A stretch of DNA of 64,000 nucleotides from IMG/VR virus record IMGVR_UViG_3300033145_002422; one strand, 5' to 3'. This stretch comes from a virus. Lineage: Duplodnaviria; Caudoviricetes. The translations under genes and the position numbers were made by a program. The notes below the pieces were generated by a model that worked only from the letters and a program-made list of their open reading frames with translations, had not been told where the DNA came from and did no database searches. Below are positions 1 to 64,000 of this stretch, one piece after another (positions within the stretch are counted from its first letter, which is position 1; the number at the start of each line of letters is the position of its first letter).

Positions 1-253
1 GAGTTTTCATTAAGGGTCGAAATTGATGGAAAAGTAAGAAATTTGCAACGTAGAAAGTTTTGCTTAGAATGCAGTCCTTTTGGAAAGCACAATACTAGCA
101 AAACACCTATTAAGCAAGGATAAGATCGATAAGGGAGAAGCAGAAGATACCACCGAAGAAGTTCCTGAGCCGTTGGAAATGATAGAAGCACCTGAAAAAT
201 AAAAGAAATTCTGATAAAATATAACATAGGCCACTAATTAAAAGGAGAAATAA

Positions 254-412
254 ATGGCAAGAAATTTACATAAAGATCCCAGCATACGTCAAAAAAATGA
301 CGCTAGTAGTATTAGTAGTAAAAGAGGAATGGCTCGTAGAGCAAAGAGAAATAGCAATAAAAGAGATAGGCAGTTGCTTAAAAAGGAAAAAGAAAATGAA
401 ATTCGTTCTTGA
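254..412 (+). CDS. small basic hypothetical protein (52 aa)
   Basis: AAGGAG RBS then ATG; MARNLHKDPSIRQK... Confidence 0.55.
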   Translation: MARNLHKDPSIRQKNDASSISSKRGMARRAKRNSNKRDRQLLKKEKENEIRS

Positions 413-581
413 AATCAAAGGCGAGAATCCTCAGCATATTGCTAGGATTTTGAAGGCTATTTCAGAAGGCATTAACTGCTTGGACGACCTCAACTCTAAA
501 CTTCCCACAATTGATTTGGAAAAAGTTACCCTTAAATGGAAAGATATAGAATACGATATGCTGGATTGTCTAAATCCTTAA
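396..581 (+). CDS. hypothetical protein
   Basis: AAGGA RBS before internal ATG (MKFVLEIKGE) of ORF 297..581. Confidence 0.55.
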   Translation: MKFVLEIKGENPQHIARILKAISEGINCLDDLNSKLPTIDLEKVTLKWKDIEYDMLDCLNP

Positions 582-663
582 AAGAAAAAAAGAACTTCGC
601 AGCAGAAGGGTTCATAACACCTGAAAACAATTTAAGAATCATTGAATCAGAAAGGGGATTGCA

Positions 664-858
664 ATGGAAAAGTCACAGATAGTCCAAATGCTTCGGCCGA
701 TTGAACCTCCAGTTATCAGCGATGATTCTTTAACATTCTTTTTGGGATTGAAGAATACTTCTTGCACTTGTTGTGGGAGTCCTCTCATGGCTCAGGAGCA
801 TGTTGCAGCGGTTGTTTGTCACCGATGTCAACACTTGTTTTTGGGAATGATTATTTAA
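664..858 (+). CDS. small Zn-ribbon-like protein
   Basis: CxCC...CxxC pattern; GGGGA RBS. Confidence 0.55.
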   Translation: MEKSQIVQMLRPIEPPVISDDSLTFFLGLKNTSCTCCGSPLMAQEHVAAVVCHRCQHLFLGMII

Positions 859-940
859 TAACATCTAACCTAAAGAGAATGGCGTTTTTATTTTACCCGA
901 CAGAAAGAAAAAGAAAGTGTTGGTATACACCTGATTTCTC

Positions 941-968
941 TTGCAATAAGTTAAAAGAATAGTATAAT
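941..968 (+). promoter_or_regulatory. sigma70-like promoter upstream of tRNA-Gln
   Basis: TTGCAA(941)-N16-TATAAT(963). Confidence 0.55.
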
Positions 969-992
969 AGAAAATATGGGAGAGTAACAAAT

Positions 993-1069
993 GAGTCGCT
1001 AACTCAATTGGTTAGAGTATCTGCCTTTGAAGCAGAAAGTTCCCAGTTCGATCCTGGGGCGACCTACCA
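993..1069 (+). tRNA. trnQ: tRNA-Gln(TTG)
   Basis: Cloverleaf: acceptor GAGTCGC/GCGACCT (one mismatch), D arm ACTC/GAGT, anticodon stem TCTGC/GCAGA with loop CT-TTG-AA, T arm CCCAG-TTCGATC-CTGGG, encoded CCA. Confidence 0.92.
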
Positions 1070-1121
1070 TGTAACACCTGATTTTTCTTTGAAATAAATG
1101 ATAGCAACTAAGGAGAAACGA

Positions 1122-1316
1122 ATGAGACCTGCTACAGGGTTTGCAATGACAAAGGCAAATGAGCATTTGTTCAAGGAAGATAATAGTCCTGAAAATAGTT
1201 CAGGTCAAGGATGGATCAGTATTGGGTTCCAGATTGCCATTGGATTCTTTTTATTCCAACTGCTTTTAGCGATCCCTATTGCTTTCATTTATAGGATTGT
1301 TTGTTTGGCTAAGTAG
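1122..1316 (+). CDS. small membrane protein
   Basis: AGGAG RBS; C-terminal hydrophobic helix. Confidence 0.6.
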   Translation: MRPATGFAMTKANEHLFKEDNSPENSSGQGWISIGFQIAIGFFLFQLLLAIPIAFIYRIVCLAK

Positions 1317-1522
1317 ATAATTCAAGGGAGAAGAACGATGAGAAAAATTAGGGAAAGAAATCAGCATGTACCAATAGAACCAAAAGAGAATCAGTGGTTG
1401 AAAATATTGAAAGTAATAGGTTTTATATTAATTGTATTCTCTACATTGTTTGTTGGATTGATGTTAGGAATAAAATTGTATTACAATTGATTTTCACCAC
1501 CACAACATTAAAGGAGAATCGC

Positions 1523-1741
1523 ATAAAGATTGGTCGAAATGATAAGTGTCCTTGCGGAGCAAAGGGTGCAAACGGCAAGCCGTTGAAGTACAAGCACTGT
1601 TGCCTTCCTGAGCAGCAGCAAGCAGCATTGGAAGCCAAGAAGCTGCGTATTCAGCAATGGAAAGAAGGCAAGCATGATATGTCACCTGAAACTCAGGCGA
1701 CATTGGCTGCAATGGTTTCAAGGGCGCAGATGTACCACTAA
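1523..1741 (+). CDS. SEC-C (SecA metal-binding motif) protein; start uncertain (ATA after AAGGAG)
   Basis: KIGRNDKCPCG...KYKHCC is the SEC-C motif. Confidence 0.7.
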   Translation: MKIGRNDKCPCGAKGANGKPLKYKHCCLPEQQQAALEAKKLRIQQWKEGKHDMSPETQATLAAMVSRAQMYH

Positions 1742-1751
1742 GGAGAAAACA

Positions 1752-1976
1752 ATGGGCATGGGATTTAGTGGTGGTGACGAAGATGAATTTCTCGATAAAA
1801 AGGATAAGTATAGCGATAGGGAATCTTCCTATCCATCGGTTTCATGTGCGGTAACTTCATGTTCCAACAATCGGTATGGAAGTTGCCATAAAGTTTCTGC
1901 AATTCAAATTGACTCCTCAGGAGTTTGTCAATCCGCCAGCAAGTCGTTGGCTGATAACGATGATCGTCATTGGTAA
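1752..1976 (+). CDS. Cys-rich small protein
   Basis: AGGAG RBS; VSCAVTSCSNN...C...C; stop 4 nt before motif. Confidence 0.6.
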   Translation: MGMGFSGGDEDEFLDKKDKYSDRESSYPSVSCAVTSCSNNRYGSCHKVSAIQIDSSGVCQSASKSLADNDDRHW

Positions 1977-2060
1977 GGACACCTGAAAAATGCGACGAAG
2001 AATCAAAATTGTTCTGTTGACGATTGCGGCATTAATTGCTCTCTGTTGAAAGGAAAGACT

Positions 2061-2333
2061 GTGGGATGGTCATGTGCAAAAGCAGCCGGTGACGTAATGG
2101 ACAAGTGGACAAATACTTGTCTTGCCAACAGTGGTTCGCAGAATCAATGGTCGGAAAAGGGCAAGACATATTTCTTTGAGCATACCAGAAAAGACCATAG
2201 GGACGGAGCAATCTGCGGTTCGATTTGGCGGTTCCTGCCGGATGGTGTCCATGTCCGAAGGAGCGGAACTTTCCGTATCAATGGCAATGGGACTATTGAC
2301 AGAGCGCCGAAGTTTCTCAAGGATGCCACCTGA
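2061..2333 (+). CDS. hypothetical protein
   Basis: AAAGGA RBS + GTG (MGWSC...); TGA stop is part of CACCTGA. Confidence 0.6.
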   Translation: MGWSCAKAAGDVMDKWTNTCLANSGSQNQWSEKGKTYFFEHTRKDHRDGAICGSIWRFLPDGVHVRRSGTFRINGNGTIDRAPKFLKDAT

Positions 2334-2489
2334 AAAAGATAAGTAAAAAGTAGGAGTATAGGGAGAAGGGGCAAAGGACTTAACTCGTAGTTATGTTCCT
2401 TTGCTTCAAGCTCCCACTGTTAAGAGATAATCCATGAGTTACACGCTGAATACCCAATAAGCGATGAAGAATGGATTGGCATAAAAGTT

Positions 2490-2750
2490 ATGTGCCGCTC
2501 AAATGAAGATGAGCCTTTAAGGGTTGGGATTCTTAAAGGTTTTGATACGTTTCCAAATTTCTCCATTCCAATAGTTGAAGATAAAAACGGTAAAACATGG
2601 GGCACCATGGGCGAAATTTGGCCCTATGAAGAAGAAATTTATCAAGTTCTTTTGAAACTTTCACCTGAAAAGCAATACGAATTTATTGTCAAAGTAAGGT
2701 TAATGGGCCGTATGTTGGAAAGAGCAAGGGCTAAAGGAGACAAGTTATGA
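2490..2750 (+). CDS. hypothetical protein
   Basis: co-oriented ORF in array; start uncertain. Confidence 0.5.
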   Translation: MCRSNEDEPLRVGILKGFDTFPNFSIPIVEDKNGKTWGTMGEIWPYEEEIYQVLLKLSPEKQYEFIVKVRLMGRMLERARAKGDKL

Positions 2751-2880
2751 TTGAAAGCAATGACCTTGAAGAAATGGTCAAGATTTGTGCCGAACTCACA
2801 CGTCAAAGCATTATCTTCACCTGTGAAAAGGTTGGAAGCGGCTGGAATATCCACTGTACTGGATTCTAAGGAGAATTTAG

Positions 2881-3234
2881 ATGAAATCAGGTCCACTAGG
2901 TCCAGAAGTTTCTCATGATTTAGGTGAACCACCGTGCTGTAATTTCTATCTCTTGTATGTGAAAGGTAAGGGATGGGCAAGGGGTTTTATCGTTGCTGCT
3001 GAGAATGAAAACGATGCTGTGAAAAGATTGCGGCGGAACTATAAAAAACTTGCCGAATCTATCAAATCTGAATTTCCGGGAAAAACAGATGGAGATTCAT
3101 GGAATAAGAAGTATATTTATGGCGAAAGATATGAAAGAGCAATAGAATGTATCGAACTCATTGACAAAGGATGTTACACTGCTTCAATCCTTCGCAACGA
3201 TATGGCTTATGAAGTAAGTTATTTTGATTATTAA
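2881..3234 (+). CDS. hypothetical protein
   Basis: AAGGAG RBS, 117 aa ORF. Confidence 0.65.
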   Translation: MKSGPLGPEVSHDLGEPPCCNFYLLYVKGKGWARGFIVAAENENDAVKRLRRNYKKLAESIKSEFPGKTDGDSWNKKYIYGERYERAIECIELIDKGCYTASILRNDMAYEVSYFDY

Positions 3235-3241
3235 GGAAACC

Positions 3242-3709
3242 ATGAAAAAGAAAACTATTAGAGTCGCTCTGCTTGTTGATGGTGATGATGAAATCACCCT
3301 TAATGAAGAATACTCATATCTTGAAAGCTATCTTAAAGAGCTAGAACGATATAACAATGTTGAATGCCAATTTGTTAGGGGAGTTAAGCCTGGCAATATT
3401 GATGGATTTGATATGTATGTTTTTGATTACGGTGGAGCTGATCTTGGTTTTGCTGGGCAGAAAGGAGCCAGCTATGGAATGATTCGTCTTGTCGCTAAAG
3501 ATATTGAGAATCTTCCTAATACTCTTTTCATTATCAATAGTCGTATGTCTACAATTGATTATGAGAACTATATTGAGGATGAAAATCCAGAACTTGCTGA
3601 TGTTTATAATGTTCATATTGAAACCAAATTTGCAGACACCCATTTTCTTCCTTTTATAGAAAAATGGTTTGGATTGTCACCTGAAAAATCTTCTAAAAAA
3701 AGAAAGTAA
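3242..3709 (+). CDS. hypothetical protein (possible receiver/flavodoxin-like fold)
   Basis: AAGGA RBS; VALLVD...DMYVFDY pattern only weakly reminiscent of receiver domains. Confidence 0.55.
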   Translation: MKKKTIRVALLVDGDDEITLNEEYSYLESYLKELERYNNVECQFVRGVKPGNIDGFDMYVFDYGGADLGFAGQKGASYGMIRLVAKDIENLPNTLFIINSRMSTIDYENYIEDENPELADVYNVHIETKFADTHFLPFIEKWFGLSPEKSSKKRK

Positions 3710-3721
3710 AGGAGAACTGAA

Positions 3722-3940
3722 ATGTTCCACTTACATAAATGGGAACAGATTTGTACTGGCGTATGTGTTGCAACTCATGCTTCAATTCTTTTCAGGCAGA
3801 ATTGGACAGAGGATACAGTTTTGACTGTTCAACGATGCAAGAAGTGCGGAAAAGAAAGAGCATACCAAGAAGATATGGATGGTAGAAAGAGTAAAATATC
3901 TACCGTTTATGCCAAGGAAATTTTGAGGTATAAAGAGTAG
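3722..3940 (+). CDS. small Zn-binding protein
   Basis: HLHKW...QRCKKCGKE; AGGAG RBS; motif directly after TAG. Confidence 0.65.
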   Translation: MFHLHKWEQICTGVCVATHASILFRQNWTEDTVLTVQRCKKCGKERAYQEDMDGRKSKISTVYAKEILRYKE

Positions 3941-4243
3941 CACCTGATTTTTTATAAAAGGAATAGCAATCATGGATAAGCAGACTAATCACGCCAAATG
4001 AAAAGCATCTAATGAGACTCATTATGAAGGATAGGGATGCCGAAGGATGGGCGACAGTAAGTGCGATGGTATGGCCCCTGGTAGAGAAACTGCCTTTTAG
4101 CTTGATTGAACTGCAAAAAACAGATGATGGCGGCATGATCAGGCTGACGCATGATGGAGAAGTTGTTATGAATTGGAGTTAGTTCTTCCACCTGAAAATC
4201 TTTCCGAATAAGTTAATCTGTCACCTAACTGAAAGAAAAAACC

Positions 4244-4423
4244 ATGAAAGCCATATGCAAAAATTGTCATTATTGGGAAAGAGGCGATGAAAAACAAATT
4301 CCTTATAATGGAAAGACTATTTTCAAGCAGAATGAAATGGGGATTTGTTTTACTGATCCTCAAGAAGTAGAAACGCAAGACTGTTGCCCTGCTTGTCGTC
4401 ATTTTCGTGCTATTGGCACCTGA
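4244..4423 (+). CDS. Cys-rich small protein (59 aa)
   Basis: MKAICKNCHYW...CCPACRHF; TGA stop inside CACCTGA. Confidence 0.6.
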   Translation: MKAICKNCHYWERGDEKQIPYNGKTIFKQNEMGICFTDPQEVETQDCCPACRHFRAIGT

Positions 4424-4472
4424 AAATCTTTCCGAAAAAACTAATTTGTCACCTAACCGAAAGGACTCGAAA

Positions 4473-4835
4473 ATGTTCAATCCCACCGATCTTGCAAACT
4501 TTTACGGTACGGAACACTATTATCGTCATTCTTTTGGTAAGATGGTTATGACAGATGGTGCTATGCACTTGTTCGTAAACGGCGCAGGTTGGTTAATGGA
4601 TGCTATTGCCAGCTACCAAGAGGCGAAGTTGGATCGACAAACAAAAGGCTTTCAGCTTTGGATTTTGAAGGTGAACGCCGACAATTCGGCGGTTCTTACT
4701 TGCCAGAGAGATAGTAACACTCTGAATCTGGTGGAGCAGAAAATCGAATATACCGATTTCCCCATGTCGGAAATCAAGTTGTATGTTGAAGGAGAAGGTG
4801 GTCAGAGGGTTTGCCTTCTGACTTCGGAACATTAA
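4473..4835 (+). CDS. DUF6876-like phage/plasmid protein
   Basis: FYGTEHYYRH..TDGA...GWLMDAIASYQ...QKIEYTDFP signature. Confidence 0.7.
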   Translation: MFNPTDLANFYGTEHYYRHSFGKMVMTDGAMHLFVNGAGWLMDAIASYQEAKLDRQTKGFQLWILKVNADNSAVLTCQRDSNTLNLVEQKIEYTDFPMSEIKLYVEGEGGQRVCLLTSEH

Positions 4836-4846
4836 GGAGAATTGAT

Positions 4847-5074
4847 ATGTCGAAGAAAATGGAACGAGTTATTGCTGGTCTTTCCAGAAAAGGCCAAAAT
4901 GCAAGTGAAGTTGGCGACCTTGCCAAAATGATTCGCCATGATGTGGGTGAAGCTATTTCTAGGGGAGAGATTCCTAATGATATGAGTAGGTATAATGTTA
5001 TTGGGAAAATTGCTCAAGATTGCATCGACGCATGGCTTACAATCAATGACATTTTTTCTAGCGCGGATGATTAA
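4847..5074 (+). CDS. hypothetical protein
   Basis: AAGGAG RBS + ATG; motif 2 nt after stop. Confidence 0.6.
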   Translation: MSKKMERVIAGLSRKGQNASEVGDLAKMIRHDVGEAISRGEIPNDMSRYNVIGKIAQDCIDAWLTINDIFSSADD

Positions 5075-5106
5075 GCACCTGATTTTAACTTACGGAAAGG
5101 GACAAT

Positions 5107-5319
5107 ATGGAAATCGACCTAAACAATCCCACATCCTTTGCCTGTGATATTCTTGCAAAGGGAATCATCGCGGAATCAGTCACCAGCGGTCAACCTCTTG
5201 AAAAGGTAATCAGCAATCGGTTGCATAATATTCTCGACCATACATGGATTGATGATAAGATGAGGGATAACATCATCGAAAATGTTGCTACAGCTATGGA
5301 TATCGACATCATTGAGTAG
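5107..5319 (+). CDS. hypothetical protein
   Basis: RBS + ORF; motif directly after TAG. Confidence 0.6.
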   Translation: MEIDLNNPTSFACDILAKGIIAESVTSGQPLEKVISNRLHNILDHTWIDDKMRDNIIENVATAMDIDIIE

Positions 5320-5350
5320 CACCTGAAAAAATTGAAAAGTAAATACAAAT

Positions 5351-5478
5351 GCCCTATAGCTTAGTTGGTCAAAGCAATCCTATATCTATGCTTTGCTGCT
5401 AGCGTAAGGCCAAAAGGACTTGATCAGCCTTAGCGATATAGGAATAAGACGTTGGTTCGAACCCAGCTAAGGGCTTCA
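5351..5478 (+). ncRNA. tRNA-like RNA with greatly expanded anticodon arm
   Basis: GCCCT/AGGGC acceptor, D arm GCTT-AGTTGGTCA-AAGC, T arm GTTGG-TTCGAAC-CCAGC; anticodon arm is 9-bp TCCTATATC/GATATAGGA enclosing ~46 nt with inner TAAGGC/GCCTTA stem. Confidence 0.7.
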
Positions 5479-5545
5479 CAGTTTCACCTGAAAAAATCAA
5501 AAGAATGAGATGAATTGCCAATAATGACACCCAAAGGAGAAAACA

Positions 5546-6022
5546 ATGAGTACCGCAACAAAAAAGGTAACAAAAAAGGCACCGAGAAAGGTGATAAAGG
5601 TAACAAATGGGATGAAGGGAACGAAGGGTAGGACGGTTGTTGTCAAGTCTCTGAGTAATTTGGCGGCAATGGCTTTGTATAAGTTTCCGACACCAAAAGC
5701 GGCTCGTAAGAGTATGGCTGCTGGTGAGTATGCGGTTGATGAAACCATTCGCATCGTTGGAACCGTCAAAATTGGCAAGGATTATGAGCAGAGTAATATC
5801 GCTGCTCTGCCGATGATGAAGTTGATAATGCAGTTGGGAAGTCAGATTTCCCAAAAACGGTTGATCGAAATGTTATCGCCTGCTGCTCTTGAGGCGATTT
5901 CCGATAAAGATTCCGAAGATTTTTCGAAGCGAATTCAGGCGGAATGGGGTAAGTTGGCTAAAACGCAGAAAAAGACCTTTGTTGGCAAGGTCACAGCAAA
6001 GCTGAATTTCACGAAAGCGTAA
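5546..6022 (+). CDS. Lys-rich hypothetical protein
   Basis: AAGGAG RBS, 158 aa. Confidence 0.7.
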   Translation: MSTATKKVTKKAPRKVIKVTNGMKGTKGRTVVVKSLSNLAAMALYKFPTPKAARKSMAAGEYAVDETIRIVGTVKIGKDYEQSNIAALPMMKLIMQLGSQISQKRLIEMLSPAALEAISDKDSEDFSKRIQAEWGKLAKTQKKTFVGKVTAKLNFTKA

Positions 6023-6107
6023 ACCACAAAAGGGGAGATTGGGGAACTTTCAGACCTAATCTCCCTATAAATATTTCACCTGATTTTTTCCCACCGAAAG
6101 GGAAAGT

Positions 6108-6290
6108 ATGAAATACGAACTCCGAAAAGACCTTACTCCTTAAGCGGTAAGGCTTACGATACGGTCTTTTCTAATGGACTTGGGGAATATAAATGTGGAT
6201 TATATGACCACATTGGAACTCCGTTTCCTTCGTGCTCTGGCAGAAGATGCCCCTAAAAAAATACATGGGATAGATTGGCCCAATGGATAA
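6108..6290 (+). pseudogene. small ORF interrupted by in-frame TAA at 6141
   Basis: RBS+ATG MKYELRKDLTP*AVRLTIR...WPNG*, ending 2 nt before CACCTGA. Confidence 0.5.
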
Positions 6291-6340
6291 TTCACCTGAA
6301 AGTTTTTGCAAAATCTTTGTTATATTGAAAGGGTAAGGAG

Positions 6341-6853
6341 ATGCAGAATGGCACCGTTCTTGTTATCATTGATATGCAAGTTGTCTTCTATCATCGTGGA
6401 TTAAAAAGATGGGATAATTCCCCGGAAGGAATGAAGGAGAAATGGACAAGTACAGTCAAGTCTATTTGTCAAGAAATTCGTCAAGCAAAAGAAAACCTCA
6501 TTCCTATCCTTGTTGTTGAATATGAATATTGTAATATGAATGACAAAACAAAGAAAACCGATGGCAGAATTCGTCAAGTTATTGGTAAGTATTTATATGT
6601 CAAGTATGTTCCCAAGACCAGCGATGATGGTTCTGCGGAAATCACAAAGACTCTGAAAAATATGGATTGGGTTGCTGAACAATTTCGTATCTGCGGAGCC
6701 AATCGCTGTTGCTGCGTTGCCGCCACCGTTAGAGGTCTATCACAGAAACATATAGAATCAAAGATCCTTCTTGTTGATAAGGCAATCACAGATGAACATA
6801 ATGAAATGGGCTGGGCTGGGGCAACCATGTTACCTAATACCATGATTGTCTAA
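6341..6853 (+). CDS. isochorismatase/cysteine hydrolase family protein
   Basis: VLVIIDMQ, K-x-S-D-D-G-S and ICGANRCCCVAAT catalytic motifs. Confidence 0.8.
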   Translation: MQNGTVLVIIDMQVVFYHRGLKRWDNSPEGMKEKWTSTVKSICQEIRQAKENLIPILVVEYEYCNMNDKTKKTDGRIRQVIGKYLYVKYVPKTSDDGSAEITKTLKNMDWVAEQFRICGANRCCCVAATVRGLSQKHIESKILLVDKAITDEHNEMGWAGATMLPNTMIV

Positions 6854-6910
6854 TCACCTGAAATTTCGTTTCTTTAATATGCCTTGTCCTCTAGCCGAAA
6901 GGAAGCGAAG

Positions 6911-7066
6911 ATGGGAAAGGTTATCAAGAACAAAACGCCGAAAAATTGGGATGCGCTCGACGCCGAAGCTGAATCGCAAGGCATCGCCATTCTCGCCGCA
7001 AATGTTGCCAGGGCTATGCCATTCGGTAAAGGCAAAAAGCTGGGGCATCATCTAAGTCGAGTTTAA
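6911..7066 (+). CDS. small basic hypothetical protein
   Basis: AAAGGA RBS + ATG (MGKVIKNK...). Confidence 0.5.
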   Translation: MGKVIKNKTPKNWDALDAEAESQGIAILAANVARAMPFGKGKKLGHHLSRV

Positions 7067-7191
7067 AGGGGCGACCGAAACCTCTTTTCATAAAAAGGGA
7101 GGCTAGCGGACTATTTCCCTAGCCTCTCTACGGTTTTTCACCTGAAAACTTCCATTGATAATTTGTATTGTCCTAACGAAAGGAATTCAAG

Positions 7192-7428
7192 ATGTTTGAC
7201 GAACTCGTAATGCTCCATGCAGACCTCCGTTTGACAAATCGGGCGATGGCTGTTCAACGTTGCAGCAACGTCAAGCCGTTTCTAAGCGACCGCATCCAAG
7301 ACGCAATTGATGAGGGTCTTGTATATGTCGATGATGGTATGGGTTCAATGCTCCCACAGTTTCGTCTTACCGAAACTGGCGCAGAGTCGATGGCAGATAT
7401 GGAATGCTGCCTGATGGAAAGCTATTAA
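7192..7428 (+). CDS. hypothetical protein (possible winged-helix)
   Basis: EGLVY...FRLTETG resembles wHTH wing; RBS present. Confidence 0.55.
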   Translation: MFDELVMLHADLRLTNRAMAVQRCSNVKPFLSDRIQDAIDEGLVYVDDGMGSMLPQFRLTETGAESMADMECCLMESY

Positions 7429-7475
7429 GCCACCTGAAAAAAGAAAAGAAGTTGTTGCATTGTTCTTTGAAAACT

Positions 7476-7708
7476 GGAAGTCGGTCGCCTAGTAAGGGCT
7501 AGTCGGCAAACGAGCGCGCATCGTATTTGTCGATGAAATATTTTAATTTAATAGCTACTGTGGGAATCAGACATTAGCGGCAAGGCAGTTTAAGAGAGTT
7601 ACCTTGCATAATGAAGTCTAAGGACTTGCTATCCTAAGACAACTCTCTAAAGGGTGAAAACCTTCTACGCCAATGCGATGCGTAGTGGTTCAGTCCCTTC
7701 CGACTTTT
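7476..7708 (+). ncRNA. structured RNA with tRNA/tmRNA-like closing helices and a pseudoknot
   Basis: AAGTCGG(7478)/CCGACTT(7700); 12-bp helix 7516-7527/7672-7683; GGTTCAGTCC T-loop-like; crossing stems GCAAGG/CCTTGC and AGAGAGTT/AACTCTCT; GGT-GAAA-ACC tetraloop. Confidence 0.6.
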
Positions 7709-7979
7709 ATATTTTTTTTCACCTGAAAAAAGAAAACAAAAAAGAGAAGCGTTGAGAGAAGGCAGTATATTGTAGCAGTAAAAGGTTAAAGACATTGTAA
7801 ATTAAAAATAGAAAGGGGGTATGTTCTATTGACCTAACATGAGATTTGAGATAATGAAGAAAACACATATTGATGTTTGGCTAATGTAATGGAGTCAAGC
7901 CGTCCTAGCAATAAACGCTGGGGCAGCTGTAGTTTTTCACCTGAAAAACTAATCTTTCTTTGTAAATCATAAGGAGAAA

Positions 7980-8192
7980 ATGATGATTAAGGGAAAGTGT
8001 CTCACCAATTTGGATGATTACGATTTTGTGGAGTGGCCCACAGAATTCGTAGCCGTTCCGAAAATCGGCGATAGGGTAGAAAATGATAGCTTTGAAAATG
8101 ATCGTCGTGGAATCTTAAAAGTTGTTCGTATCACTCACTGTTATAATTGGAAAAGCAAAAAAGCATTTATAAAGATTGAACTGAACAAGTAG
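7980..8192 (+). CDS. hypothetical protein
   Basis: AAGGAG RBS; VPKIGDRVE...LKVVRITH; motif directly after TAG. Confidence 0.65.
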   Translation: MMIKGKCLTNLDDYDFVEWPTEFVAVPKIGDRVENDSFENDRRGILKVVRITHCYNWKSKKAFIKIELNK

Positions 8193-8239
8193 CACCTGAT
8201 TTTCCGATAGGATATTCATAATCAAAGGAGAATCGAATC

Positions 8240-8461
8240 ATGGCGAAGAAACCTAGCAGAGAAATTCCGACTTCCTTAACATTCATAATGAATGACCTTT
8301 CTCGTAAAGATATGAGAGTAGGCCAGATGTTCAGCAATCTGTTTTACTTCATTCGTAGCAAGGGCAAAGACCCTTTCTATGTTGAGAATGAAGAAATGGT
8401 GGGGCTGTTTCTTGAATCCCTTGCCGATAGCGGTTATAATCCGTTTCGGCCTGGCCAATAA
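8240..8461 (+). CDS. hypothetical protein
   Basis: DMRVGQM...DPFYVENE pattern typical of small phage proteins; RBS. Confidence 0.65.
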   Translation: MAKKPSREIPTSLTFIMNDLSRKDMRVGQMFSNLFYFIRSKGKDPFYVENEEMVGLFLESLADSGYNPFRPGQ

Positions 8462-8509
8462 TCACCTGATTTTTCGCTCTATCAAACAATGTTGAAAGGG
8501 GGAACTGAA

Positions 8510-8644
8510 ATGAATAGTATGAAGCGGAGATACTCTGGCCTTACGTTGGTCGAGTTAATGGCAGCAGTTTGGGCTATTATTTTGTTGGTTTTTGCTGCTG
8601 GCGTTGTTTGGGTTGCTATCCATTTCATTAGCAAATTTTGGTAG
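8510..8644 (+). CDS. 44-aa mini-pilin with prepilin cleavage/methylation motif
   Basis: MNSMKRRYSG|LTLVELMAAVWAIILLVFAAGVVWVAIHFISKFW* (basic leader, G at -1, E at +5, hydrophobic helix); not in ORF track (<60 aa). Confidence 0.75.
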   Translation: MNSMKRRYSGLTLVELMAAVWAIILLVFAAGVVWVAIHFISKFW

Positions 8645-8694
8645 CACCTGAAATGCTGTGGAAAAAATAGCAATAGCTACAAAGGAGAATTAAG

Positions 8695-9021
8695 ATGAAA
8701 AATTTTCTGCGGAAGTTGGTTTTAAGCAATCCCACGGCCTATTCCGATCTCAAAGTCGAAGCATTGGATTTACTGCTGGCATTGGAAAGCGAAGCGAAGC
8801 TGACAATCGCTGAACTCCGTAAGAAAAAGACGATTCTACGATTTGGTATTACCGAATTCCAGTACAGCGAAGTACAAAATGCTTTGTTTGAGAAAAATGA
8901 TCAGTGGAATACTCGAAAGATTATTGCTATCAAGTTAATGCGAGCATATGCTAATCTCGGACTTAAGACAGCGAAAGAAGCTGTTGAAAACGATGAGTAT
9001 TTTGTTAAGCCGCTCACCTGA
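8695..9021 (+). CDS. ribosomal L7/L12 C-terminal-like domain protein
   Basis: KIIAIKLMRAYANLGLKTAKEAVEN matches the L7/L12 CTD pattern KIxxIKxxRxxxxLGLKEAKxxVE. Confidence 0.7.
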   Translation: MKNFLRKLVLSNPTAYSDLKVEALDLLLALESEAKLTIAELRKKKTILRFGITEFQYSEVQNALFEKNDQWNTRKIIAIKLMRAYANLGLKTAKEAVENDEYFVKPLT

Positions 9022-9046
9022 AAAAATATCAATGGAGATTGAATCC

Positions 9047-9250
9047 ATGGCCGACGATTTTAAAAAGAAGATTTGTAAAGACCCGAAACTTGCCGCTGGT
9101 GGACATGATAATAATGGTTATAGATCCTACTGCACTTGTTGCGGGATTGAGCATCGTAGCCGATATGCTGGCCGTTATCGCAAGTTGTATCGTCGGAGGG
9201 CGCGACGGTCTTTGAAGCAGAACGCTAATTTCTCACCTGAAAATGATTAG
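9047..9250 (+). CDS. Arg-rich small protein
   Basis: GGAG RBS + ATG; CTCC motif; ends ...SPEND by reading through motif. Confidence 0.5.
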   Translation: MADDFKKKICKDPKLAAGGHDNNGYRSYCTCCGIEHRSRYAGRYRKLYRRRARRSLKQNANFSPEND

Positions 9251-9283
9251 AGATTCTTTCATACACCACTGAAAGGAACTTCA

Positions 9284-9787
9284 ATGTCGTATCTACCACT
9301 TAATACTGATAGAATTATATCCATGAGACAAAATATTGATTCGGCATTACACGCGATGCTTGATGAAGGCATTGAATTTGATGCTATCGTCATTCGTGGT
9401 ATGAGCGGAGCCTTATTCGCTCATTACGTTTTTGATAAAACTGGCAAGCCGATTGTTGTTGTTCGTAAAGGCGAATCTTCTCATGGTAGAGATGTAGAAA
9501 TTCCCTATCCTTCCAACATTAAGAAATATATCATTCTTGATGATTTGGTTGCATCTGGGAATACAATTATTTCCATAAAACAAAAAATGGATGAAATGCC
9601 ATTCAAAAGCAAAGCGTATGATTTTGAGTTGGTTGCTATCGTTTTATATGGTAGTGCGCCGATTGAAAGCGATCCTAATTACAATGCTTGGGGAATCGCT
9701 GGGCTGAAGGGAATACCCATCTTCACATTCCAAGGGCGTAGGTATCATTATGATATGAGTCCGTCACCTGAAATGGCAGAGGTTTAA
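9284..9787 (+). CDS. type I phosphoribosyltransferase-like protein
   Basis: YIILDDLVASGNTI PRPP-binding motif; VVVRKGESSHG. Confidence 0.8.
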   Translation: MSYLPLNTDRIISMRQNIDSALHAMLDEGIEFDAIVIRGMSGALFAHYVFDKTGKPIVVVRKGESSHGRDVEIPYPSNIKKYIILDDLVASGNTIISIKQKMDEMPFKSKAYDFELVAIVLYGSAPIESDPNYNAWGIAGLKGIPIFTFQGRRYHYDMSPSPEMAEV

Positions 9788-9877
9788 GGATAAGAGGGTA
9801 GGTTATCAAGGAGTCATGGAAATTTCCAATCTCCGTAACCTATCCTCACCTGTTTTTTTCGCTAAAAAGGAAATAGT

Positions 9878-10099
9878 ATGAAAAATGAGGAAATCGAAAT
9901 TCTCGTTCAAGCCTTTGAAAAAATGGGCAAGAAAATAACTCGTTGGATGGCTGGCCCATTGATGCTTGAAGCATATTTCACTTCGACTAATGGCAATACC
10001 ATTGTTATCAATGCTGATGGTATTACCGAAGTCAAAGGCAAATACGGCAAGGAATTTGAGTGCGACGAAAGCGAATTCGTCGGTAGTATCGAAGTCTAA
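9878..10099 (+). CDS. hypothetical protein
   Basis: AAGGA RBS; motif 3 nt after stop. Confidence 0.55.
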   Translation: MKNEEIEILVQAFEKMGKKITRWMAGPLMLEAYFTSTNGNTIVINADGITEVKGKYGKEFECDESEFVGSIEV

Positions 10100-10155
10100 T
10101 CCACCTGATTTTTCTTTTGTAACTCTTGCAATAACCCCAAACCGAAAGGAAAAAG

Positions 10156-10371
10156 ATGCACAAGCTAACCTACAATGTTGTCGGAAACAAGATGTTCGCG
10201 GTTTGCGTCGCGTGCGGCACGCGGGCCAGCGTCAAGATGAGCGGTCGTATGACGGAGCGGAAGGGGATTAACTACAATCATGCCACTGCGAAGGCGAAGC
10301 TGTACGGTCACCTGATGGCTTCCGTTTGCAGCAAGGTGCCGGTGCCTGCGATTTTTCCGCTGATTGCCTAA
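10156..10371 (+). CDS. hypothetical protein (CxxC)
   Basis: AAAGGA RBS. Confidence 0.55.
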   Translation: MHKLTYNVVGNKMFAVCVACGTRASVKMSGRMTERKGINYNHATAKAKLYGHLMASVCSKVPVPAIFPLIA

Positions 10372-10631
10372 CCATGGAATAGGCTTGTCAGTTAAACTAA
10401 ACTGCGGCCTCTTAAGCCGAATGTGGGATGCAGCCCACCAAGCCCTATTTTTCACCTGAAAACTTTTCGCCAAAAGTAGGATCATCGGAAAGAACAAGCC
10501 ATGATAAATTACGAAACCTTTGGTCCGAGACACGCTGACGAAGTCCGAAGCGGAAAAGAAAAGAGGTGGCAGGCTAGCAGACGTGCGAGCAAGGGAAAAC
10601 TAACAGCCCGCGAAGGCAGAATGGAGCGAAC

Positions 10632-11387
10632 ATGAAAGCGAACATGAACCCGAAAGACCTACAAGAGGTGCTGCGTTTGCACGAATTGTGGCTGGCCGGT
10701 GACCCAGGGGGGAGCTGCGCCAACCTTTGCGGTGCCAACCTTTACCGCGCCAACCTGAGTGACGTCAATCTTTACGGTGCCAACCTTTGCGGTGCCAACC
10801 TTTACCGCGCCAACCTTTACCGCGCCAACCTTTGCCGCGCCAACCTGAACCGCGCCAACCTAAGCTATGCCAACCTTTACCGCGCCAACCTGAACCGCGC
10901 CAACCTGAGTGACGCCAACCTTTACCGCGCCGACCTGAACCGCGCCAACCTGAGTGACGTCAATCTTTACGGTGCCAAACTGAACCGCGCCAACCTGAGT
11001 GACGCCAACCTGAACCGCGCCAACCTGAACCGCACCAACCTGAGCAATGCCAACCTGAACCGCGCCAACCTGAGTGACGTCAATCTTTACGGTGCCAACC
11101 TTGATTATGCTTCATGGCCGTTGTGGTGTGGGTCGCTTACTGCAAAGATTGACCGCCAGATTGCCGCCCAACTGGCCTACCACTTGCTTTCTGTCTGGCC
11201 GGAAGAGCGTCACGGGTCGATTCTAACGCTGGCTAACGAGTTTCACCGCATCCCCAAGCTGCTGAAACTGAATGAAACCAAGGACTCCGACGGGCAGATC
11301 AGGCCGTGCGGCGCGAGGCGAAACGAGGACGACCTGCCGTCGTACGCGCCGCTTGGCTATCACGATTTGACGCCGGAGGATGAATAA
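10632..11387 (+). CDS. pentapeptide repeat protein
   Basis: ~25 A-N-L-x-x repeats, with LRLHELWL N-cap and WPLWCGSL C-cap. Confidence 0.9.
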   Translation: MKANMNPKDLQEVLRLHELWLAGDPGGSCANLCGANLYRANLSDVNLYGANLCGANLYRANLYRANLCRANLNRANLSYANLYRANLNRANLSDANLYRADLNRANLSDVNLYGAKLNRANLSDANLNRANLNRTNLSNANLNRANLSDVNLYGANLDYASWPLWCGSLTAKIDRQIAAQLAYHLLSVWPEERHGSILTLANEFHRIPKLLKLNETKDSDGQIRPCGARRNEDDLPSYAPLGYHDLTPEDE

Positions 11388-11568
11388 TATGTGCGCCGGG
11401 ATTCAGCGGATGCGAACCAAGGGCTGGATGATGCCGCCGGGAACGATCTACGTGGGACGCCCGACGCCGTGGGGCAACCCATTTCGAGTGGGGCCGGACT
11501 TGTCAGCGGCCCGCGCGGTCGATCTCTATCTTCAAACTATTCCCCAGATTCCGACAGCATACCTGTAG
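11380..11568 (+). pseudogene. truncated DUF4326-like protein
   Basis: IYVGRPTPWGNPF motif but no C-terminal LxCWC...CH part. Confidence 0.6.
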
Positions 11569-11701
11569 TCCATTTTGGGGAATGTGGGGGATCGAAATTC
11601 TTTGGCTTGGTCGAGAGATTTTTGTAGTTTTCGGCAAAGACAAAAACGGTTTTTACAAGTTGACCGATTACTAAGTCACCTGAAAAATAGGAGATAGAAG
11701 C

Positions 11702-11896
11702 ATGGCAAAGCGAATTGTAATAACAATCGAAGTTGTCAATGCAGCTTTCGATCCCACTGAAACCCTTGAAACAGCAAGGATTTTGACAGTCCTTCGCAAT
11801 ACTATTAGCATGCAACGAAATTTCAAAAGCGATGATTACTTCATGCTTTATGATGCTAATGGAAATACCGTCGGCGGCGCAAGCATCAAAGAATAG
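11702..11896 (+). CDS. hypothetical protein
   Basis: NAAFD...ETARIL...LYDANGNTVG pattern; motif directly after TAG. Confidence 0.65.
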   Translation: MAKRIVITIEVVNAAFDPTETLETARILTVLRNTISMQRNFKSDDYFMLYDANGNTVGGASIKE

Positions 11897-11966
11897 CACC
11901 TGAAAAAGAAAACAAATTACCACATTGTTCAAAAAGTAAAGAGTTGTTCAAAAAGTAAAGAGTTGT

Positions 11967-12067
11967 ACGGTTGAATTAAGGATTGACAAAAACTTAGCGG
12001 CTGCAACTGCTAAGATAACAAATCAATCCGCCTTTGCAGGGGAAAACGGCGTTTAGTCGTCAACCGT
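11967..12067 (+). ncRNA. putative structured RNA (nested stems)
   Basis: ACGGTTGA/TCAACCGT, GGATTGA/TCAATCC and CTTAGCGG/CTGCTAAG stems; no ORF. Confidence 0.45.
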
Positions 12068-12176
12068 TTTTATTAGGGGGGGGAGAGGATAGCCTTGATA
12101 AGGCACTCTCCCCTCTATTTTTCACTTGAAAAACAAACCAAAACCTTTAATATATACTAACCGAAAGGCAAAACAA

Positions 12177-12491
12177 ATGAAGATTCCGAATCGAAATAGG
12201 CCACGTCGAAAGCAAAGGCAAGAGGAAGCTGCGGAACGGCAAAAAGAAAGCGACAAGTTGACTCCGCTCCAGAAGTTTGCTAAGATTATCAAGCACAATC
12301 TCACCGCAATGAAGGAACGTAGCAAGCTACAGAAGCTCATTGATGCTGAAAAGGCATCGAAAGTCGAAACTGTCAAGGCGAAGGCACCTGATACCACCAG
12401 CGAAGCGGAGAAGGTTGCTAAGAAGGCGAAGAAGGCAGCGAAGCAGAAGCGGAAGGAAGCGAGGGACAAGGCGAAGTCTGCAAAGAAGTAA
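12177..12491 (+). CDS. Lys/Ala-rich basic (histone H1-like composition) protein
   Basis: KVAKKAKKAAKQKRKE...AKSAKK; RBS before ATG. Confidence 0.65.
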   Translation: MKIPNRNRPRRKQRQEEAAERQKESDKLTPLQKFAKIIKHNLTAMKERSKLQKLIDAEKASKVETVKAKAPDTTSEAEKVAKKAKKAAKQKRKEARDKAKSAKK

Positions 12492-12523
12492 AAGGCACCT
12501 GAAAACGAAAAAGAAATTGTAAA

Positions 12524-12719
12524 AGAGTTATGAGACTGCCGCTAGTCCATTCAAGAGGTTGGATAACGCTCTTGACGCATAATGTAGCGAGAAGCTAGTG
12601 GCAGTCTCAAATGTTTGGGCTGAGAGAGAAAGCGTCCAAGGCGACTCCGCTAAAATCCTTGGCAAAAAAATTAGGGCGGGTATTGACCTCCTAATTCTTG
12701 GTTGGATCGGTAGAACTCT
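12524..12719 (+). ncRNA. putative multi-stem structured RNA
   Basis: 15-bp helix 12531-12545/12595-12609 enclosing TCAAGAG/CTCTTGA; CCAAGG/CCTTGG; AATTAGG/CCTAATT; closing GAGTT/AACTC. Confidence 0.55.
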
Positions 12720-13084
12720 CACCTGAAAAAAGAAAGAATCTCAAAGAGTTATAATGTATGGGAAGTTATGATGGGGAGCGAGAGATTTTTGGCAACGATT
12801 GTTTGAATAAGCTACCGCTTGTTTGCATAGCCGAATTTCTTTCGCTCTAATGTTTTATTTCACTTGAAAATTTTCCGAAAAAAGTAAAAACATGATAAGA
12901 TATTATGTTAAGAAAACGGATTTCAAAAAAGCTATTCAATTCTGCGAACAAAACAAAGTTTGGTGGGATTTGATATTTGACAATTCAAGGTATGAGTCTG
13001 AAAAGTATATTATTCTTCAGATGAATATACATGGTAGTAAAATGTTGTCAAACCACCTGAATTACCAATAGGAAAAAATAAACC

Positions 13085-13282
13085 ATGCTCACCAAAGAAT
13101 CCATACAAGCCTATATCAAAGCCCATGAATCATGCAACGATTTGCCTTGCCCATTCTGCGGACGGTTTGAAGTAAAACAGGGGGATAAGGATTCTGGCTG
13201 TTCTGTTGCTTCTACCACCTGTAGAAGTTGTGGAAAACGATGGAGAGAGTATTACACCCTTACTGGGATTGAGGAAGAATAG
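13085..13282 (+). CDS. Zn-ribbon protein
   Basis: CPFCG...CRSCGKRWREYY. Confidence 0.7.
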   Translation: MLTKESIQAYIKAHESCNDLPCPFCGRFEVKQGDKDSGCSVASTTCRSCGKRWREYYTLTGIEEE

Positions 13283-13609
13283 ATGAAGATAACCCACTGC
13301 GATTTTTGCGGCAAACTTCTCACCACCGAAGATTCTGGCAAAATCATGCACCATGAATATGTGGAAGGTTTGCCAGTTGATTTGATTCACTGTAAGGTTT
13401 GCGCCACGAAATATTATCCTGGCCCTTGGTACATCGAAGTTGGAAATTTCAGCAGGTATTGGCATATTCGTAATGCTATAACTGGCAAGCGAAAGAGGAT
13501 TGGAAAGGTACAAGCCAAAGGTGTTAATTATTTTGTAAAAGCAAAAGAGGAATGCGGACTAAGAAATCTAGCTCTTCACCTCAAGACTTGTGATGATATT
13601 CTCACCTGA
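13283..13609 (+). CDS. Zn-finger hypothetical protein
   Basis: CDFCG...CKVC; TGA stop inside motif. Confidence 0.65.
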   Translation: MKITHCDFCGKLLTTEDSGKIMHHEYVEGLPVDLIHCKVCATKYYPGPWYIEVGNFSRYWHIRNAITGKRKRIGKVQAKGVNYFVKAKEECGLRNLALHLKTCDDILT

Positions 13610-13647
13610 AAATCCTAAGCAGTAATCATAATCAAAGGAGAAACGAA

Positions 13648-13860
13648 ATGCTCAAGATCGGTGATAAAGTAAGAGTTAATGGAAATGAACTGCTTGAAGG
13701 AACAATTATCAGCGATCAATTCATCGTTCACGACGATCAGTTTGGCGATTTATCGCTCCAAGCAGTTCACTTGAAGCATGGTGGATGGCTTGACGAAAAC
13801 GAGAGTTGCTATATCTCTATGATCGTTGTTCACATCGACAACATGAAGAAAATCACCTGA
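13648..13860 (+). CDS. small SH3/KOW-like protein
   Basis: LKIGDKVRV...GTI; TGA stop inside motif. Confidence 0.6.
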   Translation: MLKIGDKVRVNGNELLEGTIISDQFIVHDDQFGDLSLQAVHLKHGGWLDENESCYISMIVVHIDNMKKIT

Positions 13861-13894
13861 TTTTTTCCGAAAAAAAGAAAAGTAGGAGAAAACC

Positions 13895-14083
13895 ATGAAA
13901 CTAAACGATCTGATTGATGAAGTCTACGGTGGCAAGCATCTTCGCAGAGGCAATAGGGGGCCGATTGCACGATTCAATGGTGACGATTTTTCTTTATGGT
14001 ATTACAGCAGACAAGATGGAAGAAAACTTTTCCCCATTACCTTCGGTGATATGATTGCAGAAAATTGGGAAGTTGTTTCCTAG
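13895..14083 (+). CDS. hypothetical protein (DUF2829/Tad2-like ending)
   Basis: GKHLRR...DMIAENWEVV resembles the DUF2829 C-terminus; weak. Confidence 0.5.
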   Translation: MKLNDLIDEVYGGKHLRRGNRGPIARFNGDDFSLWYYSRQDGRKLFPITFGDMIAENWEVVS

Positions 14084-14136
14084 AATCACCTGATTTTCTA
14101 TTCAAAAAGATCAATTCAACCAAAGGGAGCAAAACC

Positions 14137-14334
14137 ATGAAAATCAAATGCCTCAATTGCCATACGACCTTCGAGGGTGAAACAAAATCGAGTCTTAATG
14201 GCGAAGTTAAAGAAGAAAAGTTTGACTGCCCAAGCTGCGCTATTACCAACATCGTCGGAGAAGTTGATGATGAAGGCAATATTACCAACGGCGAATGCGG
14301 TTGGTACGGCGAAGAAGGAGAAGGCCATACCTAA
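14137..14334 (+). CDS. Zn-ribbon protein
   Basis: MKIKCLNC...FDCPSC; GGGAG RBS. Confidence 0.6.
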   Translation: MKIKCLNCHTTFEGETKSSLNGEVKEEKFDCPSCAITNIVGEVDDEGNITNGECGWYGEEGEGHT

Positions 14335-14550
14335 AGCTAATAGCAAATTCACCTGAAAACCGACAAAAGAAAGAAATAACATGAGCTGCCAAACAGAATA
14401 TAACGAACATAAAGAAATGTGTCTTAAGGGGGAACATGGCCCTTGGCAACTTTGCACGAGTGACTCTCTCGGAAGAACACTTCCTATGAGAATGTGTTCT
14501 TGGTGCGGAAGAGTGGAGTTCTTCAAACATGAGCAATGGGTTTAAGCGTA

Positions 14551-14765
14551 ATTCACCTGAAAAAACGACAAATAAGTAACAACATAAAGGAGAAAACAAT
14601 ATGGAAAGACTATGGGAATGTGAAGATTGCAGTTATCAAACCGAATGGTCGTATGACCAGCTTGCAGAACAAGGTGGACCAGTTTGCCCGAATTGCGATA
14701 ATGATATGGAGTTGCTACCACCTGATCTAGATTCACCTGAAAAAACGACAAATAAGTAACAACAT
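14551..14765 (+). repeat. 35-bp perfect direct repeat starting at the motif
   Basis: ATTCACCTGAAAAAACGACAAATAAGTAACAACAT at 14551-14585 and 14731-14765. Confidence 0.9.
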
Positions 14766-14870
14766 GGGAACAAACAAGAAAGAGATTCTGTTGAGCGTAC
14801 TGCTCGTTGTAGCCTTGGGGCTATTCATTCTCATGGTTGCAAACTGCTTATTGGCCACCTGAAAAACAGA

Positions 14871-15110
14871 ATGAAAGGAAAGCAGTATGAAAAAGACGAC
14901 ATTGAAAAAACCTTCCGTAGATTCAAGAAAAGCGACCAAGGGAGAGTAGCGTTGGTCCGATGGGATGACACTGGCCGAGAGGACATGATGATTCTCGAAG
15001 TTGACGACGATGGGAGAGAGGCAAAAGCCTTTCACTTTAGCGGTCGTTACATGCAACGAGTCACACATACACAAGTCTGTGAAATTGGAGGGTTTGTAAA
15101 GGTCGGTTGA
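14871..15110 (+). CDS. hypothetical protein, last ORF of the array
   Basis: 79 aa ORF immediately after last motif. Confidence 0.5.
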   Translation: MKGKQYEKDDIEKTFRRFKKSDQGRVALVRWDDTGREDMMILEVDDDGREAKAFHFSGRYMQRVTHTQVCEIGGFVKVG

Positions 15111-15156
15111 AGTGCAGTAAACAAAGTCACAGGCATGATTGGTACTCATATGTACC

Positions 15157-15184
15157 AGGGCTATGGCTCGGAGCTATAGCCCCT
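15157..15184 (+). terminator. hairpin closing the small-gene array
   Basis: GGGCTATGGC-TCGGA-GCTATAGCCC; poor U-tract. Confidence 0.45.
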
Positions 15185-15469
15185 TACTCTATAACTAACA
15201 TATGTAATTGTATCTATAGATAGCCATGGGAGGGACATACATATCTAAGTAAATACACGATAAGATATGGTAAGGGTATAGGTATGGAAATAAAAACATC
15301 ATATAACCCACCCTCCCCCCATACGTATGCTTGATAATACCCTATCGCCTATACCTGGGATACCTTAGTGCTAACGCCAATCCAGCCTCTTAATCAATGG
15401 CATAATTTGTTAAGTATTTTCAAAAATAATTCTGATATAATAGAGGGTGTATATTTGATAGGAGTTGTT

Positions 15470-16168
15470 ATGAATAGTTATTATGAAAGAAATAAAGAAA
15501 AGATATTAAAAAAAATAAAATTAAGATTTCAAGATGATATTGAATATAGAAATCATAAAAAAGAATATTCTAAAAAATATTATATTAAAAATAAAGAATC
15601 AATTAATTTAAGAAATAAAAAATGGAAAGAAAAACAAAGAATACCTCTTAGACAATTTGTTAATAAATATCTAGAAGAAAATCCGTGTGTATTATGCGGA
15701 GAAAAAGACATTGATTGTCTTCAGTTTCATCATATTGTATCTACAAAAGAAAAAATATCTTATTATGTAACTAAGGGGAAATGCACTATAGAAAGAATAA
15801 AAAAAGAAATAAGCAAATGTCAGGTTTTATGCGTTAATTGTCATACTAAATTACACAACAAAACAATTAAGTATGTATCAGAAGAAAGTAAAAAGGGATG
15901 GAAGGCTAAACAGAAAATAAGACATCGTGCTGTTAAGAGAGAATATATCATAAATATTAAAAAGAATAATCCTTGTTATATATGTAAAGAAAATGATTAT
16001 AGATGCTTAGCTTTTCATCACAAAAACCCTGAAGAAAAAGAAATTAAAATATCTAGTAAAATTAGTTGGGAAAAATTAAAAAATGAAATAGCTAAATGTA
16101 TTTTGGTTTGTTGTAATTGTCATTTTAAAATACACTCAAATATTATAGGAAAACATATGCAGGAATAA
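15470..16168 (+). CDS. tandem two-domain HNH endonuclease
   Basis: two CxxC...L(Q/A)FHH...EIxKCxxxCxNCH repeats; AGGAG RBS. Confidence 0.85.
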   Translation: MNSYYERNKEKILKKIKLRFQDDIEYRNHKKEYSKKYYIKNKESINLRNKKWKEKQRIPLRQFVNKYLEENPCVLCGEKDIDCLQFHHIVSTKEKISYYVTKGKCTIERIKKEISKCQVLCVNCHTKLHNKTIKYVSEESKKGWKAKQKIRHRAVKREYIINIKKNNPCYICKENDYRCLAFHHKNPEEKEIKISSKISWEKLKNEIAKCILVCCNCHFKIHSNIIGKHMQE

Positions 16169-16470
16169 GGATACCTTTGAAGTCTAAAAATTTCCAGAAA
16201 ATTTCCGGTCAAAAAATAAACTTAGTTTTTAGATTAAGCCCATCTGTTACAGTTTACTATAATATTCTGCCCATTTATGAATGTCATAGCCGAAATCTTA
16301 CCTAGTAATTCTATAGAATCCTCACCAGACGGCCTAATTTAATCTGTGTGGGCATTGGATGAGATAAAGGAATGGGAAGACCATATAAAAGTTATTTATT
16401 TACTGGGATACCTTAAAAGGTTGAAAAATTCCTGGAAAAATTTCCAGTCAAAATATAAACTTAATTTTTT
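16169..16470 (+). repeat. imperfect ~62-bp direct repeat (GGATACCTT...TTTCCRGTCAAAAWATAAACTTA)
   Basis: copies at 16169-16230 and 16406-16470; CTGGGATACCTTA also at 15355. Confidence 0.7.
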
Positions 16471-16546
16471 ATTTTATCATAAAACAAGGAAATGCTAAAA
16501 ATAAGTCGAAATAGTAGAATGTCATTAATTTATAAATAGGTGAAAA

Positions 16547-16934
16547 ATGAACTGGTATAAATTAGCACAAGAAGGTGTAAAAACTCCTAAAGAAATGGAT
16601 ATGTCTTATTATGATATAGGGCATTGCAACCCCTTTTGAAGTATGCGTAAACAAAAAGCATAAAGTAAAAGATGCTATAGTTTATTTATGGTGGTGGGAA
16701 AATAGAGAATTAAAAATAGAGAAAATAGATAAAAATAGTGAAAAAACTCATATGGACATACTAGGAGATGATATATTAAAATTTTACCAAGGAAGATCGC
16801 AAATTTTGCCGGATAAAAAAATAGTTAGTATTGCTGTTCCAGATGGACAAATATATAGACCTATTCCAGAAGAAATTATAGAAGCTTTACAAAGAGAGTT
16901 CGGATATGATATTCAAATGGTGAGGTTCGATTAA
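16547..16934 (+). pseudogene. MNWYK-family paralog split by a +1 frameshift at CCC-TTT-TGA (16631-16639)
   Basis: MNWYKLAQ...YYDIGH in one frame; LWWW...GR...IP...EFG continues in +1 frame, colinear with 20275..20640. Confidence 0.75.
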
Positions 16935-17683
16935 TGAATTGGTATAAAACAGCTAAAAGATCAACAGGAGATGCTTTTGCTAAAGATAAATTGGATGTTA
17001 TTTTCAGAAAAATAATAGAACTTGACAAATCTATATATATTAAAAAAGAAATTGAGAAAGAAGAAATAGAAATCAAACCAGAAAGAATATATATAGACAG
17101 TTTTTATTTAACTAATAATATGCAATTTGGAATAAAAGAAATTTTTGTTAATATTGTTGCTATAAAATCTATTAATGAAATAGGAATTGGAGGAAAAACA
17201 AGTTTAACCAATGACGCACATATTAGTAATAAATTATTTAATAAATATATTAATGCTTTTGAAATAGATTTAAATATTTATATTCCATACAATTTTGATT
17301 ATAAACAATATAATAGACTTTATTATGAATTATCTAATGTATTAAGACATGAAGTAGAACATGCAATTGCTGGAACAGAAAAATTATTAAAAAATATGGT
17401 AATAAATAATATAGATCCATTAAAAAATACTTATAACTATTTAACGACTATTCCAGAAATAGAAGCATTTGTAACTAGTTTTTACATGAGAGCTAAAAAA
17501 GAAAAAAGAAATATTAAAGAATTATTTGAACAATATATCTATGATCTATTAAATTCAAATAATAAGGATAAAAGATATACCAATACAACAATACGCATAA
17601 TGGCAAATAAAATATTAACAATATGGATAGATTATGCTAAAAAACGTTTTCCAAATTTGGAGAAGAAATATGAATTGGTATAA
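16934..17683 (+). CDS. MNWYK-tagged zincin-like (HExxH) protein
   Basis: LRHEVEHA...EIEAF. Confidence 0.7.
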   Translation: MNWYKTAKRSTGDAFAKDKLDVIFRKIIELDKSIYIKKEIEKEEIEIKPERIYIDSFYLTNNMQFGIKEIFVNIVAIKSINEIGIGGKTSLTNDAHISNKLFNKYINAFEIDLNIYIPYNFDYKQYNRLYYELSNVLRHEVEHAIAGTEKLLKNMVINNIDPLKNTYNYLTTIPEIEAFVTSFYMRAKKEKRNIKELFEQYIYDLLNSNNKDKRYTNTTIRIMANKILTIWIDYAKKRFPNLEKKYELV

Positions 17684-18356
17684 AATAAATAAATTTTCAA
17701 ACAGCCCCTATGGATATTGGATTCCGACAAGCGGAGAACTTATTCCTGTTGGTTTTCAACAACATGGATCAAAACTTGTAACATTAGGAATAAAAAAAGG
17801 ATATGATGAAGCTTTCGGAAAAAGATGGATAAGAATAATTATTGGTGAAGGCGATGGAATGAGTATAGAAATAAAGTCAAAAAAACCTAATGGAGATCAA
17901 ATATATAGCATACTCAGATTATATAATGAGTTATTTGCAGATTCATTTCAAAGACCAATTATTTTTATAGATTATTTTGGTAAACAATTAAATACTAATA
18001 GCTATGAAGGTCTTCAATTTGCTCTTGAAAATGGACTACAACCTAGAGTATTATTTTCTCAAAACAATTATTTAGACTATTTTCATAATGGACACAATAA
18101 AGGGGAATATCTATGGTTTATAGATAAAGATCAAATATTCCATAAAAAATCAACAAAAAATAATATAGAGCATGAAGAATGGGAAGAGTTTAATATGCTT
18201 GATACTATCGCCTCTGGAAGATTCGGATTTAATGATGGAAAAGTACTTGCAACAATGGTTCTATATGGAAGCCAATTAAAACAAATTTACTATAGAAAAA
18301 TTGCAAAAAGTATATTAAATAGAGAATTAAACTATCCGATTATTAAGGAATTCTAA
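17670..18356 (+). CDS. MNWYK-tagged two-domain protein
   Basis: YGYWIP.SGE domain (as in 20894) + LWF...H...GRF domain (as in 18360/20275). Confidence 0.75.
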   Translation: MNWYKINKFSNSPYGYWIPTSGELIPVGFQQHGSKLVTLGIKKGYDEAFGKRWIRIIIGEGDGMSIEIKSKKPNGDQIYSILRLYNELFADSFQRPIIFIDYFGKQLNTNSYEGLQFALENGLQPRVLFSQNNYLDYFHNGHNKGEYLWFIDKDQIFHKKSTKNNIEHEEWEEFNMLDTIASGRFGFNDGKVLATMVLYGSQLKQIYYRKIAKSILNRELNYPIIKEF

Positions 18357-18359
18357 AAC

Positions 18360-18770
18360 ATGAATTGGTATAAAATAGCACAAAAAATAATAGAATACGA
18401 TAAACATAGACTACCCTATGTAAGTTTAGGACACGATCAATATAGAAATAGATATAGATATAAAGATGAAGAAAATCAAATTCCTAACTCAGAATTACCA
18501 GAAGAATATATATGGGTTATTAATAATGGAATATTATATAAAGAAGATGGTTTTGAAGCTCATTGGAATAATAGAAATGAAAAATTTATTGAAAAACTAC
18601 GTACAGCACAATGGAAAGGTAGATTTCAAAATAAAAACGAAAAAAAGATTTTAAGTGTAGTTAGTTTAATGGGAACTAGCTCTAATTATAGACCTATACC
18701 AAATGTTATATTAAATATTCTTTATGATGAATTTGGAAAAGATGTAGATATCTATAGATTTGGTCAATAA
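18360..18770 (+). CDS. MNWYK-family protein
   Basis: MNWYKIAQ; GH...W...GRF...IP...EFG. Confidence 0.8.
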   Translation: MNWYKIAQKIIEYDKHRLPYVSLGHDQYRNRYRYKDEENQIPNSELPEEYIWVINNGILYKEDGFEAHWNNRNEKFIEKLRTAQWKGRFQNKNEKKILSVVSLMGTSSNYRPIPNVILNILYDEFGKDVDIYRFGQ

Positions 18771-18808
18771 AAAATCCGCCAAAAAATATCTTATAATTGT
18801 TTTTTAGC

Positions 18809-19489
18809 TTATGTATTTTCAACAGCAATAGTATCCCCCATATCAAAACTAATTCTATCTGAATATTCCCTTGGAATAAACCGTATGAATTTTAGTAACA
18901 TATCTCTGAATTGATTAAAATCTCTTCCATCTTTTTTAGCATACTTTAAATAAATAGTGCATTCTTCTCTAGTTCCATGCATAGGCATATATTTATTAAT
19001 ATGTATTATTTCAAAACTGTGTTTATCAGCTATTTCACAAGACATCTTTACCATAGTGAACAATTCATCTTCCTTCTTCCACCCTTTATATTCTGAAAGA
19101 GACTGATTTGAACACTCAATAAAAGAGCTATTACAATCTCTATATGCTATATAACATCTGCTCACAGCAGAATTATAGACTTTACCTAAAACAGAAATTA
19201 TAATATTTTGAAACTCTGCATAAGTTGCCTTATCTATTTTTTCCTTAAAGCAATTATCATAAATAAACTGCATATCAGGATATTTTTCATGTCCATGAAA
19301 GAAGTTATCTATTTTATTTTTCTTTACAATATCTGGATGATTTTTAGGTTTCCAATATTTACAATCAGTCTCTCCTTGATTTCTAATGTATGTATATCCT
19401 TCTTTGCAATCACAGCTATCATCGCCACCCATACCCATCGTAGTATCATAATGAAAATGTCCGCATTCATAACAATAATGATCTTCCAT
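18809..19489 (-). CDS. hypothetical protein with Cys-rich N-terminus
   Basis: AGGAG RBS on minus strand; 226 aa. Confidence 0.7.
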   Translation of the reverse strand: MEDHYCYECGHFHYDTTMGMGGDDSCDCKEGYTYIRNQGETDCKYWKPKNHPDIVKKNKIDNFFHGHEKYPDMQFIYDNCFKEKIDKATYAEFQNIIISVLGKVYNSAVSRCYIAYRDCNSSFIECSNQSLSEYKGWKKEDELFTMVKMSCEIADKHSFEIIHINKYMPMHGTREECTIYLKYAKKDGRDFNQFRDMLLKFIRFIPREYSDRISFDMGDTIAVENT

Positions 19490-19910
19490 ATCAATCTCCT
19501 TAATAGCTTATGTAGGCTATTATACCTAAAAACAATATAAAAGCAAAACAATTCTTTTTATTTGGCAAATTTTTATTTTGTTGCTTATTTTTAGCAAATT
19601 AATGTGATCTATAAAAAAGTCTGAAAAAAAAATTGCGAGTGTTTAGAGAGAGAGATAAATAAAGGAAATTTATATATTTTTTGTAAATAACATACTATAC
19701 GAGTTAGTATAAAATATTTTTATAGAAATAAGAAAATGGTTGAAATATACTATTAAAAGGTATCTAAGTTTTAAACAAAATATAGTTCCCTCTTTTAAGG
19801 AATAACAATTGAATATGAATATAAACGGTTGCGTAAATGTAAAAAGTCTCAATCATTATACAGAAAAATATTCAAAAGGGAAGAAAAAAAGGAGAAAAAG
19901 AGAATATAAA

Positions 19911-20240
19911 ATGACAGAACAAATATTAGACGTAAATGGAAAACAAACAAACAAAGAGAGAAGAAGAGAAAATAAGAAAGCGAAAAAAAAATATTTATGG
20001 GAGTATAAGTTAAAACACCCTTGCGAAATATGTCAAGAAACTCATCCTATATGTTTAACTTTCCATCATAGAGATAAAACAAAAAAAGACAACGATGTGG
20101 CTTCTTTACTTAATAATAGTTGGAAAAAATTAAAAGATGAAATAGCTAAATGCCAAATTCTTTGTGAAAATTGTCATAAAAAACTTCATTATAATGAGAT
20201 AAATAATAATAATAATAATAATAACGGGCATAAAAAGTAA
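19911..20240 (+). CDS. HNH endonuclease
   Basis: CEIC...LTFHH...EIAKCQILCENCH. Confidence 0.8.
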   Translation: MTEQILDVNGKQTNKERRRENKKAKKKYLWEYKLKHPCEICQETHPICLTFHHRDKTKKDNDVASLLNNSWKKLKDEIAKCQILCENCHKKLHYNEINNNNNNNNGHKK

Positions 20241-20274
20241 AGGATTTTTATTTAATTTAAACAATTAAATATAT

Positions 20275-20640
20275 ATGAACTGGTATAAACTAGCACAACA
20301 TAAAATCTATGATAGAAATGATTTTGATATGACTTATTATGATATAGGTCATAATAAAGATGAGACTGTTATTGTTGGTAAAGAATATAGATCTAAAGAT
20401 ACTACAGATAAATTATGGTGGTGGGATGGGTATATTCAAACTGAATTTATAGGAAAAAAACATTATGAAATGGGAGTAGAAAAAAATAATTACCATGGAA
20501 GATATGAACAAAACCTTAAAGGAAAATTTGTGAGCATTGTATCACCAGAAAGAAGAAATTTTCATAATATTCCATCTTTTATTGTTAATGGTTTAATAGA
20601 TACTTTCGGTAGTGATATTATTATTGTGAGATTTGATTAA
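20275..20640 (+). CDS. MNWYK-family protein
   Basis: MNWYKLAQ...YYDIGH...LWWW...GRY...IP...FG. Confidence 0.8.
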   Translation: MNWYKLAQHKIYDRNDFDMTYYDIGHNKDETVIVGKEYRSKDTTDKLWWWDGYIQTEFIGKKHYEMGVEKNNYHGRYEQNLKGKFVSIVSPERRNFHNIPSFIVNGLIDTFGSDIIIVRFD

Positions 20641-20641
20641 T

Positions 20642-20893
20642 ATGAACTGGTATAAACTAGCACAACATTTATCTATTATGGAGGAATTAAATATCTCTGC
20701 CCCTAAAAAATACTATTTCTTCGATACGAATCATGGAAAAATATTTTCTAAAGAAGATTCAATTGATGGGGTATCTGAACAAATGATGACTGAAGACGAA
20801 GTTAAACATATTAATGCAACATATTCAATAGGACAATGGATGACCACAAAACAAATCATTGAATGGCTTAAAGATCATAAAGAGAAACTATAA
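20642..20893 (+). CDS. MNWYK-tagged hypothetical protein
   Basis: first 9 codons essentially identical to those of 20275 but unrelated body. Confidence 0.75.
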   Translation: MNWYKLAQHLSIMEELNISAPKKYYFFDTNHGKIFSKEDSIDGVSEQMMTEDEVKHINATYSIGQWMTTKQIIEWLKDHKEKL

Positions 20894-21277
20894 TTGAGTT
20901 GGTATAAAATGATAAAAACTTCAAGTATTTATGGCTATTGGATTTCTCCAAGCGGAGAAGAATTCAGGATAAATGATATGATGAGACATAAGGAAACTGC
21001 TGAAAATATGGGATTTAAAGATTTAGATGAAATATTTAAAGCAGGATATGCTAGAGTAGTTTTACATAAAGGGTTAGAAATACAAACATATAACCCTGGA
21101 CAATTAACTTCTGCTCAAAAATCTACTATTAGTAGTATATATCTTGACAAAAGAAGAATAGAACCATTACTAATTATTGTTGGTGGTTTTGATTCTGATG
21201 CAGATAATTATATTGAAAGCAGAAACTTAAATCAAATTTTTCAATTTATGGATTCAGGTTCTAATAATCCGTTGTAA
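20894..21277 (+). CDS. MSWYK-tagged protein
   Basis: TTG start; YGYWISPSGE domain. Confidence 0.7.
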   Translation: MSWYKMIKTSSIYGYWISPSGEEFRINDMMRHKETAENMGFKDLDEIFKAGYARVVLHKGLEIQTYNPGQLTSAQKSTISSIYLDKRRIEPLLIIVGGFDSDADNYIESRNLNQIFQFMDSGSNNPL

Positions 21278-22160
21278 TCGTTAAATGGAATGGCTTATCT
21301 GAAAGCTTCCTAGACTGCCACAAAAAATTATCTACAATCACATTATTAGTACCGGATAATTCTGATATCTTATCACAAGTTAAAATAGTTGCTGCTCTTA
21401 TTTCTGTCTCATAGGCAGAACCTTTTGGAATCATAATTTCATTATCAACAACATAAGATAATTCATCATCATATTGTATACATCCATAATATCTTAAAAT
21501 CTTTGGTATCTGATAATCAGCAGGAACTGTAAGTTTATGTATTTTATCTGCGAATTTTCCGGTCTTTCTATAGATTTGCATCATAAGAAGTTGCAATCTC
21601 TTTAGAAATATATCTTCTCCGTATCCATTATAATTTCCAAAGACAAAATCCATACACTTATCCATATCAAAATTCATAGATTCAGAATAGTTGTAAAATT
21701 CCCTAAAACTATCAAAAAGTATATGACTACCACGGCATATAGTATTTTCTTTATAACCGATTTCTTCTAAATTATTAAATCTTTCTTGTAATAGAGGAAA
21801 ACGATTAGTTTTCATTTTATAAAAGAATATTTTAATGATATTTTCATATTTTTTAGATTCTTTCCATGACTGTTCTAAAAGTTCATACATTGTATTATCG
21901 CTTGATTTATTCAGTCGTATATCTCCCCTTCCGTACCAATAACAATAGTTTACTGAATTAGCTATTAACTCCATTGAAAAAATATCTTGTATGGAATAAG
22001 CAGAAAACTTCTCTTTCCATTCGGAAAAATTGCTAGATTTCAATATTTTGGATAGATTTTCAGTATTCTTGTCGCTAATTTTTATATGACATTTGGGGTG
22101 ATTTATAATTTCTCTTGATATTGTTCTTATATCATCTATTATCTTCATTATTATTTCCAT
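21261..22160 (-). CDS. queuosine salvage hydrolase (DUF2419/Qng1-like)
   Basis: LTVPADYQIPKILR, EIRAATI, VDNFLW and C-terminal PFHLTITTDY signature. Confidence 0.85.
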   Translation of the reverse strand: MEIIMKIIDDIRTISREIINHPKCHIKISDKNTENLSKILKSSNFSEWKEKFSAYSIQDIFSMELIANSVNYCYWYGRGDIRLNKSSDNTMYELLEQSWKESKKYENIIKIFFYKMKTNRFPLLQERFNNLEEIGYKENTICRGSHILFDSFREFYNYSESMNFDMDKCMDFVFGNYNGYGEDIFLKRLQLLMMQIYRKTGKFADKIHKLTVPADYQIPKILRYYGCIQYDDELSYVVDNEIMIPKGSAYETEIRAATILTCDKISELSGTNNVIVDNFLWQSRKLSDKPFHLTITTDY

Positions 22161-22214
22161 TATTTATAGCCGATATAGTATATAGAAACATTTTATCACT
22201 TTTAGGAGAAAAAA

Positions 22215-22556
22215 ATGGATATACAGGAAATCTTTTTTGCTAAAAGAGAAATAAAAAATGGTGGAATTTTTCTACATTTTAAAAAAAATAATAAAGAAAA
22301 AATTGGTATTTCATTATTTAAAATGTCAGATGATATTACATATCCATTGGATTTTGAACCTTTATCTAGATGTTTTAATGAAGATGGGTCATTAAAATCT
22401 CCATCTGAAGAAGCAATTGATTATCAAATAGATAAAATGCATAAAATAGCCTCTGAATATTTTGTTGGAGAAGATGTAAAAATATATGTTATAAAAATCC
22501 ATGGTGATAAAAATATTATTGGATTAATAGCTCATCCTGAAGAGTTAGAAAAATAA
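22215..22556 (+). CDS. hypothetical protein
   Basis: AGGAG RBS. Confidence 0.65.
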   Translation: MDIQEIFFAKREIKNGGIFLHFKKNNKEKIGISLFKMSDDITYPLDFEPLSRCFNEDGSLKSPSEEAIDYQIDKMHKIASEYFVGEDVKIYVIKIHGDKNIIGLIAHPEELEK

Positions 22557-22596
22557 TGTTAAAAGGATTTTATTATATTTTTTATAATATAAATTG

Positions 22597-22926
22597 ATGA
22601 ATTGGTATGGGTTTTTAAAAACTTCTACAAAAACATACTTTGATACTGGTTTTATTGGGAATAATACTATAGAAAATAAAGATATTTATCTTTGGATATG
22701 GGTAAAAGGAAGGCTTGTTACAACTCCGGTTAAAAATAAAGAAGATACTCATGGTATTTTTTCTTTTATAGATACATTAGATAATATATACAGAGGAAGA
22801 TTCCAAGATAATATTGTAACTATTATTAAACCTGTAGGAATCGCTTCTTTTTTGAAAATTCCCAATATATTGCTTAATTTATTATATGAGGAGTTTGGGG
22901 ATAATATAAAAATTATAGAAGAATAA
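22597..22926 (+). CDS. MNWY-family protein
   Basis: MNWYGFLK...LWIW...H...GRF...IP...EFG. Confidence 0.75.
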   Translation: MNWYGFLKTSTKTYFDTGFIGNNTIENKDIYLWIWVKGRLVTTPVKNKEDTHGIFSFIDTLDNIYRGRFQDNIVTIIKPVGIASFLKIPNILLNLLYEEFGDNIKIIEE

Positions 22927-23158
22927 AAAGGAATAAGAATTATTTATTTTAATAATTAAATATACTATCTTTATTTATTGTTTATTAAAAAGAGTTAAAA
23001 ATGAAAGAAAAAATTGAAGAGAAAGAAAAAATTGAAATTGAAATTGAAATTGCTCAATCAGCTAAAAATTATAATTATAATCTAGAAAAAAGAATTGATA
23101 TGTTAAGAGATAAAATTATTGAAACAACTAATTTTATCAAAAGACAAATTGATGATTG

Positions 23159-23653
23159 TTAAATGCTTTGAGCTACTAAAAACCAATTATTTCCATATCT
23201 TTTTATTAAAAGAGGAATTCCACCAATAAATGTTTGCCCTTCATCATCTGCTACTTCGGTAGGAATATATCTAGACACAATTAAATAATTATTTGAATTT
23301 ATAGAAAGCGGAATGCCACCATATACTAGTGAATCATAATATTCATTTAATCCATTTTTTACAGAAACTAACATTATATTTTTATCATTTCTTGTTCCAA
23401 AATTATAAAAAGCTTCTCCAAAAATAAAATAATTACTATTAGTTACTGTAGCTCCTGTTTCTAGTATTATGCTTAGAAAATATCTTCCATTATCAGATTC
23501 AAATAATGACAGTGGCATTCCGCTCATTACTATTTTTGTTGAACTTAATGTATAAGAATTATTAACAATAACATTAGGAATAAATTGATAGCCATATGCT
23601 ATTTGGCTAACTGATATTTGATTATTTCCTAAAGTTTTTAAAGAATCTACCAT
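23159..23653 (-). CDS. hypothetical (possibly virion) protein
   Basis: three internal GG[IM]PL-like repeats. Confidence 0.65.
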   Translation of the reverse strand: MVDSLKTLGNNQISVSQIAYGYQFIPNVIVNNSYTLSSTKIVMSGMPLSLFESDNGRYFLSIILETGATVTNSNYFIFGEAFYNFGTRNDKNIMLVSVKNGLNEYYDSLVYGGIPLSINSNNYLIVSRYIPTEVADDEGQTFIGGIPLLIKRYGNNWFLVAQSI

Positions 23654-24418
23654 TTACAACCCCTTTTCTATTTTTATACTTCTAATAACTTTTTGAGAAG
23701 AATCATCTTGTTTTTGCATCATTGTTTCATTAAATAACGTATTTATATTTACTTTTTGTTCTGTTGTTAAATTTGTATATGTATTAACAGCATCTTTAAA
23801 TTTTTGACCAGCTACAACAGTTTGTTCAAGAGGTTTTTTCCATTGTATTCCTGCAAATACTCTTTCTACTATGCTTCCAATAACAGGAAATACGCTAGCT
23901 ATTGCCCTAAATATTGCTCCAATAACTGGTTGTGCAGCAGGAACAAGGAAATATAGAAGCATTAAACCAGCAAATCCCAAAACTCCTAACCACAAGAATT
24001 TCTTTATATTACTCCAAATTGTATCAAAAATACCCCAATTACCACTCATACTAGAATATGAAGAACCACTGGTTTTTGAAGTAGTTATTCCATCTGGTCC
24101 TATATCGATAGAAGGATTCTGACCATCTGTATATTTCATAGGTTCTACTCTGGATATAGTTTCTCCTGGATCTGTAGTCCAAAGATTTCCTAAAGATGAA
24201 TGATATACATTACCATTAAGAATTACTGATTTTCCTTCAGCACTACCAGATGGTCTTTCTTCTATATTAACTTCTATACTTGGAAGTGTTTTTGTTTCAG
24301 TAACTACTATACTATTTTTTTCGCTATTTTGACATCCGTTAAAATAAACAGTTAAAAAGATTAATGCTAAACAAGTTGTAATAGCCAAAAAACTAGGAAT
24401 GTATTTTTTTATTTCCAT
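23654..24418 (-). CDS. membrane protein
   Basis: N-terminal signal ending NGC plus two hydrophobic helices. Confidence 0.7.
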   Translation of the reverse strand: MEIKKYIPSFLAITTCLALIFLTVYFNGCQNSEKNSIVVTETKTLPSIEVNIEERPSGSAEGKSVILNGNVYHSSLGNLWTTDPGETISRVEPMKYTDGQNPSIDIGPDGITTSKTSGSSYSSMSGNWGIFDTIWSNIKKFLWLGVLGFAGLMLLYFLVPAAQPVIGAIFRAIASVFPVIGSIVERVFAGIQWKKPLEQTVVAGQKFKDAVNTYTNLTTEQKVNINTLFNETMMQKQDDSSQKVIRSIKIEKGL

Positions 24419-24663
24419 TATTCTTTACCTCCTTCATTATCTCTTATATTTATTTGTGTTAAGATATTATTTACAATATCTCCAGATTGTCCAATAGGAA
24501 CTCCCTGCATAATAATAGTAATTTTTCTACCACCATTGTAAGTAGTTTTCATTGGTTTTTCTTCAAAAGAACTTTTATTTTGTGCAAAATCTAAACATCC
24601 TACAATTAAAGGAAGAAACAAAACAAGAATTGAAACTATTATAAATCTTTTTTGTATTTTCAT
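24418..24663 (-). CDS. putative lipoprotein
   Basis: signal peptide with IVG-C lipobox. Confidence 0.6.
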   Translation of the reverse strand: MKIQKRFIIVSILVLFLPLIVGCLDFAQNKSSFEEKPMKTTYNGGRKITIIMQGVPIGQSGDIVNNILTQINIRDNEGGKE

Positions 24664-25126
24664 TTTTTCTCCTTTATTACAAAAATATTACAAAAAATCT
24701 TATTTATATAAAATACCATACATAGGTTTAAAATCCTTCTTAAAAAAATAAAGGCGCAAAATGAAGAATTTTTTATAAAAAGTAATATTAATTAAAACTT
24801 ATAATTCTTATTACTATCTATTTTATATAACCGATTTTTAATCGGTTATACCGACTTGCAAAGCAAGTCGATAAGAGAAACTGTTGATTAAACTAATTAT
24901 AAGAGAAAACCAGGGCTGTTGTTTAACAGTTAGGAAAAACAACAGAAAGTATCTAGGCGCAGTCCTACCATCCCTTGCTGATCTAAGGTATTCTTGGAGT
25001 GTTGACCAGTACTGGTATTTTCTGGTTTTTACACTTATAAAAAGTGTAATACTCACAGAGCCTTACTACTTACTTCGGAACAACTGGGAATAGTCTACAA
25101 TAAAAAATTACACTTTTTAAAAAATA

Positions 25127-25642
25127 TTAAACATAATCTTCTATTTTAGGTTCATCTGGAACTTGTCCATAACAAATTAATTCCTGTTGGGCATACCATA
25201 ATACAGATTCCCAATCTGTATGGTACTCATTAAAATCTGCCCATATTTTATTTGGATTAGCTTCTTGAGTAATAAGTCTGTTAATTAAAATATCGACCAT
25301 TGAATTATAAAGAGCATTATTAGGACAGTTAGGATTATTAAAATCTATTCTAAATGTATATTTTTCTGATGATATTGTTTGAGAAATAAGAGTTAATTTA
25401 AAGCTTGGTTCTGGATTTTTTAAAGTATTTAAATTTATTTCTTCTCCATGTTCTACTGTTATAATAACTTTTCCATGTTCGTCATCTCTTATTTGTATTC
25501 CGAATTTCCCGCTATTTTCATCTTTTCCAACTTTAAATAATTGTTTTTTTATAATAATAGGATATTTTTCATATGCAATAGTTTGTATTTCGATCTCATC
25601 TCCATCTCCTACCGTATATAATGATATTATTGGTATAGCCAT
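25127..25642 (-). CDS. hypothetical protein
   Basis: ORF following 25654..26268 in minus-strand operon. Confidence 0.65.
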   Translation of the reverse strand: MAIPIISLYTVGDGDEIEIQTIAYEKYPIIIKKQLFKVGKDENSGKFGIQIRDDEHGKVIITVEHGEEINLNTLKNPEPSFKLTLISQTISSEKYTFRIDFNNPNCPNNALYNSMVDILINRLITQEANPNKIWADFNEYHTDWESVLWYAQQELICYGQVPDEPKIEDYV

Positions 25643-25653
25643 ATTTTTATCTC

Positions 25654-26268
25654 TTAAATTATTTTTAAAGTATTTGGTAATATCTCTGAAATATGATGTT
25701 CTGATTGATACCATCCTCTAGGCATATCAGAAATAAATTTATATATATAATGGTCAAAAGATAATTTCCATTTATCTTTCATTTTCTGTGAAAGTTTATG
25801 TAATTCTTTTCTTGGTATTCCTATAGAAAATTCTGTATATTCTTCTGCTTCTTTTTTTATTTCTTCCCATTCTTCTTTATCAGGAGTTATCGCTCCCCAA
25901 TGTAATAATTTATCATCATTTGATATAGCCCAAGGGTCTATATTAAATTTTTCAAGAGATATAAATTTTTTTGTAAATTTAATAGCATATTTATCGAATC
26001 CAAGATTTTCAAGATCTTCGTTACTTATTTTAAATGGTGAGTTTTTTTTATCTTCTGTAATTGATAATAAATCTTCAGAATAAAAATTACATACAGCTAT
26101 TAAATCAATATCTTTAATAATAAAATTAGGTTTGTTTTTATTTTTTACATATGAACCCCAAGCTAATACCGATTTTACTCCATTTATAGATAATATAGCA
26201 GATGCCATTTTATTTATATTTGGTTTTACATTCTTTATTTTAGGCATTGATTTTTTATACCATGACAT
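25654..26268 (-). CDS. MSWYK-tagged Pol-beta-type nucleotidyltransferase
   Basis: VLAWGSY...KDIDLIAV (GS...DxD). Confidence 0.7.
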   Translation of the reverse strand: MSWYKKSMPKIKNVKPNINKMASAILSINGVKSVLAWGSYVKNKNKPNFIIKDIDLIAVCNFYSEDLLSITEDKKNSPFKISNEDLENLGFDKYAIKFTKKFISLEKFNIDPWAISNDDKLLHWGAITPDKEEWEEIKKEAEEYTEFSIGIPRKELHKLSQKMKDKWKLSFDHYIYKFISDMPRGWYQSEHHISEILPNTLKII

Positions 26269-26379
26269 TCCCATATTATACTATTCGATTAAAAAGGTCA
26301 AAATCTTTTATTTTTCAGAGGATAAGACTAAAATAAATATAATAAAAAGTTGTTCTAGGATAATTATATGGAGTTATAA

Positions 26380-27978
26380 ATGAAAGGTTCTATAAATACT
26401 AAGGTAAATCGAGGCCGTGGAGGTACGTATTGGTTAGCTGTTACTACAGATTCTCAGGATATTCAAATTGTAAATAAATTTAATCAATTAATGTCATCTT
26501 TGGGTTATAGAGCTTTTCCACCAAAATCAAAGAAGCCATCATGGACAAAACAGGTTATACCCACAAATATTGATAATATAGAAGGAGAAATAAGTAGAGT
26601 AGCTGCCGATGTTAGTATGATTCCAAATTTTACAGGTCTTGAACTTATAAAAACAGATTTTGCTTCTTTTGAACAAAAGCAGCCAGAGGTTTCTCAACCA
26701 ATAATTACTCCAGAAGGGCAGCAAGTAGAACAAAGCGAAGCTACAGATACAATAGAAAGTTTTGTTGATAAGCTTAGAAAGGAAATGGCAATTACACCTG
26801 CTGATGAGCAAGCAAAAGCTATGGCAGATATGATTGCTAATCAATTAGAAACACTAGCAACTTCTGTTGATGAAGCTAAAAAGCAAGGATTTATAAAAGA
26901 TTTCCTTAGTTTTGCTTCTAAATTCTGGAATTATAGTATGTCAAATCAAATGCTTATTTATTTTCAAACAAAAGGAAAGTCAGAATTTGTCAAAGGAAGA
27001 AAGCAGTGGGGAACAATGGGAAGAAAATTAAAAGCAGATGCTACTCCAATAAGTATTTTAGCTCCTTCGGCAGCAGGAACTAATGTAGATGATAAAGGCT
27101 TAGCTATGGTTCTTTCATATGTAGAATATTATTTAAGATCTTTTCCAAGAGAAATTGATTTGACTAAAGGAAATAATATAAGAAAATTTTTAGGTTTTGC
27201 TAAGAAAAGAATAGCTGGTAGAAGATATTTTTATCTTCTTAACTTATTTAATAATAAGAGATTTAAAAATGTTTCTGATATAGGAATATATTTAAATAAT
27301 AAAGCAAAGGCTGGAAAAGGAGATTCATCATTTTCGTTTTCTAAGTTTAAGGCTGTTCAGGTTTTTGATTATAATGATACGGAACCACTTCCAGGATATA
27401 CTGGAAAGATTTTTACTCCACCTACAAAAGATATGTGGCAAAGTAAATATAACACAGAGGATGATAAATCAACAGCTATTATTAATGCTGCTTTAAAAAT
27501 AGTCGCTAGTAAGGGGATAGAGTTTAAAGAAGAGGATACTGGTCGTTCTGGCGGATATGCAAAAGGTGGAAAAACTATAGCAGTCCACTATCAGTCTAAA
27601 GGTCAAAGAAAATTATCAACTATTATACATGAAATAGCTCATAGTTTATTACATTTTGGAGACGATATAAGAGAGTCTAATATATTAGAAAAAGAAATAG
27701 ATGCAGAATCTGTTACTTATATTGTAATGAAACATTTTGGATTTGAAGCAGATTACGCTCCAAATTATTTAGCTTTATCTGGAGCAACTTCTAAAGAGGT
27801 AAAAGGAAGAAGAGATACAATTGCTAGAGCTGTTAAGATTATATTAACAGAACTTCATAAATATTTATTAGGTAATGGAGAAAATACTGCATCATATAAA
27901 GGTTGGTATAAAACAGCAAAGAAAATGGTTTATTCATTTGAAAATACATTTATTCCAGTGATATATATTAATTTTTAA
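26380..27978 (+). CDS. ArdC-like ssDNA-binding + zincin metallopeptidase (polyvalent-type) protein
   Basis: SKFWNYSMSNQMLIYFQ (ArdC-N) and STIIHEIAHSLLH...EIDAESVTYIVMKHFG. Confidence 0.8.
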   Translation: MKGSINTKVNRGRGGTYWLAVTTDSQDIQIVNKFNQLMSSLGYRAFPPKSKKPSWTKQVIPTNIDNIEGEISRVAADVSMIPNFTGLELIKTDFASFEQKQPEVSQPIITPEGQQVEQSEATDTIESFVDKLRKEMAITPADEQAKAMADMIANQLETLATSVDEAKKQGFIKDFLSFASKFWNYSMSNQMLIYFQTKGKSEFVKGRKQWGTMGRKLKADATPISILAPSAAGTNVDDKGLAMVLSYVEYYLRSFPREIDLTKGNNIRKFLGFAKKRIAGRRYFYLLNLFNNKRFKNVSDIGIYLNNKAKAGKGDSSFSFSKFKAVQVFDYNDTEPLPGYTGKIFTPPTKDMWQSKYNTEDDKSTAIINAALKIVASKGIEFKEEDTGRSGGYAKGGKTIAVHYQSKGQRKLSTIIHEIAHSLLHFGDDIRESNILEKEIDAESVTYIVMKHFGFEADYAPNYLALSGATSKEVKGRRDTIARAVKIILTELHKYLLGNGENTASYKGWYKTAKKMVYSFENTFIPVIYINF

Positions 27979-28017
27979 TCCGATATAAAAGAGTAAAAAC
28001 TTTTATTGGAGATTAAA

Positions 28018-28473
28018 ATGAAGACAATAGCAATATGTTCCGGATACTTCGATCCCCTTCATTTCGGTCATGTTGAATATCTGAAAAGATCCAAATCTAT
28101 AGCCGATATTTTAGTTGTTATTGTTAATAACGACAAGCAAACCTATCTTAAAAAGGGTTTTTCATTTCAATCCGAAGATGATAGAGTTCAAATAATAGGT
28201 TCCATGGAATGTGTAGATGAAGTATTTTTAAGTATTGATGAAGATAGATCTGTTTGTAAATCAATTAAATTAATTTACAATAAATATAAAACACAAGATA
28301 TAAAGATTATTTTTACAGAAGGTGGAGACCAAACGAAGGAAATCATTCCAGAAAAAGATATTTGTGAAAGATTAGGCATTAAAATAATTGATAATATAGT
28401 AGGTCAATTAAATTCTTCTACTAAATTATTAAAGAAATATGAAAATAATATAATCCAAAAGGAGAATAAATAA
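28018..28473 (+). CDS. HIGH-family cytidylyltransferase
   Basis: SGYFDPLHFGHVEYL...EGGDQ...SST. Confidence 0.85.
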   Translation: MKTIAICSGYFDPLHFGHVEYLKRSKSIADILVVIVNNDKQTYLKKGFSFQSEDDRVQIIGSMECVDEVFLSIDEDRSVCKSIKLIYNKYKTQDIKIIFTEGGDQTKEIIPEKDICERLGIKIIDNIVGQLNSSTKLLKKYENNIIQKENK

Positions 28474-29222
28474 TGAAAAATACTGTTTTAAAGAAAGTTT
28501 TACAAGAAGATAAAGCAGAGAGAATAGCTGCCTATATTATTGATAGAATAGATGCTAATAAAAATGTTGATATAGATTATGATTGGAATTTGAGTAAGGG
28601 GAAAATGTTGAGTGGAGATGTTAACACCACTTTTAAAATGGATTGTGAAGGAAATACAGAGTTAGAAGAAGTAAGAAATCTATTTAATTCTATTGACGAT
28701 GTAGATGAAGAAGACGAAGATACTATTAACGATTTCTTTAGTTCTATAAAAGATTTTATGGAAAAAAAGAATTTTTATAAGATAAGAGAGGTTATTAGAA
28801 AGAGAGTTGTCGGTGGAGCTAAGAAGGATATTTTTCCATTAGATGAGGTTCAGGTTGTTAATATTGAAATAGGCGGGAAACCGGAAGTTAATTACGTTAT
28901 TGTTGTACAAAAGGCGGTTCCTAAAAATGAATTGGGAGTAACAAATTATCCTGAGATGGATAAAATAGATGATTATATAAACGGAAAAAAGGATGGTAAA
29001 AAAAAGGAAAGCGTATCTCAGGAACTTATGAGAATATGTTATGAAACTGGAGAAGAACCAAATAAGGTTATTAGTAGAAAAAAGGAAGAGGGAGATCCTA
29101 AATATAAATATGTTTCAGAAGCATATAAGAAACAATATTTATTTGATTGTCATATAGAATTATATGTAGATTACTCTTTGGGGGAAATGCCAGAAGAATT
29201 AAAGAATATTGGAGAAAAATAA
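28473..29222 (+). CDS. hypothetical protein
   Basis: AAGGAG RBS, 249 aa. Confidence 0.7.
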   Translation: MKNTVLKKVLQEDKAERIAAYIIDRIDANKNVDIDYDWNLSKGKMLSGDVNTTFKMDCEGNTELEEVRNLFNSIDDVDEEDEDTINDFFSSIKDFMEKKNFYKIREVIRKRVVGGAKKDIFPLDEVQVVNIEIGGKPEVNYVIVVQKAVPKNELGVTNYPEMDKIDDYINGKKDGKKKESVSQELMRICYETGEEPNKVISRKKEEGDPKYKYVSEAYKKQYLFDCHIELYVDYSLGEMPEELKNIGEK

Positions 29223-30416
29223 ATGGCTTGCAAGGGATGTAAAAAATCAATATTAGATAAAGCTACTTTGGAAAAGATGTCAACGGAAGAATTGGTTGAT
29301 AAATTTTTTGCCATCGATTCTAAGAACACAGTTTTATGTAAGATAGTTAATAAAAAAAAAGATGTTAGGAATAAAAAAACAAAAGAAGAATTGCTTTTAA
29401 CTGATAAACAGAAGATTATTGATAGTTTTCTAGTCATTCAAAATGAAAATATTAAATTAATTAAAAAACTTATAGAAGATAGGAGAAAAAATAATCCACT
29501 TATTAAAAAAAAAGTTTCTGAAGAAGAGATAGGAGATGTTAATGATATTCATGCTATGAGACATGGAAGAACTATACACGAAGGAAAGATTTTAGAATCA
29601 TATGTAAAAAATCCTCCAATGATTTTTTCTAGAGAAGGACATTCGATGTATTTTGAAGGTATGTTTCGTGGCAGGTCTGCTTTTTTAATTTCAGGAGGCC
29701 CAAGTTTTTCATCAGTTAATAAAGAATTATTAGATAAGCCGGGTGTTTTAACCATGTCTATAAATAATTCTGTTAAAAGTTTTAGGTCTAATCTGTGGAT
29801 TAGCGTTGATGATCCCACTCATTTTATTAAATCTGTATGGCTTGATTCTAAAATTATGAAGTTTGTTCCGTATAGTCATTCAGAAAAAACTATATTTGAT
29901 AATGAAAAATGGGAAGAGACTAATATTAAAGTAGGTGGATGTCCTAATATATGGTTTTATAAGAGAAATGAAAAGTTTATAGCAAAGCAATTTTTGATTG
30001 AAGATACTTTTAATTGGGGTAATCATAAGAAATATGGAGGAGGAAGATCAGTTATGCTTCCTGCTCTTAGGGTATTATTCTATCTGGGTATAAGAAAAGT
30101 ATTTTTGTTAGGTGTTGATTTTAAGATGGATAAAAATAATAAATATCATTTTGAACAAGATCGAACAAAGAGTTCTGTTAATGGAAATAATAATACATAT
30201 AAAAAACTTATTGATAGATTTAATGAATTAAAACCCATATTTGATAAAAATGGGTTTGAAGTTTATAATTGTTATAAAGATTCAGGATTGAAAACATTTC
30301 CTTTTATGGATTTTGAGGAAGCAATTAGAATTGCAACAGAAGAAATGCCTCAGAATATTTTGAGTGAGAGGACAAAAGGGTTATATGAAAGGAAAGTAAA
30401 TGAAAATAAAGATTAA
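29223..30416 (+). CDS. Maf/DUF115 (GT29-like fold) protein
   Basis: AFLISGGPSF...SINNS...LGIRKVFLLGVDF. Confidence 0.7.
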   Translation: MACKGCKKSILDKATLEKMSTEELVDKFFAIDSKNTVLCKIVNKKKDVRNKKTKEELLLTDKQKIIDSFLVIQNENIKLIKKLIEDRRKNNPLIKKKVSEEEIGDVNDIHAMRHGRTIHEGKILESYVKNPPMIFSREGHSMYFEGMFRGRSAFLISGGPSFSSVNKELLDKPGVLTMSINNSVKSFRSNLWISVDDPTHFIKSVWLDSKIMKFVPYSHSEKTIFDNEKWEETNIKVGGCPNIWFYKRNEKFIAKQFLIEDTFNWGNHKKYGGGRSVMLPALRVLFYLGIRKVFLLGVDFKMDKNNKYHFEQDRTKSSVNGNNNTYKKLIDRFNELKPIFDKNGFEVYNCYKDSGLKTFPFMDFEEAIRIATEEMPQNILSERTKGLYERKVNENKD

Positions 30417-30421
30417 ATATT

Positions 30422-31384
30422 ATGGAAGAAAATATTGAAAGAAAATATTGGTTATCTCAAGATAATATACAAAAAAATAGAGCATTTTTTTGTGAAAACA
30501 GAAATGAAAAAATATATAGAAAAATAGATTTTTTCAGAGGAAAAAAAATTCTTTTATGGACCAGAAAGCCTGGACTTGGCGACATGTATATGAATGCTCT
30601 TTGTTGTTTCATTTTGAATCAAAAATATGGTTTAAATGTTTGGTTTGGATTAAGAAATAATCCTTCAGATAGAAATTTTCCAATTTTGTTCAAAGATATA
30701 CAATATTATAATTATAATCCGAATTTAAAAAAATATCCCCTAGTTGATAATAGAATAAATAGGGGTTTTGAAGGGCATATAGATCATTGCGGTATTTATC
30801 ATGATTTTGATTTTATAATCGATTTTAGATATTATATAGGATTAAAATATAATACTATTTTTCAAAGTTTGATGGAGTTCGGAGTAAACAAAATAGTTTC
30901 TCCAATTAATGGTTTAAAAACAGATTATTTTGATAATAGTGTGGAACAATATGATGTTATTATGATTTTAGGATCTGGTGGATGGAAACCCGTTAGAGCA
31001 TATAGAAATGGAGATAAATTAAAAGAAAAATTGGAAGATAAAAAATTAAAAGTTTTTTCTGTAAATAATAGCGATTGTAAAAAAATAGGTTTAAAAAAAA
31101 TAGTATCAATGGTTAAAAAATCGAAAGTTTATATAGGGGCTGAAACAGGTCCGAGTCATTTACTTTCAGGTATAGCTAAAAAATCAGTTATTATTCAATC
31201 TGGTATACATTTATCATCTTTTTGGAATATTTATTCAAATACATATATTATCGAAAGTGAATGGGAGTGTTCTAAAAAGAAATGCATATGCAGAAAACAT
31301 GAAGATTGTAAAAACCAGAACGGCGTTTGTATAGATCGTTTCTCTCCAGAAGATATAAGTAATGTGGTTATAGAAAATTTATAA
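30422..31384 (+). CDS. GT9 (heptosyltransferase-like) glycosyltransferase
   Basis: GLGDM and YIGAETGPSHL motifs; Cys-rich tail. Confidence 0.75.
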   Translation: MEENIERKYWLSQDNIQKNRAFFCENRNEKIYRKIDFFRGKKILLWTRKPGLGDMYMNALCCFILNQKYGLNVWFGLRNNPSDRNFPILFKDIQYYNYNPNLKKYPLVDNRINRGFEGHIDHCGIYHDFDFIIDFRYYIGLKYNTIFQSLMEFGVNKIVSPINGLKTDYFDNSVEQYDVIMILGSGGWKPVRAYRNGDKLKEKLEDKKLKVFSVNNSDCKKIGLKKIVSMVKKSKVYIGAETGPSHLLSGIAKKSVIIQSGIHLSSFWNIYSNTYIIESEWECSKKKCICRKHEDCKNQNGVCIDRFSPEDISNVVIENL

Positions 31385-31399
31385 TATTAGGGATAATAA

Positions 31400-31966
31400 A
31401 TGTCAAACGAAACAAGTAAATGTTATAATAGAAGATTAGTTCAAAACCATATGAGTAATCTGGTTGGTAAAGGAATAGATATTGGACCTGGAAATGATTG
31501 TTTTAAGCCGTTGGAAGGAATTTGCTCTTCATGGGATAAGAAAGATGGTAATAACGGATTGATATTATGTGGCATAGATAATAATTCATTAGATTATTTA
31601 TATTCTTCTCATTGTTTGGAACATATAAAAGATTATTTTGTTGCAATAAATAAATGGATTGATGTTGTAAAGGTTGGAGGTTATTTATATATAGTTGTTC
31701 CTGATTTTGGTTTATATGAAGGGGGAACTGAAATAAAAAATCCGTTTCATAAAGTTGCATTTTCTATTAATAGAAAAACAGATCCAAATATTCCATTAGT
31801 TAATATTATAGAATTATTTTATTCAAGATTAAAAGAAAGAGTAGAAATATTATATATTTCTTTGTGTGACCAAAATTATAATTACGAGATAGGATCAAAA
31901 GAAGATCAAACTAAAAAAAATGATGTTCTTGCTCATATAGAAATAATGTTAAAAAAAATATCATGA
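31400..31966 (+). CDS. class I SAM-dependent methyltransferase
   Basis: GIDIGPG...DYLYSSHCLEHI...KVGGYLYIVVPD. Confidence 0.85.
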   Translation: MSNETSKCYNRRLVQNHMSNLVGKGIDIGPGNDCFKPLEGICSSWDKKDGNNGLILCGIDNNSLDYLYSSHCLEHIKDYFVAINKWIDVVKVGGYLYIVVPDFGLYEGGTEIKNPFHKVAFSINRKTDPNIPLVNIIELFYSRLKERVEILYISLCDQNYNYEIGSKEDQTKKNDVLAHIEIMLKKIS

Positions 31967-32652
31967 TAACAAAAAATATTATATTATTATCTTTTGACAC
32001 TAACTATTATATAAAATATGGCAAATATTGTTTATTATCTATTCTTAAGAATTCTTTTAATGAAACAATTTTTGTTAGAACTATAGATGCGAAAAATGAT
32101 GTGATTAAAGAAATTTCTAGCTTATCTAGTAGAATAAATATAAGTAATATTATTAAACCTATAAGATGCTGTATGAAAGATTTTTCTGCTCAAATTAGAA
32201 CAAAAATAATTTCCGAAGAATTACTGAATTATGATATAGAAAAACTATTATATATAGATGCAGATTCGCTTATGATGAGAAGTCCAGAATTGTTATGGGA
32301 TTTAGTAAATGAATATGATATTTCAGGTTGGTATTGTGGTTCTACATCAGATATAAGAAGGAGATATAGGACAGGTATTCTTGTTATAAAAAATACAAAT
32401 ATTTCAAAAGAAACATGTAAAATATGGAATTGTAGAACATGGGAAAAGATTGCGTTTTGGCAAGACCAAATAGGTCTATGTAATGCAGTAGAATATATGA
32501 TAGATAAGGGGTTAAGATTTAATAATCTAAAAAATAAAAATATTATTGATTCAACTGATTTAAAAATAAAAAATTCTATTTTATGGACTCCTGGCGGAAA
32601 ATATAAGAGATATTGTAATTTTATAGAACAGCAGCAGAAATTTTTAGAATAA
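31963..32652 (+). CDS. GT-A fold glycosyltransferase
   Basis: LLYIDADSL DxD motif; WQDQIGL. Confidence 0.7.
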   Translation: MITKNIILLSFDTNYYIKYGKYCLLSILKNSFNETIFVRTIDAKNDVIKEISSLSSRINISNIIKPIRCCMKDFSAQIRTKIISEELLNYDIEKLLYIDADSLMMRSPELLWDLVNEYDISGWYCGSTSDIRRRYRTGILVIKNTNISKETCKIWNCRTWEKIAFWQDQIGLCNAVEYMIDKGLRFNNLKNKNIIDSTDLKIKNSILWTPGGKYKRYCNFIEQQQKFLE

Positions 32653-33441
32653 TTATTTTTTAAAAGGACAATCTTCTAATATATTATTAAAATCTATTTT
32701 ATAAGTTTTATATAATATTGAGTTTATTAAATCTTTATAAGATGTTTGTTCATTTGTTATAAATGGTTCGGTACTTCTGTCATCATATGTTTTAAAATAG
32801 TCTGCAAATTTAAAACCTTCGCCAGTTACTTTATTAGATATTTTAATCCACATTGATGGAATTTTGTATGCATCAGCAGCTATAATTCCATGTAAAGAAC
32901 TAGATACTATGGCTTCACAACAATTTATTTGATTTATAACCTTATATACGCCTGCTTTTATATTAATTATAAATATATTTGGATCTTGTTTTATATTTTG
33001 TATAAAATCAGATTTTTGATCTATAAAATGAGGTATAATACCAAGTTTATATTTTTTTATATTATTTTTTGGTTTATAAAATAATGGAAATAATAAAGCT
33101 GGATCTCCATATTTTTGTGGGCATTCTAATCCAAATTTTATGAGTTTTTTTCTTGTTAATGGGCCTCTCACAGAACATATTTTTAAAGGTTTTAATTTTA
33201 AAGATGATTTATCAGATATAAACCCTGTTCCCCAAACTATTGAATTATTATCTGCGAAATTCAGTACGCTGCCAACAGTAATATAATTTTTTTGATTGCA
33301 GATGGTTTGCATTCGAATTACAGTGGGTTTTTTAGACGTTATATATTCAAAAATATAAGGAGCTATGGCATCTCCCCAATTTGGTGCTTTTATAAGACAT
33401 TTTAATAACATATCACTATTTTCTTCGATATTAGGTTCCAT
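32653..33441 (-). CDS. polysaccharide pyruvyltransferase (ExoV-like)
   Basis: NWGD, VRGPLT, GDPALL, SSSLHGIIAADAY. Confidence 0.88.
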   Translation of the reverse strand: MEPNIEENSDMLLKCLIKAPNWGDAIAPYIFEYITSKKPTVIRMQTICNQKNYITVGSVLNFADNNSIVWGTGFISDKSSLKLKPLKICSVRGPLTRKKLIKFGLECPQKYGDPALLFPLFYKPKNNIKKYKLGIIPHFIDQKSDFIQNIKQDPNIFIINIKAGVYKVINQINCCEAIVSSSLHGIIAADAYKIPSMWIKISNKVTGEGFKFADYFKTYDDRSTEPFITNEQTSYKDLINSILYKTYKIDFNNILEDCPFKK

Positions 33442-33498
33442 TATTTTGTTATGATTTTTAAAAAAGTGTTTTATATTTAGTATACCATTAGATAATAA

Positions 33499-33879
33499 AT
33501 GATCCTTTATACAATAGGCTATAATAATTTCTCGTTTTTCGAATTCAGAGATAAAATAAGATCTTTGGATGTTATTATTATTGATGTTCGTTATTCTCCG
33601 AGCAGCTATTCTTCATTTTTTAATAAGCAGTATCTTGAGGATATATTTGGACACTCATACATTCATGTTCCAGAATTAGGAAATAAAAATTATAAGAATC
33701 CAGAAAAAGAGTTCGATATAGTAGATATAGAAGCCGGTGCAGATAAAGTAATAGAATATATGGGGTTGGGGTTTGACTGCATATTGCTTTGTGCTTGTGA
33801 TGATGTTAATAAATGTCATAGAAAATTAGTAGCTGATAAAATAAAAGAAAAATCAAATTGCGAAATTATTCACATTTAG
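33499..33879 (+). CDS. DUF488 family protein
   Basis: LYTIGY...IDVRYSP...ELGN...LLC...CHRKLVA. Confidence 0.8.
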   Translation: MILYTIGYNNFSFFEFRDKIRSLDVIIIDVRYSPSSYSSFFNKQYLEDIFGHSYIHVPELGNKNYKNPEKEFDIVDIEAGADKVIEYMGLGFDCILLCACDDVNKCHRKLVADKIKEKSNCEIIHI

Positions 33880-33933
33880 TGTAGTTTTTTCTAGTAAAAT
33901 TTAATCAACAGTCAAATTATAAGGAGAGTTTCA

Positions 33934-34368
33934 ATGGATAAGAAAATACCAACTAAAGTACCTTTAAGGAAGATGGAAATCTGGCAAACAGATGATGGAC
34001 GTAGGATTGAAGCGTTCAATAAAACAGGGTCAGTAACTTATATTCATAGAGAAGATGTAGGTGATCAAGAAAAAGCTCCTTCATTTAATGCTCCAGATGT
34101 TTTATATGTGGGCGTAGCTCAAATAGGAACTCCCCAGGGAATGAAGGAAATAAAGTTTGAGATTTCTGCGACTAGCGTTGAAGAAGCTTTTGATAATTAT
34201 CATGAAAATGCCATGATTGCAGTTGAAGAATTAAAGAAACAGATTCTTGAAGCAAGGCAAAATCGGCAGGAAAATGTTGTTCCTAATATAGTCCAAGCTA
34301 CAGAGAATGATCTTCATGAAATAGATGAAGTTGCAAAGGATGCAGGAGATAATATTATAATTCCATAA
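33934..34368 (+). CDS. hypothetical protein
   Basis: AAGGAG RBS. Confidence 0.7.
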   Translation: MDKKIPTKVPLRKMEIWQTDDGRRIEAFNKTGSVTYIHREDVGDQEKAPSFNAPDVLYVGVAQIGTPQGMKEIKFEISATSVEEAFDNYHENAMIAVEELKKQILEARQNRQENVVPNIVQATENDLHEIDEVAKDAGDNIIIP

Positions 34369-34379
34369 AGGAAAATAAA

Positions 34380-34700
34380 ATGGAAAATATAGATTTTGCA
34401 AAACATATATTAAAGATGTTAAAAGACGCTTTAAGAAGTGACCCTAAAGCAATGAATACCTTATTAAATCAAAGAGTGTTCTGCAATGAAGTTTTAGCAC
34501 AGCACCAGAATTTTCAAGTTATTGTTTCTCAGGACGATGCTGGGAATCCTATATATATTGTTAGTATGCTTGGTATTTTTAATGGGGTTTTAGATGCTAT
34601 GGATGCTCCAGTTATATCTGCTATAGTTAATGATACGCAAGGAATTGTTGGATTTTCTTTGTATGATTTGAAAAAACAAGAACTTATTGAGGATAAATAA
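34380..34700 (+). CDS. hypothetical protein
   Basis: RBS; RVFCNEVLAQH. Confidence 0.65.
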   Translation: MENIDFAKHILKMLKDALRSDPKAMNTLLNQRVFCNEVLAQHQNFQVIVSQDDAGNPIYIVSMLGIFNGVLDAMDAPVISAIVNDTQGIVGFSLYDLKKQELIEDK

Positions 34701-34701
34701 T

Positions 34702-35037
34702 ATGCCATATATTAAACAAAATAGAAGAGAAGTATTAGATCCTTATGTGGATGCTATAGTTGAAATAATGAAAAAAATTGATGCTAAAGATGGTGATTAT
34801 AATTATTTGATTACCAGAATATTAACATCTGGATTCGAACTTAATTCTAAACCTGGTTATTCCAAGATAAATACAATTGTTGGAGTTTTAGACTGTATAA
34901 AATTAGAATTGTATAGAAGAATTGCTTCAAAATATGAACAGGAAAAAACAATAGAAAATGGAGATGTTAAGGAGTATGAAGAATTTGATCAATGGTTTGA
35001 TGATCTTACTAGGAGATTGGGATGCTTCAGAAAATAA
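34702..35037 (+). CDS. conserved phage protein (MPYIK...KLELYRR...NGDV)
   Basis: recognisable phage family pattern, function unknown. Confidence 0.7.
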   Translation: MPYIKQNRREVLDPYVDAIVEIMKKIDAKDGDYNYLITRILTSGFELNSKPGYSKINTIVGVLDCIKLELYRRIASKYEQEKTIENGDVKEYEEFDQWFDDLTRRLGCFRK

Positions 35038-35366
35038 TAGTTAATAAAGAAGTTGAAGAAATCGTAGATATTTTGTGTAATAAATGCGGCAGGAGTTGTT
35101 TGGCAGGAAAAGATGATGGTGTTTATGATGGATATGGTTTAATTGAGGCTTCTGTGAGAGGGGGCTATTGGTCATCGCATCTTTGGGATGATGTTTCTTA
35201 TACTTTTAGTATTTGCGAAGAGTGCCTGAGAGAATTGTTTGACAACTTTATTATTCACCCAGATACCAAGGGTGGCGGTATAGTCTGTCATGGTGAAAGA
35301 GAGTATGAAACGAAAGAAATTAGGGAGAAAAATAAAATAGATTGGGAAAAGAGAGATAAAAAATAA
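35022..35366 (+). CDS. Zn-finger hypothetical protein
   Basis: CNKCG...ICEEC. Confidence 0.65.
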   Translation: MLQKIIVNKEVEEIVDILCNKCGRSCLAGKDDGVYDGYGLIEASVRGGYWSSHLWDDVSYTFSICEECLRELFDNFIIHPDTKGGGIVCHGEREYETKEIREKNKIDWEKRDKK

Positions 35367-35440
35367 AAGGAATATTGTAATTTTAATCGAAAAAGATGGT
35401 ATCTAGAAATAGGTGCCATTTTTTCATTGGAATAAGGTAA

Positions 35441-38400
35441 ATGATAAATATATTCAGTTTATTAAAAGAATCTCAAGCACAACAAATATACATACAAGGA
35501 CAGCCAGTAGATGATTTAATAGGAACTGTTCATACAATGTACGGGAGGGGCGCACCTACAGTTTATGATGATTCTGGATTTAATAAAAATGATTATGTTA
35601 ATCCTGTTTTTCAGAATATAGCAGGAATGGTTAGCGGAGATAGGATTCCAGTTCAAAATTCGATTAAAGCATTATATTTACTTGCTAAATATCAAAATAG
35701 ACAACTTCCTAATTATAATACTCTCAAATTAAATATACAAACTTTAATAAATCAGGTAACAAATGTTACGGTAGATACATCTATTCCTACTAATAAAATT
35801 ATTGCCATGGGGAATAACCAGTGGGGATTAATATTTAAGATAAATAACTTAACTAAGCAGAGAACAATAAATAAAGCTGTTAAAGAAGAGTTGTTAAGGC
35901 AGGGTAGAAGTCCGGATGAGTCTTGGAGATATTTTAGGGCGGATAGTAGTCAAGGATTAGATATTTACCAAATAAGTCCATCTGTTATATCTATTGTTGC
36001 AACTATATTGCAAAATGAGGGATATGACGTTACGGATATGATTCAGAAGCCGCAGGACCAATCACAGCAAGCTCTAAAGAGATTTGATGCAACTCTCCTA
36101 TCAGATGGTGGTGTTGAAATAGGATTCGATTATAATGCCGATTTGGTTAAATTTGTAAAAAAGGCAAGAAGAAGAAGATTTAATGGGAAAGAGAGAAGAA
36201 CTTGGACAATATATGAAGATAAGAAGTTTTTTGAAGAATTGGAAAAATATTTAAGTAGCAACGGATATGACACATCCAAATTAAAGGATATTATAAATGG
36301 TAAGGCGATTGCTGCCCCAGCAGAAGTAAGGCAAGAGAAAAAGGGAGAAGTTCTTTATTATGATATCTATGATTTGACAAATGGTATGTTTCATATATCT
36401 ATTGTTCCTACTGGTGGTTTATTGTCAAAAGATATATCTGAATTTTTAAGATTTAGTTTTCCTTATTGGGTAGGTAGAAAAAAATTTAAAGAGGCCCAGG
36501 ATCCAAATAATACAGAATTAAAAGATGCTGCAATAAGAACTGTTAATTTAAATCCAAGTTATGTTTCTATAGATTCTAGGACTGGAAAAAAATTATGGGG
36601 TCATGAAATAAGAGGATTATTTTCTGATTATTTCGCTATTGAAGGAATTATATCTAAATTCGGATATGATACAAAAGGTTTTAGAGACATCGTTATGAGT
36701 CTTTATAAAAGAGGCGTTGTTCAAAAAGATGCGATTCCAGGAGTTCTTGATGGATTTAGAAAAAAAGACCCAACTGGAGAAAGAGCATTTGCGAATGATG
36801 ATGAGGCTTTTTATAAAACTATAGATAATAACTATAAATTAAGACAAAAAGATGGAACTGAAAAAGAATTATGGCCTTTGCAAAAAGAGGGTGTGGCGTT
36901 TTTATATAGTAGAAAATCTGCTATACTTGGCGATTCGACTGGTTCTGGAAAATGTCAATCCAAAGATACTTTAGTAAACTCTAACTTGGGAGTTTTTGAG
37001 ATACAAGAGTTGTGGAATAAATATGGAAATATAGAAAATATTTATTTTATAGATAATGAAGATGAGGAGATTATATATCCCAAAGAAGAAATATTTGTTA
37101 ATTCTATTGATGATAATGGAAAAGTTGTTAAAGGAAAGGTTAATTTTCTATATAGGGAGAAATATAGAGGTAAGCTTAGAAAAATAAAGACATCGAACGG
37201 TAAAGAGATAACCGTTTCTTTTCCTCATAAATTTTTAACTCACTGTGGTTGGTCTAATAATTTGAAAGTAGGAGATATAGTTTGCTCTTCTTCTAGACAG
37301 CCGCACCTTAGCAATTCATATAGCAACATCAGTAGCGAGTTAGCTGAATTTTTGGCATGGCAAATTGCCGAGGGGCATGAAACAAAATATGGTATAAGTA
37401 TTACCCAATCAGACATAAAAGTGTTAGATAAATTAAAAGATATATTTGACAATTTTGATTTTAGAGTTAGTTATAACAAAGATAGAAAAATCAAATCTTC
37501 CATAATTAAACCTAATAACAGAACATCTTATTTATCTATATCATCTATTTCTTATAAGAAATATCTTGAATCTATAGGGTATCAATGGGGAAGAAAATCT
37601 AAAGACAAAGAAATTCCAGATTGCGTGATGATGGCTAAAGATGATATTGTTAAAATTTTTTTGAAATCGTTTTTTGATGCTGAAGGATATTGTAGCAAGA
37701 AGTCTCGTAGAATTGGTATAACATCGGCGAGTAAAAAACTAATCTTTCAATTATCTATTCTTTTGCAGAGATTTAATATTTTATGTACTTTTAGAACAAT
37801 GATGAAATGTGCTACAAATGGTACAAAGATAAAAAGACCGTATTACGAATTAAATATTATAGGTTCTGGTGTTCATAAGTTTATGGATGAGATAGGGTTC
37901 GGTTATGCATATAAGAATGATAACTTTAATAATATAAAATCAGAGACTAATTTTAATAAAGAGGGGAAGCCAGTACATATAGTTTTATCTAAATTTTTTG
38001 ATAATTATGATTTGCCGTTGAAATTGTTAAATATTCCATCAAAGAATTTTGTTATCGGTGCAAGAGGCTGGAATTCAGATACTATAAATAAAACTATAAA
38101 AAGTTTTGATTCTCTTGTTGTTGGAGATACAAAAGAAGAATATGGAAAGTTACGAAGGTCTAAATGGACGGATAAAACAACTGCTGTTCTAGAACGAATA
38201 GATAATAAATTAGTTCAGGAGATTGTTAAAGACTTATCTATTATGGCGAATAATGATTTACAGTATGAAAAGATAATTTCTATAGAAATTATAGAATATG
38301 ATGATTATATTTATGATTTAAATATAGAAAAATATCATAATTATATAGCAGAAAATCTTATTTGCCACAATACTTATGAATCCTTAGTAGCCGCTGATAT

Positions 38401-39832
38401 GAGATTGGCTATTAGCGGTGGAAAATGTTTAATTATTACACTTCCTGCGGCTATGCTTCAATGGGAAAATTCAATTAAAAATCTTAAGGGAGATAATGAA
38501 TTGATATCTTATGATGTTACAAATGGTTCTAAATGGACAATATTATCATATAATAATTTAACTAATGCATCTAAGGCCGATCCGAATAACCCAAAAATAA
38601 GAAAAAGGGATATATTAATAGATAATATAAAGAAGGTTGGTGGATTTACAACATTAATTATTGATGAATGTCATATGGTAAAAAATAATGCCATACAGAC
38701 AAGAAATATAATGGCAGTGGCAGAAGGTATACCTTATGTTTGGGGATTGAGTGCAACAATTATTGCCAATAAACCTATTGATGCTTACAGGCAATTAAAA
38801 GTTATAGGTCATAGATTGGGGCAATTACCATTAAAGATATTTAAAGAACATTTTGGTGGATTTGTTAGAATTAAGGGGAAAACTAGAAGAGGTAAATTAG
38901 AGAAGGGCGATGAATCTCAGATACTTAAAGCTGCATCTCAGTTAAGAAAATGGCTTACTCTTTCAGGAGTATATATTAAGAGAAGTAAGAGAGATATTAA
39001 TCCAGATCTTCCAAATCATATTATTCAAGATAATGAGGTAAATGTAGATACAAAGGCTTTATTCGCAGATATCGCCAAGAGGATGCAAAATTATACCAAT
39101 CCGGCATTAGTCGTTTCTCAGATGCAAGCCCAAAGAACAGAACTTGCTAAAATAAAAGTTTCTTTTAGTTTGGATCTAGCTAAAAGCGTTTTAATGCAAG
39201 GTAAAAAAGTAATAGTATTTACATGCTTTAAAGATTCTGCGGAAATGCTAATGAGTGGTTTACAAAAGATTATAAATGATGAGGTAGAAGAGGGTGGGGT
39301 AGTTCTTGGTTATTTAGGTGGAGTTCCGCAGGCAACCAGAGATAGTTATAAGGCATTAATGCAAGACCAAAAAAGTCCGGCGAAAGCTATGGTTATAAGT
39401 ATACTGGCTGGTGGAACTGGATTGGATTTGCCAAATGTTGTTGATGATGTTATTATAAATGATTTTAGTTGGACTCCAAAAGATGCTGAACAATCAGAAG
39501 GTAGGGCATTTAGAATTACAAGTGAAAATGATGTTACCACGACTTATGTTGTTGCAGCGAATAGTCCAGATCAAGAATTTTATGACTATGTACAAATTAA
39601 GAAAAATTTATCTCAAATGATTGGGAATCTTACAAGCCTTGAATCTCAGCTTGTTATGCAGGGTAAAAAACCAGTTGATGTCCAAAAGCAAATAGAAGAG
39701 TTGCAGAAGAAAGATCAGAGTTTAGATGTTGGTATATTAGATTATGTTAAAAAGTTTATGGGAAGTTTAACAGGAGTTGGTAATAAATTATCTAGTGACA
39801 AGTTTAATATGAAGCAATATAAAATTAGTTAA
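35441..39832 (+). CDS. SNF2/SF2 helicase with LAGLIDADG intein
   Basis: LWPLQKEGV, GDSTGSGK|T Walker A, IIDECH, LSAT, GTGLDL, QSEGRAFR. Confidence 0.9.
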   Translation: MINIFSLLKESQAQQIYIQGQPVDDLIGTVHTMYGRGAPTVYDDSGFNKNDYVNPVFQNIAGMVSGDRIPVQNSIKALYLLAKYQNRQLPNYNTLKLNIQTLINQVTNVTVDTSIPTNKIIAMGNNQWGLIFKINNLTKQRTINKAVKEELLRQGRSPDESWRYFRADSSQGLDIYQISPSVISIVATILQNEGYDVTDMIQKPQDQSQQALKRFDATLLSDGGVEIGFDYNADLVKFVKKARRRRFNGKERRTWTIYEDKKFFEELEKYLSSNGYDTSKLKDIINGKAIAAPAEVRQEKKGEVLYYDIYDLTNGMFHISIVPTGGLLSKDISEFLRFSFPYWVGRKKFKEAQDPNNTELKDAAIRTVNLNPSYVSIDSRTGKKLWGHEIRGLFSDYFAIEGIISKFGYDTKGFRDIVMSLYKRGVVQKDAIPGVLDGFRKKDPTGERAFANDDEAFYKTIDNNYKLRQKDGTEKELWPLQKEGVAFLYSRKSAILGDSTGSGKCQSKDTLVNSNLGVFEIQELWNKYGNIENIYFIDNEDEEIIYPKEEIFVNSIDDNGKVVKGKVNFLYREKYRGKLRKIKTSNGKEITVSFPHKFLTHCGWSNNLKVGDIVCSSSRQPHLSNSYSNISSELAEFLAWQIAEGHETKYGISITQSDIKVLDKLKDIFDNFDFRVSYNKDRKIKSSIIKPNNRTSYLSISSISYKKYLESIGYQWGRKSKDKEIPDCVMMAKDDIVKIFLKSFFDAEGYCSKKSRRIGITSASKKLIFQLSILLQRFNILCTFRTMMKCATNGTKIKRPYYELNIIGSGVHKFMDEIGFGYAYKNDNFNNIKSETNFNKEGKPVHIVLSKFFDNYDLPLKLLNIPSKNFVIGARGWNSDTINKTIKSFDSLVVGDTKEEYGKLRRSKWTDKTTAVLERIDNKLVQEIVKDLSIMANNDLQYEKIISIEIIEYDDYIYDLNIEKYHNYIAENLICHNTYESLVAADMRLAISGGKCLIITLPAAMLQWENSIKNLKGDNELISYDVTNGSKWTILSYNNLTNASKADPNNPKIRKRDILIDNIKKVGGFTTLIIDECHMVKNNAIQTRNIMAVAEGIPYVWGLSATIIANKPIDAYRQLKVIGHRLGQLPLKIFKEHFGGFVRIKGKTRRGKLEKGDESQILKAASQLRKWLTLSGVYIKRSKRDINPDLPNHIIQDNEVNVDTKALFADIAKRMQNYTNPALVVSQMQAQRTELAKIKVSFSLDLAKSVLMQGKKVIVFTCFKDSAEMLMSGLQKIINDEVEEGGVVLGYLGGVPQATRDSYKALMQDQKSPAKAMVISILAGGTGLDLPNVVDDVIINDFSWTPKDAEQSEGRAFRITSENDVTTTYVVAANSPDQEFYDYVQIKKNLSQMIGNLTSLESQLVMQGKKPVDVQKQIEELQKKDQSLDVGILDYVKKFMGSLTGVGNKLSSDKFNMKQYKIS
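36953..38371 (+). mobile_element. intein (473 aa) with LAGLIDADG endonuclease in helicase Walker A
   Basis: K|CQSKDT...ENLICHN|T; FLAWQIAEG and FFDAEG blocks. Confidence 0.92.
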
Positions 39833-40668
39833 AGTTGTCCAAGTTCTTTTGCGTATTGAAGCATAGATTTTTGATTTGTATTCATTCTTGGTTTAATGCC
39901 TCTTAATCCTTTCTTAAGACTATTGTATTGTGGATGATTGATATATGCTTTTGCAGCAGCGGCCCAATTTCCGGAGTTTATTAAATCAGTAATTTTTTTA
40001 CGATTTCCTTTTGGAAAAAGATCGCCCCTATAGACCGCATTAACTAATGCTATTTGAACATATTGTGGATATGAACCAAAGTTTGGTAATGAATCTTTTG
40101 CTCTATTAATATGCTTGTCTAAATCATATTCATAAAATAATTTATACATTTGATCTTCCGTTAGTTTTTTCTTTTTATCGATTATGTCATTGTATTCTTG
40201 ATTGGATATTCCTAAAACTTTATTAAATATAGAACGTGACTCAGGGATTATAAGATGCCCTATTCCTATGGTCGGTTTTCCAATTCCATCATTATATACT
40301 CTCAAACTTTTTCCTTCGTATGGTATTAAATTTTCAGCAAATGGTTTATAATTTTGAGAAATATTTGTTTTTTCTACAGGTATTTCTTCTTTAGCACCTG
40401 GAATCTCTTTTATTTTATTTTCGGCATATGGAAGGCTTCTTTGTACAAGTGGTATTTTTTTTTCAGAAATCATTGTTTGAAGCTGTTGTTTGATGACTAC
40501 GGGGTTATTATTGTGTTTTTCTGCAATTTTATTTGCTTCTTGTGGAGAAATTCCGAGGTATACTAGCATAGGAATTAATGGGATCATAATTGGAAGAAGG
40601 AATTTTCCCCAATCCCATGAATATTTGTATAGGTAACATTCGTATTGACTTTGTTTGTACCAGTTCAT
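39829..40668 (-). CDS. MNWYK-tagged GH24 (T4-like) lysozyme with N-terminal hydrophobic segment
   Basis: YEGKSLRVYNDGIGKPTIGIGHLI (E-8-D-5-T triad). Confidence 0.85.
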   Translation of the reverse strand: MNWYKQSQYECYLYKYSWDWGKFLLPIMIPLIPMLVYLGISPQEANKIAEKHNNNPVVIKQQLQTMISEKKIPLVQRSLPYAENKIKEIPGAKEEIPVEKTNISQNYKPFAENLIPYEGKSLRVYNDGIGKPTIGIGHLIIPESRSIFNKVLGISNQEYNDIIDKKKKLTEDQMYKLFYEYDLDKHINRAKDSLPNFGSYPQYVQIALVNAVYRGDLFPKGNRKKITDLINSGNWAAAAKAYINHPQYNSLKKGLRGIKPRMNTNQKSMLQYAKELGQL

Positions 40669-40765
40669 TTTTTTATTGCTTTTTTTATTTTTTATAGTAT
40701 AATAACCAATAATAATACTTTATACAATTGTCATTAGAATCCTTTTTATTATTTTAGGAGGAGTT

Positions 40766-41080
40766 ATGGAATTAGATCAAGAGTTAAAAAACTTAGCATT
40801 GGATTGGGCAGAAAAGGTTTATATAAATATTTATATGGCTCTTACAAATCCAGAAAAATCAATATCTGGTAATGAATTAAAAATTTATGAAGAGTTTAAA
40901 GCTTGGGGATTTTTTGATAAATGCCCATTAGATAATGAGGATATAGAGTTTTCTCATACTTTATTTATTACAATTTTGGCTAGGGAAAAATATAATCAAT
41001 TAAAACATGAGAAAGATTATCCACAGCCAAGAAAAAAGTCGAAGTGGGAAGTAGTTACTGGAAAAGTACCAAAGAGATAG
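40766..41080 (+). CDS. hypothetical protein
   Basis: AGGAGG RBS. Confidence 0.65.
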   Translation: MELDQELKNLALDWAEKVYINIYMALTNPEKSISGNELKIYEEFKAWGFFDKCPLDNEDIEFSHTLFITILAREKYNQLKHEKDYPQPRKKSKWEVVTGKVPKR

Positions 41081-41159
41081 TTAAAATAGTTTAATTAAGT
41101 GTTAATATAATGTTATATAATACATAGGGAATATTGTTTTTTTATATAGGAGATTTTTT

Positions 41160-41984
41160 ATGTCAACCGAAGAAAAGTTGACGCAGCTATGGAAGAAATA
41201 TAGAAAATGTCATGATTTGAAAAGTAAAAATGAATTAGTAGAACATTATTATTTTCTTGTTGAAAAGATATCAGCTAATTTGGAGAGGTCTTTTAAGTAT
41301 AAAATATCAAAATACGAATTGGCATCTCATGGAGTAGACGGCTTATATAAGGCTATAGAAAGATTTGATCTTGATCGTAAAATAAAGTTTGAAACATATG
41401 CTCCTCAAAGAATAAGTGGGTCAATGATTGATGGATTAAGATCTGAAGATTGGGTTCCAAGGAGTGTTCGTTTAAGATACTCTGCAATAAATAAGGCAAA
41501 AGAGGTTTTAGAAACTAAGTCCGGTAATAGAATAGATGATGTTGAAGCGGCAAAACATGCAGGGTTTTGTGAAGAAGATTTTGTAAAAAATAAGAAAAAG
41601 TTTATGCCTATTTCTCTTTCTAGTATAGAAGAATGTTCTTCTGAATTTGGTATTAACAATTCCAAGAAAGATTTTAATATATTTTTAAAATCTACTTCTG
41701 TTTCTTCTCCAGATAGCAAAATATTAAGAAAAGAGTTTTTTAATAAGTTATTAGGAAAGAGTTTTTCTCAAAGAGAAAGGAAGATAATATATTATTATTT
41801 TTATGAAGAATTATCGATGGGAGAGATTTCAGAAAAATTAGAATTGTCAGAATCAAGAGTAAGTCAAATGCTAAAGAAGCTTATAGGTAAATTAAAATTG
41901 AGAACAGAATTAAATCCTAACTATTTTAGAAAGGATATACTTTCTATAATTGAAGAATGTAATGATAGGGATTCTTTATTTTAA
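41160..41984 (+). CDS. fliA: FliA/WhiG (sigma-28) family RNA polymerase sigma factor
   Basis: GLYKAIERFD...KFETYA..RISGSMIDGLRSEDWVPRSVR; region 4 SMGEISEKLELSESRVSQM. Confidence 0.9.
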   Translation: MSTEEKLTQLWKKYRKCHDLKSKNELVEHYYFLVEKISANLERSFKYKISKYELASHGVDGLYKAIERFDLDRKIKFETYAPQRISGSMIDGLRSEDWVPRSVRLRYSAINKAKEVLETKSGNRIDDVEAAKHAGFCEEDFVKNKKKFMPISLSSIEECSSEFGINNSKKDFNIFLKSTSVSSPDSKILRKEFFNKLLGKSFSQRERKIIYYYFYEELSMGEISEKLELSESRVSQMLKKLIGKLKLRTELNPNYFRKDILSIIEECNDRDSLF

Positions 41985-42016
41985 AAGACGAATTACTAAA
42001 AGAAAGGAATTAATAA

Positions 42017-42601
42017 ATGGGAAATTTAAATGAATATACTTTAGTTTTAAATAAAGGATGGACTCCGGTAGCTGTTACGAGAGTTAAAGATGCATTAATA
42101 AAATTATTTAATAATTCAGCAAAAATAGTAGATGAGAGTAACTATGAAACGTTTACTTGGGATGAATGGGTTGATAAATATTCATTTTTTCTTGATGATA
42201 CTAGTAAAGATGATGATTTTAATTTTGTGTTTTCTCAGAGATTGAAAATAAGAGTCCCTGAAGTTATTGTTTTGAATAACTATAGCAAGATACCAGAGAG
42301 AAAAATGAGATTGACAAGAAAGAACTTGCTTTTAAGAGATAGATATAAATGTCAATATACTGGAAAAAAGCTAAATGCTGATAATGCAACTATAGATCAT
42401 ATTCTTCCTCAAAGCAGAGGAGGGAAAAGTGTTTGGGAGAATGTTGTTATATGTTCGCCAGATGTAAATACTAAAAAGGCAAATAAAACTCCTAATGAAG
42501 CTGGAATTAAATTATTAAAAAATCCTCATCAACCAATTTGGCATCCTCTTTTTGCTGTTTCAAATAAAAAAAAGTTAGATTCTTGGAAAAAGTTTTTATA
42601 A
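42017..42601 (+). CDS. McrA-type HNH endonuclease
   Basis: LVLNKGW...RDRYKCQYTG...TIDHILPQSRGG...WENVV..N.KK. Confidence 0.88.
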   Translation: MGNLNEYTLVLNKGWTPVAVTRVKDALIKLFNNSAKIVDESNYETFTWDEWVDKYSFFLDDTSKDDDFNFVFSQRLKIRVPEVIVLNNYSKIPERKMRLTRKNLLLRDRYKCQYTGKKLNADNATIDHILPQSRGGKSVWENVVICSPDVNTKKANKTPNEAGIKLLKNPHQPIWHPLFAVSNKKKLDSWKKFL

Positions 42602-42615
42602 AGTAGAAATAATAA

Positions 42616-43314
42616 ATGATATATAAAAGATTAAAGCATAATTCTATTAAGTCCAGAATAAAACCCAAAAAATGGACTAAGGTTCTTTTGAATGAGCCAT
42701 GCTTTATTCTGGGAAATGGACCATCTTTAACAGATGGTAACATACATGTTTTACAAGATAAATATTTTACTATTGGTATAAATAGTTCTTGCGATTTATT
42801 TGATTCTACTATATTAATGTGGCAGGATATAGAATTTTTTTATTCTAAGAGAAAAGTTTTACCTAATTTAAAGTCTATTCTTTTTTGTAGAGATTCTTCA
42901 GACCCTATGAATTTAGCATATCATTTTTCTTTAGAGAGTGGTGGTTTTCATGTTCCAAGAAATGCTTCTGTATTAATGGGCAGGGGATCGACCGGCCCTC
43001 TCGCTTTTCAATTGGCATATGTTCTTGGATGTGATCCAATAGTTTTATTGGGTTTTGATTGTAGGAATAGAGACGGTAAAACAGATTTTTATGGTGTAAA
43101 TAAGTTTCATAAGCCTCATACTATGAATTCTTGTCGAAGGGGATTAAAATGGGTTAGAGATTGTCAACATGATAGAAAAATTATTAATTGTTCAGATAAT
43201 TCTGTTTTTACAGAAAGTTTAAAATTAACAGATGTTGTAGAAGAGTTAAGTAAAGATTATCCATATAGAACAAGAAAATATTTTAATGCGAAGTTAATAG
43301 ATGAATTAGAGTGA
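42616..43314 (+). CDS. Maf/DUF115-like protein
   Basis: FILGNGPSL...TIGIN...LGCDPIVLLGFD. Confidence 0.7.
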   Translation: MIYKRLKHNSIKSRIKPKKWTKVLLNEPCFILGNGPSLTDGNIHVLQDKYFTIGINSSCDLFDSTILMWQDIEFFYSKRKVLPNLKSILFCRDSSDPMNLAYHFSLESGGFHVPRNASVLMGRGSTGPLAFQLAYVLGCDPIVLLGFDCRNRDGKTDFYGVNKFHKPHTMNSCRRGLKWVRDCQHDRKIINCSDNSVFTESLKLTDVVEELSKDYPYRTRKYFNAKLIDELE

Positions 43315-43356
43315 TGATAAAATTGTTATAATAGTTTTTAGAAATAGGAGGAAGTT

Positions 43357-44223
43357 ATGAAAGAACTGAGACGTGGGCAAGGGAATAGTAGTAATAGTTT
43401 AAATGAGAATGAGAGTGGACTTTATAAGATAAAACCATCATTGTATGAAACAAACAATTCTGAAGAATTAGGTCCACCGATTTCTGATGAAGAGAGACTA
43501 GTTAAAGTAACAAATATGAATATAGGGCAATTATATAGATTGTTTGATGGGTCTAATTATAGTTATCAAAGATTTGTTTTGAAAAAGTTTTTTGGAAATT
43601 CTGACTTTTCTTCTATACAAGAAGAGGTTTGTTTTTATAGAAACAATGTTTTGCAATTTGTTCAAAGCAAATTTTTTAAGTCGAATGGATATAAGATTGT
43701 AGCAGAATTGCCATCGAGTAGAAATAACGGTTCAATTCCAAAGAAATCTTCTGTTCAATGCGATATTAATAAGCGTTTTATAGTATATGCTGATGCTTTG
43801 GTTTTTTATGAGAATGATAAGTCTGAAAAGATAGTAATATCCTTTTCTTTGGATTCGTATTCCGGTCAAACATTTTACGAGTTATTTTCTTCTACCGATC
43901 CAGATGTACTTTGGCAGGAATGGCAAGAGTATGGTAAGAAAAACAATCTATATAAGAATAAAAAGATAGATGCTAATTGTGGTTTTCTTAAGATAGATAA
44001 GAAAATCACATGGGGAGATATTATTTTAACAGATAAATTCATAGACATAATAAAATCTAATGTGTTGAATATATTTTCAATGAGAGATCTTCTGGAAAAA
44101 AATAAAATATCTTTGAAGAGAGGAATAATATTTTCTGGAAAACCGGGATGTGTTATAAAAGGAACTAAAATAAAAATTAGAAAGAAAAAAGAAAAAGGAA
44201 GGCACAATATTATATACGAATAA
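43357..44223 (+). CDS. AAA+ ATPase N-part fused to 24-aa split-intein N-fragment
   Basis: KRGIIFSGKPG|CVIKGTKIKIRKKKEKGRHNIIYE*; IntN 44149-44220. Confidence 0.88.
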   Translation: MKELRRGQGNSSNSLNENESGLYKIKPSLYETNNSEELGPPISDEERLVKVTNMNIGQLYRLFDGSNYSYQRFVLKKFFGNSDFSSIQEEVCFYRNNVLQFVQSKFFKSNGYKIVAELPSSRNNGSIPKKSSVQCDINKRFIVYADALVFYENDKSEKIVISFSLDSYSGQTFYELFSSTDPDVLWQEWQEYGKKNNLYKNKKIDANCGFLKIDKKITWGDIILTDKFIDIIKSNVLNIFSMRDLLEKNKISLKRGIIFSGKPGCVIKGTKIKIRKKKEKGRHNIIYE

Positions 44224-44280
44224 TATTATATAGTCCTAATACAGGTAGTTTGAACAATTTTATACCTCTGGAGATATAAT

Positions 44281-45318
44281 ATGAAAGAGAAATTATTTTT
44301 TAGAAATTGCCCAGCATGTAATGTTAAAATGGGATATACAACAAAAAAAGAATGCTTTAAAGCAGAAAAAAATAATAGTTTTTGTAAAAAATGCAGGAAA
44401 TTAAAATTAGAGATAAGCAAAAATGAAAAATGTTTTTTCAGAGAATGTTATGTTTGTGGTAGGAAAGTTGGATATACTAACAAAAAGAACATGAATAGGG
44501 CCAAGAAGATTAATCGCCCTTGTGCAAGTTGTGTATCTAAGGGTGTTCAAAATAGACCTGATATAATAAAGAGAAAATCACTATATGCAATTGCCCATTC
44601 TTTAGGAGAGCTTAATCCTTTTTATGGTAGGCATCATACAGAAAGTTCAAAAAATAAAATAAGAAATAATGTAGATAGATCCTTTTCACAAACTAAAGAA
44701 TTTAGGGAAAAGTCTGCTAGAAAAGGTATTAAAAATGGTATGTATGGAATATCTTATTACGATGTTTGGGTTGTTAAATATGGAGAAGAAGAAGCTAATA
44801 AAAAGTTGATAGATCTTAAAAAGAGAAAATCTATTCAGACATCAGGAAAAAATAATCCTATGTATGGAAGGAAATCTCCTGTAGGATCTGGAAATGGATG
44901 GAGTGGATGGTATAAGGGTTGGTATTTTAGAAGTTTAAAAGAATTATCATATATGATATATGTTATTGAAAAAAATAGGTATAAATGGATTAGTGCGGAG
45001 ACTAAAGAATTAAGAATTCCATATATAGATTATAACGGAAAAGATAAAACATATGTAGCTGATTTTTTTATTAATAATTCTATTCTTGTGGAAGTTAAAC
45101 CAAAGCAATTAATGGGAACTATTAACAATAGGTTAAAAAAAGAGGCTGCTATAAAGTTTTGTAAAATTTTTGGATACAAATATGTTATGGTTGATGTAAA
45201 ACTTATAGAAGTATCTATTTTGATTGATTTGTATAAAAATGGTCAAGTTGTATTAATTGAAAAGTATAATAAGAAATTGGAGAAAATAATATGCAAATTG
45301 GAGAAGAAAAAGAAGTAG
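44281..45318 (+). CDS. free-standing homing endonuclease (NUMOD3 repeats + TnsA-like PD-(D/E)xK)
   Basis: NPFYGRHHT, NPMYGRK; FRSLKEL...IPY...YVADF...VEVKP. Confidence 0.8.
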   Translation: MKEKLFFRNCPACNVKMGYTTKKECFKAEKNNSFCKKCRKLKLEISKNEKCFFRECYVCGRKVGYTNKKNMNRAKKINRPCASCVSKGVQNRPDIIKRKSLYAIAHSLGELNPFYGRHHTESSKNKIRNNVDRSFSQTKEFREKSARKGIKNGMYGISYYDVWVVKYGEEEANKKLIDLKKRKSIQTSGKNNPMYGRKSPVGSGNGWSGWYKGWYFRSLKELSYMIYVIEKNRYKWISAETKELRIPYIDYNGKDKTYVADFFINNSILVEVKPKQLMGTINNRLKKEAAIKFCKIFGYKYVMVDVKLIEVSILIDLYKNGQVVLIEKYNKKLEKIICKLEKKKK

Positions 45319-46322
45319 AAATTCAGGATTTATTTGTTTTTGCGCAAGATGATGGAATATATGAGATAGAAACTCCCCAAGGATGGGTTGAGATAGGTGA
45401 TTTAATTATGAAGCGTGATAAAGATTGTTATTTAATTAGAACTAATTCTGGAAAAGAATTGGGAGGTTCTTCGGATCATTATGTAGAGACAACTAATGGT
45501 TGGGAAAAGCTAGAAGATATAAATGTTCAAAATACTACAGTATATACATCATCAGGTGAAGATGATATAGTTTCTAAAGAATATATAGGTAAAGATGATA
45601 CTTATGATTTAGAAGTAAAAAATAATGATCATAAATATTATGCGAATGGGATCGTTTCCCACAATACCGGCAAGACTATGTTGTGTAAAATTCTTGCTAA
45701 GGAGGTAGATGCTACTGTAATTTATGTTCTTCCATCTCATGTTAAGCAGTTATTTGATATATCAAGAATATGTGATATGGCAAGAGAACTTGCTCCATCT
45801 TTAATAATTATAGAAGATATAGATTTTTTGACAAAAGACAGAACAGGAGGAAATAATTGGTCTGTTGTAGAACTTATGAATCAAATGGATGGTATAGAAG
45901 ATTTTAAAGATATTATTACATTGGCTACAACTAATATGGTTGATGATATAGAGAAGGCTATTAAGAATAGGCCAGGAAGATTCGATAGAGTTATAGATAT
46001 TCCTTCGCCAGATCTCAAGACGAGAATTAGAATGTTTAATAGATTTTGTGTTAATTTTAATATAGGTAAAGATGTAGATTTTAGTAAAATAGCTAAAGAA
46101 ACGAATAATGCAACAGGAGCCTATATAAAAGATGTATGTATTACCGCTGCATTTATCGCTATACAGGATGGTAGCGTGAATAAGAATGGAAAGGTTATTA
46201 TTTTTAATAAACATTTTAATGAATCTTTGAGAGAAATAAAAGATAAGGATTTTAGTCGTTTTTCTGAAGTAACTAATTCAAAGAGATCTATAGGATTTGG
46301 TGATTCTCCTAAATCTGATTAA
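45291..46322 (+). CDS. split-intein C-fragment (125 aa) fused to AAA+ ATPase C-part
   Basis: SSDH block B, TYDLEV...YYANGIVSHN|TGKT; Walker B IIIEDID; LATTN; RPGRFDR. Confidence 0.9.
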   Translation: MQIGEEKEVEIQDLFVFAQDDGIYEIETPQGWVEIGDLIMKRDKDCYLIRTNSGKELGGSSDHYVETTNGWEKLEDINVQNTTVYTSSGEDDIVSKEYIGKDDTYDLEVKNNDHKYYANGIVSHNTGKTMLCKILAKEVDATVIYVLPSHVKQLFDISRICDMARELAPSLIIIEDIDFLTKDRTGGNNWSVVELMNQMDGIEDFKDIITLATTNMVDDIEKAIKNRPGRFDRVIDIPSPDLKTRIRMFNRFCVNFNIGKDVDFSKIAKETNNATGAYIKDVCITAAFIAIQDGSVNKNGKVIIFNKHFNESLREIKDKDFSRFSEVTNSKRSIGFGDSPKSD

Positions 46323-46388
46323 TTTTTTTAAAGATTTATTTTTATACTATTATAATATATGTTTTAATAATTTAAGAGGGAAAAAATA

Positions 46389-49300
46389 ATGATACAAAAG
46401 ATTTATTCTTATGAAGAGGTATATAATTCTACCTTGGAATATTTTAATGGAGATGAATTAGCGACAAAGGTTTTTATCAATAAATATGCACTAAGAAATA
46501 AAGAACAAGAGTTATTAGAGAAAAGCCCAGATGATATGCATTGGAGAATAGCTAACGAAATAGCTAGGATTGAAAAAGATAAGTTTAAAAATCCAATGAA
46601 TGCTGAAGATATATTTGAATATTTGAAAGGTTTTAAAAGGCTTATTCCACAAGGTTCTCCAATGAATGGGATAGGAAATCGTTTTCAATATACATCGTTA
46701 AGTAATTGTTACGTTATTGAGCCTCCTGTGGATAGTTACGGAGGAATTCATTTATCTGATGAGCAGTTAACACAGATTAGCAAAAGAAGGGGAGGTACAG
46801 GATTAGATATTTCTAATTTAAGACCGGATGGAACTCCAACTTCCAATGCAGCAAAAACTTCCACTGGTATTATACCTTTTATGGAGAGATTTTCCAATTC
46901 GATAAGAGAGGTAGGTCAATGTTTATATTCGTCGTCTATGATTCTTTTATCGAGAGGATTGACAAGAATTGATCGTGTTAATATTGGAGATAGTGTATGG
47001 ACAGAGAATGGGTGGGCTAATGTAGAGAAAGTGGTAAAAAATAAAAAAGATACTATTAAAATAAAAACCAAACGAGGTTTTGAAATTATTTGTAGTCGAA
47101 ATCATTTTTTGCATACTTCTGAGGGGGAGAAAAAAGCCATAGATTTTTCACATGGCGATAGTATAACGGCTATCGCAGGTCAAGAATGGTATGGTGAAGA
47201 AATAAATTTGGTTGTAGGATATAAAAAGAGCAATTATAACAATTCTAATAGACTTAATGAGAATGTAAAAGAACCTCATGTTCTTACTGCTGAATTGGCT
47301 TATCTTATTGGATATTCTTATGGTGACGGGTATGTTGGCAAACATCGTCATAATAAGTCCAACTGTTCGTTGGAACTCGCTTGTTCAAACCAATATCCAG
47401 AAATAATTAAAAAGTTACAATCTATTTTCAAAAATGAATACAATCTTGATGTTAAAGAATCCGACAGGTCTAACCGTGGAGATATGGTTTCGTTAAGAGT
47501 TTCGTCAAGGATGTTGTTAAATCATTTGGAACAAAATAATATTCTTAAGGAACATGCTGGTTGTTTAAAATTGCCTGAATGTTTATTTAAAGCAAAAAGT
47601 GAAGTCGTGTTTGGTTTTATAGCGGGATATTTCGATGCCGATGGGACTGCAATTGAATCAAAAAAAGTTTATAGATTTGCATCAATTGATAATCAATTTT
47701 TGAAAGATATTCAAAAGATACTTTTAGCATATGGAATTGTATCAACGATATATATACAAGATAGATCAAATATGGGTTGGCATAATATAAGTGCTTTGTC
47801 AATTAATGGTCGTAGAAATCAGGAAAAATTTTCAGAGCTTTGCAATCAAAGTGTCAAAGTTAATCATGCTAGATGGGTGCCAAAAGTAAGGGACTTTACT
47901 CGAACAATTTATAATACATCTGATTATACAACTAGAGCCAGTCGCCATGGATATATTATAGATGATAGACAGAAGATTTCTTATTCTACTTCGGAGCGTC
48001 TTTGTTCAGATTTACAAATTAGGGATTCATACTGCTTAATTGAAGATCAAATTGAATCGGTGGATGAGTTTGAGTTAAACAGCGATGTATATGACTTGTG
48101 TTTAGATCATACTCATTTTTTTAGTGCAAATGGTATATATGTTCATAATTCAGGTAGACGTGGCGCGTTGATGATTTCTATTTCAATTCATCATCCAGAA
48201 GTTTCAGAATTTGCTAAAATTAAGAGAGATAAAAAGAAGGTTACTGGAGCTAACATATCAGTAAGATTGTCTGACGAGTTTTTAAAAGCAGTTGAAGAAA
48301 ATAAAGAGTATGAGCAGCGATGGCCTGTCGATTCTAAAGAACCAGTTGTTTCTAAAATGGTTAATGCAAGAGAAATTTGGATGCAGTTTATAGAAAGTGC
48401 ATGGGATTGTGCAGAACCAGGTTTGCTTTTTTGGGATAGTATTATAAGAGAGAGTCCAGCAGATTGTTATCCAGGTTTCCAGACAGTCGGCACTAATCCC
48501 TGTGGCGAAATTCCGTTGAGTGCATTAGACAGTTGTAGACTTCTGGTTATAAATATATTCAATTATGTGAAGAATGCGTTTACGAATAAAGCAGAATTCG
48601 ATTACGATGCTCTTAGGAAGGATGCTATTATTGCTCAGAGATTTATGGATGATATTATTGATTTAGAGTTAGAAGCAATAGGTAAAATTATTAACAAGAT
48701 TAAAAGAGATCCAGAAGAAGACAGAATTAAACGAGTAGAATTGGAAATGTGGCAAAATATTAAAAAAGCATGTCAAAACGGAAGAAGAACAGGTGTTGGA
48801 ACTACCGCTGTTGGTGATACTATCGCAGCTCTGGGATTTAAATACGGTTCTACAAGATCGATAGAAGTTGTTGATGAGATATATAGAACTATTAAATTGG
48901 GATGTTATAGAAGTTCTGTAGATATGGCAAAAGAGTTAGGGGCATTTCCTGTATGGGATTTTGAATTAGAAAAAAATAATCCTTATTTATTAAGAATCAA
49001 AGACGATGATCAAGAATTATGGGATGATAATAAAAAATATGGAAGGCGTAATATATCCAATACGACGTTGGCTCCATCTGGAAGTGTTTCTTTATTATCT
49101 AGAACTACAAATGGAACAGAACCAGTTTTTAAATTGTCATATAAGAGAAGAAGGAAAATAAATCCTGATGAACAAAATACTAGAGTTGATTTTGTCGATG
49201 CCAGCGGAGACCAGTGGGAAGAATTTATAGTATATCATCCCAAGGTTAAGAATTGGATGAAAATAACTGGTGAAACTGATATAGAAAAATCTCCATGGTT

Positions 49301-50045
49301 TGGATGCTGTGCTGGCGAATTGGATTGGAAGAAAAGAGTAAAGTTGCAAGCTACGATACAAAAACATATTGATCATTCTATTTCATCTACTGTAAATCTA
49401 CCTAAAGAAGCTACGGTAGAAGATGTTGCTAAAATATATGAGGAAGCATGGAAGCTTGGATGTAAGGGCATAACTATTTATAGAGAAGGAAGTAGAGCCG
49501 GTGTTTTGGTAGATGAAAACGAATCAGAAATTATTGTAAAAACTTCTGCTCTTAAAAGACCCAAAAAACTCCCATGCGACGTTCACCATCTTACTATAAA
49601 GGGAAATCAGTATTTTGTTTTGGTTGGATTATTAAATGGAGAACCATATGAAGTTTTTGCGGATAAAAATGGAGTAGTTTCAAGAAGTATTAAAAAAGGA
49701 GAAATTATTAAAGTAAAAAGAGGGCAATATAAAGCTATTTTTGATAATGAATTTGAGCTTGATAATTTAACTGAGCATTTAGACGATATGGAAGATACCA
49801 TAACTAGACTTGTTTCTTCTAATCTCAGGCATGGAACCGATATAAAATTTTTGGTTCAACAGCTTGAAAAGTCTAAAGGCGATGTTTTGTCGTTTGAAAA
49901 GGCTATTGCAAGGGCTTTGAAAAAATATATTAAAGATGGGACTATTGTTACTGGAGAGGTTTGTGAATCCTGTAAAGGGACTAATCTTGCTAGACAAAAC
50001 GGGTGTGTTACTTGTATGGATTGTGGTTGGAGTAAATGTTCATGA
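46389..50045 (+). CDS. nrdJ: class II (B12-dependent) ribonucleotide reductase with intein
   Basis: LSNCYV, TNPCGEIPL, APSGSVS, KGITIYR, C-terminal Zn-ribbon GCVTCMDCGWSKC; no nrdB in window. Confidence 0.9.
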   Translation: MIQKIYSYEEVYNSTLEYFNGDELATKVFINKYALRNKEQELLEKSPDDMHWRIANEIARIEKDKFKNPMNAEDIFEYLKGFKRLIPQGSPMNGIGNRFQYTSLSNCYVIEPPVDSYGGIHLSDEQLTQISKRRGGTGLDISNLRPDGTPTSNAAKTSTGIIPFMERFSNSIREVGQCLYSSSMILLSRGLTRIDRVNIGDSVWTENGWANVEKVVKNKKDTIKIKTKRGFEIICSRNHFLHTSEGEKKAIDFSHGDSITAIAGQEWYGEEINLVVGYKKSNYNNSNRLNENVKEPHVLTAELAYLIGYSYGDGYVGKHRHNKSNCSLELACSNQYPEIIKKLQSIFKNEYNLDVKESDRSNRGDMVSLRVSSRMLLNHLEQNNILKEHAGCLKLPECLFKAKSEVVFGFIAGYFDADGTAIESKKVYRFASIDNQFLKDIQKILLAYGIVSTIYIQDRSNMGWHNISALSINGRRNQEKFSELCNQSVKVNHARWVPKVRDFTRTIYNTSDYTTRASRHGYIIDDRQKISYSTSERLCSDLQIRDSYCLIEDQIESVDEFELNSDVYDLCLDHTHFFSANGIYVHNSGRRGALMISISIHHPEVSEFAKIKRDKKKVTGANISVRLSDEFLKAVEENKEYEQRWPVDSKEPVVSKMVNAREIWMQFIESAWDCAEPGLLFWDSIIRESPADCYPGFQTVGTNPCGEIPLSALDSCRLLVINIFNYVKNAFTNKAEFDYDALRKDAIIAQRFMDDIIDLELEAIGKIINKIKRDPEEDRIKRVELEMWQNIKKACQNGRRTGVGTTAVGDTIAALGFKYGSTRSIEVVDEIYRTIKLGCYRSSVDMAKELGAFPVWDFELEKNNPYLLRIKDDDQELWDDNKKYGRRNISNTTLAPSGSVSLLSRTTNGTEPVFKLSYKRRRKINPDEQNTRVDFVDASGDQWEEFIVYHPKVKNWMKITGETDIEKSPWFGCCAGELDWKKRVKLQATIQKHIDHSISSTVNLPKEATVEDVAKIYEEAWKLGCKGITIYREGSRAGVLVDENESEIIVKTSALKRPKKLPCDVHHLTIKGNQYFVLVGLLNGEPYEVFADKNGVVSRSIKKGEIIKVKRGQYKAIFDNEFELDNLTEHLDDMEDTITRLVSSNLRHGTDIKFLVQQLEKSKGDVLSFEKAIARALKKYIKDGTIVTGEVCESCKGTNLARQNGCVTCMDCGWSKCS
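46920..48149 (+). mobile_element. intein (410 aa) with LAGLIDADG endonuclease in RNR
   Basis: VGQ|CLYSSS...ANGIYVHN|SGRRGA; LIGYSYGDG and IAGYFDADG. Confidence 0.93.
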
Positions 50046-50062
50046 TATAGAAAGGAAAATAT

Positions 50063-50656
50063 ATGAAAAATGAATATAGTTGTAACTGCGGGTCTATTGA
50101 TAGGTTAAAAATTAGAGTAAAAAAGCTTTCTGAAGATGCTATTTTGCCAAAGAAGGCTCATTCTGAAGACGCTGGTTTTGATATTTCATCTATAGATGAT
50201 GGGACTCCAGTATTTTCTGATGATGGTCATTTACTGTATATAGAATATAAAACCGGAATAGCTGTAGAGCCTCCTGTAGGATATTCTATAGAAGCTTTTC
50301 CAAGGTCAAGTATAAGTAGGTATGATTTGATTTTGGCTAATTCAATTGGATTAATAGATAATCCTTATCGTGGAGAAATTAAATTAAGATTTAAAGTTGT
50401 TGGTCGTCCAGGAAACAATAGCGTTCCAAAAATGGTGTTAAATAATAAAACGGATAAAATAATTATTTCAGGAGCAAAGGTTATTAATTTGGAAGAGGCT
50501 ATTTTTATTTTGAATAATAATTTTAATTTATACATTAAGGGAGATAAGATAGCTCAGCTTATCATAAGGAAAGACTTTTCTAATTTTGATATGATTGAAG
50601 TAGATAAATTAGGAGATACAGAAAGAGGAAGTGGTGGATTTGGTTCTAGCGGATAA
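50063..50656 (+). CDS. dut: trimeric dUTPase with internal insertion
   Basis: AGFDI, PRSS, GLIDNPYRGEI, KIAQL, ERGSGGFGSSG. Confidence 0.92.
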   Translation: MKNEYSCNCGSIDRLKIRVKKLSEDAILPKKAHSEDAGFDISSIDDGTPVFSDDGHLLYIEYKTGIAVEPPVGYSIEAFPRSSISRYDLILANSIGLIDNPYRGEIKLRFKVVGRPGNNSVPKMVLNNKTDKIIISGAKVINLEEAIFILNNNFNLYIKGDKIAQLIIRKDFSNFDMIEVDKLGDTERGSGGFGSSG

Positions 50657-50732
50657 TTTTTTCGGGATTATTTTGTCTGGCTTTCGTATATAGTTATGGT
50701 GTCTTAAATAGCTAAGTAGAAAGGAGACAATT

Positions 50733-51752
50733 ATAGAAACTAGATTTAAATGTCAATTCTGTGGAAAAAATCTTAAAGCTGAAGATAATTTATTGAAAGT
50801 ACAATGTCCTCATTGTAAAAATATTATAGAAAGATTTGAAGAATTACCAGAAAAAGAGCAGCAAAATAATATTATTAATTTTGCAGCAAATTATGTTCCA
50901 TCTTGGGGAACTAGTGTAATTATGCATTTAGCTTTATGTCTTATTATATTAATGGCTAGTTGGACTTCTGCTATGAAACCTCCGGATGTTGAATATACGG
51001 CAGATATAATTGTTAAAAAACAAAATAATATTGTTAGAAATGAAAAGAATAGTTCTTCCAGAAAAACAACGTATAGAAAAGTGAATAATACAGGTTCTTT
51101 TGTTTATAATAAATCGTTAAATCCGATTTCGGATTTATTTAAAAATGATCTTAAACCAGTAGATACGATAGGTATAGGTGGTGGTGGTGGAAGAGATTTT
51201 GGTGGGCTTGAGGGATGGGGTAAGGGAAGAGTAGGTAATGGAGATGATTCTTGGTTCGGAGAAGGAGGAGAGAAAAACCATAAGAATATAGTATATATAA
51301 TAGATAGAAGTGGTTCAATGACGGATACTATTATGTATGTGAAACATGAGTTGAAAAAATCTATAGGAAGTATGGATCTTTCTCAAAAGTTTTATATAGT
51401 TTTTTATTCTAGTGGTCCTTCGGTTGGAATGTCATCTGGGAAATTAGTTCCTGCTATAGAACAAAATAAAGAATTAGCTTATGGATTTATAGATTCTATG
51501 ATTCCACGTGGGCAGACTGACCCATCTGATGCTCTTAAAAAAGCTTTTCAAATGTCTCCGGATATTATTCATTTATTGACTGATGGCGATTTTGATCAAT
51601 CAATAATTTCTCTTATAGATAATTATAATAAAGATAAAAAAATACCAATCAATACCTATTGTTTTGTTTATACTACTGGAGAATATGTATTGCAGGAAAT
51701 AGCTCGTAAAAATGGAGGTTCATATAAGTATATTTCAGAATTAGATTTTTAA
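50733..51752 (+). CDS. Zn-ribbon + TM + vWA domain protein; probably starts at ATA 50733
   Basis: in-frame upstream CQFCG pairs with CPHC; SWGTSVIMH TM; IIDRSGSM MIDAS, LLTDG. Confidence 0.8.
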   Translation: METRFKCQFCGKNLKAEDNLLKVQCPHCKNIIERFEELPEKEQQNNIINFAANYVPSWGTSVIMHLALCLIILMASWTSAMKPPDVEYTADIIVKKQNNIVRNEKNSSSRKTTYRKVNNTGSFVYNKSLNPISDLFKNDLKPVDTIGIGGGGGRDFGGLEGWGKGRVGNGDDSWFGEGGEKNHKNIVYIIDRSGSMTDTIMYVKHELKKSIGSMDLSQKFYIVFYSSGPSVGMSSGKLVPAIEQNKELAYGFIDSMIPRGQTDPSDALKKAFQMSPDIIHLLTDGDFDQSIISLIDNYNKDKKIPINTYCFVYTTGEYVLQEIARKNGGSYKYISELDF

Positions 51753-51779
51753 AATAGTTTTTATATAATTTAGTTGACT

Positions 51780-51812
51780 AAAGGGATATCTAAAACAGGA
51801 TATCCCTTTTTT
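51780..51812 (+). terminator. intrinsic terminator
   Basis: AAGGGATATC-loop-GATATCCCTT + T-tract. Confidence 0.75.
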
Positions 51813-51873
51813 ATTTATAGAGGATTTTATCATTTTTTTCGATATAATAGTATATGTTATGGAGATTTAACTA

Positions 51874-53718
51874 ATGTCAGTTTCAAAAGATAATGTTTTA
51901 TTCATTTATAGAAATAATGATATAGATAGCTATAATTTAGCTATTTATTATCAACAAATTCATGGGCTGGATGATGATCAGCTTTTTGGTATAGATTGTA
52001 GCGATATAGAGATATTACCTAATGGTATTTCATTTGATAATGAAGTTTTTTTTCCTATAAGAGGATATCTGCCTTCACTAGAAGCTTTTCCAGGAGAGAG
52101 AATATGGGTTATAATACTTGGATATAACGTTCCTGGAGGTTTTTATGATGAAGATACTCATGATATAATTTCTTCTACTTCAAGAGTATCAAGAATACAT
52201 TGGGGATATGACAGGCAACAGAATAGTAAATTATATAATAGGGCTATATTTAAAAGATTTGATGAGACTGATGCAGATCGCGCTTTAATTGTTTCTAGAA
52301 TAGATGCTCCTACATATGAAGCAGCAAAAAATATGATTGATAAAGCATACGAAATGAAGAACCAAGCGTTGGCTAATGGAAGGTTTTTCTTTGATCCGTA
52401 TTCTAATTTTAATTCTGGTCAATCTCAGTATATAACAGATTTAACAGATTTTTATATTAATACTCTATTTGATTTAAATATGAAAGTTTGTTCTACAACT
52501 TTTATAAGTCCATATATAGATGTCGTTTTTCCTTATTTAAAACATGATTCATTTTATTGGGGATGGTTTACTGATAGAGCTACGGAATCTTTTTTCAAAA
52601 GCACAGATACAGAAAGAATATTTTTTTATAATGCAGATTTAGATAGTGCATTTACCGTAAAGAATACCGTAGCTGGTAATTTTTGTCCTTTAGCTATATT
52701 GAATGATTATGTTTCTGTTGCTGGTGCTATGTCTGACCCTGGCGAAGATGGTTTTTTAAGACCAAGACCATTTTTTGATGCATTATATCGTGGTGCTACA
52801 ATAGGGGAAGCTTATCTTTATAGTAATCCTTATTATAATTGGACGATGGCATTGTTTGGAGATCCATTGGTTCAAGTTGTTTTTTATAGCGACCCTCTTG
52901 GTGTTATATCTCCATATGGAGCAAGAGTTAGAATACCAGAAGCAGATGATAACAAAAAAGATTCAGATTATGTAGATCAGTCAGAACTTAATAAAGAAAT
53001 GACAATTGAATTGGCTCAAGCCGTTGCCTACTATATGGAGAAGGAGAATGAAGCGTCCAGCTTATTTAATTCTATGGTGTCGAGTGAAGACATTGGTTTG
53101 GAAGTAAAATTATTATATCCTACGTTAGATGTAGCAAGGCAAACAAATAGTAATACTAGATTTTCGAAATTTTACAAACCATCAAAGGACATGCTTACAT
53201 ACATGAGAGATGTTTTAATTCCATATGAAAATAATAAAGGTGCTAATTTGTTAACTGTAAATGATTATTTGTCTTATAAGGGATTAAAGATAAGTAGAAT
53301 ATTATTGCCCATGATTCAAAATATTGATGGAGGAATACTTACTGAGAATTTGTATACAGAAGGGTATTGGGAGTTAGAACATGTTGTATTTGATTTCACT
53401 CCTGAAGATTTTTTCTTTTATGTTACAGATTACAATTTTATTATACAAGTATCAACGGATGATATATTTTCAGATATAGTTTTAACAATAAATAGTTCAT
53501 CAAATAAATCTGGCTGGTATTTTGAAATAGAAGAAAATAGTTTTTCTCTCTTGCCAGCAACTGGTTTTCCTATTAACTATGTCGGTAGAAGAGTTTTATA
53601 TAAAAGTAAAGTTTCTGATTATTTAACAAGGGCTGAAATATATTATTTTAGGGTTATACAAACATATTCTTCTGGCACTAGCATACCTTCTGTTTATACC
53701 CAAATAATATATACATAA
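51874..53718 (+). CDS. TIGR03790-like domain protein
   Basis: LAIYYQ...VSRIDAPT...GATIGEAY...NW...FGDPL. Confidence 0.7.
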   Translation: MSVSKDNVLFIYRNNDIDSYNLAIYYQQIHGLDDDQLFGIDCSDIEILPNGISFDNEVFFPIRGYLPSLEAFPGERIWVIILGYNVPGGFYDEDTHDIISSTSRVSRIHWGYDRQQNSKLYNRAIFKRFDETDADRALIVSRIDAPTYEAAKNMIDKAYEMKNQALANGRFFFDPYSNFNSGQSQYITDLTDFYINTLFDLNMKVCSTTFISPYIDVVFPYLKHDSFYWGWFTDRATESFFKSTDTERIFFYNADLDSAFTVKNTVAGNFCPLAILNDYVSVAGAMSDPGEDGFLRPRPFFDALYRGATIGEAYLYSNPYYNWTMALFGDPLVQVVFYSDPLGVISPYGARVRIPEADDNKKDSDYVDQSELNKEMTIELAQAVAYYMEKENEASSLFNSMVSSEDIGLEVKLLYPTLDVARQTNSNTRFSKFYKPSKDMLTYMRDVLIPYENNKGANLLTVNDYLSYKGLKISRILLPMIQNIDGGILTENLYTEGYWELEHVVFDFTPEDFFFYVTDYNFIIQVSTDDIFSDIVLTINSSSNKSGWYFEIEENSFSLLPATGFPINYVGRRVLYKSKVSDYLTRAEIYYFRVIQTYSSGTSIPSVYTQIIYT

Positions 53719-53733
53719 ATATTTGAGGAGTCA

Positions 53734-56076
53734 ATGACTACTGTAAGTAATTATTTATCTGTATCTAATACAATTGGAAATATGTATCAAAGAGAAAAAG
53801 ATATAAAATCCAAGGTTGGTAATATTATTTCTATTATTTCTGATGCTCCGACAGGTATGCAGAATCCTACATCTAATGTTATTTTAAAAAATTATAATAT
53901 TACTGAAGACCAGTTTCAAAATGGAATAGATAATCCATATGATTTAATTAATTTGACAAAGAATTTGAATGAATCAGCTATGTCTGGTTTTGGTTATTTT
54001 ACTGTAGATGATTTCTTGGAAGGAGAGGGAATTAAAGTTATTAGTAATTATGCTGATGTTTCAAATATTATTGGAGGAATGCATTATATTAGTGAATCTA
54101 ATATAGGAGAAATATTTCCTAGATATTTGGCTGGTTATGATAATTTAATAGGATTATCAAGAAGTTTATCTAGTATACAAACAGTTTTAGATTATGCCGT
54201 TTTTCAAGGTTGCAATTCATATGTCTATTTAGTAGGTACTCATTCAACAGTTCCAGCTACAAGATTTGCTATGGATCAAGAATATGATGAAGCTACAGAT
54301 ACTTGGCCTATAGTGGAATTGTTGTTACAAGAATGCGAAGCAAGAGGAATAGATTTATGGTTAACTTTTTATGATCCTAGATTTTATGAACCTGGATATG
54401 TCGGGGTTGTAGAAGGCGAATTGGGCCTTTATGGATCTAATATGTGGTTTAAAAAATGGTTTGCAAGTCTTGCTAAGTTATCTGTTTTAAATCCAAGATT
54501 GAAAGGTATAATTTGGGATGATATCGGAGAATATGAATTTTTTCAAAAAACTAATGTATATTCATGGTTGGATGGAGATGGAGTCCCAATTCTTACAGTT
54601 GATTATTGTCGTGATTTGTATGAAGGAATAAAAGCAGAAAACGAAGCTTTTAAGATGTTGTGGGTGTGCTATGAACCGTATGACTATTGGACTCATGATA
54701 TATGGGCTGAGAGAATGCCATATACTGATGGTTTAGTTTATGCTATATATAGATATACAAATATTGCTGATGGACCAGTAGATCCAGTTCATGGAAACCC
54801 GATACCGTTTCCTTTATGGGCTGACATGACTCCTGAATATTTGCAGAAGATATATGATGAACAAAAAGAAACAATAATAAATAATTTACTTCTTCCATGG
54901 CAAGATTTTTGGTACTGTTTATATGTTAGTGGCACTTCCAGCGGAGGAGCGATGAGCGAGAGTATTCTCGAAGCTCAGATTGATAAGTGTATGACCGATA
55001 GAGATGTAGGTAGTATTTATTATTTTACAGTTAGACAAGATTCAGCTATGTATACAGATAGTTGTCTTTTTGGTGATAGCGGATTAGAATGTAGGAAAGG
55101 ATTAATTGTTAAAAGTGCGTTTGAGGAAACTGATTATGTTCCTTTATACGATTTATATGAACGTTGTAATGATACACTAGATAGTTTGCTCGATGGTAAA
55201 GACCCTTTAACTTCTATGAAGATATATTCTACGCAAATTAATCCCCCTTTAACAGGACCAGGATATGATGCTCCAGGAACATATGTAAGAAATACGGATT
55301 GTTGGATTAAAGATGTGAAGGGTTTAACCGCAATGTCTCCATATCATACTGGTTTCACTTGGGCTGGTGGTGCTAGGGCATGTACTTTAGTTACGCCTAG
55401 ACATGTAATTGGTTGTGCTCATAGTATGATGAGTATAGGTTTTTTGTTAAGATTTGTTGATAGAAATAATAATGTTTATATTAGAGAGATAGTAGATATA
55501 TGGGGAGGAGAATTTCTTTCCGGTGCTCCTGATCCATGTTTGTATGCACAATATAATATTAATAAGGATATTATGATTGGGTTGTTGGATGATGATTTAC
55601 CAAGTAATATAGAATATGTTTCAGTTTTTGCTAACGATATTGAAGATTATTTACCAGTTGTTCCTTATGAAGTGGCAACTGTTTCTATGATTGGCGCAGG
55701 TATTACACAAACTCACCCAGATAGAATGGCTAATGTTAGAAATACAACAAATATTCATGTTGATTGGGGTTTGTATGCATGTTCTTTAGGAATGTGCCAT
55801 TATGTCAATAGTTCTATTCCTTGGGATTCTCCTTTAAGAATACCTTTTTATAATTCTCCACAATCTGGGGATTCTGGAGAACCAGTATTTTTTATAGTTA
55901 ATAATGAATTAGTTTTAATATCTCATCATTATGGAGCTACTACTGGTCCTTCATATCATGATGTTATTGTAGGGATAAATTATGCTATGAAAACGTTAAG
56001 CGAAAGGCAGTTTCCACAATCACCTGTTTATACATTGACAGAATTCGATCTTACTGGTGCAGGAAAATTTCGGTAA
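53734..56076 (+). CDS. large protein: putative TIM-barrel/GH-like region + C-terminal trypsin-like serine protease
   Basis: TLVTPRHVIGCAH (His), KDIMIG (Asp), SGDSGEP (Ser); GIIWDD in middle region. Confidence 0.65.
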   Translation: MTTVSNYLSVSNTIGNMYQREKDIKSKVGNIISIISDAPTGMQNPTSNVILKNYNITEDQFQNGIDNPYDLINLTKNLNESAMSGFGYFTVDDFLEGEGIKVISNYADVSNIIGGMHYISESNIGEIFPRYLAGYDNLIGLSRSLSSIQTVLDYAVFQGCNSYVYLVGTHSTVPATRFAMDQEYDEATDTWPIVELLLQECEARGIDLWLTFYDPRFYEPGYVGVVEGELGLYGSNMWFKKWFASLAKLSVLNPRLKGIIWDDIGEYEFFQKTNVYSWLDGDGVPILTVDYCRDLYEGIKAENEAFKMLWVCYEPYDYWTHDIWAERMPYTDGLVYAIYRYTNIADGPVDPVHGNPIPFPLWADMTPEYLQKIYDEQKETIINNLLLPWQDFWYCLYVSGTSSGGAMSESILEAQIDKCMTDRDVGSIYYFTVRQDSAMYTDSCLFGDSGLECRKGLIVKSAFEETDYVPLYDLYERCNDTLDSLLDGKDPLTSMKIYSTQINPPLTGPGYDAPGTYVRNTDCWIKDVKGLTAMSPYHTGFTWAGGARACTLVTPRHVIGCAHSMMSIGFLLRFVDRNNNVYIREIVDIWGGEFLSGAPDPCLYAQYNINKDIMIGLLDDDLPSNIEYVSVFANDIEDYLPVVPYEVATVSMIGAGITQTHPDRMANVRNTTNIHVDWGLYACSLGMCHYVNSSIPWDSPLRIPFYNSPQSGDSGEPVFFIVNNELVLISHHYGATTGPSYHDVIVGINYAMKTLSERQFPQSPVYTLTEFDLTGAGKFR

Positions 56077-56113
56077 TGTTTAATGTATATAATATTAATG
56101 TAAAACTTATAAT

Positions 56114-56141
56114 TAAAGGTATTTTTTGAAATAATCGATAA
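56114..56141 (+). promoter_or_regulatory. sigma-28-like promoter upstream of terminase
   Basis: TAAA-N16-ATCGATAA vs FliA/WhiG consensus TAAA-N15/16-GCCGATAA. Confidence 0.55.
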
Positions 56142-56150
56142 TATTATACT

Positions 56151-58025
56151 ATGCCAAGAAAAGAATGGAAATCAATTTCAGATATGATAAGTCAAGCCGC
56201 TACTGTTATTGATGTGTCTGAGATCACCAGTGAAAAGTTTATTCCTGATATTATTACTTTTTGTGAGCATCCAGATTATTTAGATATGAAATCTAGTAAT
56301 ATAGAATTATATCCTATGCAAAGAATAATGTTGAAGGTTTTTTATAGGGGTTCTGTAGGCAACGAGCTTGTTACTTTAACAGAAGAAGAGATGGAATTGT
56401 GTAGGGTATTGAATCTTGACAATCCTGATAATGGAGATGTATTAGGAAAATATAAAAGTATTGAAAGGTTTAGAGAATTAGTTTTAGTGTGGGGTCGTCG
56501 TAGCGGAAAAGATTTTATTTCCTCAGTTGTCGCCCTATATGAGGCTATGAAACTATTAGAATGTCAGAGTGGAGATCCATATATTACATATAATATAGGT
56601 TCTGCTAATCCAATAACTATTTTGACTATTGCGACTGCTAAAGATCAAGCTGATATAGCTTTTCAGGAAGTAAAGGATAAATTATTAAGAAGTAGATATT
56701 TCAAAGATAAAATAGGACAAGATGCGATACAATCTCAGTCTATTTGTTTACTTACTCCAAAAGATAGGAAAGATAATAAAGAATATAAGGAAAGAAGATT
56801 ACCTCTTAAAAAAGGATCTATTGTTATTGAGGTTGGTCACAGTAATTCAGATTCATTGTTAGGTAAAAGTATTTTTGTTTTAATATTAGATGAAGTAGCA
56901 GCATACAAAAATACAGGTGGGTCTTCTGGTGGAGATAGGATATATACAGCTTTAACTCCTTCTTTGAATACATTCGTTAGAAATGAGAAATATATCGATA
57001 CCGATGGAAAAACGGTAGTTAGAAAAGTATATGATAGTAAAATAGTAAGTATTTCTTCTCCAAGAGGCCAGGATGGGATATTCTATAATTTGTTTAGAGA
57101 AAGCGACAATGTTCCTAGTAGATTAGGATGTAGATTACCAACGTGGTCAGTTAATCCAAATCAGGAAGAAGAATATTTAAGACAGACAAATTCTCATATG
57201 ACAGAAGAAATGTTTCAAATGGAATTTGGAGCAGAATTTTCAGGAACTGCTAGTGAAAATTTCTTTCCACGAGAAGTTGTTGAAATGTGTTTTACTCATT
57301 CATTAAAATTAAGAGATATAGGAGAACCTGGAAAAGTTTATTTTGCTCATTTAGATCCAGCTACAACGAGTCATAATTATGCTCTTGTTATTGTACATAA
57401 AGAGTTTTTTATTCATCCAGAAACTAAAAAAGCAGATTATATTATTATTGTTGACCATGTAAAATATTGGCAACCAGATATAGGAAAGCCAGTTAATGAA
57501 GAAGAAGTTGATGAATACGTTATTGGTTTACGAAGAAGGTTTCATCTAGGATTGGTAACATATGATCAATGGAATAGCAGTAAGAGTATATTAAAACTTA
57601 GAAAACATGGAATGCCAGCTAAAAAGACAGCATTTAGTAAAAGATATAAAAATATTATATATGATGAATTATATAGATTAGCAGTTGGGGAAAGGCTGAA
57701 AATACCTTACCATAATTTTTTGAAGGGGGAGATGATGAATTTGCAGAGAAAATATACTCCGAATGGATATAGAGTTTATCCGAAAAGAGATGGTGAGTAT
57801 ACTACTGATGATATTGTAGACTGCGTTGCTGGAGCTTGTTACGATTCTATTTCTGCTGAAATTACAAGACTTCCTGTAGGAAGATTAGTTAACACAGGTT
57901 ATTCTCCGAGTAGTGGTGATGTTGCTTGGAGAAGTATGCAGGGAACCTTATATGGCGTTGGTTCTGGAGAAAGGGTTTCAAAGGAATTGGAAAAAAGAGC
58001 TTCATGGCCTGGATATAAAAGATAA
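56151..58025 (+). CDS. terL: terminase large subunit
   Basis: WGRRSGKD Walker A, LILDEVA Walker B, SISSPRG, AHLDPA and DDIVD nuclease residues. Confidence 0.9.
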   Translation: MPRKEWKSISDMISQAATVIDVSEITSEKFIPDIITFCEHPDYLDMKSSNIELYPMQRIMLKVFYRGSVGNELVTLTEEEMELCRVLNLDNPDNGDVLGKYKSIERFRELVLVWGRRSGKDFISSVVALYEAMKLLECQSGDPYITYNIGSANPITILTIATAKDQADIAFQEVKDKLLRSRYFKDKIGQDAIQSQSICLLTPKDRKDNKEYKERRLPLKKGSIVIEVGHSNSDSLLGKSIFVLILDEVAAYKNTGGSSGGDRIYTALTPSLNTFVRNEKYIDTDGKTVVRKVYDSKIVSISSPRGQDGIFYNLFRESDNVPSRLGCRLPTWSVNPNQEEEYLRQTNSHMTEEMFQMEFGAEFSGTASENFFPREVVEMCFTHSLKLRDIGEPGKVYFAHLDPATTSHNYALVIVHKEFFIHPETKKADYIIIVDHVKYWQPDIGKPVNEEEVDEYVIGLRRRFHLGLVTYDQWNSSKSILKLRKHGMPAKKTAFSKRYKNIIYDELYRLAVGERLKIPYHNFLKGEMMNLQRKYTPNGYRVYPKRDGEYTTDDIVDCVAGACYDSISAEITRLPVGRLVNTGYSPSSGDVAWRSMQGTLYGVGSGERVSKELEKRASWPGYKR

Positions 58026-58095
58026 ATAATAGAAGGATTTATCTATATTTTATTTAAAATAAAGAATTGAAAGATTATCTATTGGAGAATGAGAA

Positions 58096-59112
58096 ATGTT
58101 TAATTTGAATAAAAATTCCAAGGAACAGAGAAAAATAGCCCAAAACGTTGTTGTAATAACTGAAAAAATGCTTATTGAAAATAATGAAAAACTTGGACTG
58201 GAACCAAATGAGGAAGATGGAAACTATAATAAGCTCTTGGAAAGCGATAGGGAGAACTCTGTTGGAGATAAGAATTATGAAAAATTATTAGCAGATGTTA
58301 GAGTTGAATCATCTGATGATAAATCTATTTTAGAGTCAGTTCTTAATAATACTAAAGATACCATGAATAAGCTCAGAGACGAAGAAACTAATGTTCCTTT
58401 AATGGATTTTGCTAAAAAGAATGTAGTTGAAAAAGAAAAAACATATCAAAAAGCTATAAATGCTAGCGATAGCGATACATCTTTTTGGGATAAGTATGTT
58501 GGTCAGCAATTAGATAAAGATCAAATTACAAAAATAACTAATAATATACAGTCTAGTCAACTAGTTTCTAATTATGATACGAGAGAAAATTTTAATAAAG
58601 AAAACCCATCTATTGGAAAGAAAGTCCCTGTGGCAGTTGATGAGATTTTAAAAGATGCAGATGCCATGTTGTATTTTATATATAGAACGGCGGCAGAAGG
58701 GTCTAGGGAACTTAACGACAAAGAGAAGCAAATAATTACTGATATTAATTCTGGTAAGATTAGAATACTTTCTCAGTTTAAACAAGAACAAAATTTATCT
58801 GAAGAAGAATGGGATGAATTGATGAGAGAAGAAAAAATGCTTATGGAAGCAGATGATACAGAATCTCAGGAAATAGCAGAAGCTAATTTAACAGATACTT
58901 TAAATGACCAAAAAATGGAAGATGGATTGGAATTTGGGGATCAATTTTCCCAGAAACAGGATGATTGGGAAACACAGGAAGAGGCAGATGCTTCGCGTAG
59001 GCTCAATAAAGAACAAGAGATATTGAGAGGGGGCATAGATCCGGTAACGGGAGAGTATGGTCGTCATTCCGATACTCCTTCTTTAGATCAACCATGGTGG
59101 GGAGATAGATAA
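58096..59112 (+). CDS. acidic hypothetical (possible head) protein
   Basis: 338 aa ORF with RBS. Confidence 0.7.
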   Translation: MFNLNKNSKEQRKIAQNVVVITEKMLIENNEKLGLEPNEEDGNYNKLLESDRENSVGDKNYEKLLADVRVESSDDKSILESVLNNTKDTMNKLRDEETNVPLMDFAKKNVVEKEKTYQKAINASDSDTSFWDKYVGQQLDKDQITKITNNIQSSQLVSNYDTRENFNKENPSIGKKVPVAVDEILKDADAMLYFIYRTAAEGSRELNDKEKQIITDINSGKIRILSQFKQEQNLSEEEWDELMREEKMLMEADDTESQEIAEANLTDTLNDQKMEDGLEFGDQFSQKQDDWETQEEADASRRLNKEQEILRGGIDPVTGEYGRHSDTPSLDQPWWGDR

Positions 59113-59330
59113 TGAAAATTATAAAAAAATCAGATATTGGAGAAAGAAGATTTAGAGTAGGTATTTATGTGGATATTTTTGTTCCTGAAACTGATAATTT
59201 AGAAGTAGATAGGATGACCGCATCTATGAAAGCAGAAGAAATCGTAAGGAAAATTCCTAATAATGCGTATTTGGGAGATGTTGCTCATTATACCCCAAGA
59301 CTTGATAAGCCATTAGATAGGGATATATAA
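59112..59330 (+). CDS. hypothetical protein
   Basis: coupled TAATG junction. Confidence 0.65.
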   Translation: MKIIKKSDIGERRFRVGIYVDIFVPETDNLEVDRMTASMKAEEIVRKIPNNAYLGDVAHYTPRLDKPLDRDI

Positions 59331-59333
59331 TTA

Positions 59334-59789
59334 ATGAATTTTTATAAAAGAATGAAATTATCATTTCGTGGAAATATTCCGAGAATGGATGAAATGGATG
59401 ATTTAGACCCATACAAAAAGCACAAGCCTGGTGATGGTAATGGATTAGAAATGAAAACGCCAGGTGACGAAGAAGGCTGGAGTGGACTTGGGACTAGAGT
59501 GAGGGGTAAAGATTTTCCGAAGAATATAATGCAAAAAGATGATTATGATTTACAGAGGGATAAAGACATCCCTACTGTTGATCATGCATTAATGGGAGAA
59601 AATGCTCCGCTTCCAGGTGATACCGGGGTAGATAATGGAGAACTTTATGATAGCGATTCGCCATTGAGCATGGAGAGAACAGTTGCTGATAAATTAGAAG
59701 GTCATTACAGTAATCCTAATGGACCTCATAATATGAATGGTGGTGGAAGATTAGGATTATATAGAAGATTAAGAGAAAGGATTAGATAA
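59334..59789 (+). CDS. MNFYK-tagged hypothetical protein
   Basis: MNFYKRMKLS variant of tag. Confidence 0.7.
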   Translation: MNFYKRMKLSFRGNIPRMDEMDDLDPYKKHKPGDGNGLEMKTPGDEEGWSGLGTRVRGKDFPKNIMQKDDYDLQRDKDIPTVDHALMGENAPLPGDTGVDNGELYDSDSPLSMERTVADKLEGHYSNPNGPHNMNGGGRLGLYRRLRERIR

Positions 59790-59799
59790 GGAGGTTATT

Positions 59800-60477
59800 A
59801 TGTCAAAATATATGGTGAATAAGGGGTTAAAAGGAATACTGATTTTAGATGCTGTAAAATTAGATTTGAATCCTGGGCAAGTTTTTAATCTTACAGAAGA
59901 TCAACTTAAAGATAATCAAGTAAAGATATCTATTAGACAAGGATATATATCTCTTGTAGAATCTGTTGAAAAAGAGAAAATAGTAGTAGATAAAAAGTTA
60001 ACTTCTGTCAAGATTGCTAAAAAGGTAGAAATTAAACCGGAAGAAGTTGAAGAAGTTGAAGAGAAAACGAATATGTCTTCTTGGGATGCTTATAACGGAA
60101 AATTGGCAGACAAAGAAGCAAGTGCTAAATTAGTTAGCGAACAAATGAAGTCAAACAAGCAGAAAAAAGTTCAAAAAGGAGATGTAGATTTCAAAAAAGG
60201 AGAAATAGTCAAAAAGAAAAGAGTAAGAAAGAGTAAGAAAAATGCTAAAGAAGTAAAAAAGGAAACTAAATTAAATAAATCCTCAAAAAAATCTAAAATA
60301 AATAGGATATTTGATGAAGCTGTCGAAGAAGTTGATGTTGCTTTTGTTGATTCTAATAAGAAAGTTGAAGAATTATCTTTTGTTGACCAAGAGCAGGAGG
60401 CGGAGAGGCTTAAGAGGCATCCCATATTGTCAAAAAAGAATAAGGATATTGTTCAACAAAATGGAGATGTATCGTAA
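59800..60477 (+). CDS. Lys/Glu-rich hypothetical protein
   Basis: AAGGAGG RBS. Confidence 0.7.
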   Translation: MSKYMVNKGLKGILILDAVKLDLNPGQVFNLTEDQLKDNQVKISIRQGYISLVESVEKEKIVVDKKLTSVKIAKKVEIKPEEVEEVEEKTNMSSWDAYNGKLADKEASAKLVSEQMKSNKQKKVQKGDVDFKKGEIVKKKRVRKSKKNAKEVKKETKLNKSSKKSKINRIFDEAVEEVDVAFVDSNKKVEELSFVDQEQEAERLKRHPILSKKNKDIVQQNGDVS

Positions 60478-60610
60478 TTAAATGAAATATATTTTTACAT
60501 CTAAAAATAAGGATAAAAAGAAAAAAGCAAGAAAAAAGAAATTCAAAAATTATTGGAAAATATTAGAACCTATCCAATATGTTGAATTGCTTGTAAAAGG
60601 TTTGTAATCA

Positions 60611-60645
60611 AAAGCCTAAGCGGAATTTATACTGCTTGGGCTTTA
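60611..60645 (+). terminator. intrinsic terminator
   Basis: AAAGCCTAAGCGG...CTGCTTGGGCTTTT. Confidence 0.65.
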
Positions 60646-60694
60646 TTATAACAATATACAAGGAAATGCTATTTTTTTATGTAATTTAATATTA

Positions 60695-61510
60695 ATGGAT
60701 AATATGTGGGAAATAATTGTTAAAGAGTTGTCTTACCATGGCATAAAAATTGTTAATGATAAGATATGTCAATATAGTGATGAAAACAGGATTAGGACTA
60801 TTTCCATAGAGAAATGTATAGCTATTTTTAGAGGAAAAATGTCTGTTAATATAAAAGAATTTATGAAATTATGGAAAGAAGTAGGTAACGTTTTGAATTC
60901 TCAAGATGTTCAATTTTATAATGAAGCTATTGATTATAAAAGTGTAAATCTTTTTATAGAATCTATGAAAGATCTATTTAAATTTGGAATGTTTGTTTCG
61001 GAAAATTATGGTTGTTATTATGAAGCAATAGTAAAAACAGGAGTTTTGAATGTAATAAGAAACTCTATTGATAAAGATTATAAGCAATTTTCTAAAGAAA
61101 TAATATTGTCTATTCCTGACTATAAAATTACTCTTGATTGGATATATAGAAGAAATTCTATATTAACATATTTAATAAAACTTTTGAAATTTGCTAAAAC
61201 TGGACAAAAAAACGTTTGTAAATATGTTATAAAAACGGCTAGAGGAGTTCAAGGTCCATGGGGTAATTTAGATCTTCCTATGTTGGAGCGTAAATTCCCA
61301 TGGGATGATATAGAGGAAGAAATAAGAGGAAGAGATAGAGATATTAAGAGACAAAGAAGATATAGAATGGGTCTCGAAAACTATAACAACGATGGTCGAG
61401 TCGGCGAGGGCTATTACTGGCGGGAGATCAGAAATGAGCCGTTTTCTTGGTATAATAGGGCAGATGATAGCCCTTATCCACAAAGAGACACATTGGGAAA
61501 TTGGGGGTAA
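60695..61510 (+). CDS. hypothetical protein
   Basis: 271 aa; 3' end duplicated downstream. Confidence 0.75.
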   Translation: MDNMWEIIVKELSYHGIKIVNDKICQYSDENRIRTISIEKCIAIFRGKMSVNIKEFMKLWKEVGNVLNSQDVQFYNEAIDYKSVNLFIESMKDLFKFGMFVSENYGCYYEAIVKTGVLNVIRNSIDKDYKQFSKEIILSIPDYKITLDWIYRRNSILTYLIKLLKFAKTGQKNVCKYVIKTARGVQGPWGNLDLPMLERKFPWDDIEEEIRGRDRDIKRQRRYRMGLENYNNDGRVGEGYYWREIRNEPFSWYNRADDSPYPQRDTLGNWG

Positions 61511-61626
61511 TGAGAAAAAGAGACTTGAAAAGTTCAAATTTTGATCAAAAAATTCTCATAATAAAAAAGGAATATGAACTAAATCCTCTAATTATAGCAT
61601 AGAAAGCTATTTTTGGAGGATTTTTT

Positions 61627-62322
61627 ATGTTTGATTTTTCTGATAATAAGAAAGATTTTTTTATTTGCCCCGAATGCAATAGGGAATTTGTTTCGTCTCA
61701 TAAGCATAGGAAATATTGTTCTGATGAATGTTTCAAATTGTCTCGTTACAAGTATGTAAAAGATAAAGATAAACAAAGATATATTCAGAACAGAATATGT
61801 AAGCACTGCGGAGAAGTCGTTAAATCAGCTAGAAAAGATTTATATAGCGGAGGATGTTGTAAAAAGACAGAATGTATAGAGGCGGAAAAGAAACATAGAC
61901 AGAGGTTGGCTTCTAAAAAATATTATAACAAAAATCGGAAAAGACCAGTTAGAGATAAAAGGAGCGATTCAGAAGCATCTAAAAAATATCGAAAATTACA
62001 CAGGCAGAGAATAAATAAAAAGGACCAATATAGAAAAAAGAAAAACAGGGAATGGATTGCTAATTTGAAAAGAAAATCTCGATGCATAAAATGTAATGAT
62101 AATAGGTTTTATTGTTTAGATTTTCATCATTTAAATCCAGAAGAAAAAGACTTTAGTATTTCTCACGCTATATCAAGGAAATATGGCAAAGAAAGAATAT
62201 TAAAAGAAATAGAGAAGTGTATTGTTCTGTGCAAAAATTGCCATAGCGAAGTTCATTATTTAATGGAAACTGATGGCGATTTTAATTTAGAAGTGTGGCT
62301 GAATTGTAAAGGTATTTTGTGA
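61627..62322 (+). CDS. Zn-finger + HNH homing endonuclease
   Basis: CPECNREF...YCSDEC; CIKC...LDFHH...EIEKCIVLCKNCH. Confidence 0.85.
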   Translation: MFDFSDNKKDFFICPECNREFVSSHKHRKYCSDECFKLSRYKYVKDKDKQRYIQNRICKHCGEVVKSARKDLYSGGCCKKTECIEAEKKHRQRLASKKYYNKNRKRPVRDKRSDSEASKKYRKLHRQRINKKDQYRKKKNREWIANLKRKSRCIKCNDNRFYCLDFHHLNPEEKDFSISHAISRKYGKERILKEIEKCIVLCKNCHSEVHYLMETDGDFNLEVWLNCKGIL

Positions 62323-62374
62323 AAAAGTATGTAAAATGATATTAGAGACATTCTTTAATTATAGGAATCAAGAT

Positions 62375-62662
62375 ATGAAAGTTATAAAAACCAGCCAATT
62401 TGAGGATTATAAAAATAAGCAATACACTTATGATTTAGTACTCCTTCCCCTGAGCCATGAGCCGGAAAATACGGGAACAAAGGTTTTATTTACCACGGTG
62501 GCAGATTCGGATGAAGAGGCAGAGCAGCATTTAGAAAGAAGTATTAGATTGAATATTATACCCCTTGACAAAGGTGATAGAATTAAATATTACATATCTA
62601 ATGGATTGGCGAAATGGAATAAGAATTTGAGACCTATCGTTAAAGAAGATACGGAGTTTTGA
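62375..62662 (+). CDS. hypothetical protein inside the repeat-bounded cassette
   Basis: AGGA RBS; MKVIKTSQ. Confidence 0.6.
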   Translation: MKVIKTSQFEDYKNKQYTYDLVLLPLSHEPENTGTKVLFTTVADSDEEAEQHLERSIRLNIIPLDKGDRIKYYISNGLAKWNKNLRPIVKEDTEF

Positions 62663-62789
62663 TTATGGGAAAAGAGATAACCGAGGGCTATTACTGGCGG
62701 GAGATCAGAAATGAGCCGTTTTCTTGGTATAATAGGGCAGATGATAGCCCTTATCCACAAAGAGACACATTGGGAAATTGGGGGTAATT

Positions 62790-63224
62790 ATGAAAATAGT
62801 ATATTCACAATCTGTAGTTGATTTTCTTGTAGATATGTTTCCACAATTTTCTGGAAAAATTAAGCGAGGAAAACATTATATAGATGTAAAAGCTGCTAAT
62901 TGTCTTTATTCTATTTGGAATAATGAAAAAAATCAATTGTCTGATAAAATGCTTAAATCTCCATCTAATGTAAAGGATTCTGAATTAACTTTGATGCAAC
63001 AAGAAGGTTTGGTAAAAAAGATGGGTTCAAATATAGAAATAACTGAAAAGGGTAAGGAAATTATTAAGATAATGATACTCGGAGATGATAGATCTATATT
63101 TGATAATAATAAAAATCAGATAGATTTTAAGATAGCATCTCAAAATGTTGATACTCCAGCAAAGTTAAAAAAACAAAAGAAAAAAGTCGAAGATATGTGG
63201 TGGGGAAATTTGTTTAGGAGATAG
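62790..63224 (+). CDS. hypothetical protein (winged-helix-like)
   Basis: MQQEGLVK...IEITEKGKEII. Confidence 0.65.
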   Translation: MKIVYSQSVVDFLVDMFPQFSGKIKRGKHYIDVKAANCLYSIWNNEKNQLSDKMLKSPSNVKDSELTLMQQEGLVKKMGSNIEITEKGKEIIKIMILGDDRSIFDNNKNQIDFKIASQNVDTPAKLKKQKKKVEDMWWGNLFRR

Positions 63225-63227
63225 GTT

Positions 63228-63620
63228 ATGTCGCATGTAGAAGTTTTTAATCTTATTATAAAAGATATCAAGATGGAATGTTTTAAGAGAGACTTACAGT
63301 GGTACGATATAAAGAAGCATGAAATGTTAAAGTTCAATTGTTCAAAATTAGAGTTTATAAGAACGTATGATAACGAATTAAAAGAATATAGGGTATTACC
63401 AAAAGCTGTTAATGAAGAAATTAAAAAAATAAGAAATATACAAGATGAATCATCTGTAGATAAGTGGTTTAATAGATATTTAAATTATAATAATATAGAT
63501 GCTTATGTTACTTCAAATTCTATTGATAGCATTACGTTTTATGTTGATGAAGAAGAAGATTTAAAAGATTTTTTATATGACCTTGAAAGAAATAATTTTA
63601 GATTTTCTGTAACGAGCTAA
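63228..63620 (+). CDS. hypothetical protein
   Basis: 130 aa ORF with RBS. Confidence 0.65.
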   Translation: MSHVEVFNLIIKDIKMECFKRDLQWYDIKKHEMLKFNCSKLEFIRTYDNELKEYRVLPKAVNEEIKKIRNIQDESSVDKWFNRYLNYNNIDAYVTSNSIDSITFYVDEEEDLKDFLYDLERNNFRFSVTS

Positions 63621-63621
63621 T

Positions 63622-64000
63622 ATGGAAACAAAAAATAAAGATCATCCTATTTTATATGCAGAAGTTGTAGAAACTCTTGCTGATACAGCAAGGGGTTTGA
63701 TGTTTAGAAAAACTCTTCCTCCAAGTGCTGGTATGCTATTTAAATTTAAGTATCCAAGACAGTTAAAATTTTGGGGAGATAATACATATATTCCATTAGA
63801 TATAGCTTTCGTAAAAGAGAATGGTAAGATAGATCAAATAGCGAAGATATCTCCATTATCTAGAAAAGTTATTTGTAGTAATGGAGATTGTGTTATGGCA
63901 ATAGAGGCTAATGATGGATTCTTTAATAATAATATGATAAAAATAGGAGATATTATAGAAATAGAGAAAGATGGGATAGGTGGTTGTTGTATATCTTTTA
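63622..64000 (+). CDS. DUF192 family protein (runs off window)
   Basis: ARGLMFRKTL...GMLFKF...FWGDNTYIPLDIAFV...AIEAN. Confidence 0.8.
   Translation, partial: METKNKDHPILYAEVVETLADTARGLMFRKTLPPSAGMLFKFKYPRQLKFWGDNTYIPLDIAFVKENGKIDQIAKISPLSRKVICSNGDCVMAIEANDGFFNNNMIKIGDIIEIEKDGIGGCCISF

Follow-up and report, generated by a model that had tools for sequence, protein, structure and literature searches.

The closest known system to the locus described here is that of the promoter-early stem-loop (PeSL) regulatory cassettes of T4-type phages (Arbiol et al. 2010, PMC2839356; Comeau et al. 2014, PMC4122927), an analogy that had already been named in an initial annotation of the sequence. PeSLs are about 50 bp long and combine a sigma-70-like promoter (-35, -10 and AT-rich upstream region) with a GGGG...CCCC stem-loop (PMC2839356, PMC4122927), and ordinary recombination at repeated regulatory elements has been shown for them (PMC2839356). 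Another system with similar features is SPO1's host-takeover module, according to the part of PMC6873191 that cites Stewart et al. 1998 a 12.4-kb terminal region with 26 small early genes, own strong promoters and ribosome-binding sites. Like the PeSLs, the heptamer CACCTGA of the present locus is a short conserved, apparently regulatory word in a single orientation, flanking ORFans in a hyperplastic region; in both cases relatives differ by insertion, deletion or replacement of units with edges in the elements, and a terminator-like hairpin is sometimes found just upstream. Single-element class promoters are known as well, namely the T4 late promoter TATAAATA, with gp55 as its reader, and the octamer AAAATTGA of Mimivirus early promoters.

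The locus lies in a 64-kb window (the whole stretch of DNA that was analysed, 64,000 nucleotides; W in the following) of the 256-kb genome of an uncultured phage. Some 50 very small genes and small RNAs, nearly each of them headed by the motif, fill a 15-kb stretch with all units on the + strand (Table 1), and the contig start cuts this array inside an HNH endonuclease gene. The GC content of the array was 0.38-0.51 versus 0.25-0.34 in the backbone, the GC3 0.436 versus 0.188, and TAG was used as stop codon by 11 of 43 array ORFs versus 0 of 14 in the backbone. The base composition of the array is thus foreign to the rest of the genome, and for most of its ORFs no Pfam or PHROG family was found. 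We concluded that the array is genuine phage DNA, because an independent assembly, L182, contains the same array/backbone junction (40-48% GC against 27% GC); in blastn, L182 676-763 matched W 15197-15325 with 75-84% identity. As the contigs of W and L182 both end in the array and an adapter remnant was found at the L123 end, a terminal position of the array in the genome is suggested. For comparison three related metagenomic arrays (L121, L123 and L182) were used, with proteins 55-85% identical.

Exact copies of CACCTGA were counted on both strands of the window. 45 copies were found on the + strand between 189 and 14862, where the - strand contained none, and the sole - strand copy at 45552 gave a total of 46; the other 49 kb beyond 14862 contained no + strand copy. 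By chance 2.8 ± 1.8 copies were expected in the whole window, the largest number in dinucleotide shuffles being 9. The initial annotation had reported approx. 45 + strand copies, nearly all of them followed by an A or T tract, which our recount reproduced, and had proposed a 7-mer count per strand, which within the window resulted in a bias of 45 to 0 in 15 kb. The relatives also carried the heptamer on one strand only (+/-: L121 19/0, L123 20/0, L182 3/0). Of the three bases 3' of the motif, the first was A or T in all 45 copies, the second in 43 and the third in 41, with an A-type run after 32 copies and a T-type run after 13. The copies at 10309, 12385 and 14719 lacked such a run and may be chance occurrences or relics. 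Only three one-mismatch variants looked functional (CACCTGT once, CACTTGA twice), being placed like the exact copies, and the exact heptamer accordingly occupied 45 of 48 sites, at a density of about one site per 320 bp of array. When 84 sites were anchored on the motif, the information content was restricted to offsets 0 to +9.

Table 1. Coordinates of the array, its heptamer sites and selected units in the window.
Feature	Position	Strand	Remarks
Array	1..15110	+	about 44 small ORFs, 2 tRNA-type genes, about 8 structured non-coding units
Exact CACCTGA (start positions)	189, 618, 928, 1075, 1683, 1980, 2327, 2662, 3678, 3941, 4189, 4417, 5076, 5320, 5485, 6077, 6293, 6855, 7139, 7431, 7720, 7938, 8193, 8463, 8645, 9015, 9234, 9765, 10102, 10309, 10453, 11677, 11897, 12385, 12496, 12720, 13054, 13603, 13854, 14087, 14350, 14554, 14719, 14734, 14856	+	
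CACCTGT variant	9847..9853	+	T-run after; 24 nt before ATG at 9878
CACTTGA variant	12123..12129	+	A-run after; 47 nt before ATG at 12177; hairpin and T5 run before
CACTTGA variant	12861..12867	+	A-run after; 24 nt before ATG at 12892
Sigma-70-type promoter	941..968	+	TTGCAA, 16 nt, TATAAT; score 10/12; starts 6 nt after motif 928, upstream of tRNA
tRNA-Gln(UUG) unit	993..1069	+	encoded CCA; next motif starts 5 nt later
tRNA-like gene	5351..5475	+	about 50-nt insert in anticodon arm; Rfam tRNA 30.7 bits; headed by motif 5320, followed by motif 5485; counterparts L121 4862-4998, L123 8359-8482
Structured non-coding unit	2334..2489	+	motif-headed; kept in L121 and L123; fold z -3.8
Two consecutive non-coding units	7438..7937	+	motif-headed; 7438-7719 and 7727-7937, each ending in a T-run directly 5' of the next motif
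Non-coding units	11904-12122, 12503-12719, 12727-12860	+	motif-headed; fold z -3.6 to -4.1; ORF 12177-12491 between the first two
Last two array units	14764..15110	+	small membrane ORF 14764-14862, then ORF 14871-15110
Structured array/low-GC-backbone junction	15111..15367	+	kept in L182; fold z -4.7

The motif had initially been described as positioned relative to the upstream unit, supplying its TGA stop, following the stop closely or being read through. This relation to stops is seen in the ORF map: the motif provides the TGA of seven ORFs, lies 0-8 nt past the stop of fourteen and otherwise falls inside the 3' end. The upstream assignment itself did not hold, since the last gene has no 3' motif in W and L182, similarity is found downstream only and eleven copies are located inside ORFs. 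CACCTGA belongs to the downstream unit, as concluded from its association with ORF starts, the motif-less 3' side of the last gene, and conservation and paralogous similarity confined to the downstream side. A motif was present within 80 nt upstream of the start in 34 of 44 ORFs, compared with 26 of 44 that have one at the stop. Among the ten ORFs without an upstream motif, eight start no more than 32 nt from the previous ORF (operon-internal) and the remaining two (2490, 10632) come after a motif-led non-coding stretch. The last array ORF of both W and L182 is preceded by a motif but not followed by one. Orthologous identity was 1.0 in the motif, 0.74-0.87 from +7 to +10, mostly 0.55-0.77 from +12 to +23, and 0.4-0.65 upstream, and of the paralogous copies nine pairs shared at least 18 of 30 bases downstream but no pair did so upstream. 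The eleven intra-ORF copies sit at depths of 7-107 nt within the preceding ORF (1683, 2662, 3678, 9234, 9765, 10309, 12385, 13054, 14719, 14734 and, by frame, 14350), which is normal for a promoter and would be harmful for an RNA end or cut. The distance between motif and ATG varied from 18 to 80 nt with peaks at approx. 24 and 40-45 nt; given distances down to 18 nt, any start site must adjoin the motif. A conserved small ORF (W 1990, also in L121 and L123) starts 3-4 nt past the motif with its Shine-Dalgarno site upstream of the motif, thus transcripts also read through it.

From these sequence patterns we propose that the heptamer may be a single-element, class-specific promoter cassette and also a recombination hot spot, T4 PeSL-like and not sigma-70-like, a proposal to which we give an even chance. 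A promoter was not among the functions that the initial annotation had listed. What the sequences show is where the motif stands, how strict and conserved it is, its polarity towards the downstream side and its variation unit by unit; that it acts as a promoter, where transcription starts and what reads it are predicted as follows. The heptamer with its A/T run would form the core of a promoter-type cassette, one ahead of every expression unit in the hyperplastic array of accessory genes, such a unit consisting of a leader and one to three small genes, or of one small RNA. A protein recognising duplex CACCTGA would position RNA polymerase while the adjacent A/T run would melt, and transcription would start within about 12 nt of the motif, giving leaders of about 15-60 nt with a strong Shine-Dalgarno site. 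The putative reader would be either a phage sigma-like or activator factor together with the RNA polymerase of the host, or a polymerase of the phage itself with its gene outside the window. No RNA polymerase was found in the window. The sole sigma factor found there is FliA/WhiG-like, and the sigma-28 consensus does not resemble CACCTGA.

Sigma-70-like promoters were not enriched (46 found, 34 ± 7 expected), so about 35 units must be driven by something else. The promoter at 941-968 is the only good one of this type directly after a motif; the same design recurs after the motifs at L121 1472 and L123 8024, once per array. The 50 nt downstream of the motif were less structured than random windows (-4.6 versus -7.3 kcal/mol), as expected for leaders. 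The non-coding units finish with a hairpin and T-run just 5' of the next motif, which we counted in favour of the promoter reading; a hairpin with T-run precedes the motif only at 6077, 7139, 7720, 7938, 10453 and 12123, and none of these six sites passed a canonical terminator scan. Besides these results for polymerase and sigma genes in the window, three observations count against a promoter: the strictness exceeds that of most sigma-type promoter elements, transcripts read through the motif at the small ORF W 1990, and 13 units would have to start with a pyrimidine, as their T-run is followed by C.

Five exact motif-to-motif unit indels were found among the related arrays (L123 3436-3769, L121 2738-3304, W 3941-4416, W 5076-5319 and L121 6764-7064), and the unit order was swapped once, the orthologues of the last two W units standing reversed in L182. 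The modular array described initially was thereby confirmed. The initial annotation had also proposed to see whether breakpoints fall in CACCTGA; those of these five indels do, but about half of the indels are without motif bounds, and at least four have ribosome-binding sites or gene edges as their limits (L121 363-631, L121 2295-2503, W 386-615, W 2459-2715). Under the promoter reading the same 7-12 bases, in one orientation at every unit boundary, would act as microhomology for phage recombination, and whole units could thus be deleted, inserted, duplicated and re-ordered. The setting of the PeSLs, a hyperplastic ORFan region with element-bounded indels, was found among W, L121, L123 and L182. 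At orthologous sites an A-run and a T-run can replace each other (W 4417 versus L121 4171 and L123 7480), a pattern more in keeping with duplex DNA (A-tract or melting) than with RNA.

In contrast to PeSLs, the array has an invariant heptamer with an A/T run, hairpins at a handful of sites only, a site every 320 bp or so and a genome-foreign base composition, and no PeSL-type -35/-10 pair emerged when the 84 sites were anchored at the motif. With the T4 late and Mimivirus early promoters it shares one short, near-invariant word without -35 partner before tens of genes, here preceding 34 of 44 ORFs, and by this analogy the motif-headed genes may form one temporal class. The sequences are unrelated, however, and in the window CACCTGA keeps to a single 15-kb block, whereas those words are spread genome-wide; neither a gp55-like factor nor a viral polymerase was identified in the window. 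The SPO1 module, as far as that account describes it, is likewise a block, of similar size, made up of tens of very small genes with strong Shine-Dalgarno sites, and contains many promoters (predicted here), but it uses host sigma-A consensus promoters, of which there is one per array here, and the terminal position of our array is only suggested.

Asymmetric repeats are also known from mycobacteriophages. Cluster A stoperators are bound by the immunity repressor, and Cluster K start-associated sequences (SAS) precede the start codon at a constant distance of a few bases; both are 13-14 bp sites that occur genome-wide with 10-35 per genome. CACCTGA resembles them as an asymmetric, one-oriented, multi-copy site near gene boundaries, and could be a duplex-DNA binding site through which a phage regulator silences or times the whole array, as roadblock or operator at unit boundaries, with transcription from a few host-type promoters such as that at 941-968. 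We consider this unlikely. The strict, one-oriented sequence at nearly each gene boundary would suit a regulator, the tolerance for A- or T-runs is compatible with minor-groove contacts, and the single good sigma-70-type promoter per array, 3' of a motif, as well as the small ORF translated from a transcript running across the motif, point the same way. But a roadblock need not precede every unit nor be missing after the last, and the hairpin and T-run ends before internal motifs would stop one long transcript. Moreover, the site measures 7-10 bp, numbers 48 in 15 kb at 18 to 80 nt from the start and is confined to 189-14862 on the + strand of the window, in which neither a repressor nor an integrase was seen.

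An action of the heptamer in RNA also has a low probability in our judgement. By analogy with RegB, which acts in this way on T4 early mRNAs, a sequence-specific endoribonuclease or RNA-binding protein might use it to cut long early polycistronic transcripts into units, free tRNAs and small RNAs, or shut off the array. The strictness is typical of an enzyme site, the motif follows the tRNA-type genes by 5-9 nt and also stands after hairpins, and host-type promoters are few. Cutting at the eleven intra-ORF and seven stop-supplying copies would however give non-stop mRNAs, A- and U-runs are not equivalent in RNA and yet swap at orthologous sites, and the last unit has no 3' copy. The RNA-processing site considered in the initial annotation is thus disfavoured.

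Integron attC sites are 57-141 bp long, consist of imperfect inverted repeats with RYYYAAC ... GTTRRRY cores and stand at the 3' end of the cassette ORF; the IntI-type tyrosine recombinase is an integron feature that is missing from CALINs. Integron cassette arrays and phage-borne CALINs are similar to our array in their one-oriented small ORFs with stops abutting or overlapping a conserved site, and in whole-unit variation between relatives. It is very unlikely, however, that a dedicated cassette-capture system uses the heptamer as its crossover core, in the manner of a functional integron analogue in which a putative recombinase moves gene-sized cassettes. The five exact unit indels, the order swapped between W and L182 and the foreign composition (GC3 0.44 versus 0.19) would fit such a system. 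Against it, the array has neither R''/L''-L'/R' inverted repeats nor a GTTRRRY core, attC-type core pairs numbered 0 compared with 3.1 ± 2.5 in shuffles, no inverted motif copy was found, and the MFE around the motif was no lower than in random windows, i.e. there was no motif hairpin. The heptamer also goes with the downstream gene and not with a cassette 3' end, and at least four indels are not at motifs. The recombination core considered initially is thus not supported; the statement that the window shows no recombinase was correct, as none, IntI-type or other, was found among the approx. 60 window ORFs scanned. No tyrosine or serine recombinase is known to use a site as short as 7 bases without flanking binding sites, and ordinary recombination at a repeated regulatory word accounts for the pattern. 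That the heptamer is a factor-dependent termination signal closing each unit at its 3' end is hardly credible: a motif at the stop of 26 of 44 ORFs and the T-run after 13 copies agree with it, but 32 copies have an A-run, some sit as deep as 107 nt within ORFs, no copy follows the last gene, no hairpin was found at the motif, no site with GC-rich hairpin and U-run (intrinsic terminator) coincides with one, and the promoters of about 35 units would be left unexplained.

It is also highly improbable that the heptamer is the core of a phage-borne, integron-like cassette exchange that works without attC hairpins and at the same time gives captured cassettes their expression signal. If such an exchange were true, it would maintain inside a huge phage a pool of micro-genes and small RNAs that are foreign in composition and traded horizontally.

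The + strand of the window carries 45 copies of CACCTGA between 189 and 14862 and none in its other 49 kb, and the - strand holds a single copy, at 45552. Shuffles of the window gave a chance level of 2.8 ± 1.8 copies. The motif coordinates and counts of the initial annotation were thus correct, and within the window the word is not equally frequent on the two strands; the observation is solid. Motif density is one copy per about 320 bp of the array (1-15110). When the sites were aligned on the motif, information was limited to the heptamer and the following three bases, which were A or T in 45, 43 and 41 of the 45 copies, respectively. An A-run follows 32 of the copies (A-type) and a T-run 13 (T-type), and a weak T preference was seen at positions -1 and -3. 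Since only three one-mismatch variants (9847, 12123 and 12861) were found in equivalent positions, we consider the heptamer almost invariant.

The window comes from a large phage and covers 64 kb at the start of a metagenomic contig 255,885 bp long; beyond the array it consists of a low-GC backbone. Besides the terminase, the window encodes a dUTPase, a lysozyme, glycan enzymes and an intein-bearing ribonucleotide reductase and helicase. Intein signatures were seen in the SNF2-type helicase (35441-39832), an AAA+ ATPase (45291-46322) and the large subunit of the ribonucleotide reductase (46389-50045), with LAGLIDADG in the helicase intein and an endonuclease-like stretch in the reductase. The array ORFs are mostly without family; those with an assignment encode isochorismatase-like, PRTase-like, DUF6876, pentapeptide-repeat and L7/L12-C-like proteins. 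In the SEC-C-motif gene (1523-1741) the window has ATA where the related contigs L121 and L123 have the ATG start, and the AAGGAG site is common to all. The intron-split tRNA-Lys of L123 carries its group I intron at 4566-4758 (Rfam RF00028, 60.5 bits), and the tRNA-like gene, which all three arrays conserve, was not called by ARAGORN. Non-coding units at 7438-7719 and 7727-7937 reached a z of only about -1.6. Even at E values as high as 1, none of the non-coding units matched an Rfam family, and several of them share an AAAGAGTTRT box about 20 nt past the motif.

Features of the window (W) and of the related array contigs L121, L122 and L123
Feature	Position or length	Remarks
One-strand array	W 1-15110	about 44 small ORFs, two tRNA-type genes, about eight structured non-coding units
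Pentapeptide-repeat protein gene, inside array	W 10632-11387	51% GC, most GC-rich stretch of window
Sigma factor, nearest FliA/WhiG	W 41160-41984	NCBIfam E 2e-51, under curated cut-off
Terminase	W 56151-58025	
tRNA-Gln(UUG)	W 993-1069	motif-bounded slot
tRNA-Lys(UUU)	L121 1724-1799	slot corresponding to W tRNA-Gln
tRNA-Lys(UUU)	L123 4540-4825	slot matching W tRNA-Gln; anticodon loop split by group I intron
tRNA-like gene	W 5351-5475; L121 4862-4998; L123 8359-8482	anticodon-arm insert about 50 nt; Rfam tRNA 30.7-43.7 bits
Motif-headed non-coding units, stable folds	W 2334-2489, 6023-6076, 7067-7138, 10372-10452, 11904-12122, 12503-12719, 12727-12860	z -3.1 to -5.8 vs shuffles
Exact motif-to-motif unit difference	L123 3436-3769	
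Exact motif-to-motif unit difference	L121 2738-3304	isochorismatase unit
Exact motif-to-motif unit difference	W 3941-4416	two units, leaders near-identical
Exact motif-to-motif unit difference	W 5076-5319	
Exact motif-to-motif unit difference	L121 6764-7064	
L121	7.3 kb	CACCTGA + 19, - 0
L122, near-copy of part of L121	2.2 kb	CACCTGA + 7, - 0
L123	9.1 kb	CACCTGA + 20, - 0

Three related metagenomic contigs were found by homologue search with the ORF 5546-6022. They have 41-43% GC, are collinear with the window and share 55-85% amino-acid identity with it; orthologous boundaries keep the heptamer and the flanks diverge. The conservation of the heptamer is striking. Positions 1-13 of L123 derive from an Illumina adapter (GCTCTTCCGATCT) and lie about 170 nt ahead of the first gene; a fixed physical end of the DNA may thus be situated close to the array start. 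Searches of GenBank phages, IMG/VR, GTDB genomes and one metagenome revealed no further array among the matches listed. In GenBank phages, megablast and blastn gave tRNA and HNH fragments only. Pattern scans of IMG/VR and GTDB with TTTCACCTGAAAAA, with three motifs spaced 215-245 nt and with two A-type motifs spaced 190-220 nt returned, among the matches listed, only chance occurrences, longer repeats of an unrelated kind, or tandem repeats in coding sequence whose spacings were multiples of 9. The metagenome scan with the SEC-C-like protein profile detected generic SEC-C motif proteins only, and IMG/VR held no match to a protein profile built from ORF 5546-6022. The array is also absent from the terminase relatives L118 and L119 (55% identity) and from the 485-kb phage LR745208.1.

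The array differs sharply in composition from the backbone, with 38-51% against 25-34% GC. The gap sits in synonymous sites (GC3 0.436 vs 0.188), and TAG stops end 11 of 43 array ORFs vs none of 14 backbone ORFs, which stop almost only with TAA. A further contig, L182, was reached via a homologue of the first backbone gene and comes from the same ENA sample as L121. It starts with three CACCTGA-headed units of 44-48% GC, followed by a structured junction 75-84% identical to 15197-15325 of the window and then by low-GC genes 82% identical to 16530-17047. The break is hence kept in two independent assemblies (1-15110 vs 15368-64000 in the window, 1-650 vs 1000-12834 in L182), which rules out an assembly artefact at the junction, and the array seems to be drawn from a gene pool other than that of the backbone. 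At the junction L182 lacks only the low-GC HNH-type endonuclease gene (15368-16168 in the window). A repeat of about 65 nt lies beside this gene (16169-16230 and 16405-16487), and together they look like a homing-type insertion.

The initial annotation had assigned the motif to the upstream unit, and this was not supported. A motif lies at most 80 nt upstream of the start in 34 of 44 ORFs, compared with only 26 of 44 that have one at the stop. Ten ORFs have no motif before the start: eight of them lie no more than 32 nt from the ORF ahead, and the other two come after a non-coding stretch that is itself headed by a motif. In the window and L182 alike, the last unit has a motif before it and none after. 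Ungapped identity at orthologous sites reached 1.0 within the motif and 0.74-0.87 at +7 to +10; from +12 to +23 it was mostly 0.55-0.77, and upstream of the motif only 0.4-0.65. Likewise, among paralogous copies in the window with at least 18 of 30 identical bases, nine pairs were found downstream (e.g. 4189/4417 and 14554/14734) and none upstream. Several copies lie within the preceding ORF, 7 to 107 nt ahead of its stop, and one of these, an S-P-E codon triplet, recurs in the SEC-C-like protein that each of the three arrays encodes. The evidence thus points to the motif belonging to the downstream unit. The tight fit to stop codons is then best read as compaction: with nothing functional upstream of the motif, the previous gene extends up to or into it.

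We infer the function of the heptamer from sequence, and give about an even chance to its being a promoter cassette. Motif-to-start-codon distances peak at about 24 and about 40-45 nt with a minimum of 18, and no second conserved element was found at a fixed distance from the motif. Given these short distances, transcription from such a promoter would start in or right after the A/T run. This would make the heptamer an element close to the start that lacks a -35 partner, of the kind known from T4 late promoters or single-subunit polymerase promoters. The 50 nt 3' of the motif are poorly structured and leader-like, and the non-coding units end with a hairpin and T-run directly before the next motif; both fit the promoter reading, as does the exchange of A- and T-runs between orthologous sites. 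It is also in keeping with the sigma-70-type promoters, for which no enrichment was detected; each array has one good example directly after a motif (W 941-968, L121 1485, L123 8047). The phage sigma factor suggests use of the host core polymerase, but shows no match to the heptamer, and no RNA polymerase was found in the window. The motif as a -35, -10, extended -10, ECF or MotA-box element was rejected, since a partner at constant spacing is missing and leaders as short as 18-25 nt would not accommodate one. A leaderless start at 14871, which would have pinned down where transcription begins, is not robust: in this last array gene (14871-15110) the ATG at 14887, which has a Shine-Dalgarno site before it, is shifted by one base from the frame of the conserved ORF, beside an A6 run (14905-14910). 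Either an assembly error in the homopolymer or a slippage site could account for the offset.

An oriented operator or roadblock site is an unlikely alternative to the promoter, although it is favoured by a conserved small ORF whose translation relies on RNA running through the motif. We regard a site acting at the RNA level as similarly improbable, as it is weakened by the copies within ORFs and those providing stop codons. Moreover, A- and T-runs are exchanged at orthologous sites (W 4417 vs L121 4171 and L123 7480), a pattern more in keeping with recognition or melting of duplex DNA than with recognition of RNA. The idea that the motif imitates the 3' tail of 16S rRNA (UCACCU) and so masks the Shine-Dalgarno sequence was rejected, as by inspection only 3 bp would pair with the AAGGAG or GAAAGG used here.

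Differences between units were read from the three-way alignment and its flanks. Five are exact from motif to motif, and the order of the last two units is reversed between the window and L182, which supports a modular array. At least four indels are without motif bounds (L121 363-631, L121 2295-2503, W 386-615 and W 2459-2715); they span from ribosome-binding site to ribosome-binding site, or abut a motif on one side only. The integron-like recombination core proposed initially was not supported: no attC-type structure, inverted copy or hairpin was found at the motif and no recombinase in the window, and we hold a dedicated cassette-capture system to be quite improbable. In T4-type phages, ORFan units are lost, gained and circularised by recombination between repeated promoter/terminator cassettes (PeSLs, promoter-early stem-loops), and no dedicated recombinase is involved (PMC2839356, PMC4122927). 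As the array varies in the same pattern, we treat recombination between units as a probable by-product of the repeated heptamer. That the heptamer is a terminator is very improbable, and type III restriction-site orientation bias, Chi-like, nicking and packaging sites fail to explain enrichment in one block at gene boundaries.

In its extent, the size of its genes and possibly a terminal location, the array resembles the SPO1 host-takeover module (PMC6873191), and its modular plasticity recalls PeSL regions. Motif density, many small RNAs and foreign composition set it apart from both, and its signal is one invariant heptamer instead of a sigma-70-type promoter.

If the heptamer is a promoter, it would be a new, unusually strict single-element class in huge phages, implying a factor or polymerase that reads it. 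The array would then provide a set of accessory genes, about 50 in number, regulated together with at least 8 small RNAs and probably serving takeover or counter-defence. The indels and re-ordering of units extend the PeSL idea, regulatory words doubling as recombination sites, past T4-like phages to another type of signal. Finally, the composition break in two assemblies suggests that array and backbone evolve as separate gene pools, which would bear on how huge phages gain novelty.

What the first reader, a model, noticed from the sequence alone, without database searches (positions are those of the whole stretch)
16547..59789. Shared N-terminal M-[NS]-W-Y-K tag on at least 10 unrelated proteins: candidate capsid-loading/propeptide code
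Seen starts: MNWYKLAQ (16547,20275,20642), MNWYKTAK (16934), MNWYKINK (17670), MNWYKIAQ (18360), MSWYKMIK (20894), MNWYGFLK (22597), MSWYKKS (26268, minus), MNWYKQSQ (40668, minus) and MNFYKRMK (59334), plus GWYKTAK near the C-terminus of the ArdC-like protein. The bodies are unrelated (HExxH protein, nucleotidyltransferase, lysozyme, unknown domains). A looser K-x-[AS]-Q also occurs near the N-termini of the helicase (KESQAQ), 58096 (KIAQ) and 62375 (KTSQ). Established: T4 internal proteins share a ~10-aa capsid-targeting sequence removed by the prohead protease. Inference: a portable tag that packages enzymes into the head for co-ejection, cleaved near K-x-A/S.
Basis: partly seen in the sequence, partly recalled or inferred. 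Interest (0 to 1): 0.8.

Follow-up and report, generated by a model that had tools for sequence, protein, structure and literature searches.

The report
Shared MNWYK head-address tag in phage
Eleven genes of this large uncultivated phage begin with the same eight-residue peptide, which copies a motif that is otherwise packed into the head-assembly proteins of its closest relatives, so it is probably a label for loading enzymes into the phage head, though loading itself is untested.

Summary
Nine genes start M-[NS]-W-Y-K exactly where stated, and two carry variants (MNWYG, MNFYK). Conservation is at the amino-acid level: synonymous codons vary and upstream DNA is not conserved.

One correction: the bodies are not all unrelated. 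Five share one small domain ("family A") and two share another. About six or seven unrelated families remain.

The tag is virus-specific. It heads 98 ORFs in 72 sequence families in IMG/VR contigs, and bacterial genomes show only chance matches.

My main result links the tag to the head. In relatives with the same portal and terminase, K-x-A-[Q/S] is enriched 5- to 8-fold in three places:
- a giant protease-scaffold fusion (21 sites against 1.8 expected in one protein);
- the portal;
- the genes just upstream of the portal.

It is not enriched in the capsid protein or in non-head genes. The strongest internal sites read [F/Y]-N-[L/W]-x-K-x-A-[Q/S], which is the whole tag.

The best reading is therefore a capsid-targeting and cleavage peptide analogous to the T4 CTS, about 55% likely. 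Packaging and cleavage remain unproven.

This scan had already noted the same tag on other DNA, and no paper describing it was found.

The parts
16547..16934 (+). Family A gene starting MNWYKLAQ. It is broken by one frameshift after YYDIGH, and the rest reads on in the +1 frame to ...QMVRFD.
16934..17683 (+). Tagged (MNWYKTAK) 249-aa HExxH protein from a virus-only family. Homologues at 28-58% identity keep the tag.
17670..18356 (+). Tagged (MNWYKINK) two-domain protein. The family B domain (YGYWI-x-SGE) is followed by a family A domain from residue 109, and a degenerate internal tag (TNSYEGLQFAL) sits at the junction.
18360..18770 (+). Tagged (MNWYKIAQ) family A protein, 136 aa.
20275..20640 (+). 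Tagged (MNWYKLAQ) family A protein, 121 aa. In the AlphaFold model residues 1-10 are flexible (mean pLDDT 55) and residues 11-121 form a confident domain.
20642..20893 (+). Tagged (MNWYKLAQ) 83-aa protein with no detectable relatives among the tagged set.
20894..21277 (+). Tagged (TTG start, read as M-SWYKMIK) family B protein, 127 aa. A public gene call starts at the internal ATG six codons later, but SWYK directly after the upstream stop is very unlikely by chance.
22597..22926 (+). Family A protein with the variant tag MNWYGFLK.
25654..26268 (-). Tagged (MSWYKKSM) nucleotidyltransferase-like protein with weak NTP_transf_2 similarity. A second, canonical motif (P-N-I-N-K-M-A-S) lies at residues 17-24.
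39829..40668 (-). Tagged (MNWYKQSQ) lysozyme. The tag is followed by a hydrophobic segment at about residues 22-40 and then a Phage_lysozyme domain (residues 117-248).
27898..27921 (+). Internal tag-like G-W-Y-K-T-A-K-K, 24 residues before the C-terminus of the ArdC-N plus M78-like protein (26380-27978).
58096..59112 (+). Acidic 338-aa protein just after the terminase gene. Its N-terminus MFNLNK is conserved in the closest relative and fits the head-motif form F-N-L-x-K. K-I-A-Q lies at residues 13-16.
59334..59789 (+). Doubtful member starting MNFYKRMK. It lies in the head-gene block, and no detectable homologue carrying the motif was found in the closest relative.

Best explanation
The tag M-N-W-Y-K-x-[A/S/I]-[Q/K] is a free-standing N-terminal copy of the head-maturation motif of this clade of huge phages, [F/Y/M]-N-[W/L]-x-K-x-A-[Q/S].

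In the clade, a capsid-maturation protease of the T4 gp21 / herpesvirus assemblin fold is fused to a roughly 1,900-residue scaffold. That scaffold, the portal and a block of proteins encoded upstream of the portal are studded with K-x-A-[Q/S].

Most likely, tagged proteins are recruited into the assembling prohead, possibly by being held as substrates on the protease-scaffold core. The tag is then clipped and the enzymes travel in the head to be ejected with the DNA. By analogy with assemblin, the cut would fall after the alanine, K-x-A|Q.

Shown here:
- the tag is selected at the amino-acid level;
- it is portable across many unrelated families;
- it is specific to viral contigs;
- it matches a motif concentrated in the head-assembly proteins of relatives.

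Inferred only: the cleavage, the scissile bond, the binding partner, the packaging and the ejection.
For: 1. Amino-acid-level selection. Synonymous variation occurs at every degenerate site and there is no upstream conservation. The tag stays identical in homologues whose bodies are 28% identical. Information content drops to background after residue 8.

2. Portability. In the window plus IMG/VR loci, 98 tagged ORFs fall into 72 BLAST families, 56 of them singletons.

3. Virus-specific and clade-linked.
- The strict DNA pattern gave 37 viral stretches. In 596 Gb of bacterial and archaeal genomes it gave only 11, of which only two phage-like tandem arrays look real.
- Complete 460-548-kb phages carry 3-10 copies against 0 for the reversed control.
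- 15 of 27 further records with the same portal type carry it, 34 matches against 0 for the control.

4. Head link within one relative, L040.
- K-x-A-[QS] counts are 21 against 1.8 expected in the protease-scaffold (P about 1e-15), 5 against 0.2 in a 199-aa protein and 4 against 0.5 in the portal. The capsid protein, a weakly decoration-like 191-aa protein and a 137-aa protein have none.
- The capsid protein and the protease are identified by PHROG matches (E 7e-62 and 5e-13).
- The protease domain's best fold matches are T4 gp21, then herpesvirus proteases.

5. Head link across the clade. Enrichment is 7.6x in the protease-scaffold, 4.9x in the portal and 4.6-6.8x in genes up to 10 kb upstream of the portal. 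It is 0-1.3x in the other head proteins and 1.7x in the window's non-head genes. K.AQ is the top-ranked x.yz motif among 1,219 miscellaneous proteins of these loci.

6. Match to the whole tag.
- The protein next to the portal has a conserved core bracketed by F-N-L-x-K-x-A-Q and P-F-N-W-x-K-x-A-[SQ].
- The protease-scaffold starts M-x-x-x-K-x-A, with that K invariant, and carries a conserved K-x-A-S at about residue 31.
- The portal has a conserved [KR]-x-[AS]-Q-[YF]-x-G near residue 40 in almost all 45 orthologues, 33 of them in the strict K-x-A-[QS] form.

7. The tag is exposed. In the family A model it is flexible (pLDDT 55) on a confident domain (pLDDT 86-94).

8. It also works away from the N-terminus. 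It occurs internally at domain junctions of fused proteins, without a Met in one case (L037 residue 456, L016 residue 638). That suits an endoprotease or docking site rather than recognition of the N-terminus itself.

9. Cargo types. They resemble injected counter-defence enzymes: ART-PolyVal, Tad6, GNATs, HicA, nucleotidyltransferases, and ArdC-N in the window.

10. Precedents. T4 CTS peptides of 10-20 residues are removed by gp21, and the SPN3US ejection protein gp47 has a transmembrane segment just after its propeptide (PMC5694885). Herpesvirus assemblin is an N-terminal protease fused to the scaffold and cuts after Ala: pseudorabies virus YLQA-T and VQA-S (PMC4498786).
Against: - There is no experimental datum. 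No cultured relative exists (best GenBank terminase match 28% identity), so there are no virion proteomes.
- The head module of the window's own phage lies beyond the window and could not be fetched. The head evidence comes from relatives whose terminase is 55% identical.
- Some cargo is odd for capsid delivery: a full-length glucose-6-phosphate dehydrogenase (L002), and membrane-anchored proteins including the window's lysozyme, which could simply be a signal-anchored endolysin.
- Half of the window's tags lack A-Q at positions 7-8 (AK, NK, IK, SM, SQ, and LK in the MNWYG variant), although each has a K-x-[AS] at residues 5-7 or 8-10.
- Tagged bodies show no depletion of internal sites, 9 against 7.1 expected.
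- Some records of the portal clade have no exact tag.
- The motif is conserved at the very C-terminus of some portal-adjacent proteins, where only 4-5 residues follow it. That looks more like docking than useful cleavage.
Confidence: 0.55

Rival explanations
1. The tag is a docking peptide for some other common partner that has nothing to do with the capsid, for example a phage chaperone, a timed-degradation system or an intracellular compartment. On this view the likeness to the head motif arises because that partner also handles head proteins.
For:
- The cargo includes a metabolic enzyme (G6PD) and membrane proteins.
- Tagged genes sit in accessory clusters beside HNH endonuclease genes, the kind of place where early genes lie.
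- One tagged gene and the ribonucleotide reductase gene share a similar promoter-like sequence.
Against: - The motif is concentrated 5- to 8-fold in the protease-scaffold, the portal and portal-adjacent proteins, and not in other proteins of the same phages.
- No candidate reader emerged.
- A degron would not be expected at conserved internal positions of structural proteins.
Confidence: 0.2
2. The tag is only a cleavable propeptide, a protease site that activates or releases enzymes. It has no targeting role, and entry to the head, if it happens, depends on other features.
For: - The second half of the tag equals the enriched K-x-A-[Q/S] motif.
- The motif also separates domains in fused proteins.
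- Several cargoes could be toxic to the producing cell (HicA, ART, lysozyme).
Against: - Seven residues are unlikely to keep unrelated enzymes inactive.
- Residues N2, W3 and Y4 are conserved more strictly than the K-x-A-Q part, and they persist when K-x-A shifts three residues downstream, as in MNWYKxIKxALP. This points to a function beyond the scissile site.
- Capsid proteases act inside proheads, so substrates must get there first.
Confidence: 0.12
3. The shared start has no current function. It is a relic of common descent, or a by-product of cassette shuffling through recombination at a conserved 5' sequence.
For: - Tagged genes lie in tandem arrays that include paralogues, a frameshifted copy and repeated '...RFD-stop-MNWYK' junctions.
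- Five of the eleven window genes share one domain.
Against: - 56 of the 72 families are singletons with no body similarity.
- The tag stays invariant while bodies fall to 28% identity.
- Synonymous sites vary, so it is the peptide that is maintained.
Confidence: 0.07
4. The conserved element acts in the mRNA, as a translational operator or initiation enhancer overlapping the start codon in the way the T4 RegA targets do. The peptide would then be incidental.
For: - All tag residues except Ala have one or two codons, so the RNA is nearly fixed.
- AAC is used in 55% of position-2 Asn codons against 20% in the gene bodies, and GCA in 68% of position-7 Ala codons against 32%.
Against: - Every synonymous alternative occurs.
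- Ser at position 2 is coded by AGT, AGC and TCA.
- The motif works internally, in frame and without a start codon.
- The same peptide motif recurs inside head proteins.
- No upstream sequence is conserved.
Confidence: 0.04

Closest known systems
Capsid-targeting sequence (CTS) of phage T4 internal proteins IPI-III, Alt and gp24 (Mullaney and Black 1996, as cited in PMC5694885)
   Same: - A short (10-20 aa) N-terminal peptide shared by unrelated proteins.
- It ends in the consensus site of the phage's own prohead protease, a site that also riddles the scaffold and core proteins.
- The cargo includes an ADP-ribosyltransferase and anti-restriction proteins.
- From my own knowledge, the genes sit in a fast-changing accessory locus.
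   Different: - There is no sequence likeness: from my own knowledge T4 uses MKTYQEFIAE-type peptides cut after L/I-x-E, whereas here the peptide is MNWYKxAQ with K-x-A-[Q/S].
- This tag is shorter (8 aa).
- The protease is fused to a giant scaffold.
- There are far more cargo families (at least 72).
- The motif also occurs internally and at C-termini.
- Nothing has been shown experimentally.
Propeptides of phiKZ / 201phi2-1 / SPN3US head and ejection proteins (PMC5694885)
   Same: - These are giant phages that load many ejection proteins.
- A protease motif (A/S/G-x-E) is found in the portal, in ejection proteins and in the protease itself.
- The portal N-terminus is trimmed.
- One ejection protein has a transmembrane segment right after its propeptide.
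   Different: - Those propeptides are mostly longer than 100 residues and are not a common short tag.
- The motif is different.
- They are different phage lineages, and those findings were validated by mass spectrometry.
Herpesvirus assemblin-scaffold polyprotein (pUL26) and its R and M sites (PMC4498786)
   Same: - An N-terminal protease of the same fold class is fused to the scaffold.
- Its sites have Ala before the cut and Ser/Thr after it (YLQA-T, VQA-S), which resembles K-x-A-[S/Q/G].
   Different: - It is a eukaryotic virus.
- It has only two or three sites per polyprotein.
- The site is not used as a portable tag on other enzymes.
- Cleavage after Ala in the phage is only an inference.
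Encapsulin cargo-loading peptides
   Same: A short terminal peptide on diverse enzymes directs them into an HK97-fold shell.
   Different: These peptides are usually C-terminal, bind the shell protein directly and are not cleaved, and they operate in bacterial nanocompartments rather than virions. (This entry rests on my own knowledge and was not tested here.)
Polyvalent proteins of phages and conjugative elements (Iyer, Burroughs, Anand, de Souza and Aravind 2017; recalled from my own knowledge)
   Same: The domain repertoire overlaps: ART-PolyVal and ArdC-N are seen here, and an LPD23-like zincin is a weak lead. The proposed logic is the same, delivering counter-defence enzymes with the DNA.
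   Different: There, many domains are fused into one giant protein that often carries a MuF head-anchoring domain. Here, each enzyme is a separate gene with its own 8-residue tag. A few fused forms with internal tags also exist.

Membership tests
T4-type capsid-targeting sequence (functional class) | A short N-terminal peptide shared by otherwise unrelated proteins | tested here: met
   An 8-residue tag heads 98 ORFs in 72 BLAST families. Information content falls to background after residue 8.
T4-type capsid-targeting sequence (functional class) | The peptide contains the motif that also marks scaffold, core and portal proteins processed by the phage's prohead protease | tested here: met
   This holds at the sequence level and in relatives only. 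K-x-A-[QS] is enriched 5- to 8-fold in the protease-scaffold, the portal and portal-adjacent proteins, and the extended form [FY]-N-[LW]-x-K-x-A-[QS] equals the tag. Whether this motif is actually a cleavage site was not tested.
T4-type capsid-targeting sequence (functional class) | Tagged proteins are present inside virions | not testable with these tools
   There is no cultured relative, and no sequencing run was listed.
T4-type capsid-targeting sequence (functional class) | The peptide is removed during head maturation | not testable with these tools
   This needs N-terminal proteomics or an in vitro protease assay.
T4-type capsid-targeting sequence (functional class) | The peptide is sufficient to load a foreign protein | not testable with these tools
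   This needs a reporter fusion experiment.
T4 CTS (sequence family) | Sequence likeness to MKTYQEFIAE-type peptides ending in L/I-x-E | tested here: not met
   The tag logo is M-N-W-Y-K-x-A-Q. It has no Glu and no L/I-x-E, so it is an analogue and not a member.
Assemblin / T4 gp21-fold capsid maturation protease fused to a scaffold (relatives' 1,900-aa protein) | Protease fold, conserved catalytic His and Ser, and a gene lying between the portal and the major capsid protein | tested here: met
   - PHROG head maturation protease, E 5e-13.
- Top fold hits are T4 gp21 (probability 0.99, E 7e-3), then herpesvirus proteases. These are weak E-values on a moderate model (pLDDT 71).
- The His-containing motif PVFVNHQNDD has His104 invariant, and GTSMG is nearly invariant with its Ser at 90% or more.
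- The gene order is portal, a 137-aa protein gene, protease-scaffold, a 191-aa protein gene, then MCP.
RNA-level translational operator | Nucleotide conservation beyond what the peptide requires, extending into the untranslated leader | tested here: not met
   All synonymous codons are used and the upstream sequence is not conserved. Only a moderate codon bias is seen, towards AAC at codon 2 and GCA at codon 7.
Polyvalent-protein / MuF-anchored effectors | Effector domains fused in one polypeptide with a MuF-type head-anchoring domain | not tested
   I did not search for a MuF domain. The overlap of domain types was seen.

The most novel reading that the evidence does not exclude
An eight-residue peptide serves as a general address label in a whole clade of uncultivated 250-550-kb phages. 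Any protein that starts with it, or carries it at a domain junction, is captured as a pseudo-substrate by the protease-scaffold core. It is enclosed in the prohead, released by a cut after the alanine and injected with the DNA. If so, the complete set of injected proteins of these phages could be read directly from sequence. That set would include counter-defence enzymes such as Tad6 and ADP-ribosyltransferases, and even metabolic enzymes. The tag could also be used to load foreign proteins.
Probability: 0.35. Interest if true: 0.8.

Novelty: new variant of a known kind. Interest (0 to 1): 0.62.

Why it matters
Which proteins a phage injects with its DNA is usually learned only from virion proteomics of cultured phages. 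These huge phages have never been cultured. A sequence label shared with the head-maturation machinery would allow their injected arsenal to be listed from metagenomes. It would also point to dozens of uncharacterised families as candidate first-strike counter-defence proteins, among them the abundant family A domain found here. And it would give a very short, testable loading tag for an HK97-type capsid. The link between the tag and a protease-scaffold fusion with assemblin-like sites also bears on how phage and herpesvirus capsid maturation are related.

Tried and rejected
- **Whole genome and own head module.** No genome is held. The window's contig is at least 255,885 bp, but look-ups by two of its proteins found nothing on record. 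The head module therefore had to come from relatives.
- **Stop-codon recoding in the 1-16 kb region.** No code opened long frames.
- **Known prohead protease Pfam families in five records.** PF03420 and PF04586 gave no match. A PDB sequence-profile search with the protease alignment gave nothing. The protease was identified only by PHROGs and by fold.
- **Promoter analysis, to ask whether tagged genes are co-regulated with head genes.** The consensus scan was at chance, 102 against 100.5. AGGATTY is at chance overall. An A[AG]GATTT-N-TATAAT-like element precedes two tagged genes, two head-side genes and also the ribonucleotide reductase gene, so it does not discriminate.
- **Family A function.** There were no Pfam or PHROG hits, no usable Atlas hit and only weak gelsolin-like fold matches.
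- **Depletion of internal sites in cargo bodies.** 9 sites against 7.1 expected, which is uninformative.
- **Predicted complex of the protease domain with a family A protein.** It gave no verdict, score 0.00. This is not evidence either way.
- **Sequencing runs.** None was listed, and no RNA holder was listed.
- **Literature.** No relevant paper contains 'MNWYK', and searches on prohead-protease motifs and huge phages found nothing on this tag.
I considered and set aside the idea that the trypsin-like domain of the window's 780-aa protein (53734-56076) reads the tag. No counterpart of it lies upstream of the terminase gene in the closest relative.

Full report
**What the window is.** From about 16.3 kb onward the window is low-GC (26-34%) phage DNA. 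It encodes:
- a large terminase (56151-58025);
- a ribonucleotide reductase and a helicase, each interrupted by an intein;
- a sigma factor, a dUTPase and an ArdC-N/M78-like protein;
- many genes of unknown function.

Its contig is at least 255,885 bp. The closest IMG/VR relatives have a terminase that is 55% identical. Their portal type is shared with complete 460-550-kb phages. No cultured relative exists.

**The observation.** All eleven listed starts are real.
- Seven ORFs begin MNWYK.
- Two begin MSWYK, one of them from a TTG placed directly after the upstream stop.
- One begins MNWYG and one MNFYK.

The DNA upstream of the starts is not alike. Codons vary at synonymous sites: AAC/AAT, TAT/TAC, GCA/GCT, and Ser as TCA or AGT.

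I then looked at 94 non-redundant tagged genes from the window and from IMG/VR.
- Every synonymous codon occurs at N2, Y4, K5, A7 and Q8.
- Only a moderate bias stands out: AAC 55% against 20% in gene bodies, and GCA 68% against 32%.
- The leader shows just a weak purine-rich ribosome-binding signal.

The conservation is therefore in the peptide. Homologues of the HExxH protein show the same thing: at 58%, 44% and 28% body identity they all still start MNWYK.

**Correction on the bodies.** They are not all unrelated.
- A profile search and an alignment place five window genes in one family, family A: 18360, 20275, 22597, the C-terminal half of 17670, and 16547.
- Family A is a roughly 120-residue domain with invariant W, H and G-R and a nearly invariant Y-x-D-I-G-H.
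- 16547 is a family A gene broken by one frameshift.
- 17670 and 20894 share another N-terminal domain.

Still unrelated to each other are family A, family B, the HExxH protein, the 83-aa protein, the nucleotidyltransferase-like protein and the lysozyme. MNFYK at 59334 is doubtful.

**How wide the tag is.**
- The degenerate DNA pattern for MNWYKxAQ found 37 stretches in IMG/VR, often several per contig.
- Scanning those loci for ORFs that begin M[NS]W[YF]K, and adding the window's genes, gave 98 tagged ORFs in 72 BLAST families, 56 of them singletons.
- The logo carries information only at positions 1-8: M, N (S), W, Y, K, x, A>I>S, Q>K. Positions 1-5, and partly 7-8, were fixed by how I searched.
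- Complete huge phages carry 3-10 copies against none for the reversed control.
- 15 of 27 further records with the same portal type carry it, 34 matches against 0.
- In 596 Gb of bacterial and archaeal genomes the strict pattern hit only 11 places. Most of the rest are short out-of-frame ORFs, one lies inside a longer ORF, and only two hits are phage-like tandem arrays on small MAG contigs.
- Cargo domains recognised by Pfam include GNAT acetyltransferases, ART-PolyVal, Tad6, a cyclic-phosphate receiver domain, an AAA_33 kinase, a poly(A)-polymerase-type nucleotidyltransferase, HicA, a methyltransferase and a complete glucose-6-phosphate dehydrogenase.

**The link to the head.** Earlier notes of this scan, made on other genomes, claimed that the second half of the tag recurs in a head protease-scaffold. 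I tested this independently on relatives of this window.

Downstream of the terminase, the relative L039/L040 is syntenic with the window. Its gene order continues as follows:
- a portal (PHROG E 1e-44);
- a 137-aa protein;
- a 1,916-aa protein;
- a 191-aa protein;
- the major capsid protein (PHROG E 7e-62).

The N-terminal domain of the giant protein is a capsid-maturation protease.
- It matches the PHROG 'head maturation protease' at E 5e-13.
- It carries the PVFVNHQNDD motif with an invariant His104 and a nearly invariant GTSMG motif.
- An AlphaFold model (pLDDT 71) has T4 gp21 and then herpesvirus proteases as its best PDB matches, at weak E-values.

Within this one genome, K-x-A-[QS] counts are as follows:
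- 21 in the protease-scaffold against 1.8 expected from shuffles (P about 1e-15);
- 5 in a 199-aa protein against 0.2;
- 4 in the portal against 0.5;
- none in the capsid protein, the 191-aa protein or the 137-aa protein.

Across 54 loci the enrichment is as follows:
- 7.6x in the protease-scaffold;
- 4.9x in the portal;
- 6.8x in genes 0-5 kb upstream of the portal, and 4.6x in genes 5-10 kb upstream;
- 0-1.3x in the other head proteins;
- 0.6-0.7x in downstream and opposite-strand genes;
- 1.7x in the window's own non-head genes (9 against 5.4 expected).

Among 1,219 miscellaneous proteins of these loci, K.AQ is the single most over-represented x.yz motif, and K.AS is second.

**The whole tag recurs, not just its second half.**
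- The protein encoded next to the portal has a variable acidic N-terminal part. A conserved roughly 150-residue core follows, bracketed by [FY]-N-L-x-K-x-A-Q-H-K on one side and P-[FY]-N-W-x-K-x-A-[SQ] on the other. Some orthologues also start x-F-N-[LIF]-x-K-x-[AS]-Q.
- The protease-scaffold itself starts M-x-x-x-K-x-A, with that K invariant in 26 of 26 sequences. It has a conserved [FY]-N-...-K-x-A-S about 30 residues in, and a K-x-A-G just after the protease domain.
- The portal has a conserved [KR]-x-[AS]-Q-[YF]-x-G near residue 40 in almost all 45 distinct orthologues, 33 of them in the strict K-x-A-[QS] form, behind a variable N-terminal stretch.
- The window's own post-terminase protein (58096) starts MFNLNK, as its counterpart in the relative does, and has K-I-A-Q at residues 13-16.

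The tag is thus a terminal copy of an extended motif, hydrophobic-N-[W/L]-x-K-x-A-[Q/S].

**Other properties of the tag.**
- In the confident model of family A (pLDDT 86, pTM 0.81), residues 1-10 are flexible (mean pLDDT 55) and lie outside the fold.
- The motif also occurs inside longer proteins at domain junctions. In L037 it sits at residue 456 as K-N-W-Y-K-I-A-Q with no methionine, directly before a family A domain. L016, L018 and L021 are similar cases. A free N-terminus is therefore not required.
- In one subtype (MNWYKxIKxALP, and the window's KINK, KMIK and GFLK forms) the K-x-[AS] part sits three residues later while N-W-Y stays in place. The two halves are thus separable.
- The nucleotidyltransferase-like protein has a degenerate tag, followed by a canonical N-I-N-K-M-A-S at residues 18-24.

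**Mechanism.** The pattern has three features: a short motif packed into the scaffold, trimmed ends of the portal, and sites flanking conserved cores. This is what is known for the cleavage motifs of prohead proteases.
- In T4 the motif is L/I-x-E and in phiKZ/SPN3US it is A/S/G-x-E. T4 uses a 10-20-residue N-terminal peptide ending in such a site to load internal proteins and Alt (PMC5694885).
- Herpesvirus assemblin belongs to the same fold class, is likewise fused to its scaffold, and cuts after Ala, as in YLQA-T and VQA-S (PMC4498786).

I therefore infer that K-x-A-[Q/S/G] is this clade's maturation site, probably cut after the Ala, and that the tag delivers proteins to that machinery. The simplest route would be capture of the tag, as a substrate, by the protease-scaffold during core assembly, but this is speculation. 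The motif could instead be mainly a docking peptide. Its conservation at the extreme C-terminus of some portal-adjacent proteins hints at that.

**Weak points.**
- All head evidence comes from relatives.
- Nothing is measured.
- G6PD and the membrane-anchored lysozyme are unexpected cargo.
- Half of the window's tags deviate at positions 7-8.
- Promoter analysis, a complex prediction and a search for sequencing runs gave nothing usable.

**Comparison and novelty.** The tag works like a T4 CTS but is not a sequence member of that family. Together with the assemblin-like protease-scaffold it forms a new variant of a known kind of system. No paper describing it was found. This scan has recorded the same tag on at least four other genomes, and again 184 kb further along this same contig.

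Noticed in passing
window 189-14862: The left 15 kb differs from the rest. Its GC is about 40% against 27%, and it holds only small genes: a pentapeptide-repeat protein, DUF6876, an isochorismatase-like protein and others. There are 45 exact CACCTGA copies, all on the + strand, against about 3 expected in the whole window, and many coincide with ORF ends. Another first-stage note (e1-5468472) already flags this. I only re-counted it.
   Followed up: partly
window 53734-56076: A 780-aa protein directly upstream of the terminase gene has no Pfam or PHROG match. Its C-terminal part carries chymotrypsin-fold-like motifs (..GCAHS.., ..GDSGEP..). No counterpart of it lies upstream of the terminase gene in the closest relative.
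   Followed up: no
L077, L061, L071, L080, L066, L076, L090, L079 (protease-scaffold genes; alignment A2, columns about 180-400): In eight relatives an intein-like insertion interrupts the prohead protease immediately after the catalytic-serine motif GTSMG.
   Followed up: no
window 18360-18770, 20275-20640, 22597-22926, 17994-18356, 16547-16934; L020:387-7690: Family A is a roughly 120-residue domain with invariant W, H and G-R and a nearly invariant Y-x-D-I-G-H. It is the commonest tagged cargo, with 24 distinct members in the loci and 11 tandem copies in L020. The AlphaFold model is confident but has no clear structural relative, so its function is unknown.
   Followed up: partly
L002:11652-12971: A complete glucose-6-phosphate dehydrogenase (Pfam E 6e-63 and 8e-46) carries the tag about 12 residues before its NADP-binding GASGDLA motif. 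This is an unexpected cargo for capsid delivery.
   Followed up: no
L040:10001-12235 and portal orthologues (C-terminal about 90 residues): The portal proteins end in a conserved domain with D-x-x-R-D-x-x-L-A-x-x-G-W-x-[VI]-x-R-[FIL]. From memory this resembles DUF559/Vsr-type endonuclease domains. It sits behind a Gly/Met/Pro-rich linker. I did not check it against Pfam.
   Followed up: no
window 5351-5475: A 125-nt match to the tRNA model scores just above the gathering threshold (30.7 bits). It is too long for a plain tRNA, so it may contain an insertion.
   Followed up: no
window 43357-46322, 35441-39832, 46389-50045: Intein-splicing and LAGLIDADG domains interrupt the helicase and the ribonucleotide reductase. 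The AAA+ ATPase gene (45291-46322) begins with an intein C-terminal part, and a NUMOD3 endonuclease gene lies just upstream. Another first-stage note reads this as a split intein.
   Followed up: no
tag codons 2 and 7 in 94 tagged genes (window and L001-L037): Asn2 uses AAC in 55% of tags against 20% in the bodies of the same genes, and Ala7 uses GCA in 68% against 32%. This is a secondary nucleotide-level preference of unknown cause.
   Followed up: partly

Follow-up and report, generated by a model that had tools for sequence, protein, structure and literature searches.

A conserved phage AAA+ ATPase gene is interrupted within its Walker A loop by what is very probably a class-1 intein of the VidaL (S1) type with a natural, atypical split; together with a free-standing gene for a predicted homing endonuclease, the halves form a 'fractured gene'. 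The locus occupies positions 43357-46322 of the window, i.e. the whole stretch of 64,000 nt that was analyzed, and consists of three genes all located on the plus strand, gene 1, the nuclease gene and gene 3. We infer that the two intein parts almost certainly constitute a functional trans-splicing intein.

The divided ATPase gene

The source of the DNA is a large uncultured phage. Gene 1 (43357-44223, +) encodes a protein of 288 aa in which the sequence GIIFSGKPG is followed by a 24-aa tail starting with Cys. Its first 264 aa (43357..44148, +) represent the N-extein of the ATPase, which ends in the first half of the Walker A motif (GKPG). The tail is the N-terminal intein part (IntN; 44149..44223, +) and comprises 24 codons and a stop codon at 44221-44223, with Cys1 at 44149-44151 directly after GKPG and His19 at 44203-44205. 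Gene 2, the predicted free-standing homing endonuclease gene (44281..45318, +; 345 aa), overlaps gene 3 (45291-46322, +; 343 aa) by 28 nt (45291-45318) in a different frame. Gene 3 begins with the 125-aa C-terminal intein part (IntC; 45291..45665, +), which ends with GIVSHN (Asn codon at 45663-45665), and continues with the C-extein (45666..46322, +) of 218 aa and a stop codon, comprising Thr+1 (45666-45668), the rest of Walker A (TGKT) and the AAA domain with its lid. Each ATPase half has its own GGAG, which in the case of gene 3 is located 8 nt upstream of the IntC ATG. In an hmmsearch of the 64-kb window, IntN, IntC and the nuclease each occurred only once. A scan of positions 43200-46450 for sigma-70 promoters and terminators gave 19 sites compared to 22.1 in shuffled sequence and thus no excess, and we therefore make no claim on a promoter of the cassette.

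The gene 3 protein matched the Pfam families AAA (PF00004, E 3.7e-17) and AAA_lid_3 (PF17862), and joining of the two halves yields the Walker A motif GKPGTGKT (consensus GxxxxGK[ST]), which is identical to that of the uninterrupted homologue P0011. The N-extein (gene 1 residues 4-264) shows 74% identity to residues 1-267 of P0011 and the C-extein (gene 3 residues 126-336) 85% identity to residues 268-478. In this comparison at the protein level both exteins abut exactly on P0011, with zero residues lost or duplicated at the junction. The first-pass annotation had described a Walker A motif divided between GKPG and TGKT across two genes, and the ORFs, the junctions and the collinear P0011 bear this out. 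Uninterrupted orthologues with G.PGTGKT are present on about 40 phage contigs of IMG/VR, where they share this neighbourhood and precede a ribonucleotide reductase gene. As is characteristic for a class-1 intein, the insertion is in frame, its removal restores a conserved host motif and intein-free alleles exist. The exact abutment on P0011, together with the same layout in more than 30 independent loci, argues that the split arrangement is not due to chance.

The intein halves and their relatives

IntN carries a net charge of +7 and IntC one of -17, in agreement with the initial description of gene 1 as ending in a very basic tail with Cys1 and of gene 3 as starting with an acidic intein remainder of 125 aa that runs to SHN followed by Thr. 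With its 24 aa and stop codon IntN lies within the 15-37 aa, encoded as a separate polypeptide, that define a short IntN; IntC has its own start codon and carries block B (S60..H63), block F (D106) and block G (H124-N125). Residues C1, V2, I8, K12 and H19 are invariant among the IntN sequences (alignment A3, n = 20), and H63, D106, H124 and N125 are invariant in the IntC alignments A1 and A4, followed by T, C or S as +1 residue. Over 20-24 relatives, the class-1 catalytic set of these residues (C1, H63, D106, H124, N125, +1 T/C/S) is hence invariant or nearly so. The IntN core has a pN/pS of 0.34, with synonymous codons at the invariant residues, and residues 14-24, the IntN tail, evolve faster (pN/pS about 0.7, pS saturated). 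The similarity of this tail to the N-terminus of IntC was too weak to claim a duplication.

In Pfam, the gene 3 protein gave a match to Intein_splicing below threshold. The top PDB match of IntC in a phmmer search was VidaL (6vgv, E 3.8e-8), followed by DnaB, DnaX and gp41-1 inteins, whereas a search with IntN plus 10 extein residues, a query that is too short, gave no match. The closest known relative is VidaL and not AceL-TerL, which the first-pass annotation had named as an example of a short-IntN type. VidaL is a proven natural split intein that splices in trans from separate polypeptides, according to the studies of Neugebauer 2017 and Burton 2020 as cited in PMC13014065. VidaL (PDB 6vgv/6vgw) and the present intein are both split at S1, just past the first strands, have the class-1 layout with Cys1 and carry GIVSHN at the C-terminal junction. 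Residue 5 of IntC aligns with residue 22 of VidaL, which places the split at the same position, and the contiguous relative L073 gives the same split register versus VidaL. At the native VidaL locus (L113), GESG is followed by a 16-aa IntN, a stop codon, a gap of 58 nt and an IntC ending in SHN/SGKS within a RecA/UvsX gene. This layout indicates that the P-loop insertion point of VidaL is equivalent to the present one (G..G/[ST]GK[ST]).

However, identity to VidaL is only about 30%, and the 16-aa IntN of VidaL stops just before the x-His-(N/K)-hydrophobic extension through which the present IntN reaches 24 aa. Moreover, the host of VidaL is a UvsX/RecA recombinase (Pfam RecA) with Ser as +1 residue rather than an AAA+ ATPase with Thr, and its 58-nt gap holds no nuclease gene. 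It had been suggested that host gene and split site may both be new; this has to be restricted to the host gene and a new subfamily, as the intein is of a known type, with the split position of VidaL and an equivalent P-loop insertion.

Few natural split inteins have an IntN of peptide size; one 2025 analysis used five (PMC11923092). AceL-TerL and GOS-TerL resemble the present intein in being natural split inteins from phage-like metagenomic DNA whose IntN is short (25-37 aa) and whose IntC is long, but they are split after helix alpha-1 (S2), reside in a large terminase and have Cys+1 (PMC13014065). Distant matches of the IntC profile include terminase-like proteins that start with IntC. CatC (6dsl), an engineered TerL consensus, was not among the PDB matches of the IntC in the window; its sole match, a weak one (E 2e-4), was to the contiguous relative L073.

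A metagenome scan with the IntC alignment recovered the pair of a 24-aa IntN and an IntC of about 125 aa in more than 30 loci, the hosts being several AAA lineages and Clp D1 P-loops; a scan with the single N-half protein gave nothing. The IntN length is 24 aa in nearly all of these loci. The nuclease gene is present in some of them and absent in others, and the nuclease-free loci retain the split and the catalytic residues, with gaps of 6-243 nt between the halves. In addition to L073, one further contiguous relative of the intein (L050) was found. It is well supported that the present intein is a new relative of VidaL, located in a new host gene and belonging to a distinct subfamily of this known kind.

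Prediction of the complex of IntC and IntN gave a score of 0.85, compared to 0.33 for the best of three controls; 58 of 80 solved complexes attain this mark, as do 2 of 110 mismatched pairs, but as the similar VidaL complex has already been solved, the result may merely reflect likeness to, or memory of, VidaL. The individual runs agreed in at least 88% of the contacts, and the pLDDT of the partner was at least 72.

The nuclease gene between the halves

The protein encoded by gene 2 contains two CxxC...CxxC zinc ribbons, NUMOD3 motifs and a C-terminal TnsA-like PD-(D/E)xK domain. NUMOD3 was matched in Pfam, and the 345-aa protein belongs to PHROG endonuclease family 15427. Residues E240, D261, E271 and K273 are invariant in alignment A5 and correspond to a classical D...ExK site. 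With PF08722 (TnsA-like), the copy in the window gave no match at E values up to 10, and the four orthologues L002, L037, L048 and L072 reached 27.2-36.9 bits and thus exceeded the cutoff of 26.5 bits. PDB searches with the nuclease sequence and with its family profile gave nothing meaningful, and neither 3r3p nor Vsr was matched by the profile.

In the AF2 model of the nuclease (pLDDT 81), the best fold match was TnsA (1t0f_A, Z 8.5, rmsd 6.3 Å, 134 aligned residues); a second TnsA structure, 1f1z_A, gave Z 8.4 (rmsd 2.9 Å, 108 aligned), and the TnsA matches were 2.6 Z above the next entry. A Foldseek search with the whole model gave weak E-values with TnsA on top, and structural re-alignment was clearer. 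Modelled in this way, the nuclease has the fold of the TnsA N-domain with the acidic and Lys residues identified in the family alignment as candidate catalytic residues. Membership in the Vsr-like family (EDxHD, I-Bth0305I) was rejected: the site is D...ExK and not Asp/His/Asp, the profile matches mentioned are missing, and the Z scores for I-Bth0305I (4.8; rmsd 4.3 Å, 79 aligned) and Vsr (4.7; rmsd 4.7 Å, 83 aligned) compare with 8.5 for TnsA. The first-pass assignment of a NUMOD3/TnsA-like endonuclease that lies between the halves and overlaps gene 3 agrees with the Pfam match, the scores of the orthologues, the model and the 28-nt overlap.

A nuclease ORF located between two intein-bearing gene halves on the same strand corresponds to the fractured genes described by Dassa et al. 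2009 (PMC2677866), in which two half-genes on one strand with one intein part each flank a free-standing endonuclease ORF; 13 further loci are laid out in this way. The nuclease described there also resembles the present one in that its NUMOD3 motifs precede a catalytic domain with a restriction fold. The two nuclease families described in PMC2677866 are GIY-YIG and Vsr-like, whereas the present nuclease is TnsA-like with a D...ExK site. The words ATPase, AAA and Walker are absent from the text of that article.

Proposed trans-splicing, its alternatives and a possible origin of the split

According to the mechanism that we propose, gene 1 would be translated into the N-extein with the basic 24-aa IntN and gene 3 into the acidic 125-aa IntC with the C-extein. 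The IntN strand would slot between two strands of IntC and thereby complete the HINT fold. Thioester formation by Cys1, attack by Thr+1, cyclisation of Asn125 and an O-to-N shift would then yield an ATPase of 482 aa with the restored P-loop GKPGTGKT; the first-pass annotation had likewise proposed trans-splicing with Thr+1, and this reading is supported. In chemical terms, Cys1 with Thr+1 is a poorer pair than Cys/Cys and could splice slowly. The NUMOD3/TnsA-like nuclease may serve as mobility engine, presumably by cutting intein-free alleles of co-infecting phages, into which the whole cassette would be copied.

A different outcome would be that the intein halves no longer splice and only form a non-covalent dimerisation module which holds two ATPase fragments together. 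The confidently predicted association of IntN and IntC would fit such a module, and a precedent is the fragmented NrdA of phage Aeh1 with interaction domains derived from a mobile element, as described in PMC3045599. Nevertheless, we regard this as improbable: the break lies inside the P-loop and 149 foreign residues would be left in the nucleotide-binding site. Furthermore, mere docking would not be expected to preserve residues that serve only the chemistry, but C1, the His of block B, the Asp of block F, the HN at the end of IntC and the nucleophile at +1 do not vary between diverged hosts.

Even less probable is a dead ATPase gene, in which a homing endonuclease landed in the intein and broke it, leaving decaying pseudogenes. 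Homing endonuclease genes are known to disrupt genes, and in the relative L057 the nuclease is reduced to a remnant of 121 aa. Against decay, both ATPase halves are intact ORFs with a GGAG each, the exteins have kept their 74-85% identity to the uninterrupted allele, and more than 30 loci maintain the split, with the catalytic residues conserved and purifying selection indicated. The least likely explanation is an event at the RNA level, also named in the first-pass annotation, in which a group I intron with the nuclease ORF is removed (about 44221-45290) to give a contiguous cis-splicing intein: although related nuclease families reside in group I introns (Dassa et al., 2009; PMC2677866) and the contiguous relatives L073 and L050 exist, a permissive Rfam scan of 43300-46400 with E values up to 10 gave no intron match (which is not proof of absence), nuclease-free relatives keep a stop codon, a spacer of 6-52 nt, too short for any intron, and a new start codon, and in VidaL, which shares this layout, the splicing takes place in trans between separate polypeptides, as cited in PMC13014065.

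For the trans-splicing split intein, a wider reading can be formulated, which we consider possible but rather doubtful. The inteins with a 24-aa IntN might represent a large, apparently uncharacterised natural subfamily that was spread laterally among unrelated P-loop ATPase genes. The split may have arisen by insertion of a nuclease cassette at S1; the HINT fold would then have, apart from the canonical site, a second entry point for endonucleases. This cassette would have brought along the IntN tail with the invariant His19, the stop codon and the start of IntC, and the tail might act as a capture element specific for the split state.

For protein semisynthesis and live-cell labelling, natural split inteins whose IntN has the size of a peptide are highly valued. 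The locus adds an example with Cys1/Thr+1 and an IntN which at 24 aa is small enough for synthesis, and dozens of natural variants (with and without nuclease; with Thr, Ser or Cys as +1 residue; split, re-fused or never split) could be searched for pairs that are fast or orthogonal to one another. If the reading as a subfamily with a capture tail were true, these variants would already supply protein chemists with a collection of peptide-sized, possibly orthogonal IntN/IntC pairs. With respect to the phage, a selfish element occupies the most conserved motif of the ATPase, so that there would be no active enzyme before splicing, and the locus together with its relatives covers a full cycle in which an intein gains and loses a homing endonuclease at a position other than the canonical one.

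Layout of the divided ATPase gene

By ORF reading, the region consists of three ORFs in one orientation. Gene 1 (43357-44223, plus strand; 288 aa) encodes the N-terminal extein up to ...GIIFSGKPG, followed by 24 residues, CVIKGTKIKIRKKKEKGRHNIIYE, and a TAA stop. Gene 2 (44281-45318, plus strand; 345 aa) begins 57 nt after gene 1 and contains a Pfam NUMOD3 match. Gene 3 (45291-46322, plus strand; 343 aa) starts 28 nt inside the end of gene 2 in a different frame, with a GGAG located 8 nt 5' of its ATG, and matches Pfam AAA and AAA_lid_3 as well as, below threshold, Intein_splicing. Its residues 1-125, the IntC, terminate with ...YYANGIVSHN, and TGKTMLCK follows. The first-pass annotation had described a Walker A motif GKPG/TGKT divided over two genes, a very basic 24-aa IntN, an acidic 125-aa intein remainder ending in SHN before T, and a NUMOD3 endonuclease between the halves that overlaps gene 3. 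This description of the locus is right in all points, with gene 1 ending its extein with GKPG, gene 3 resuming it with TGKT, and net charges of +7 for IntN and -17 for IntC.

The exact junction is defined by P0011, a 484-aa homologue from the database without interruption. Its residues 1-267 are 74% identical to gene 1 residues 4-264, both reaching ...GIIFSGKPG, and its residues 268-478 are 85% identical to gene 3 residues 126-336, starting from TGKTMLCK. No extein residue is lost or doubled, and the 24 + 125 intein residues have no equivalent in P0011. Some 40 phage contigs in IMG/VR encode uninterrupted orthologues with G.PGTGKT (roughly 460-490 aa), and their gene neighbourhood is that of the window, with a large ribonucleotide reductase gene downstream.

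Upstream of gene 1, the window encodes an HNH endonuclease ORF (Pfam HNH_4/HNH_5; 42017-42601, plus strand) and an MptE-like protein (42616-43314, plus strand), in a gene order similar to that of intein-free relatives. The next gene downstream (46389-50045, plus strand) encodes a 1218-aa ribonucleotide reductase with a contiguous intein bearing a LAGLIDADG endonuclease domain (Pfam Ribonuc_red_lgC, LAGLIDADG_3, Intein_splicing), so that two neighbouring phage genes each contain a different kind of intein. The G+C content is about 36-51% in window positions 1-16000, where the stretch at 10-12 kb forms a block of 51%, and 25-34% in positions 16001-64000.

The intein and its relationship to VidaL

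In a PDB sequence search, the best match of IntC was the natural split intein VidaL (6vgv; E 3.8e-8), followed by the DnaB, DnaX and gp41-1 inteins. The splicing residues Cys1, S60..H63 of block B, D106 of block F, H124-N125 and Thr+1 are all found in the window, and the catalytic positions are invariant or nearly invariant in alignments of 20-24 relatives. Judged by sequence, the element is an intein with VidaL as its nearest solved relative. Since VidaL residue 22 aligns with IntC residue 5, the two share their break point, which for VidaL has been described as S1, following the first strands (PMC13014065).

The native VidaL locus was traced by searching IMG/VR with part of the VidaL sequence, which gave four matches of 100% identity (L113-L116). 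In L113 (3493-5077; IMGVR_UViG_3300012031_000015), the N-half reads ...FAGESG, followed by a 16-aa IntN, CLPKEAVVQVRLTKKG, and a stop; after a 58-nt gap without a nuclease gene comes the IntC, ending in ...GIVSHN before the extein SGKS. The host belongs to the RecA/UvsX family (Pfam RecA). The GESG/SGKS junction thus places VidaL at the equivalent Walker A site (G..G|[ST]GK[ST]) of an ATPase class different from the AAA+ ATPase of the window, and its IntN ends directly before the extension present in the window IntN. A 343-aa ORF (2420-3451) lies upstream of the UvsX/RecA-family gene.

For complex prediction, IntC (alignment A4) was combined with ten N-extein residues plus IntN (alignment A3, 20 sequences). 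The score was 0.85, compared to 0.33 for the best of three controls; 58 of 80 solved complexes and 2 of 110 mismatched pairs reach this mark. Contact agreement between runs was at least 88% and partner pLDDT at least 72. According to the contacts of highest confidence, residues 6-13 of IntN would be flanked by IntC residues 8-11 and 23-27, and Leu38 of IntC is predicted to lie against Ile21 of IntN. Because the VidaL structure has been solved, this result may reflect mere likeness to VidaL.

The two halves might only dock non-covalently, but then 149 foreign residues would stay inside the P-loop, and conserved residues that serve only the chemistry would be left without explanation. An RNA intron, considered in the first-pass annotation as a rival that would remove 44221-45290, is unsupported: a permissive Rfam scan of 43300-46400 gave no intron match, and the spacers in nuclease-free relatives are far below intron size. 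Decay of the fractured ATPase gene is likewise unsupported, as ORFs, ribosome-binding sites and catalytic residues are all whole. We predict with high confidence that the split intein of the window splices.

The nuclease encoded between the halves

The same nuclease gene (295-346 aa) lies between the halves in 14 loci, including the window. Its products combine CxxC zinc ribbon(s) with NUMOD3 motifs, and in their C-terminal domain E240, D261, E271 and K273 are invariant. Four orthologues passed the Pfam cutoff for TnsA-like proteins; the window copy did not. In the AF2 model (pLDDT 81), the top fold match was TnsA (1t0f_A, Z 8.5, rmsd 6.3 A, 134 aligned; 1f1z_A, Z 8.4, rmsd 2.9 A, 108 aligned), compared to Z 4.8 for I-Bth0305I (rmsd 4.3 A, 79 aligned) and 4.7 for Vsr (rmsd 4.7 A, 83 aligned). 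Gene 2 is thus predicted to encode a restriction-fold enzyme outside the Vsr-like family, which is represented in the fractured genes of Dassa et al. (PMC2677866); the gene 2 product is TnsA-like in its modelled fold.

In the database proteins P0143 and P0141, a NUMOD3/TnsA-like nuclease is joined in frame to the IntC N-terminus. The nuclease domain would then sit at the S1 position and not at the canonical intein insertion site, or the fusion could be a gene-calling artefact.

Relatives, gain and loss, and possible lateral movement

Atypically split natural inteins in fractured genes are a known kind. In the literature searched, the coverage of which was incomplete, we found neither an AAA+ host for such an intein, nor a subfamily whose IntN has 24 residues and a His in its tail, nor a TnsA-like nuclease in a fractured-gene role. 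The first-pass suggestion of a possibly new host gene and split site is best narrowed to the host gene and to this subfamily.

A metagenome scan with the IntC alignment, followed by scripts, brought together over 30 separate loci that encode this IntN/IntC pair, nearly all with a 24-aa IntN. Their IntN sequences share C1, V2, I8, K12 and H19 without exception, and a hydrophobic residue always occupies position 21; at the invariant sites both His, both Cys and all four Val codons occur. Pooled pN/pS was 0.34 in the first 13 residues of IntN and about 0.7 in residues 14-24, rough values with pS near saturation. Against 1.84 billion cluster representatives, the IntC profile gave 33 matches at E <= 1e-30 and 516 at E <= 1e-10. 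Among 82 best-match sequences examined, 44 were IntC-first proteins with the intein end HN|[TSC]GK[ST]. Four distant IntC-first matches (P0156, P0181, P0186, P0196) continue after HN with non-P-loop sequence (e.g., TTSSAGF...) and look like putative large-terminase hosts of the AceL/GOS-TerL type.

At the split site, L057 retains a 121-aa nuclease remnant, and other loci have ORF-free gaps of about 200, 52, 38, 30, 11 and 6 nt. Clp-type hosts carry unrelated ORFs without Pfam match at the same site, of about 390 aa (L076:466-1638; also L077, L079, L084) or 185 aa (L080:3815-4381; also L082, L083, L085, L086). They may represent other nuclease families at the same landing site; the L076 ORF had a single weak PHROG match, to Holliday-junction resolvase. 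In two cases the intein is contiguous. The 133-aa mini-intein in another AAA gene (L073:1798-2196) reads from ...KIRIKDK straight into EEKEIAIEEFF; neither residues 14-24 of IntN nor residues 1-4 of IntC are present. The 162-aa intein of the window's host lineage (L050:1183-1750; protein P0128) comprises IntN with its His tail, a 15-residue linker and IntC with its initial Met, without a stop codon, and looks like a split intein re-fused once the nuclease was lost. Together with the stages in other loci, these two suggest insertion of a cassette with the order tail-stop-nuclease-start. The IntN tail and His19 are kept in loci whose nuclease is gone.

The hosts belong to several AAA lineages (PF00004) or are ClpB/C-like proteins, in which the intein occupies the D1 P-loop. 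One AAA lineage shares 54-66% IntC identity with the window protein but only 27-33% extein identity; for the window's own lineage (P0015-P0018) the values are 43-46% and 46-53%, respectively. This mismatch indicates conflicting histories of intein and host and points to possible lateral movement of the intein among ATPase genes.
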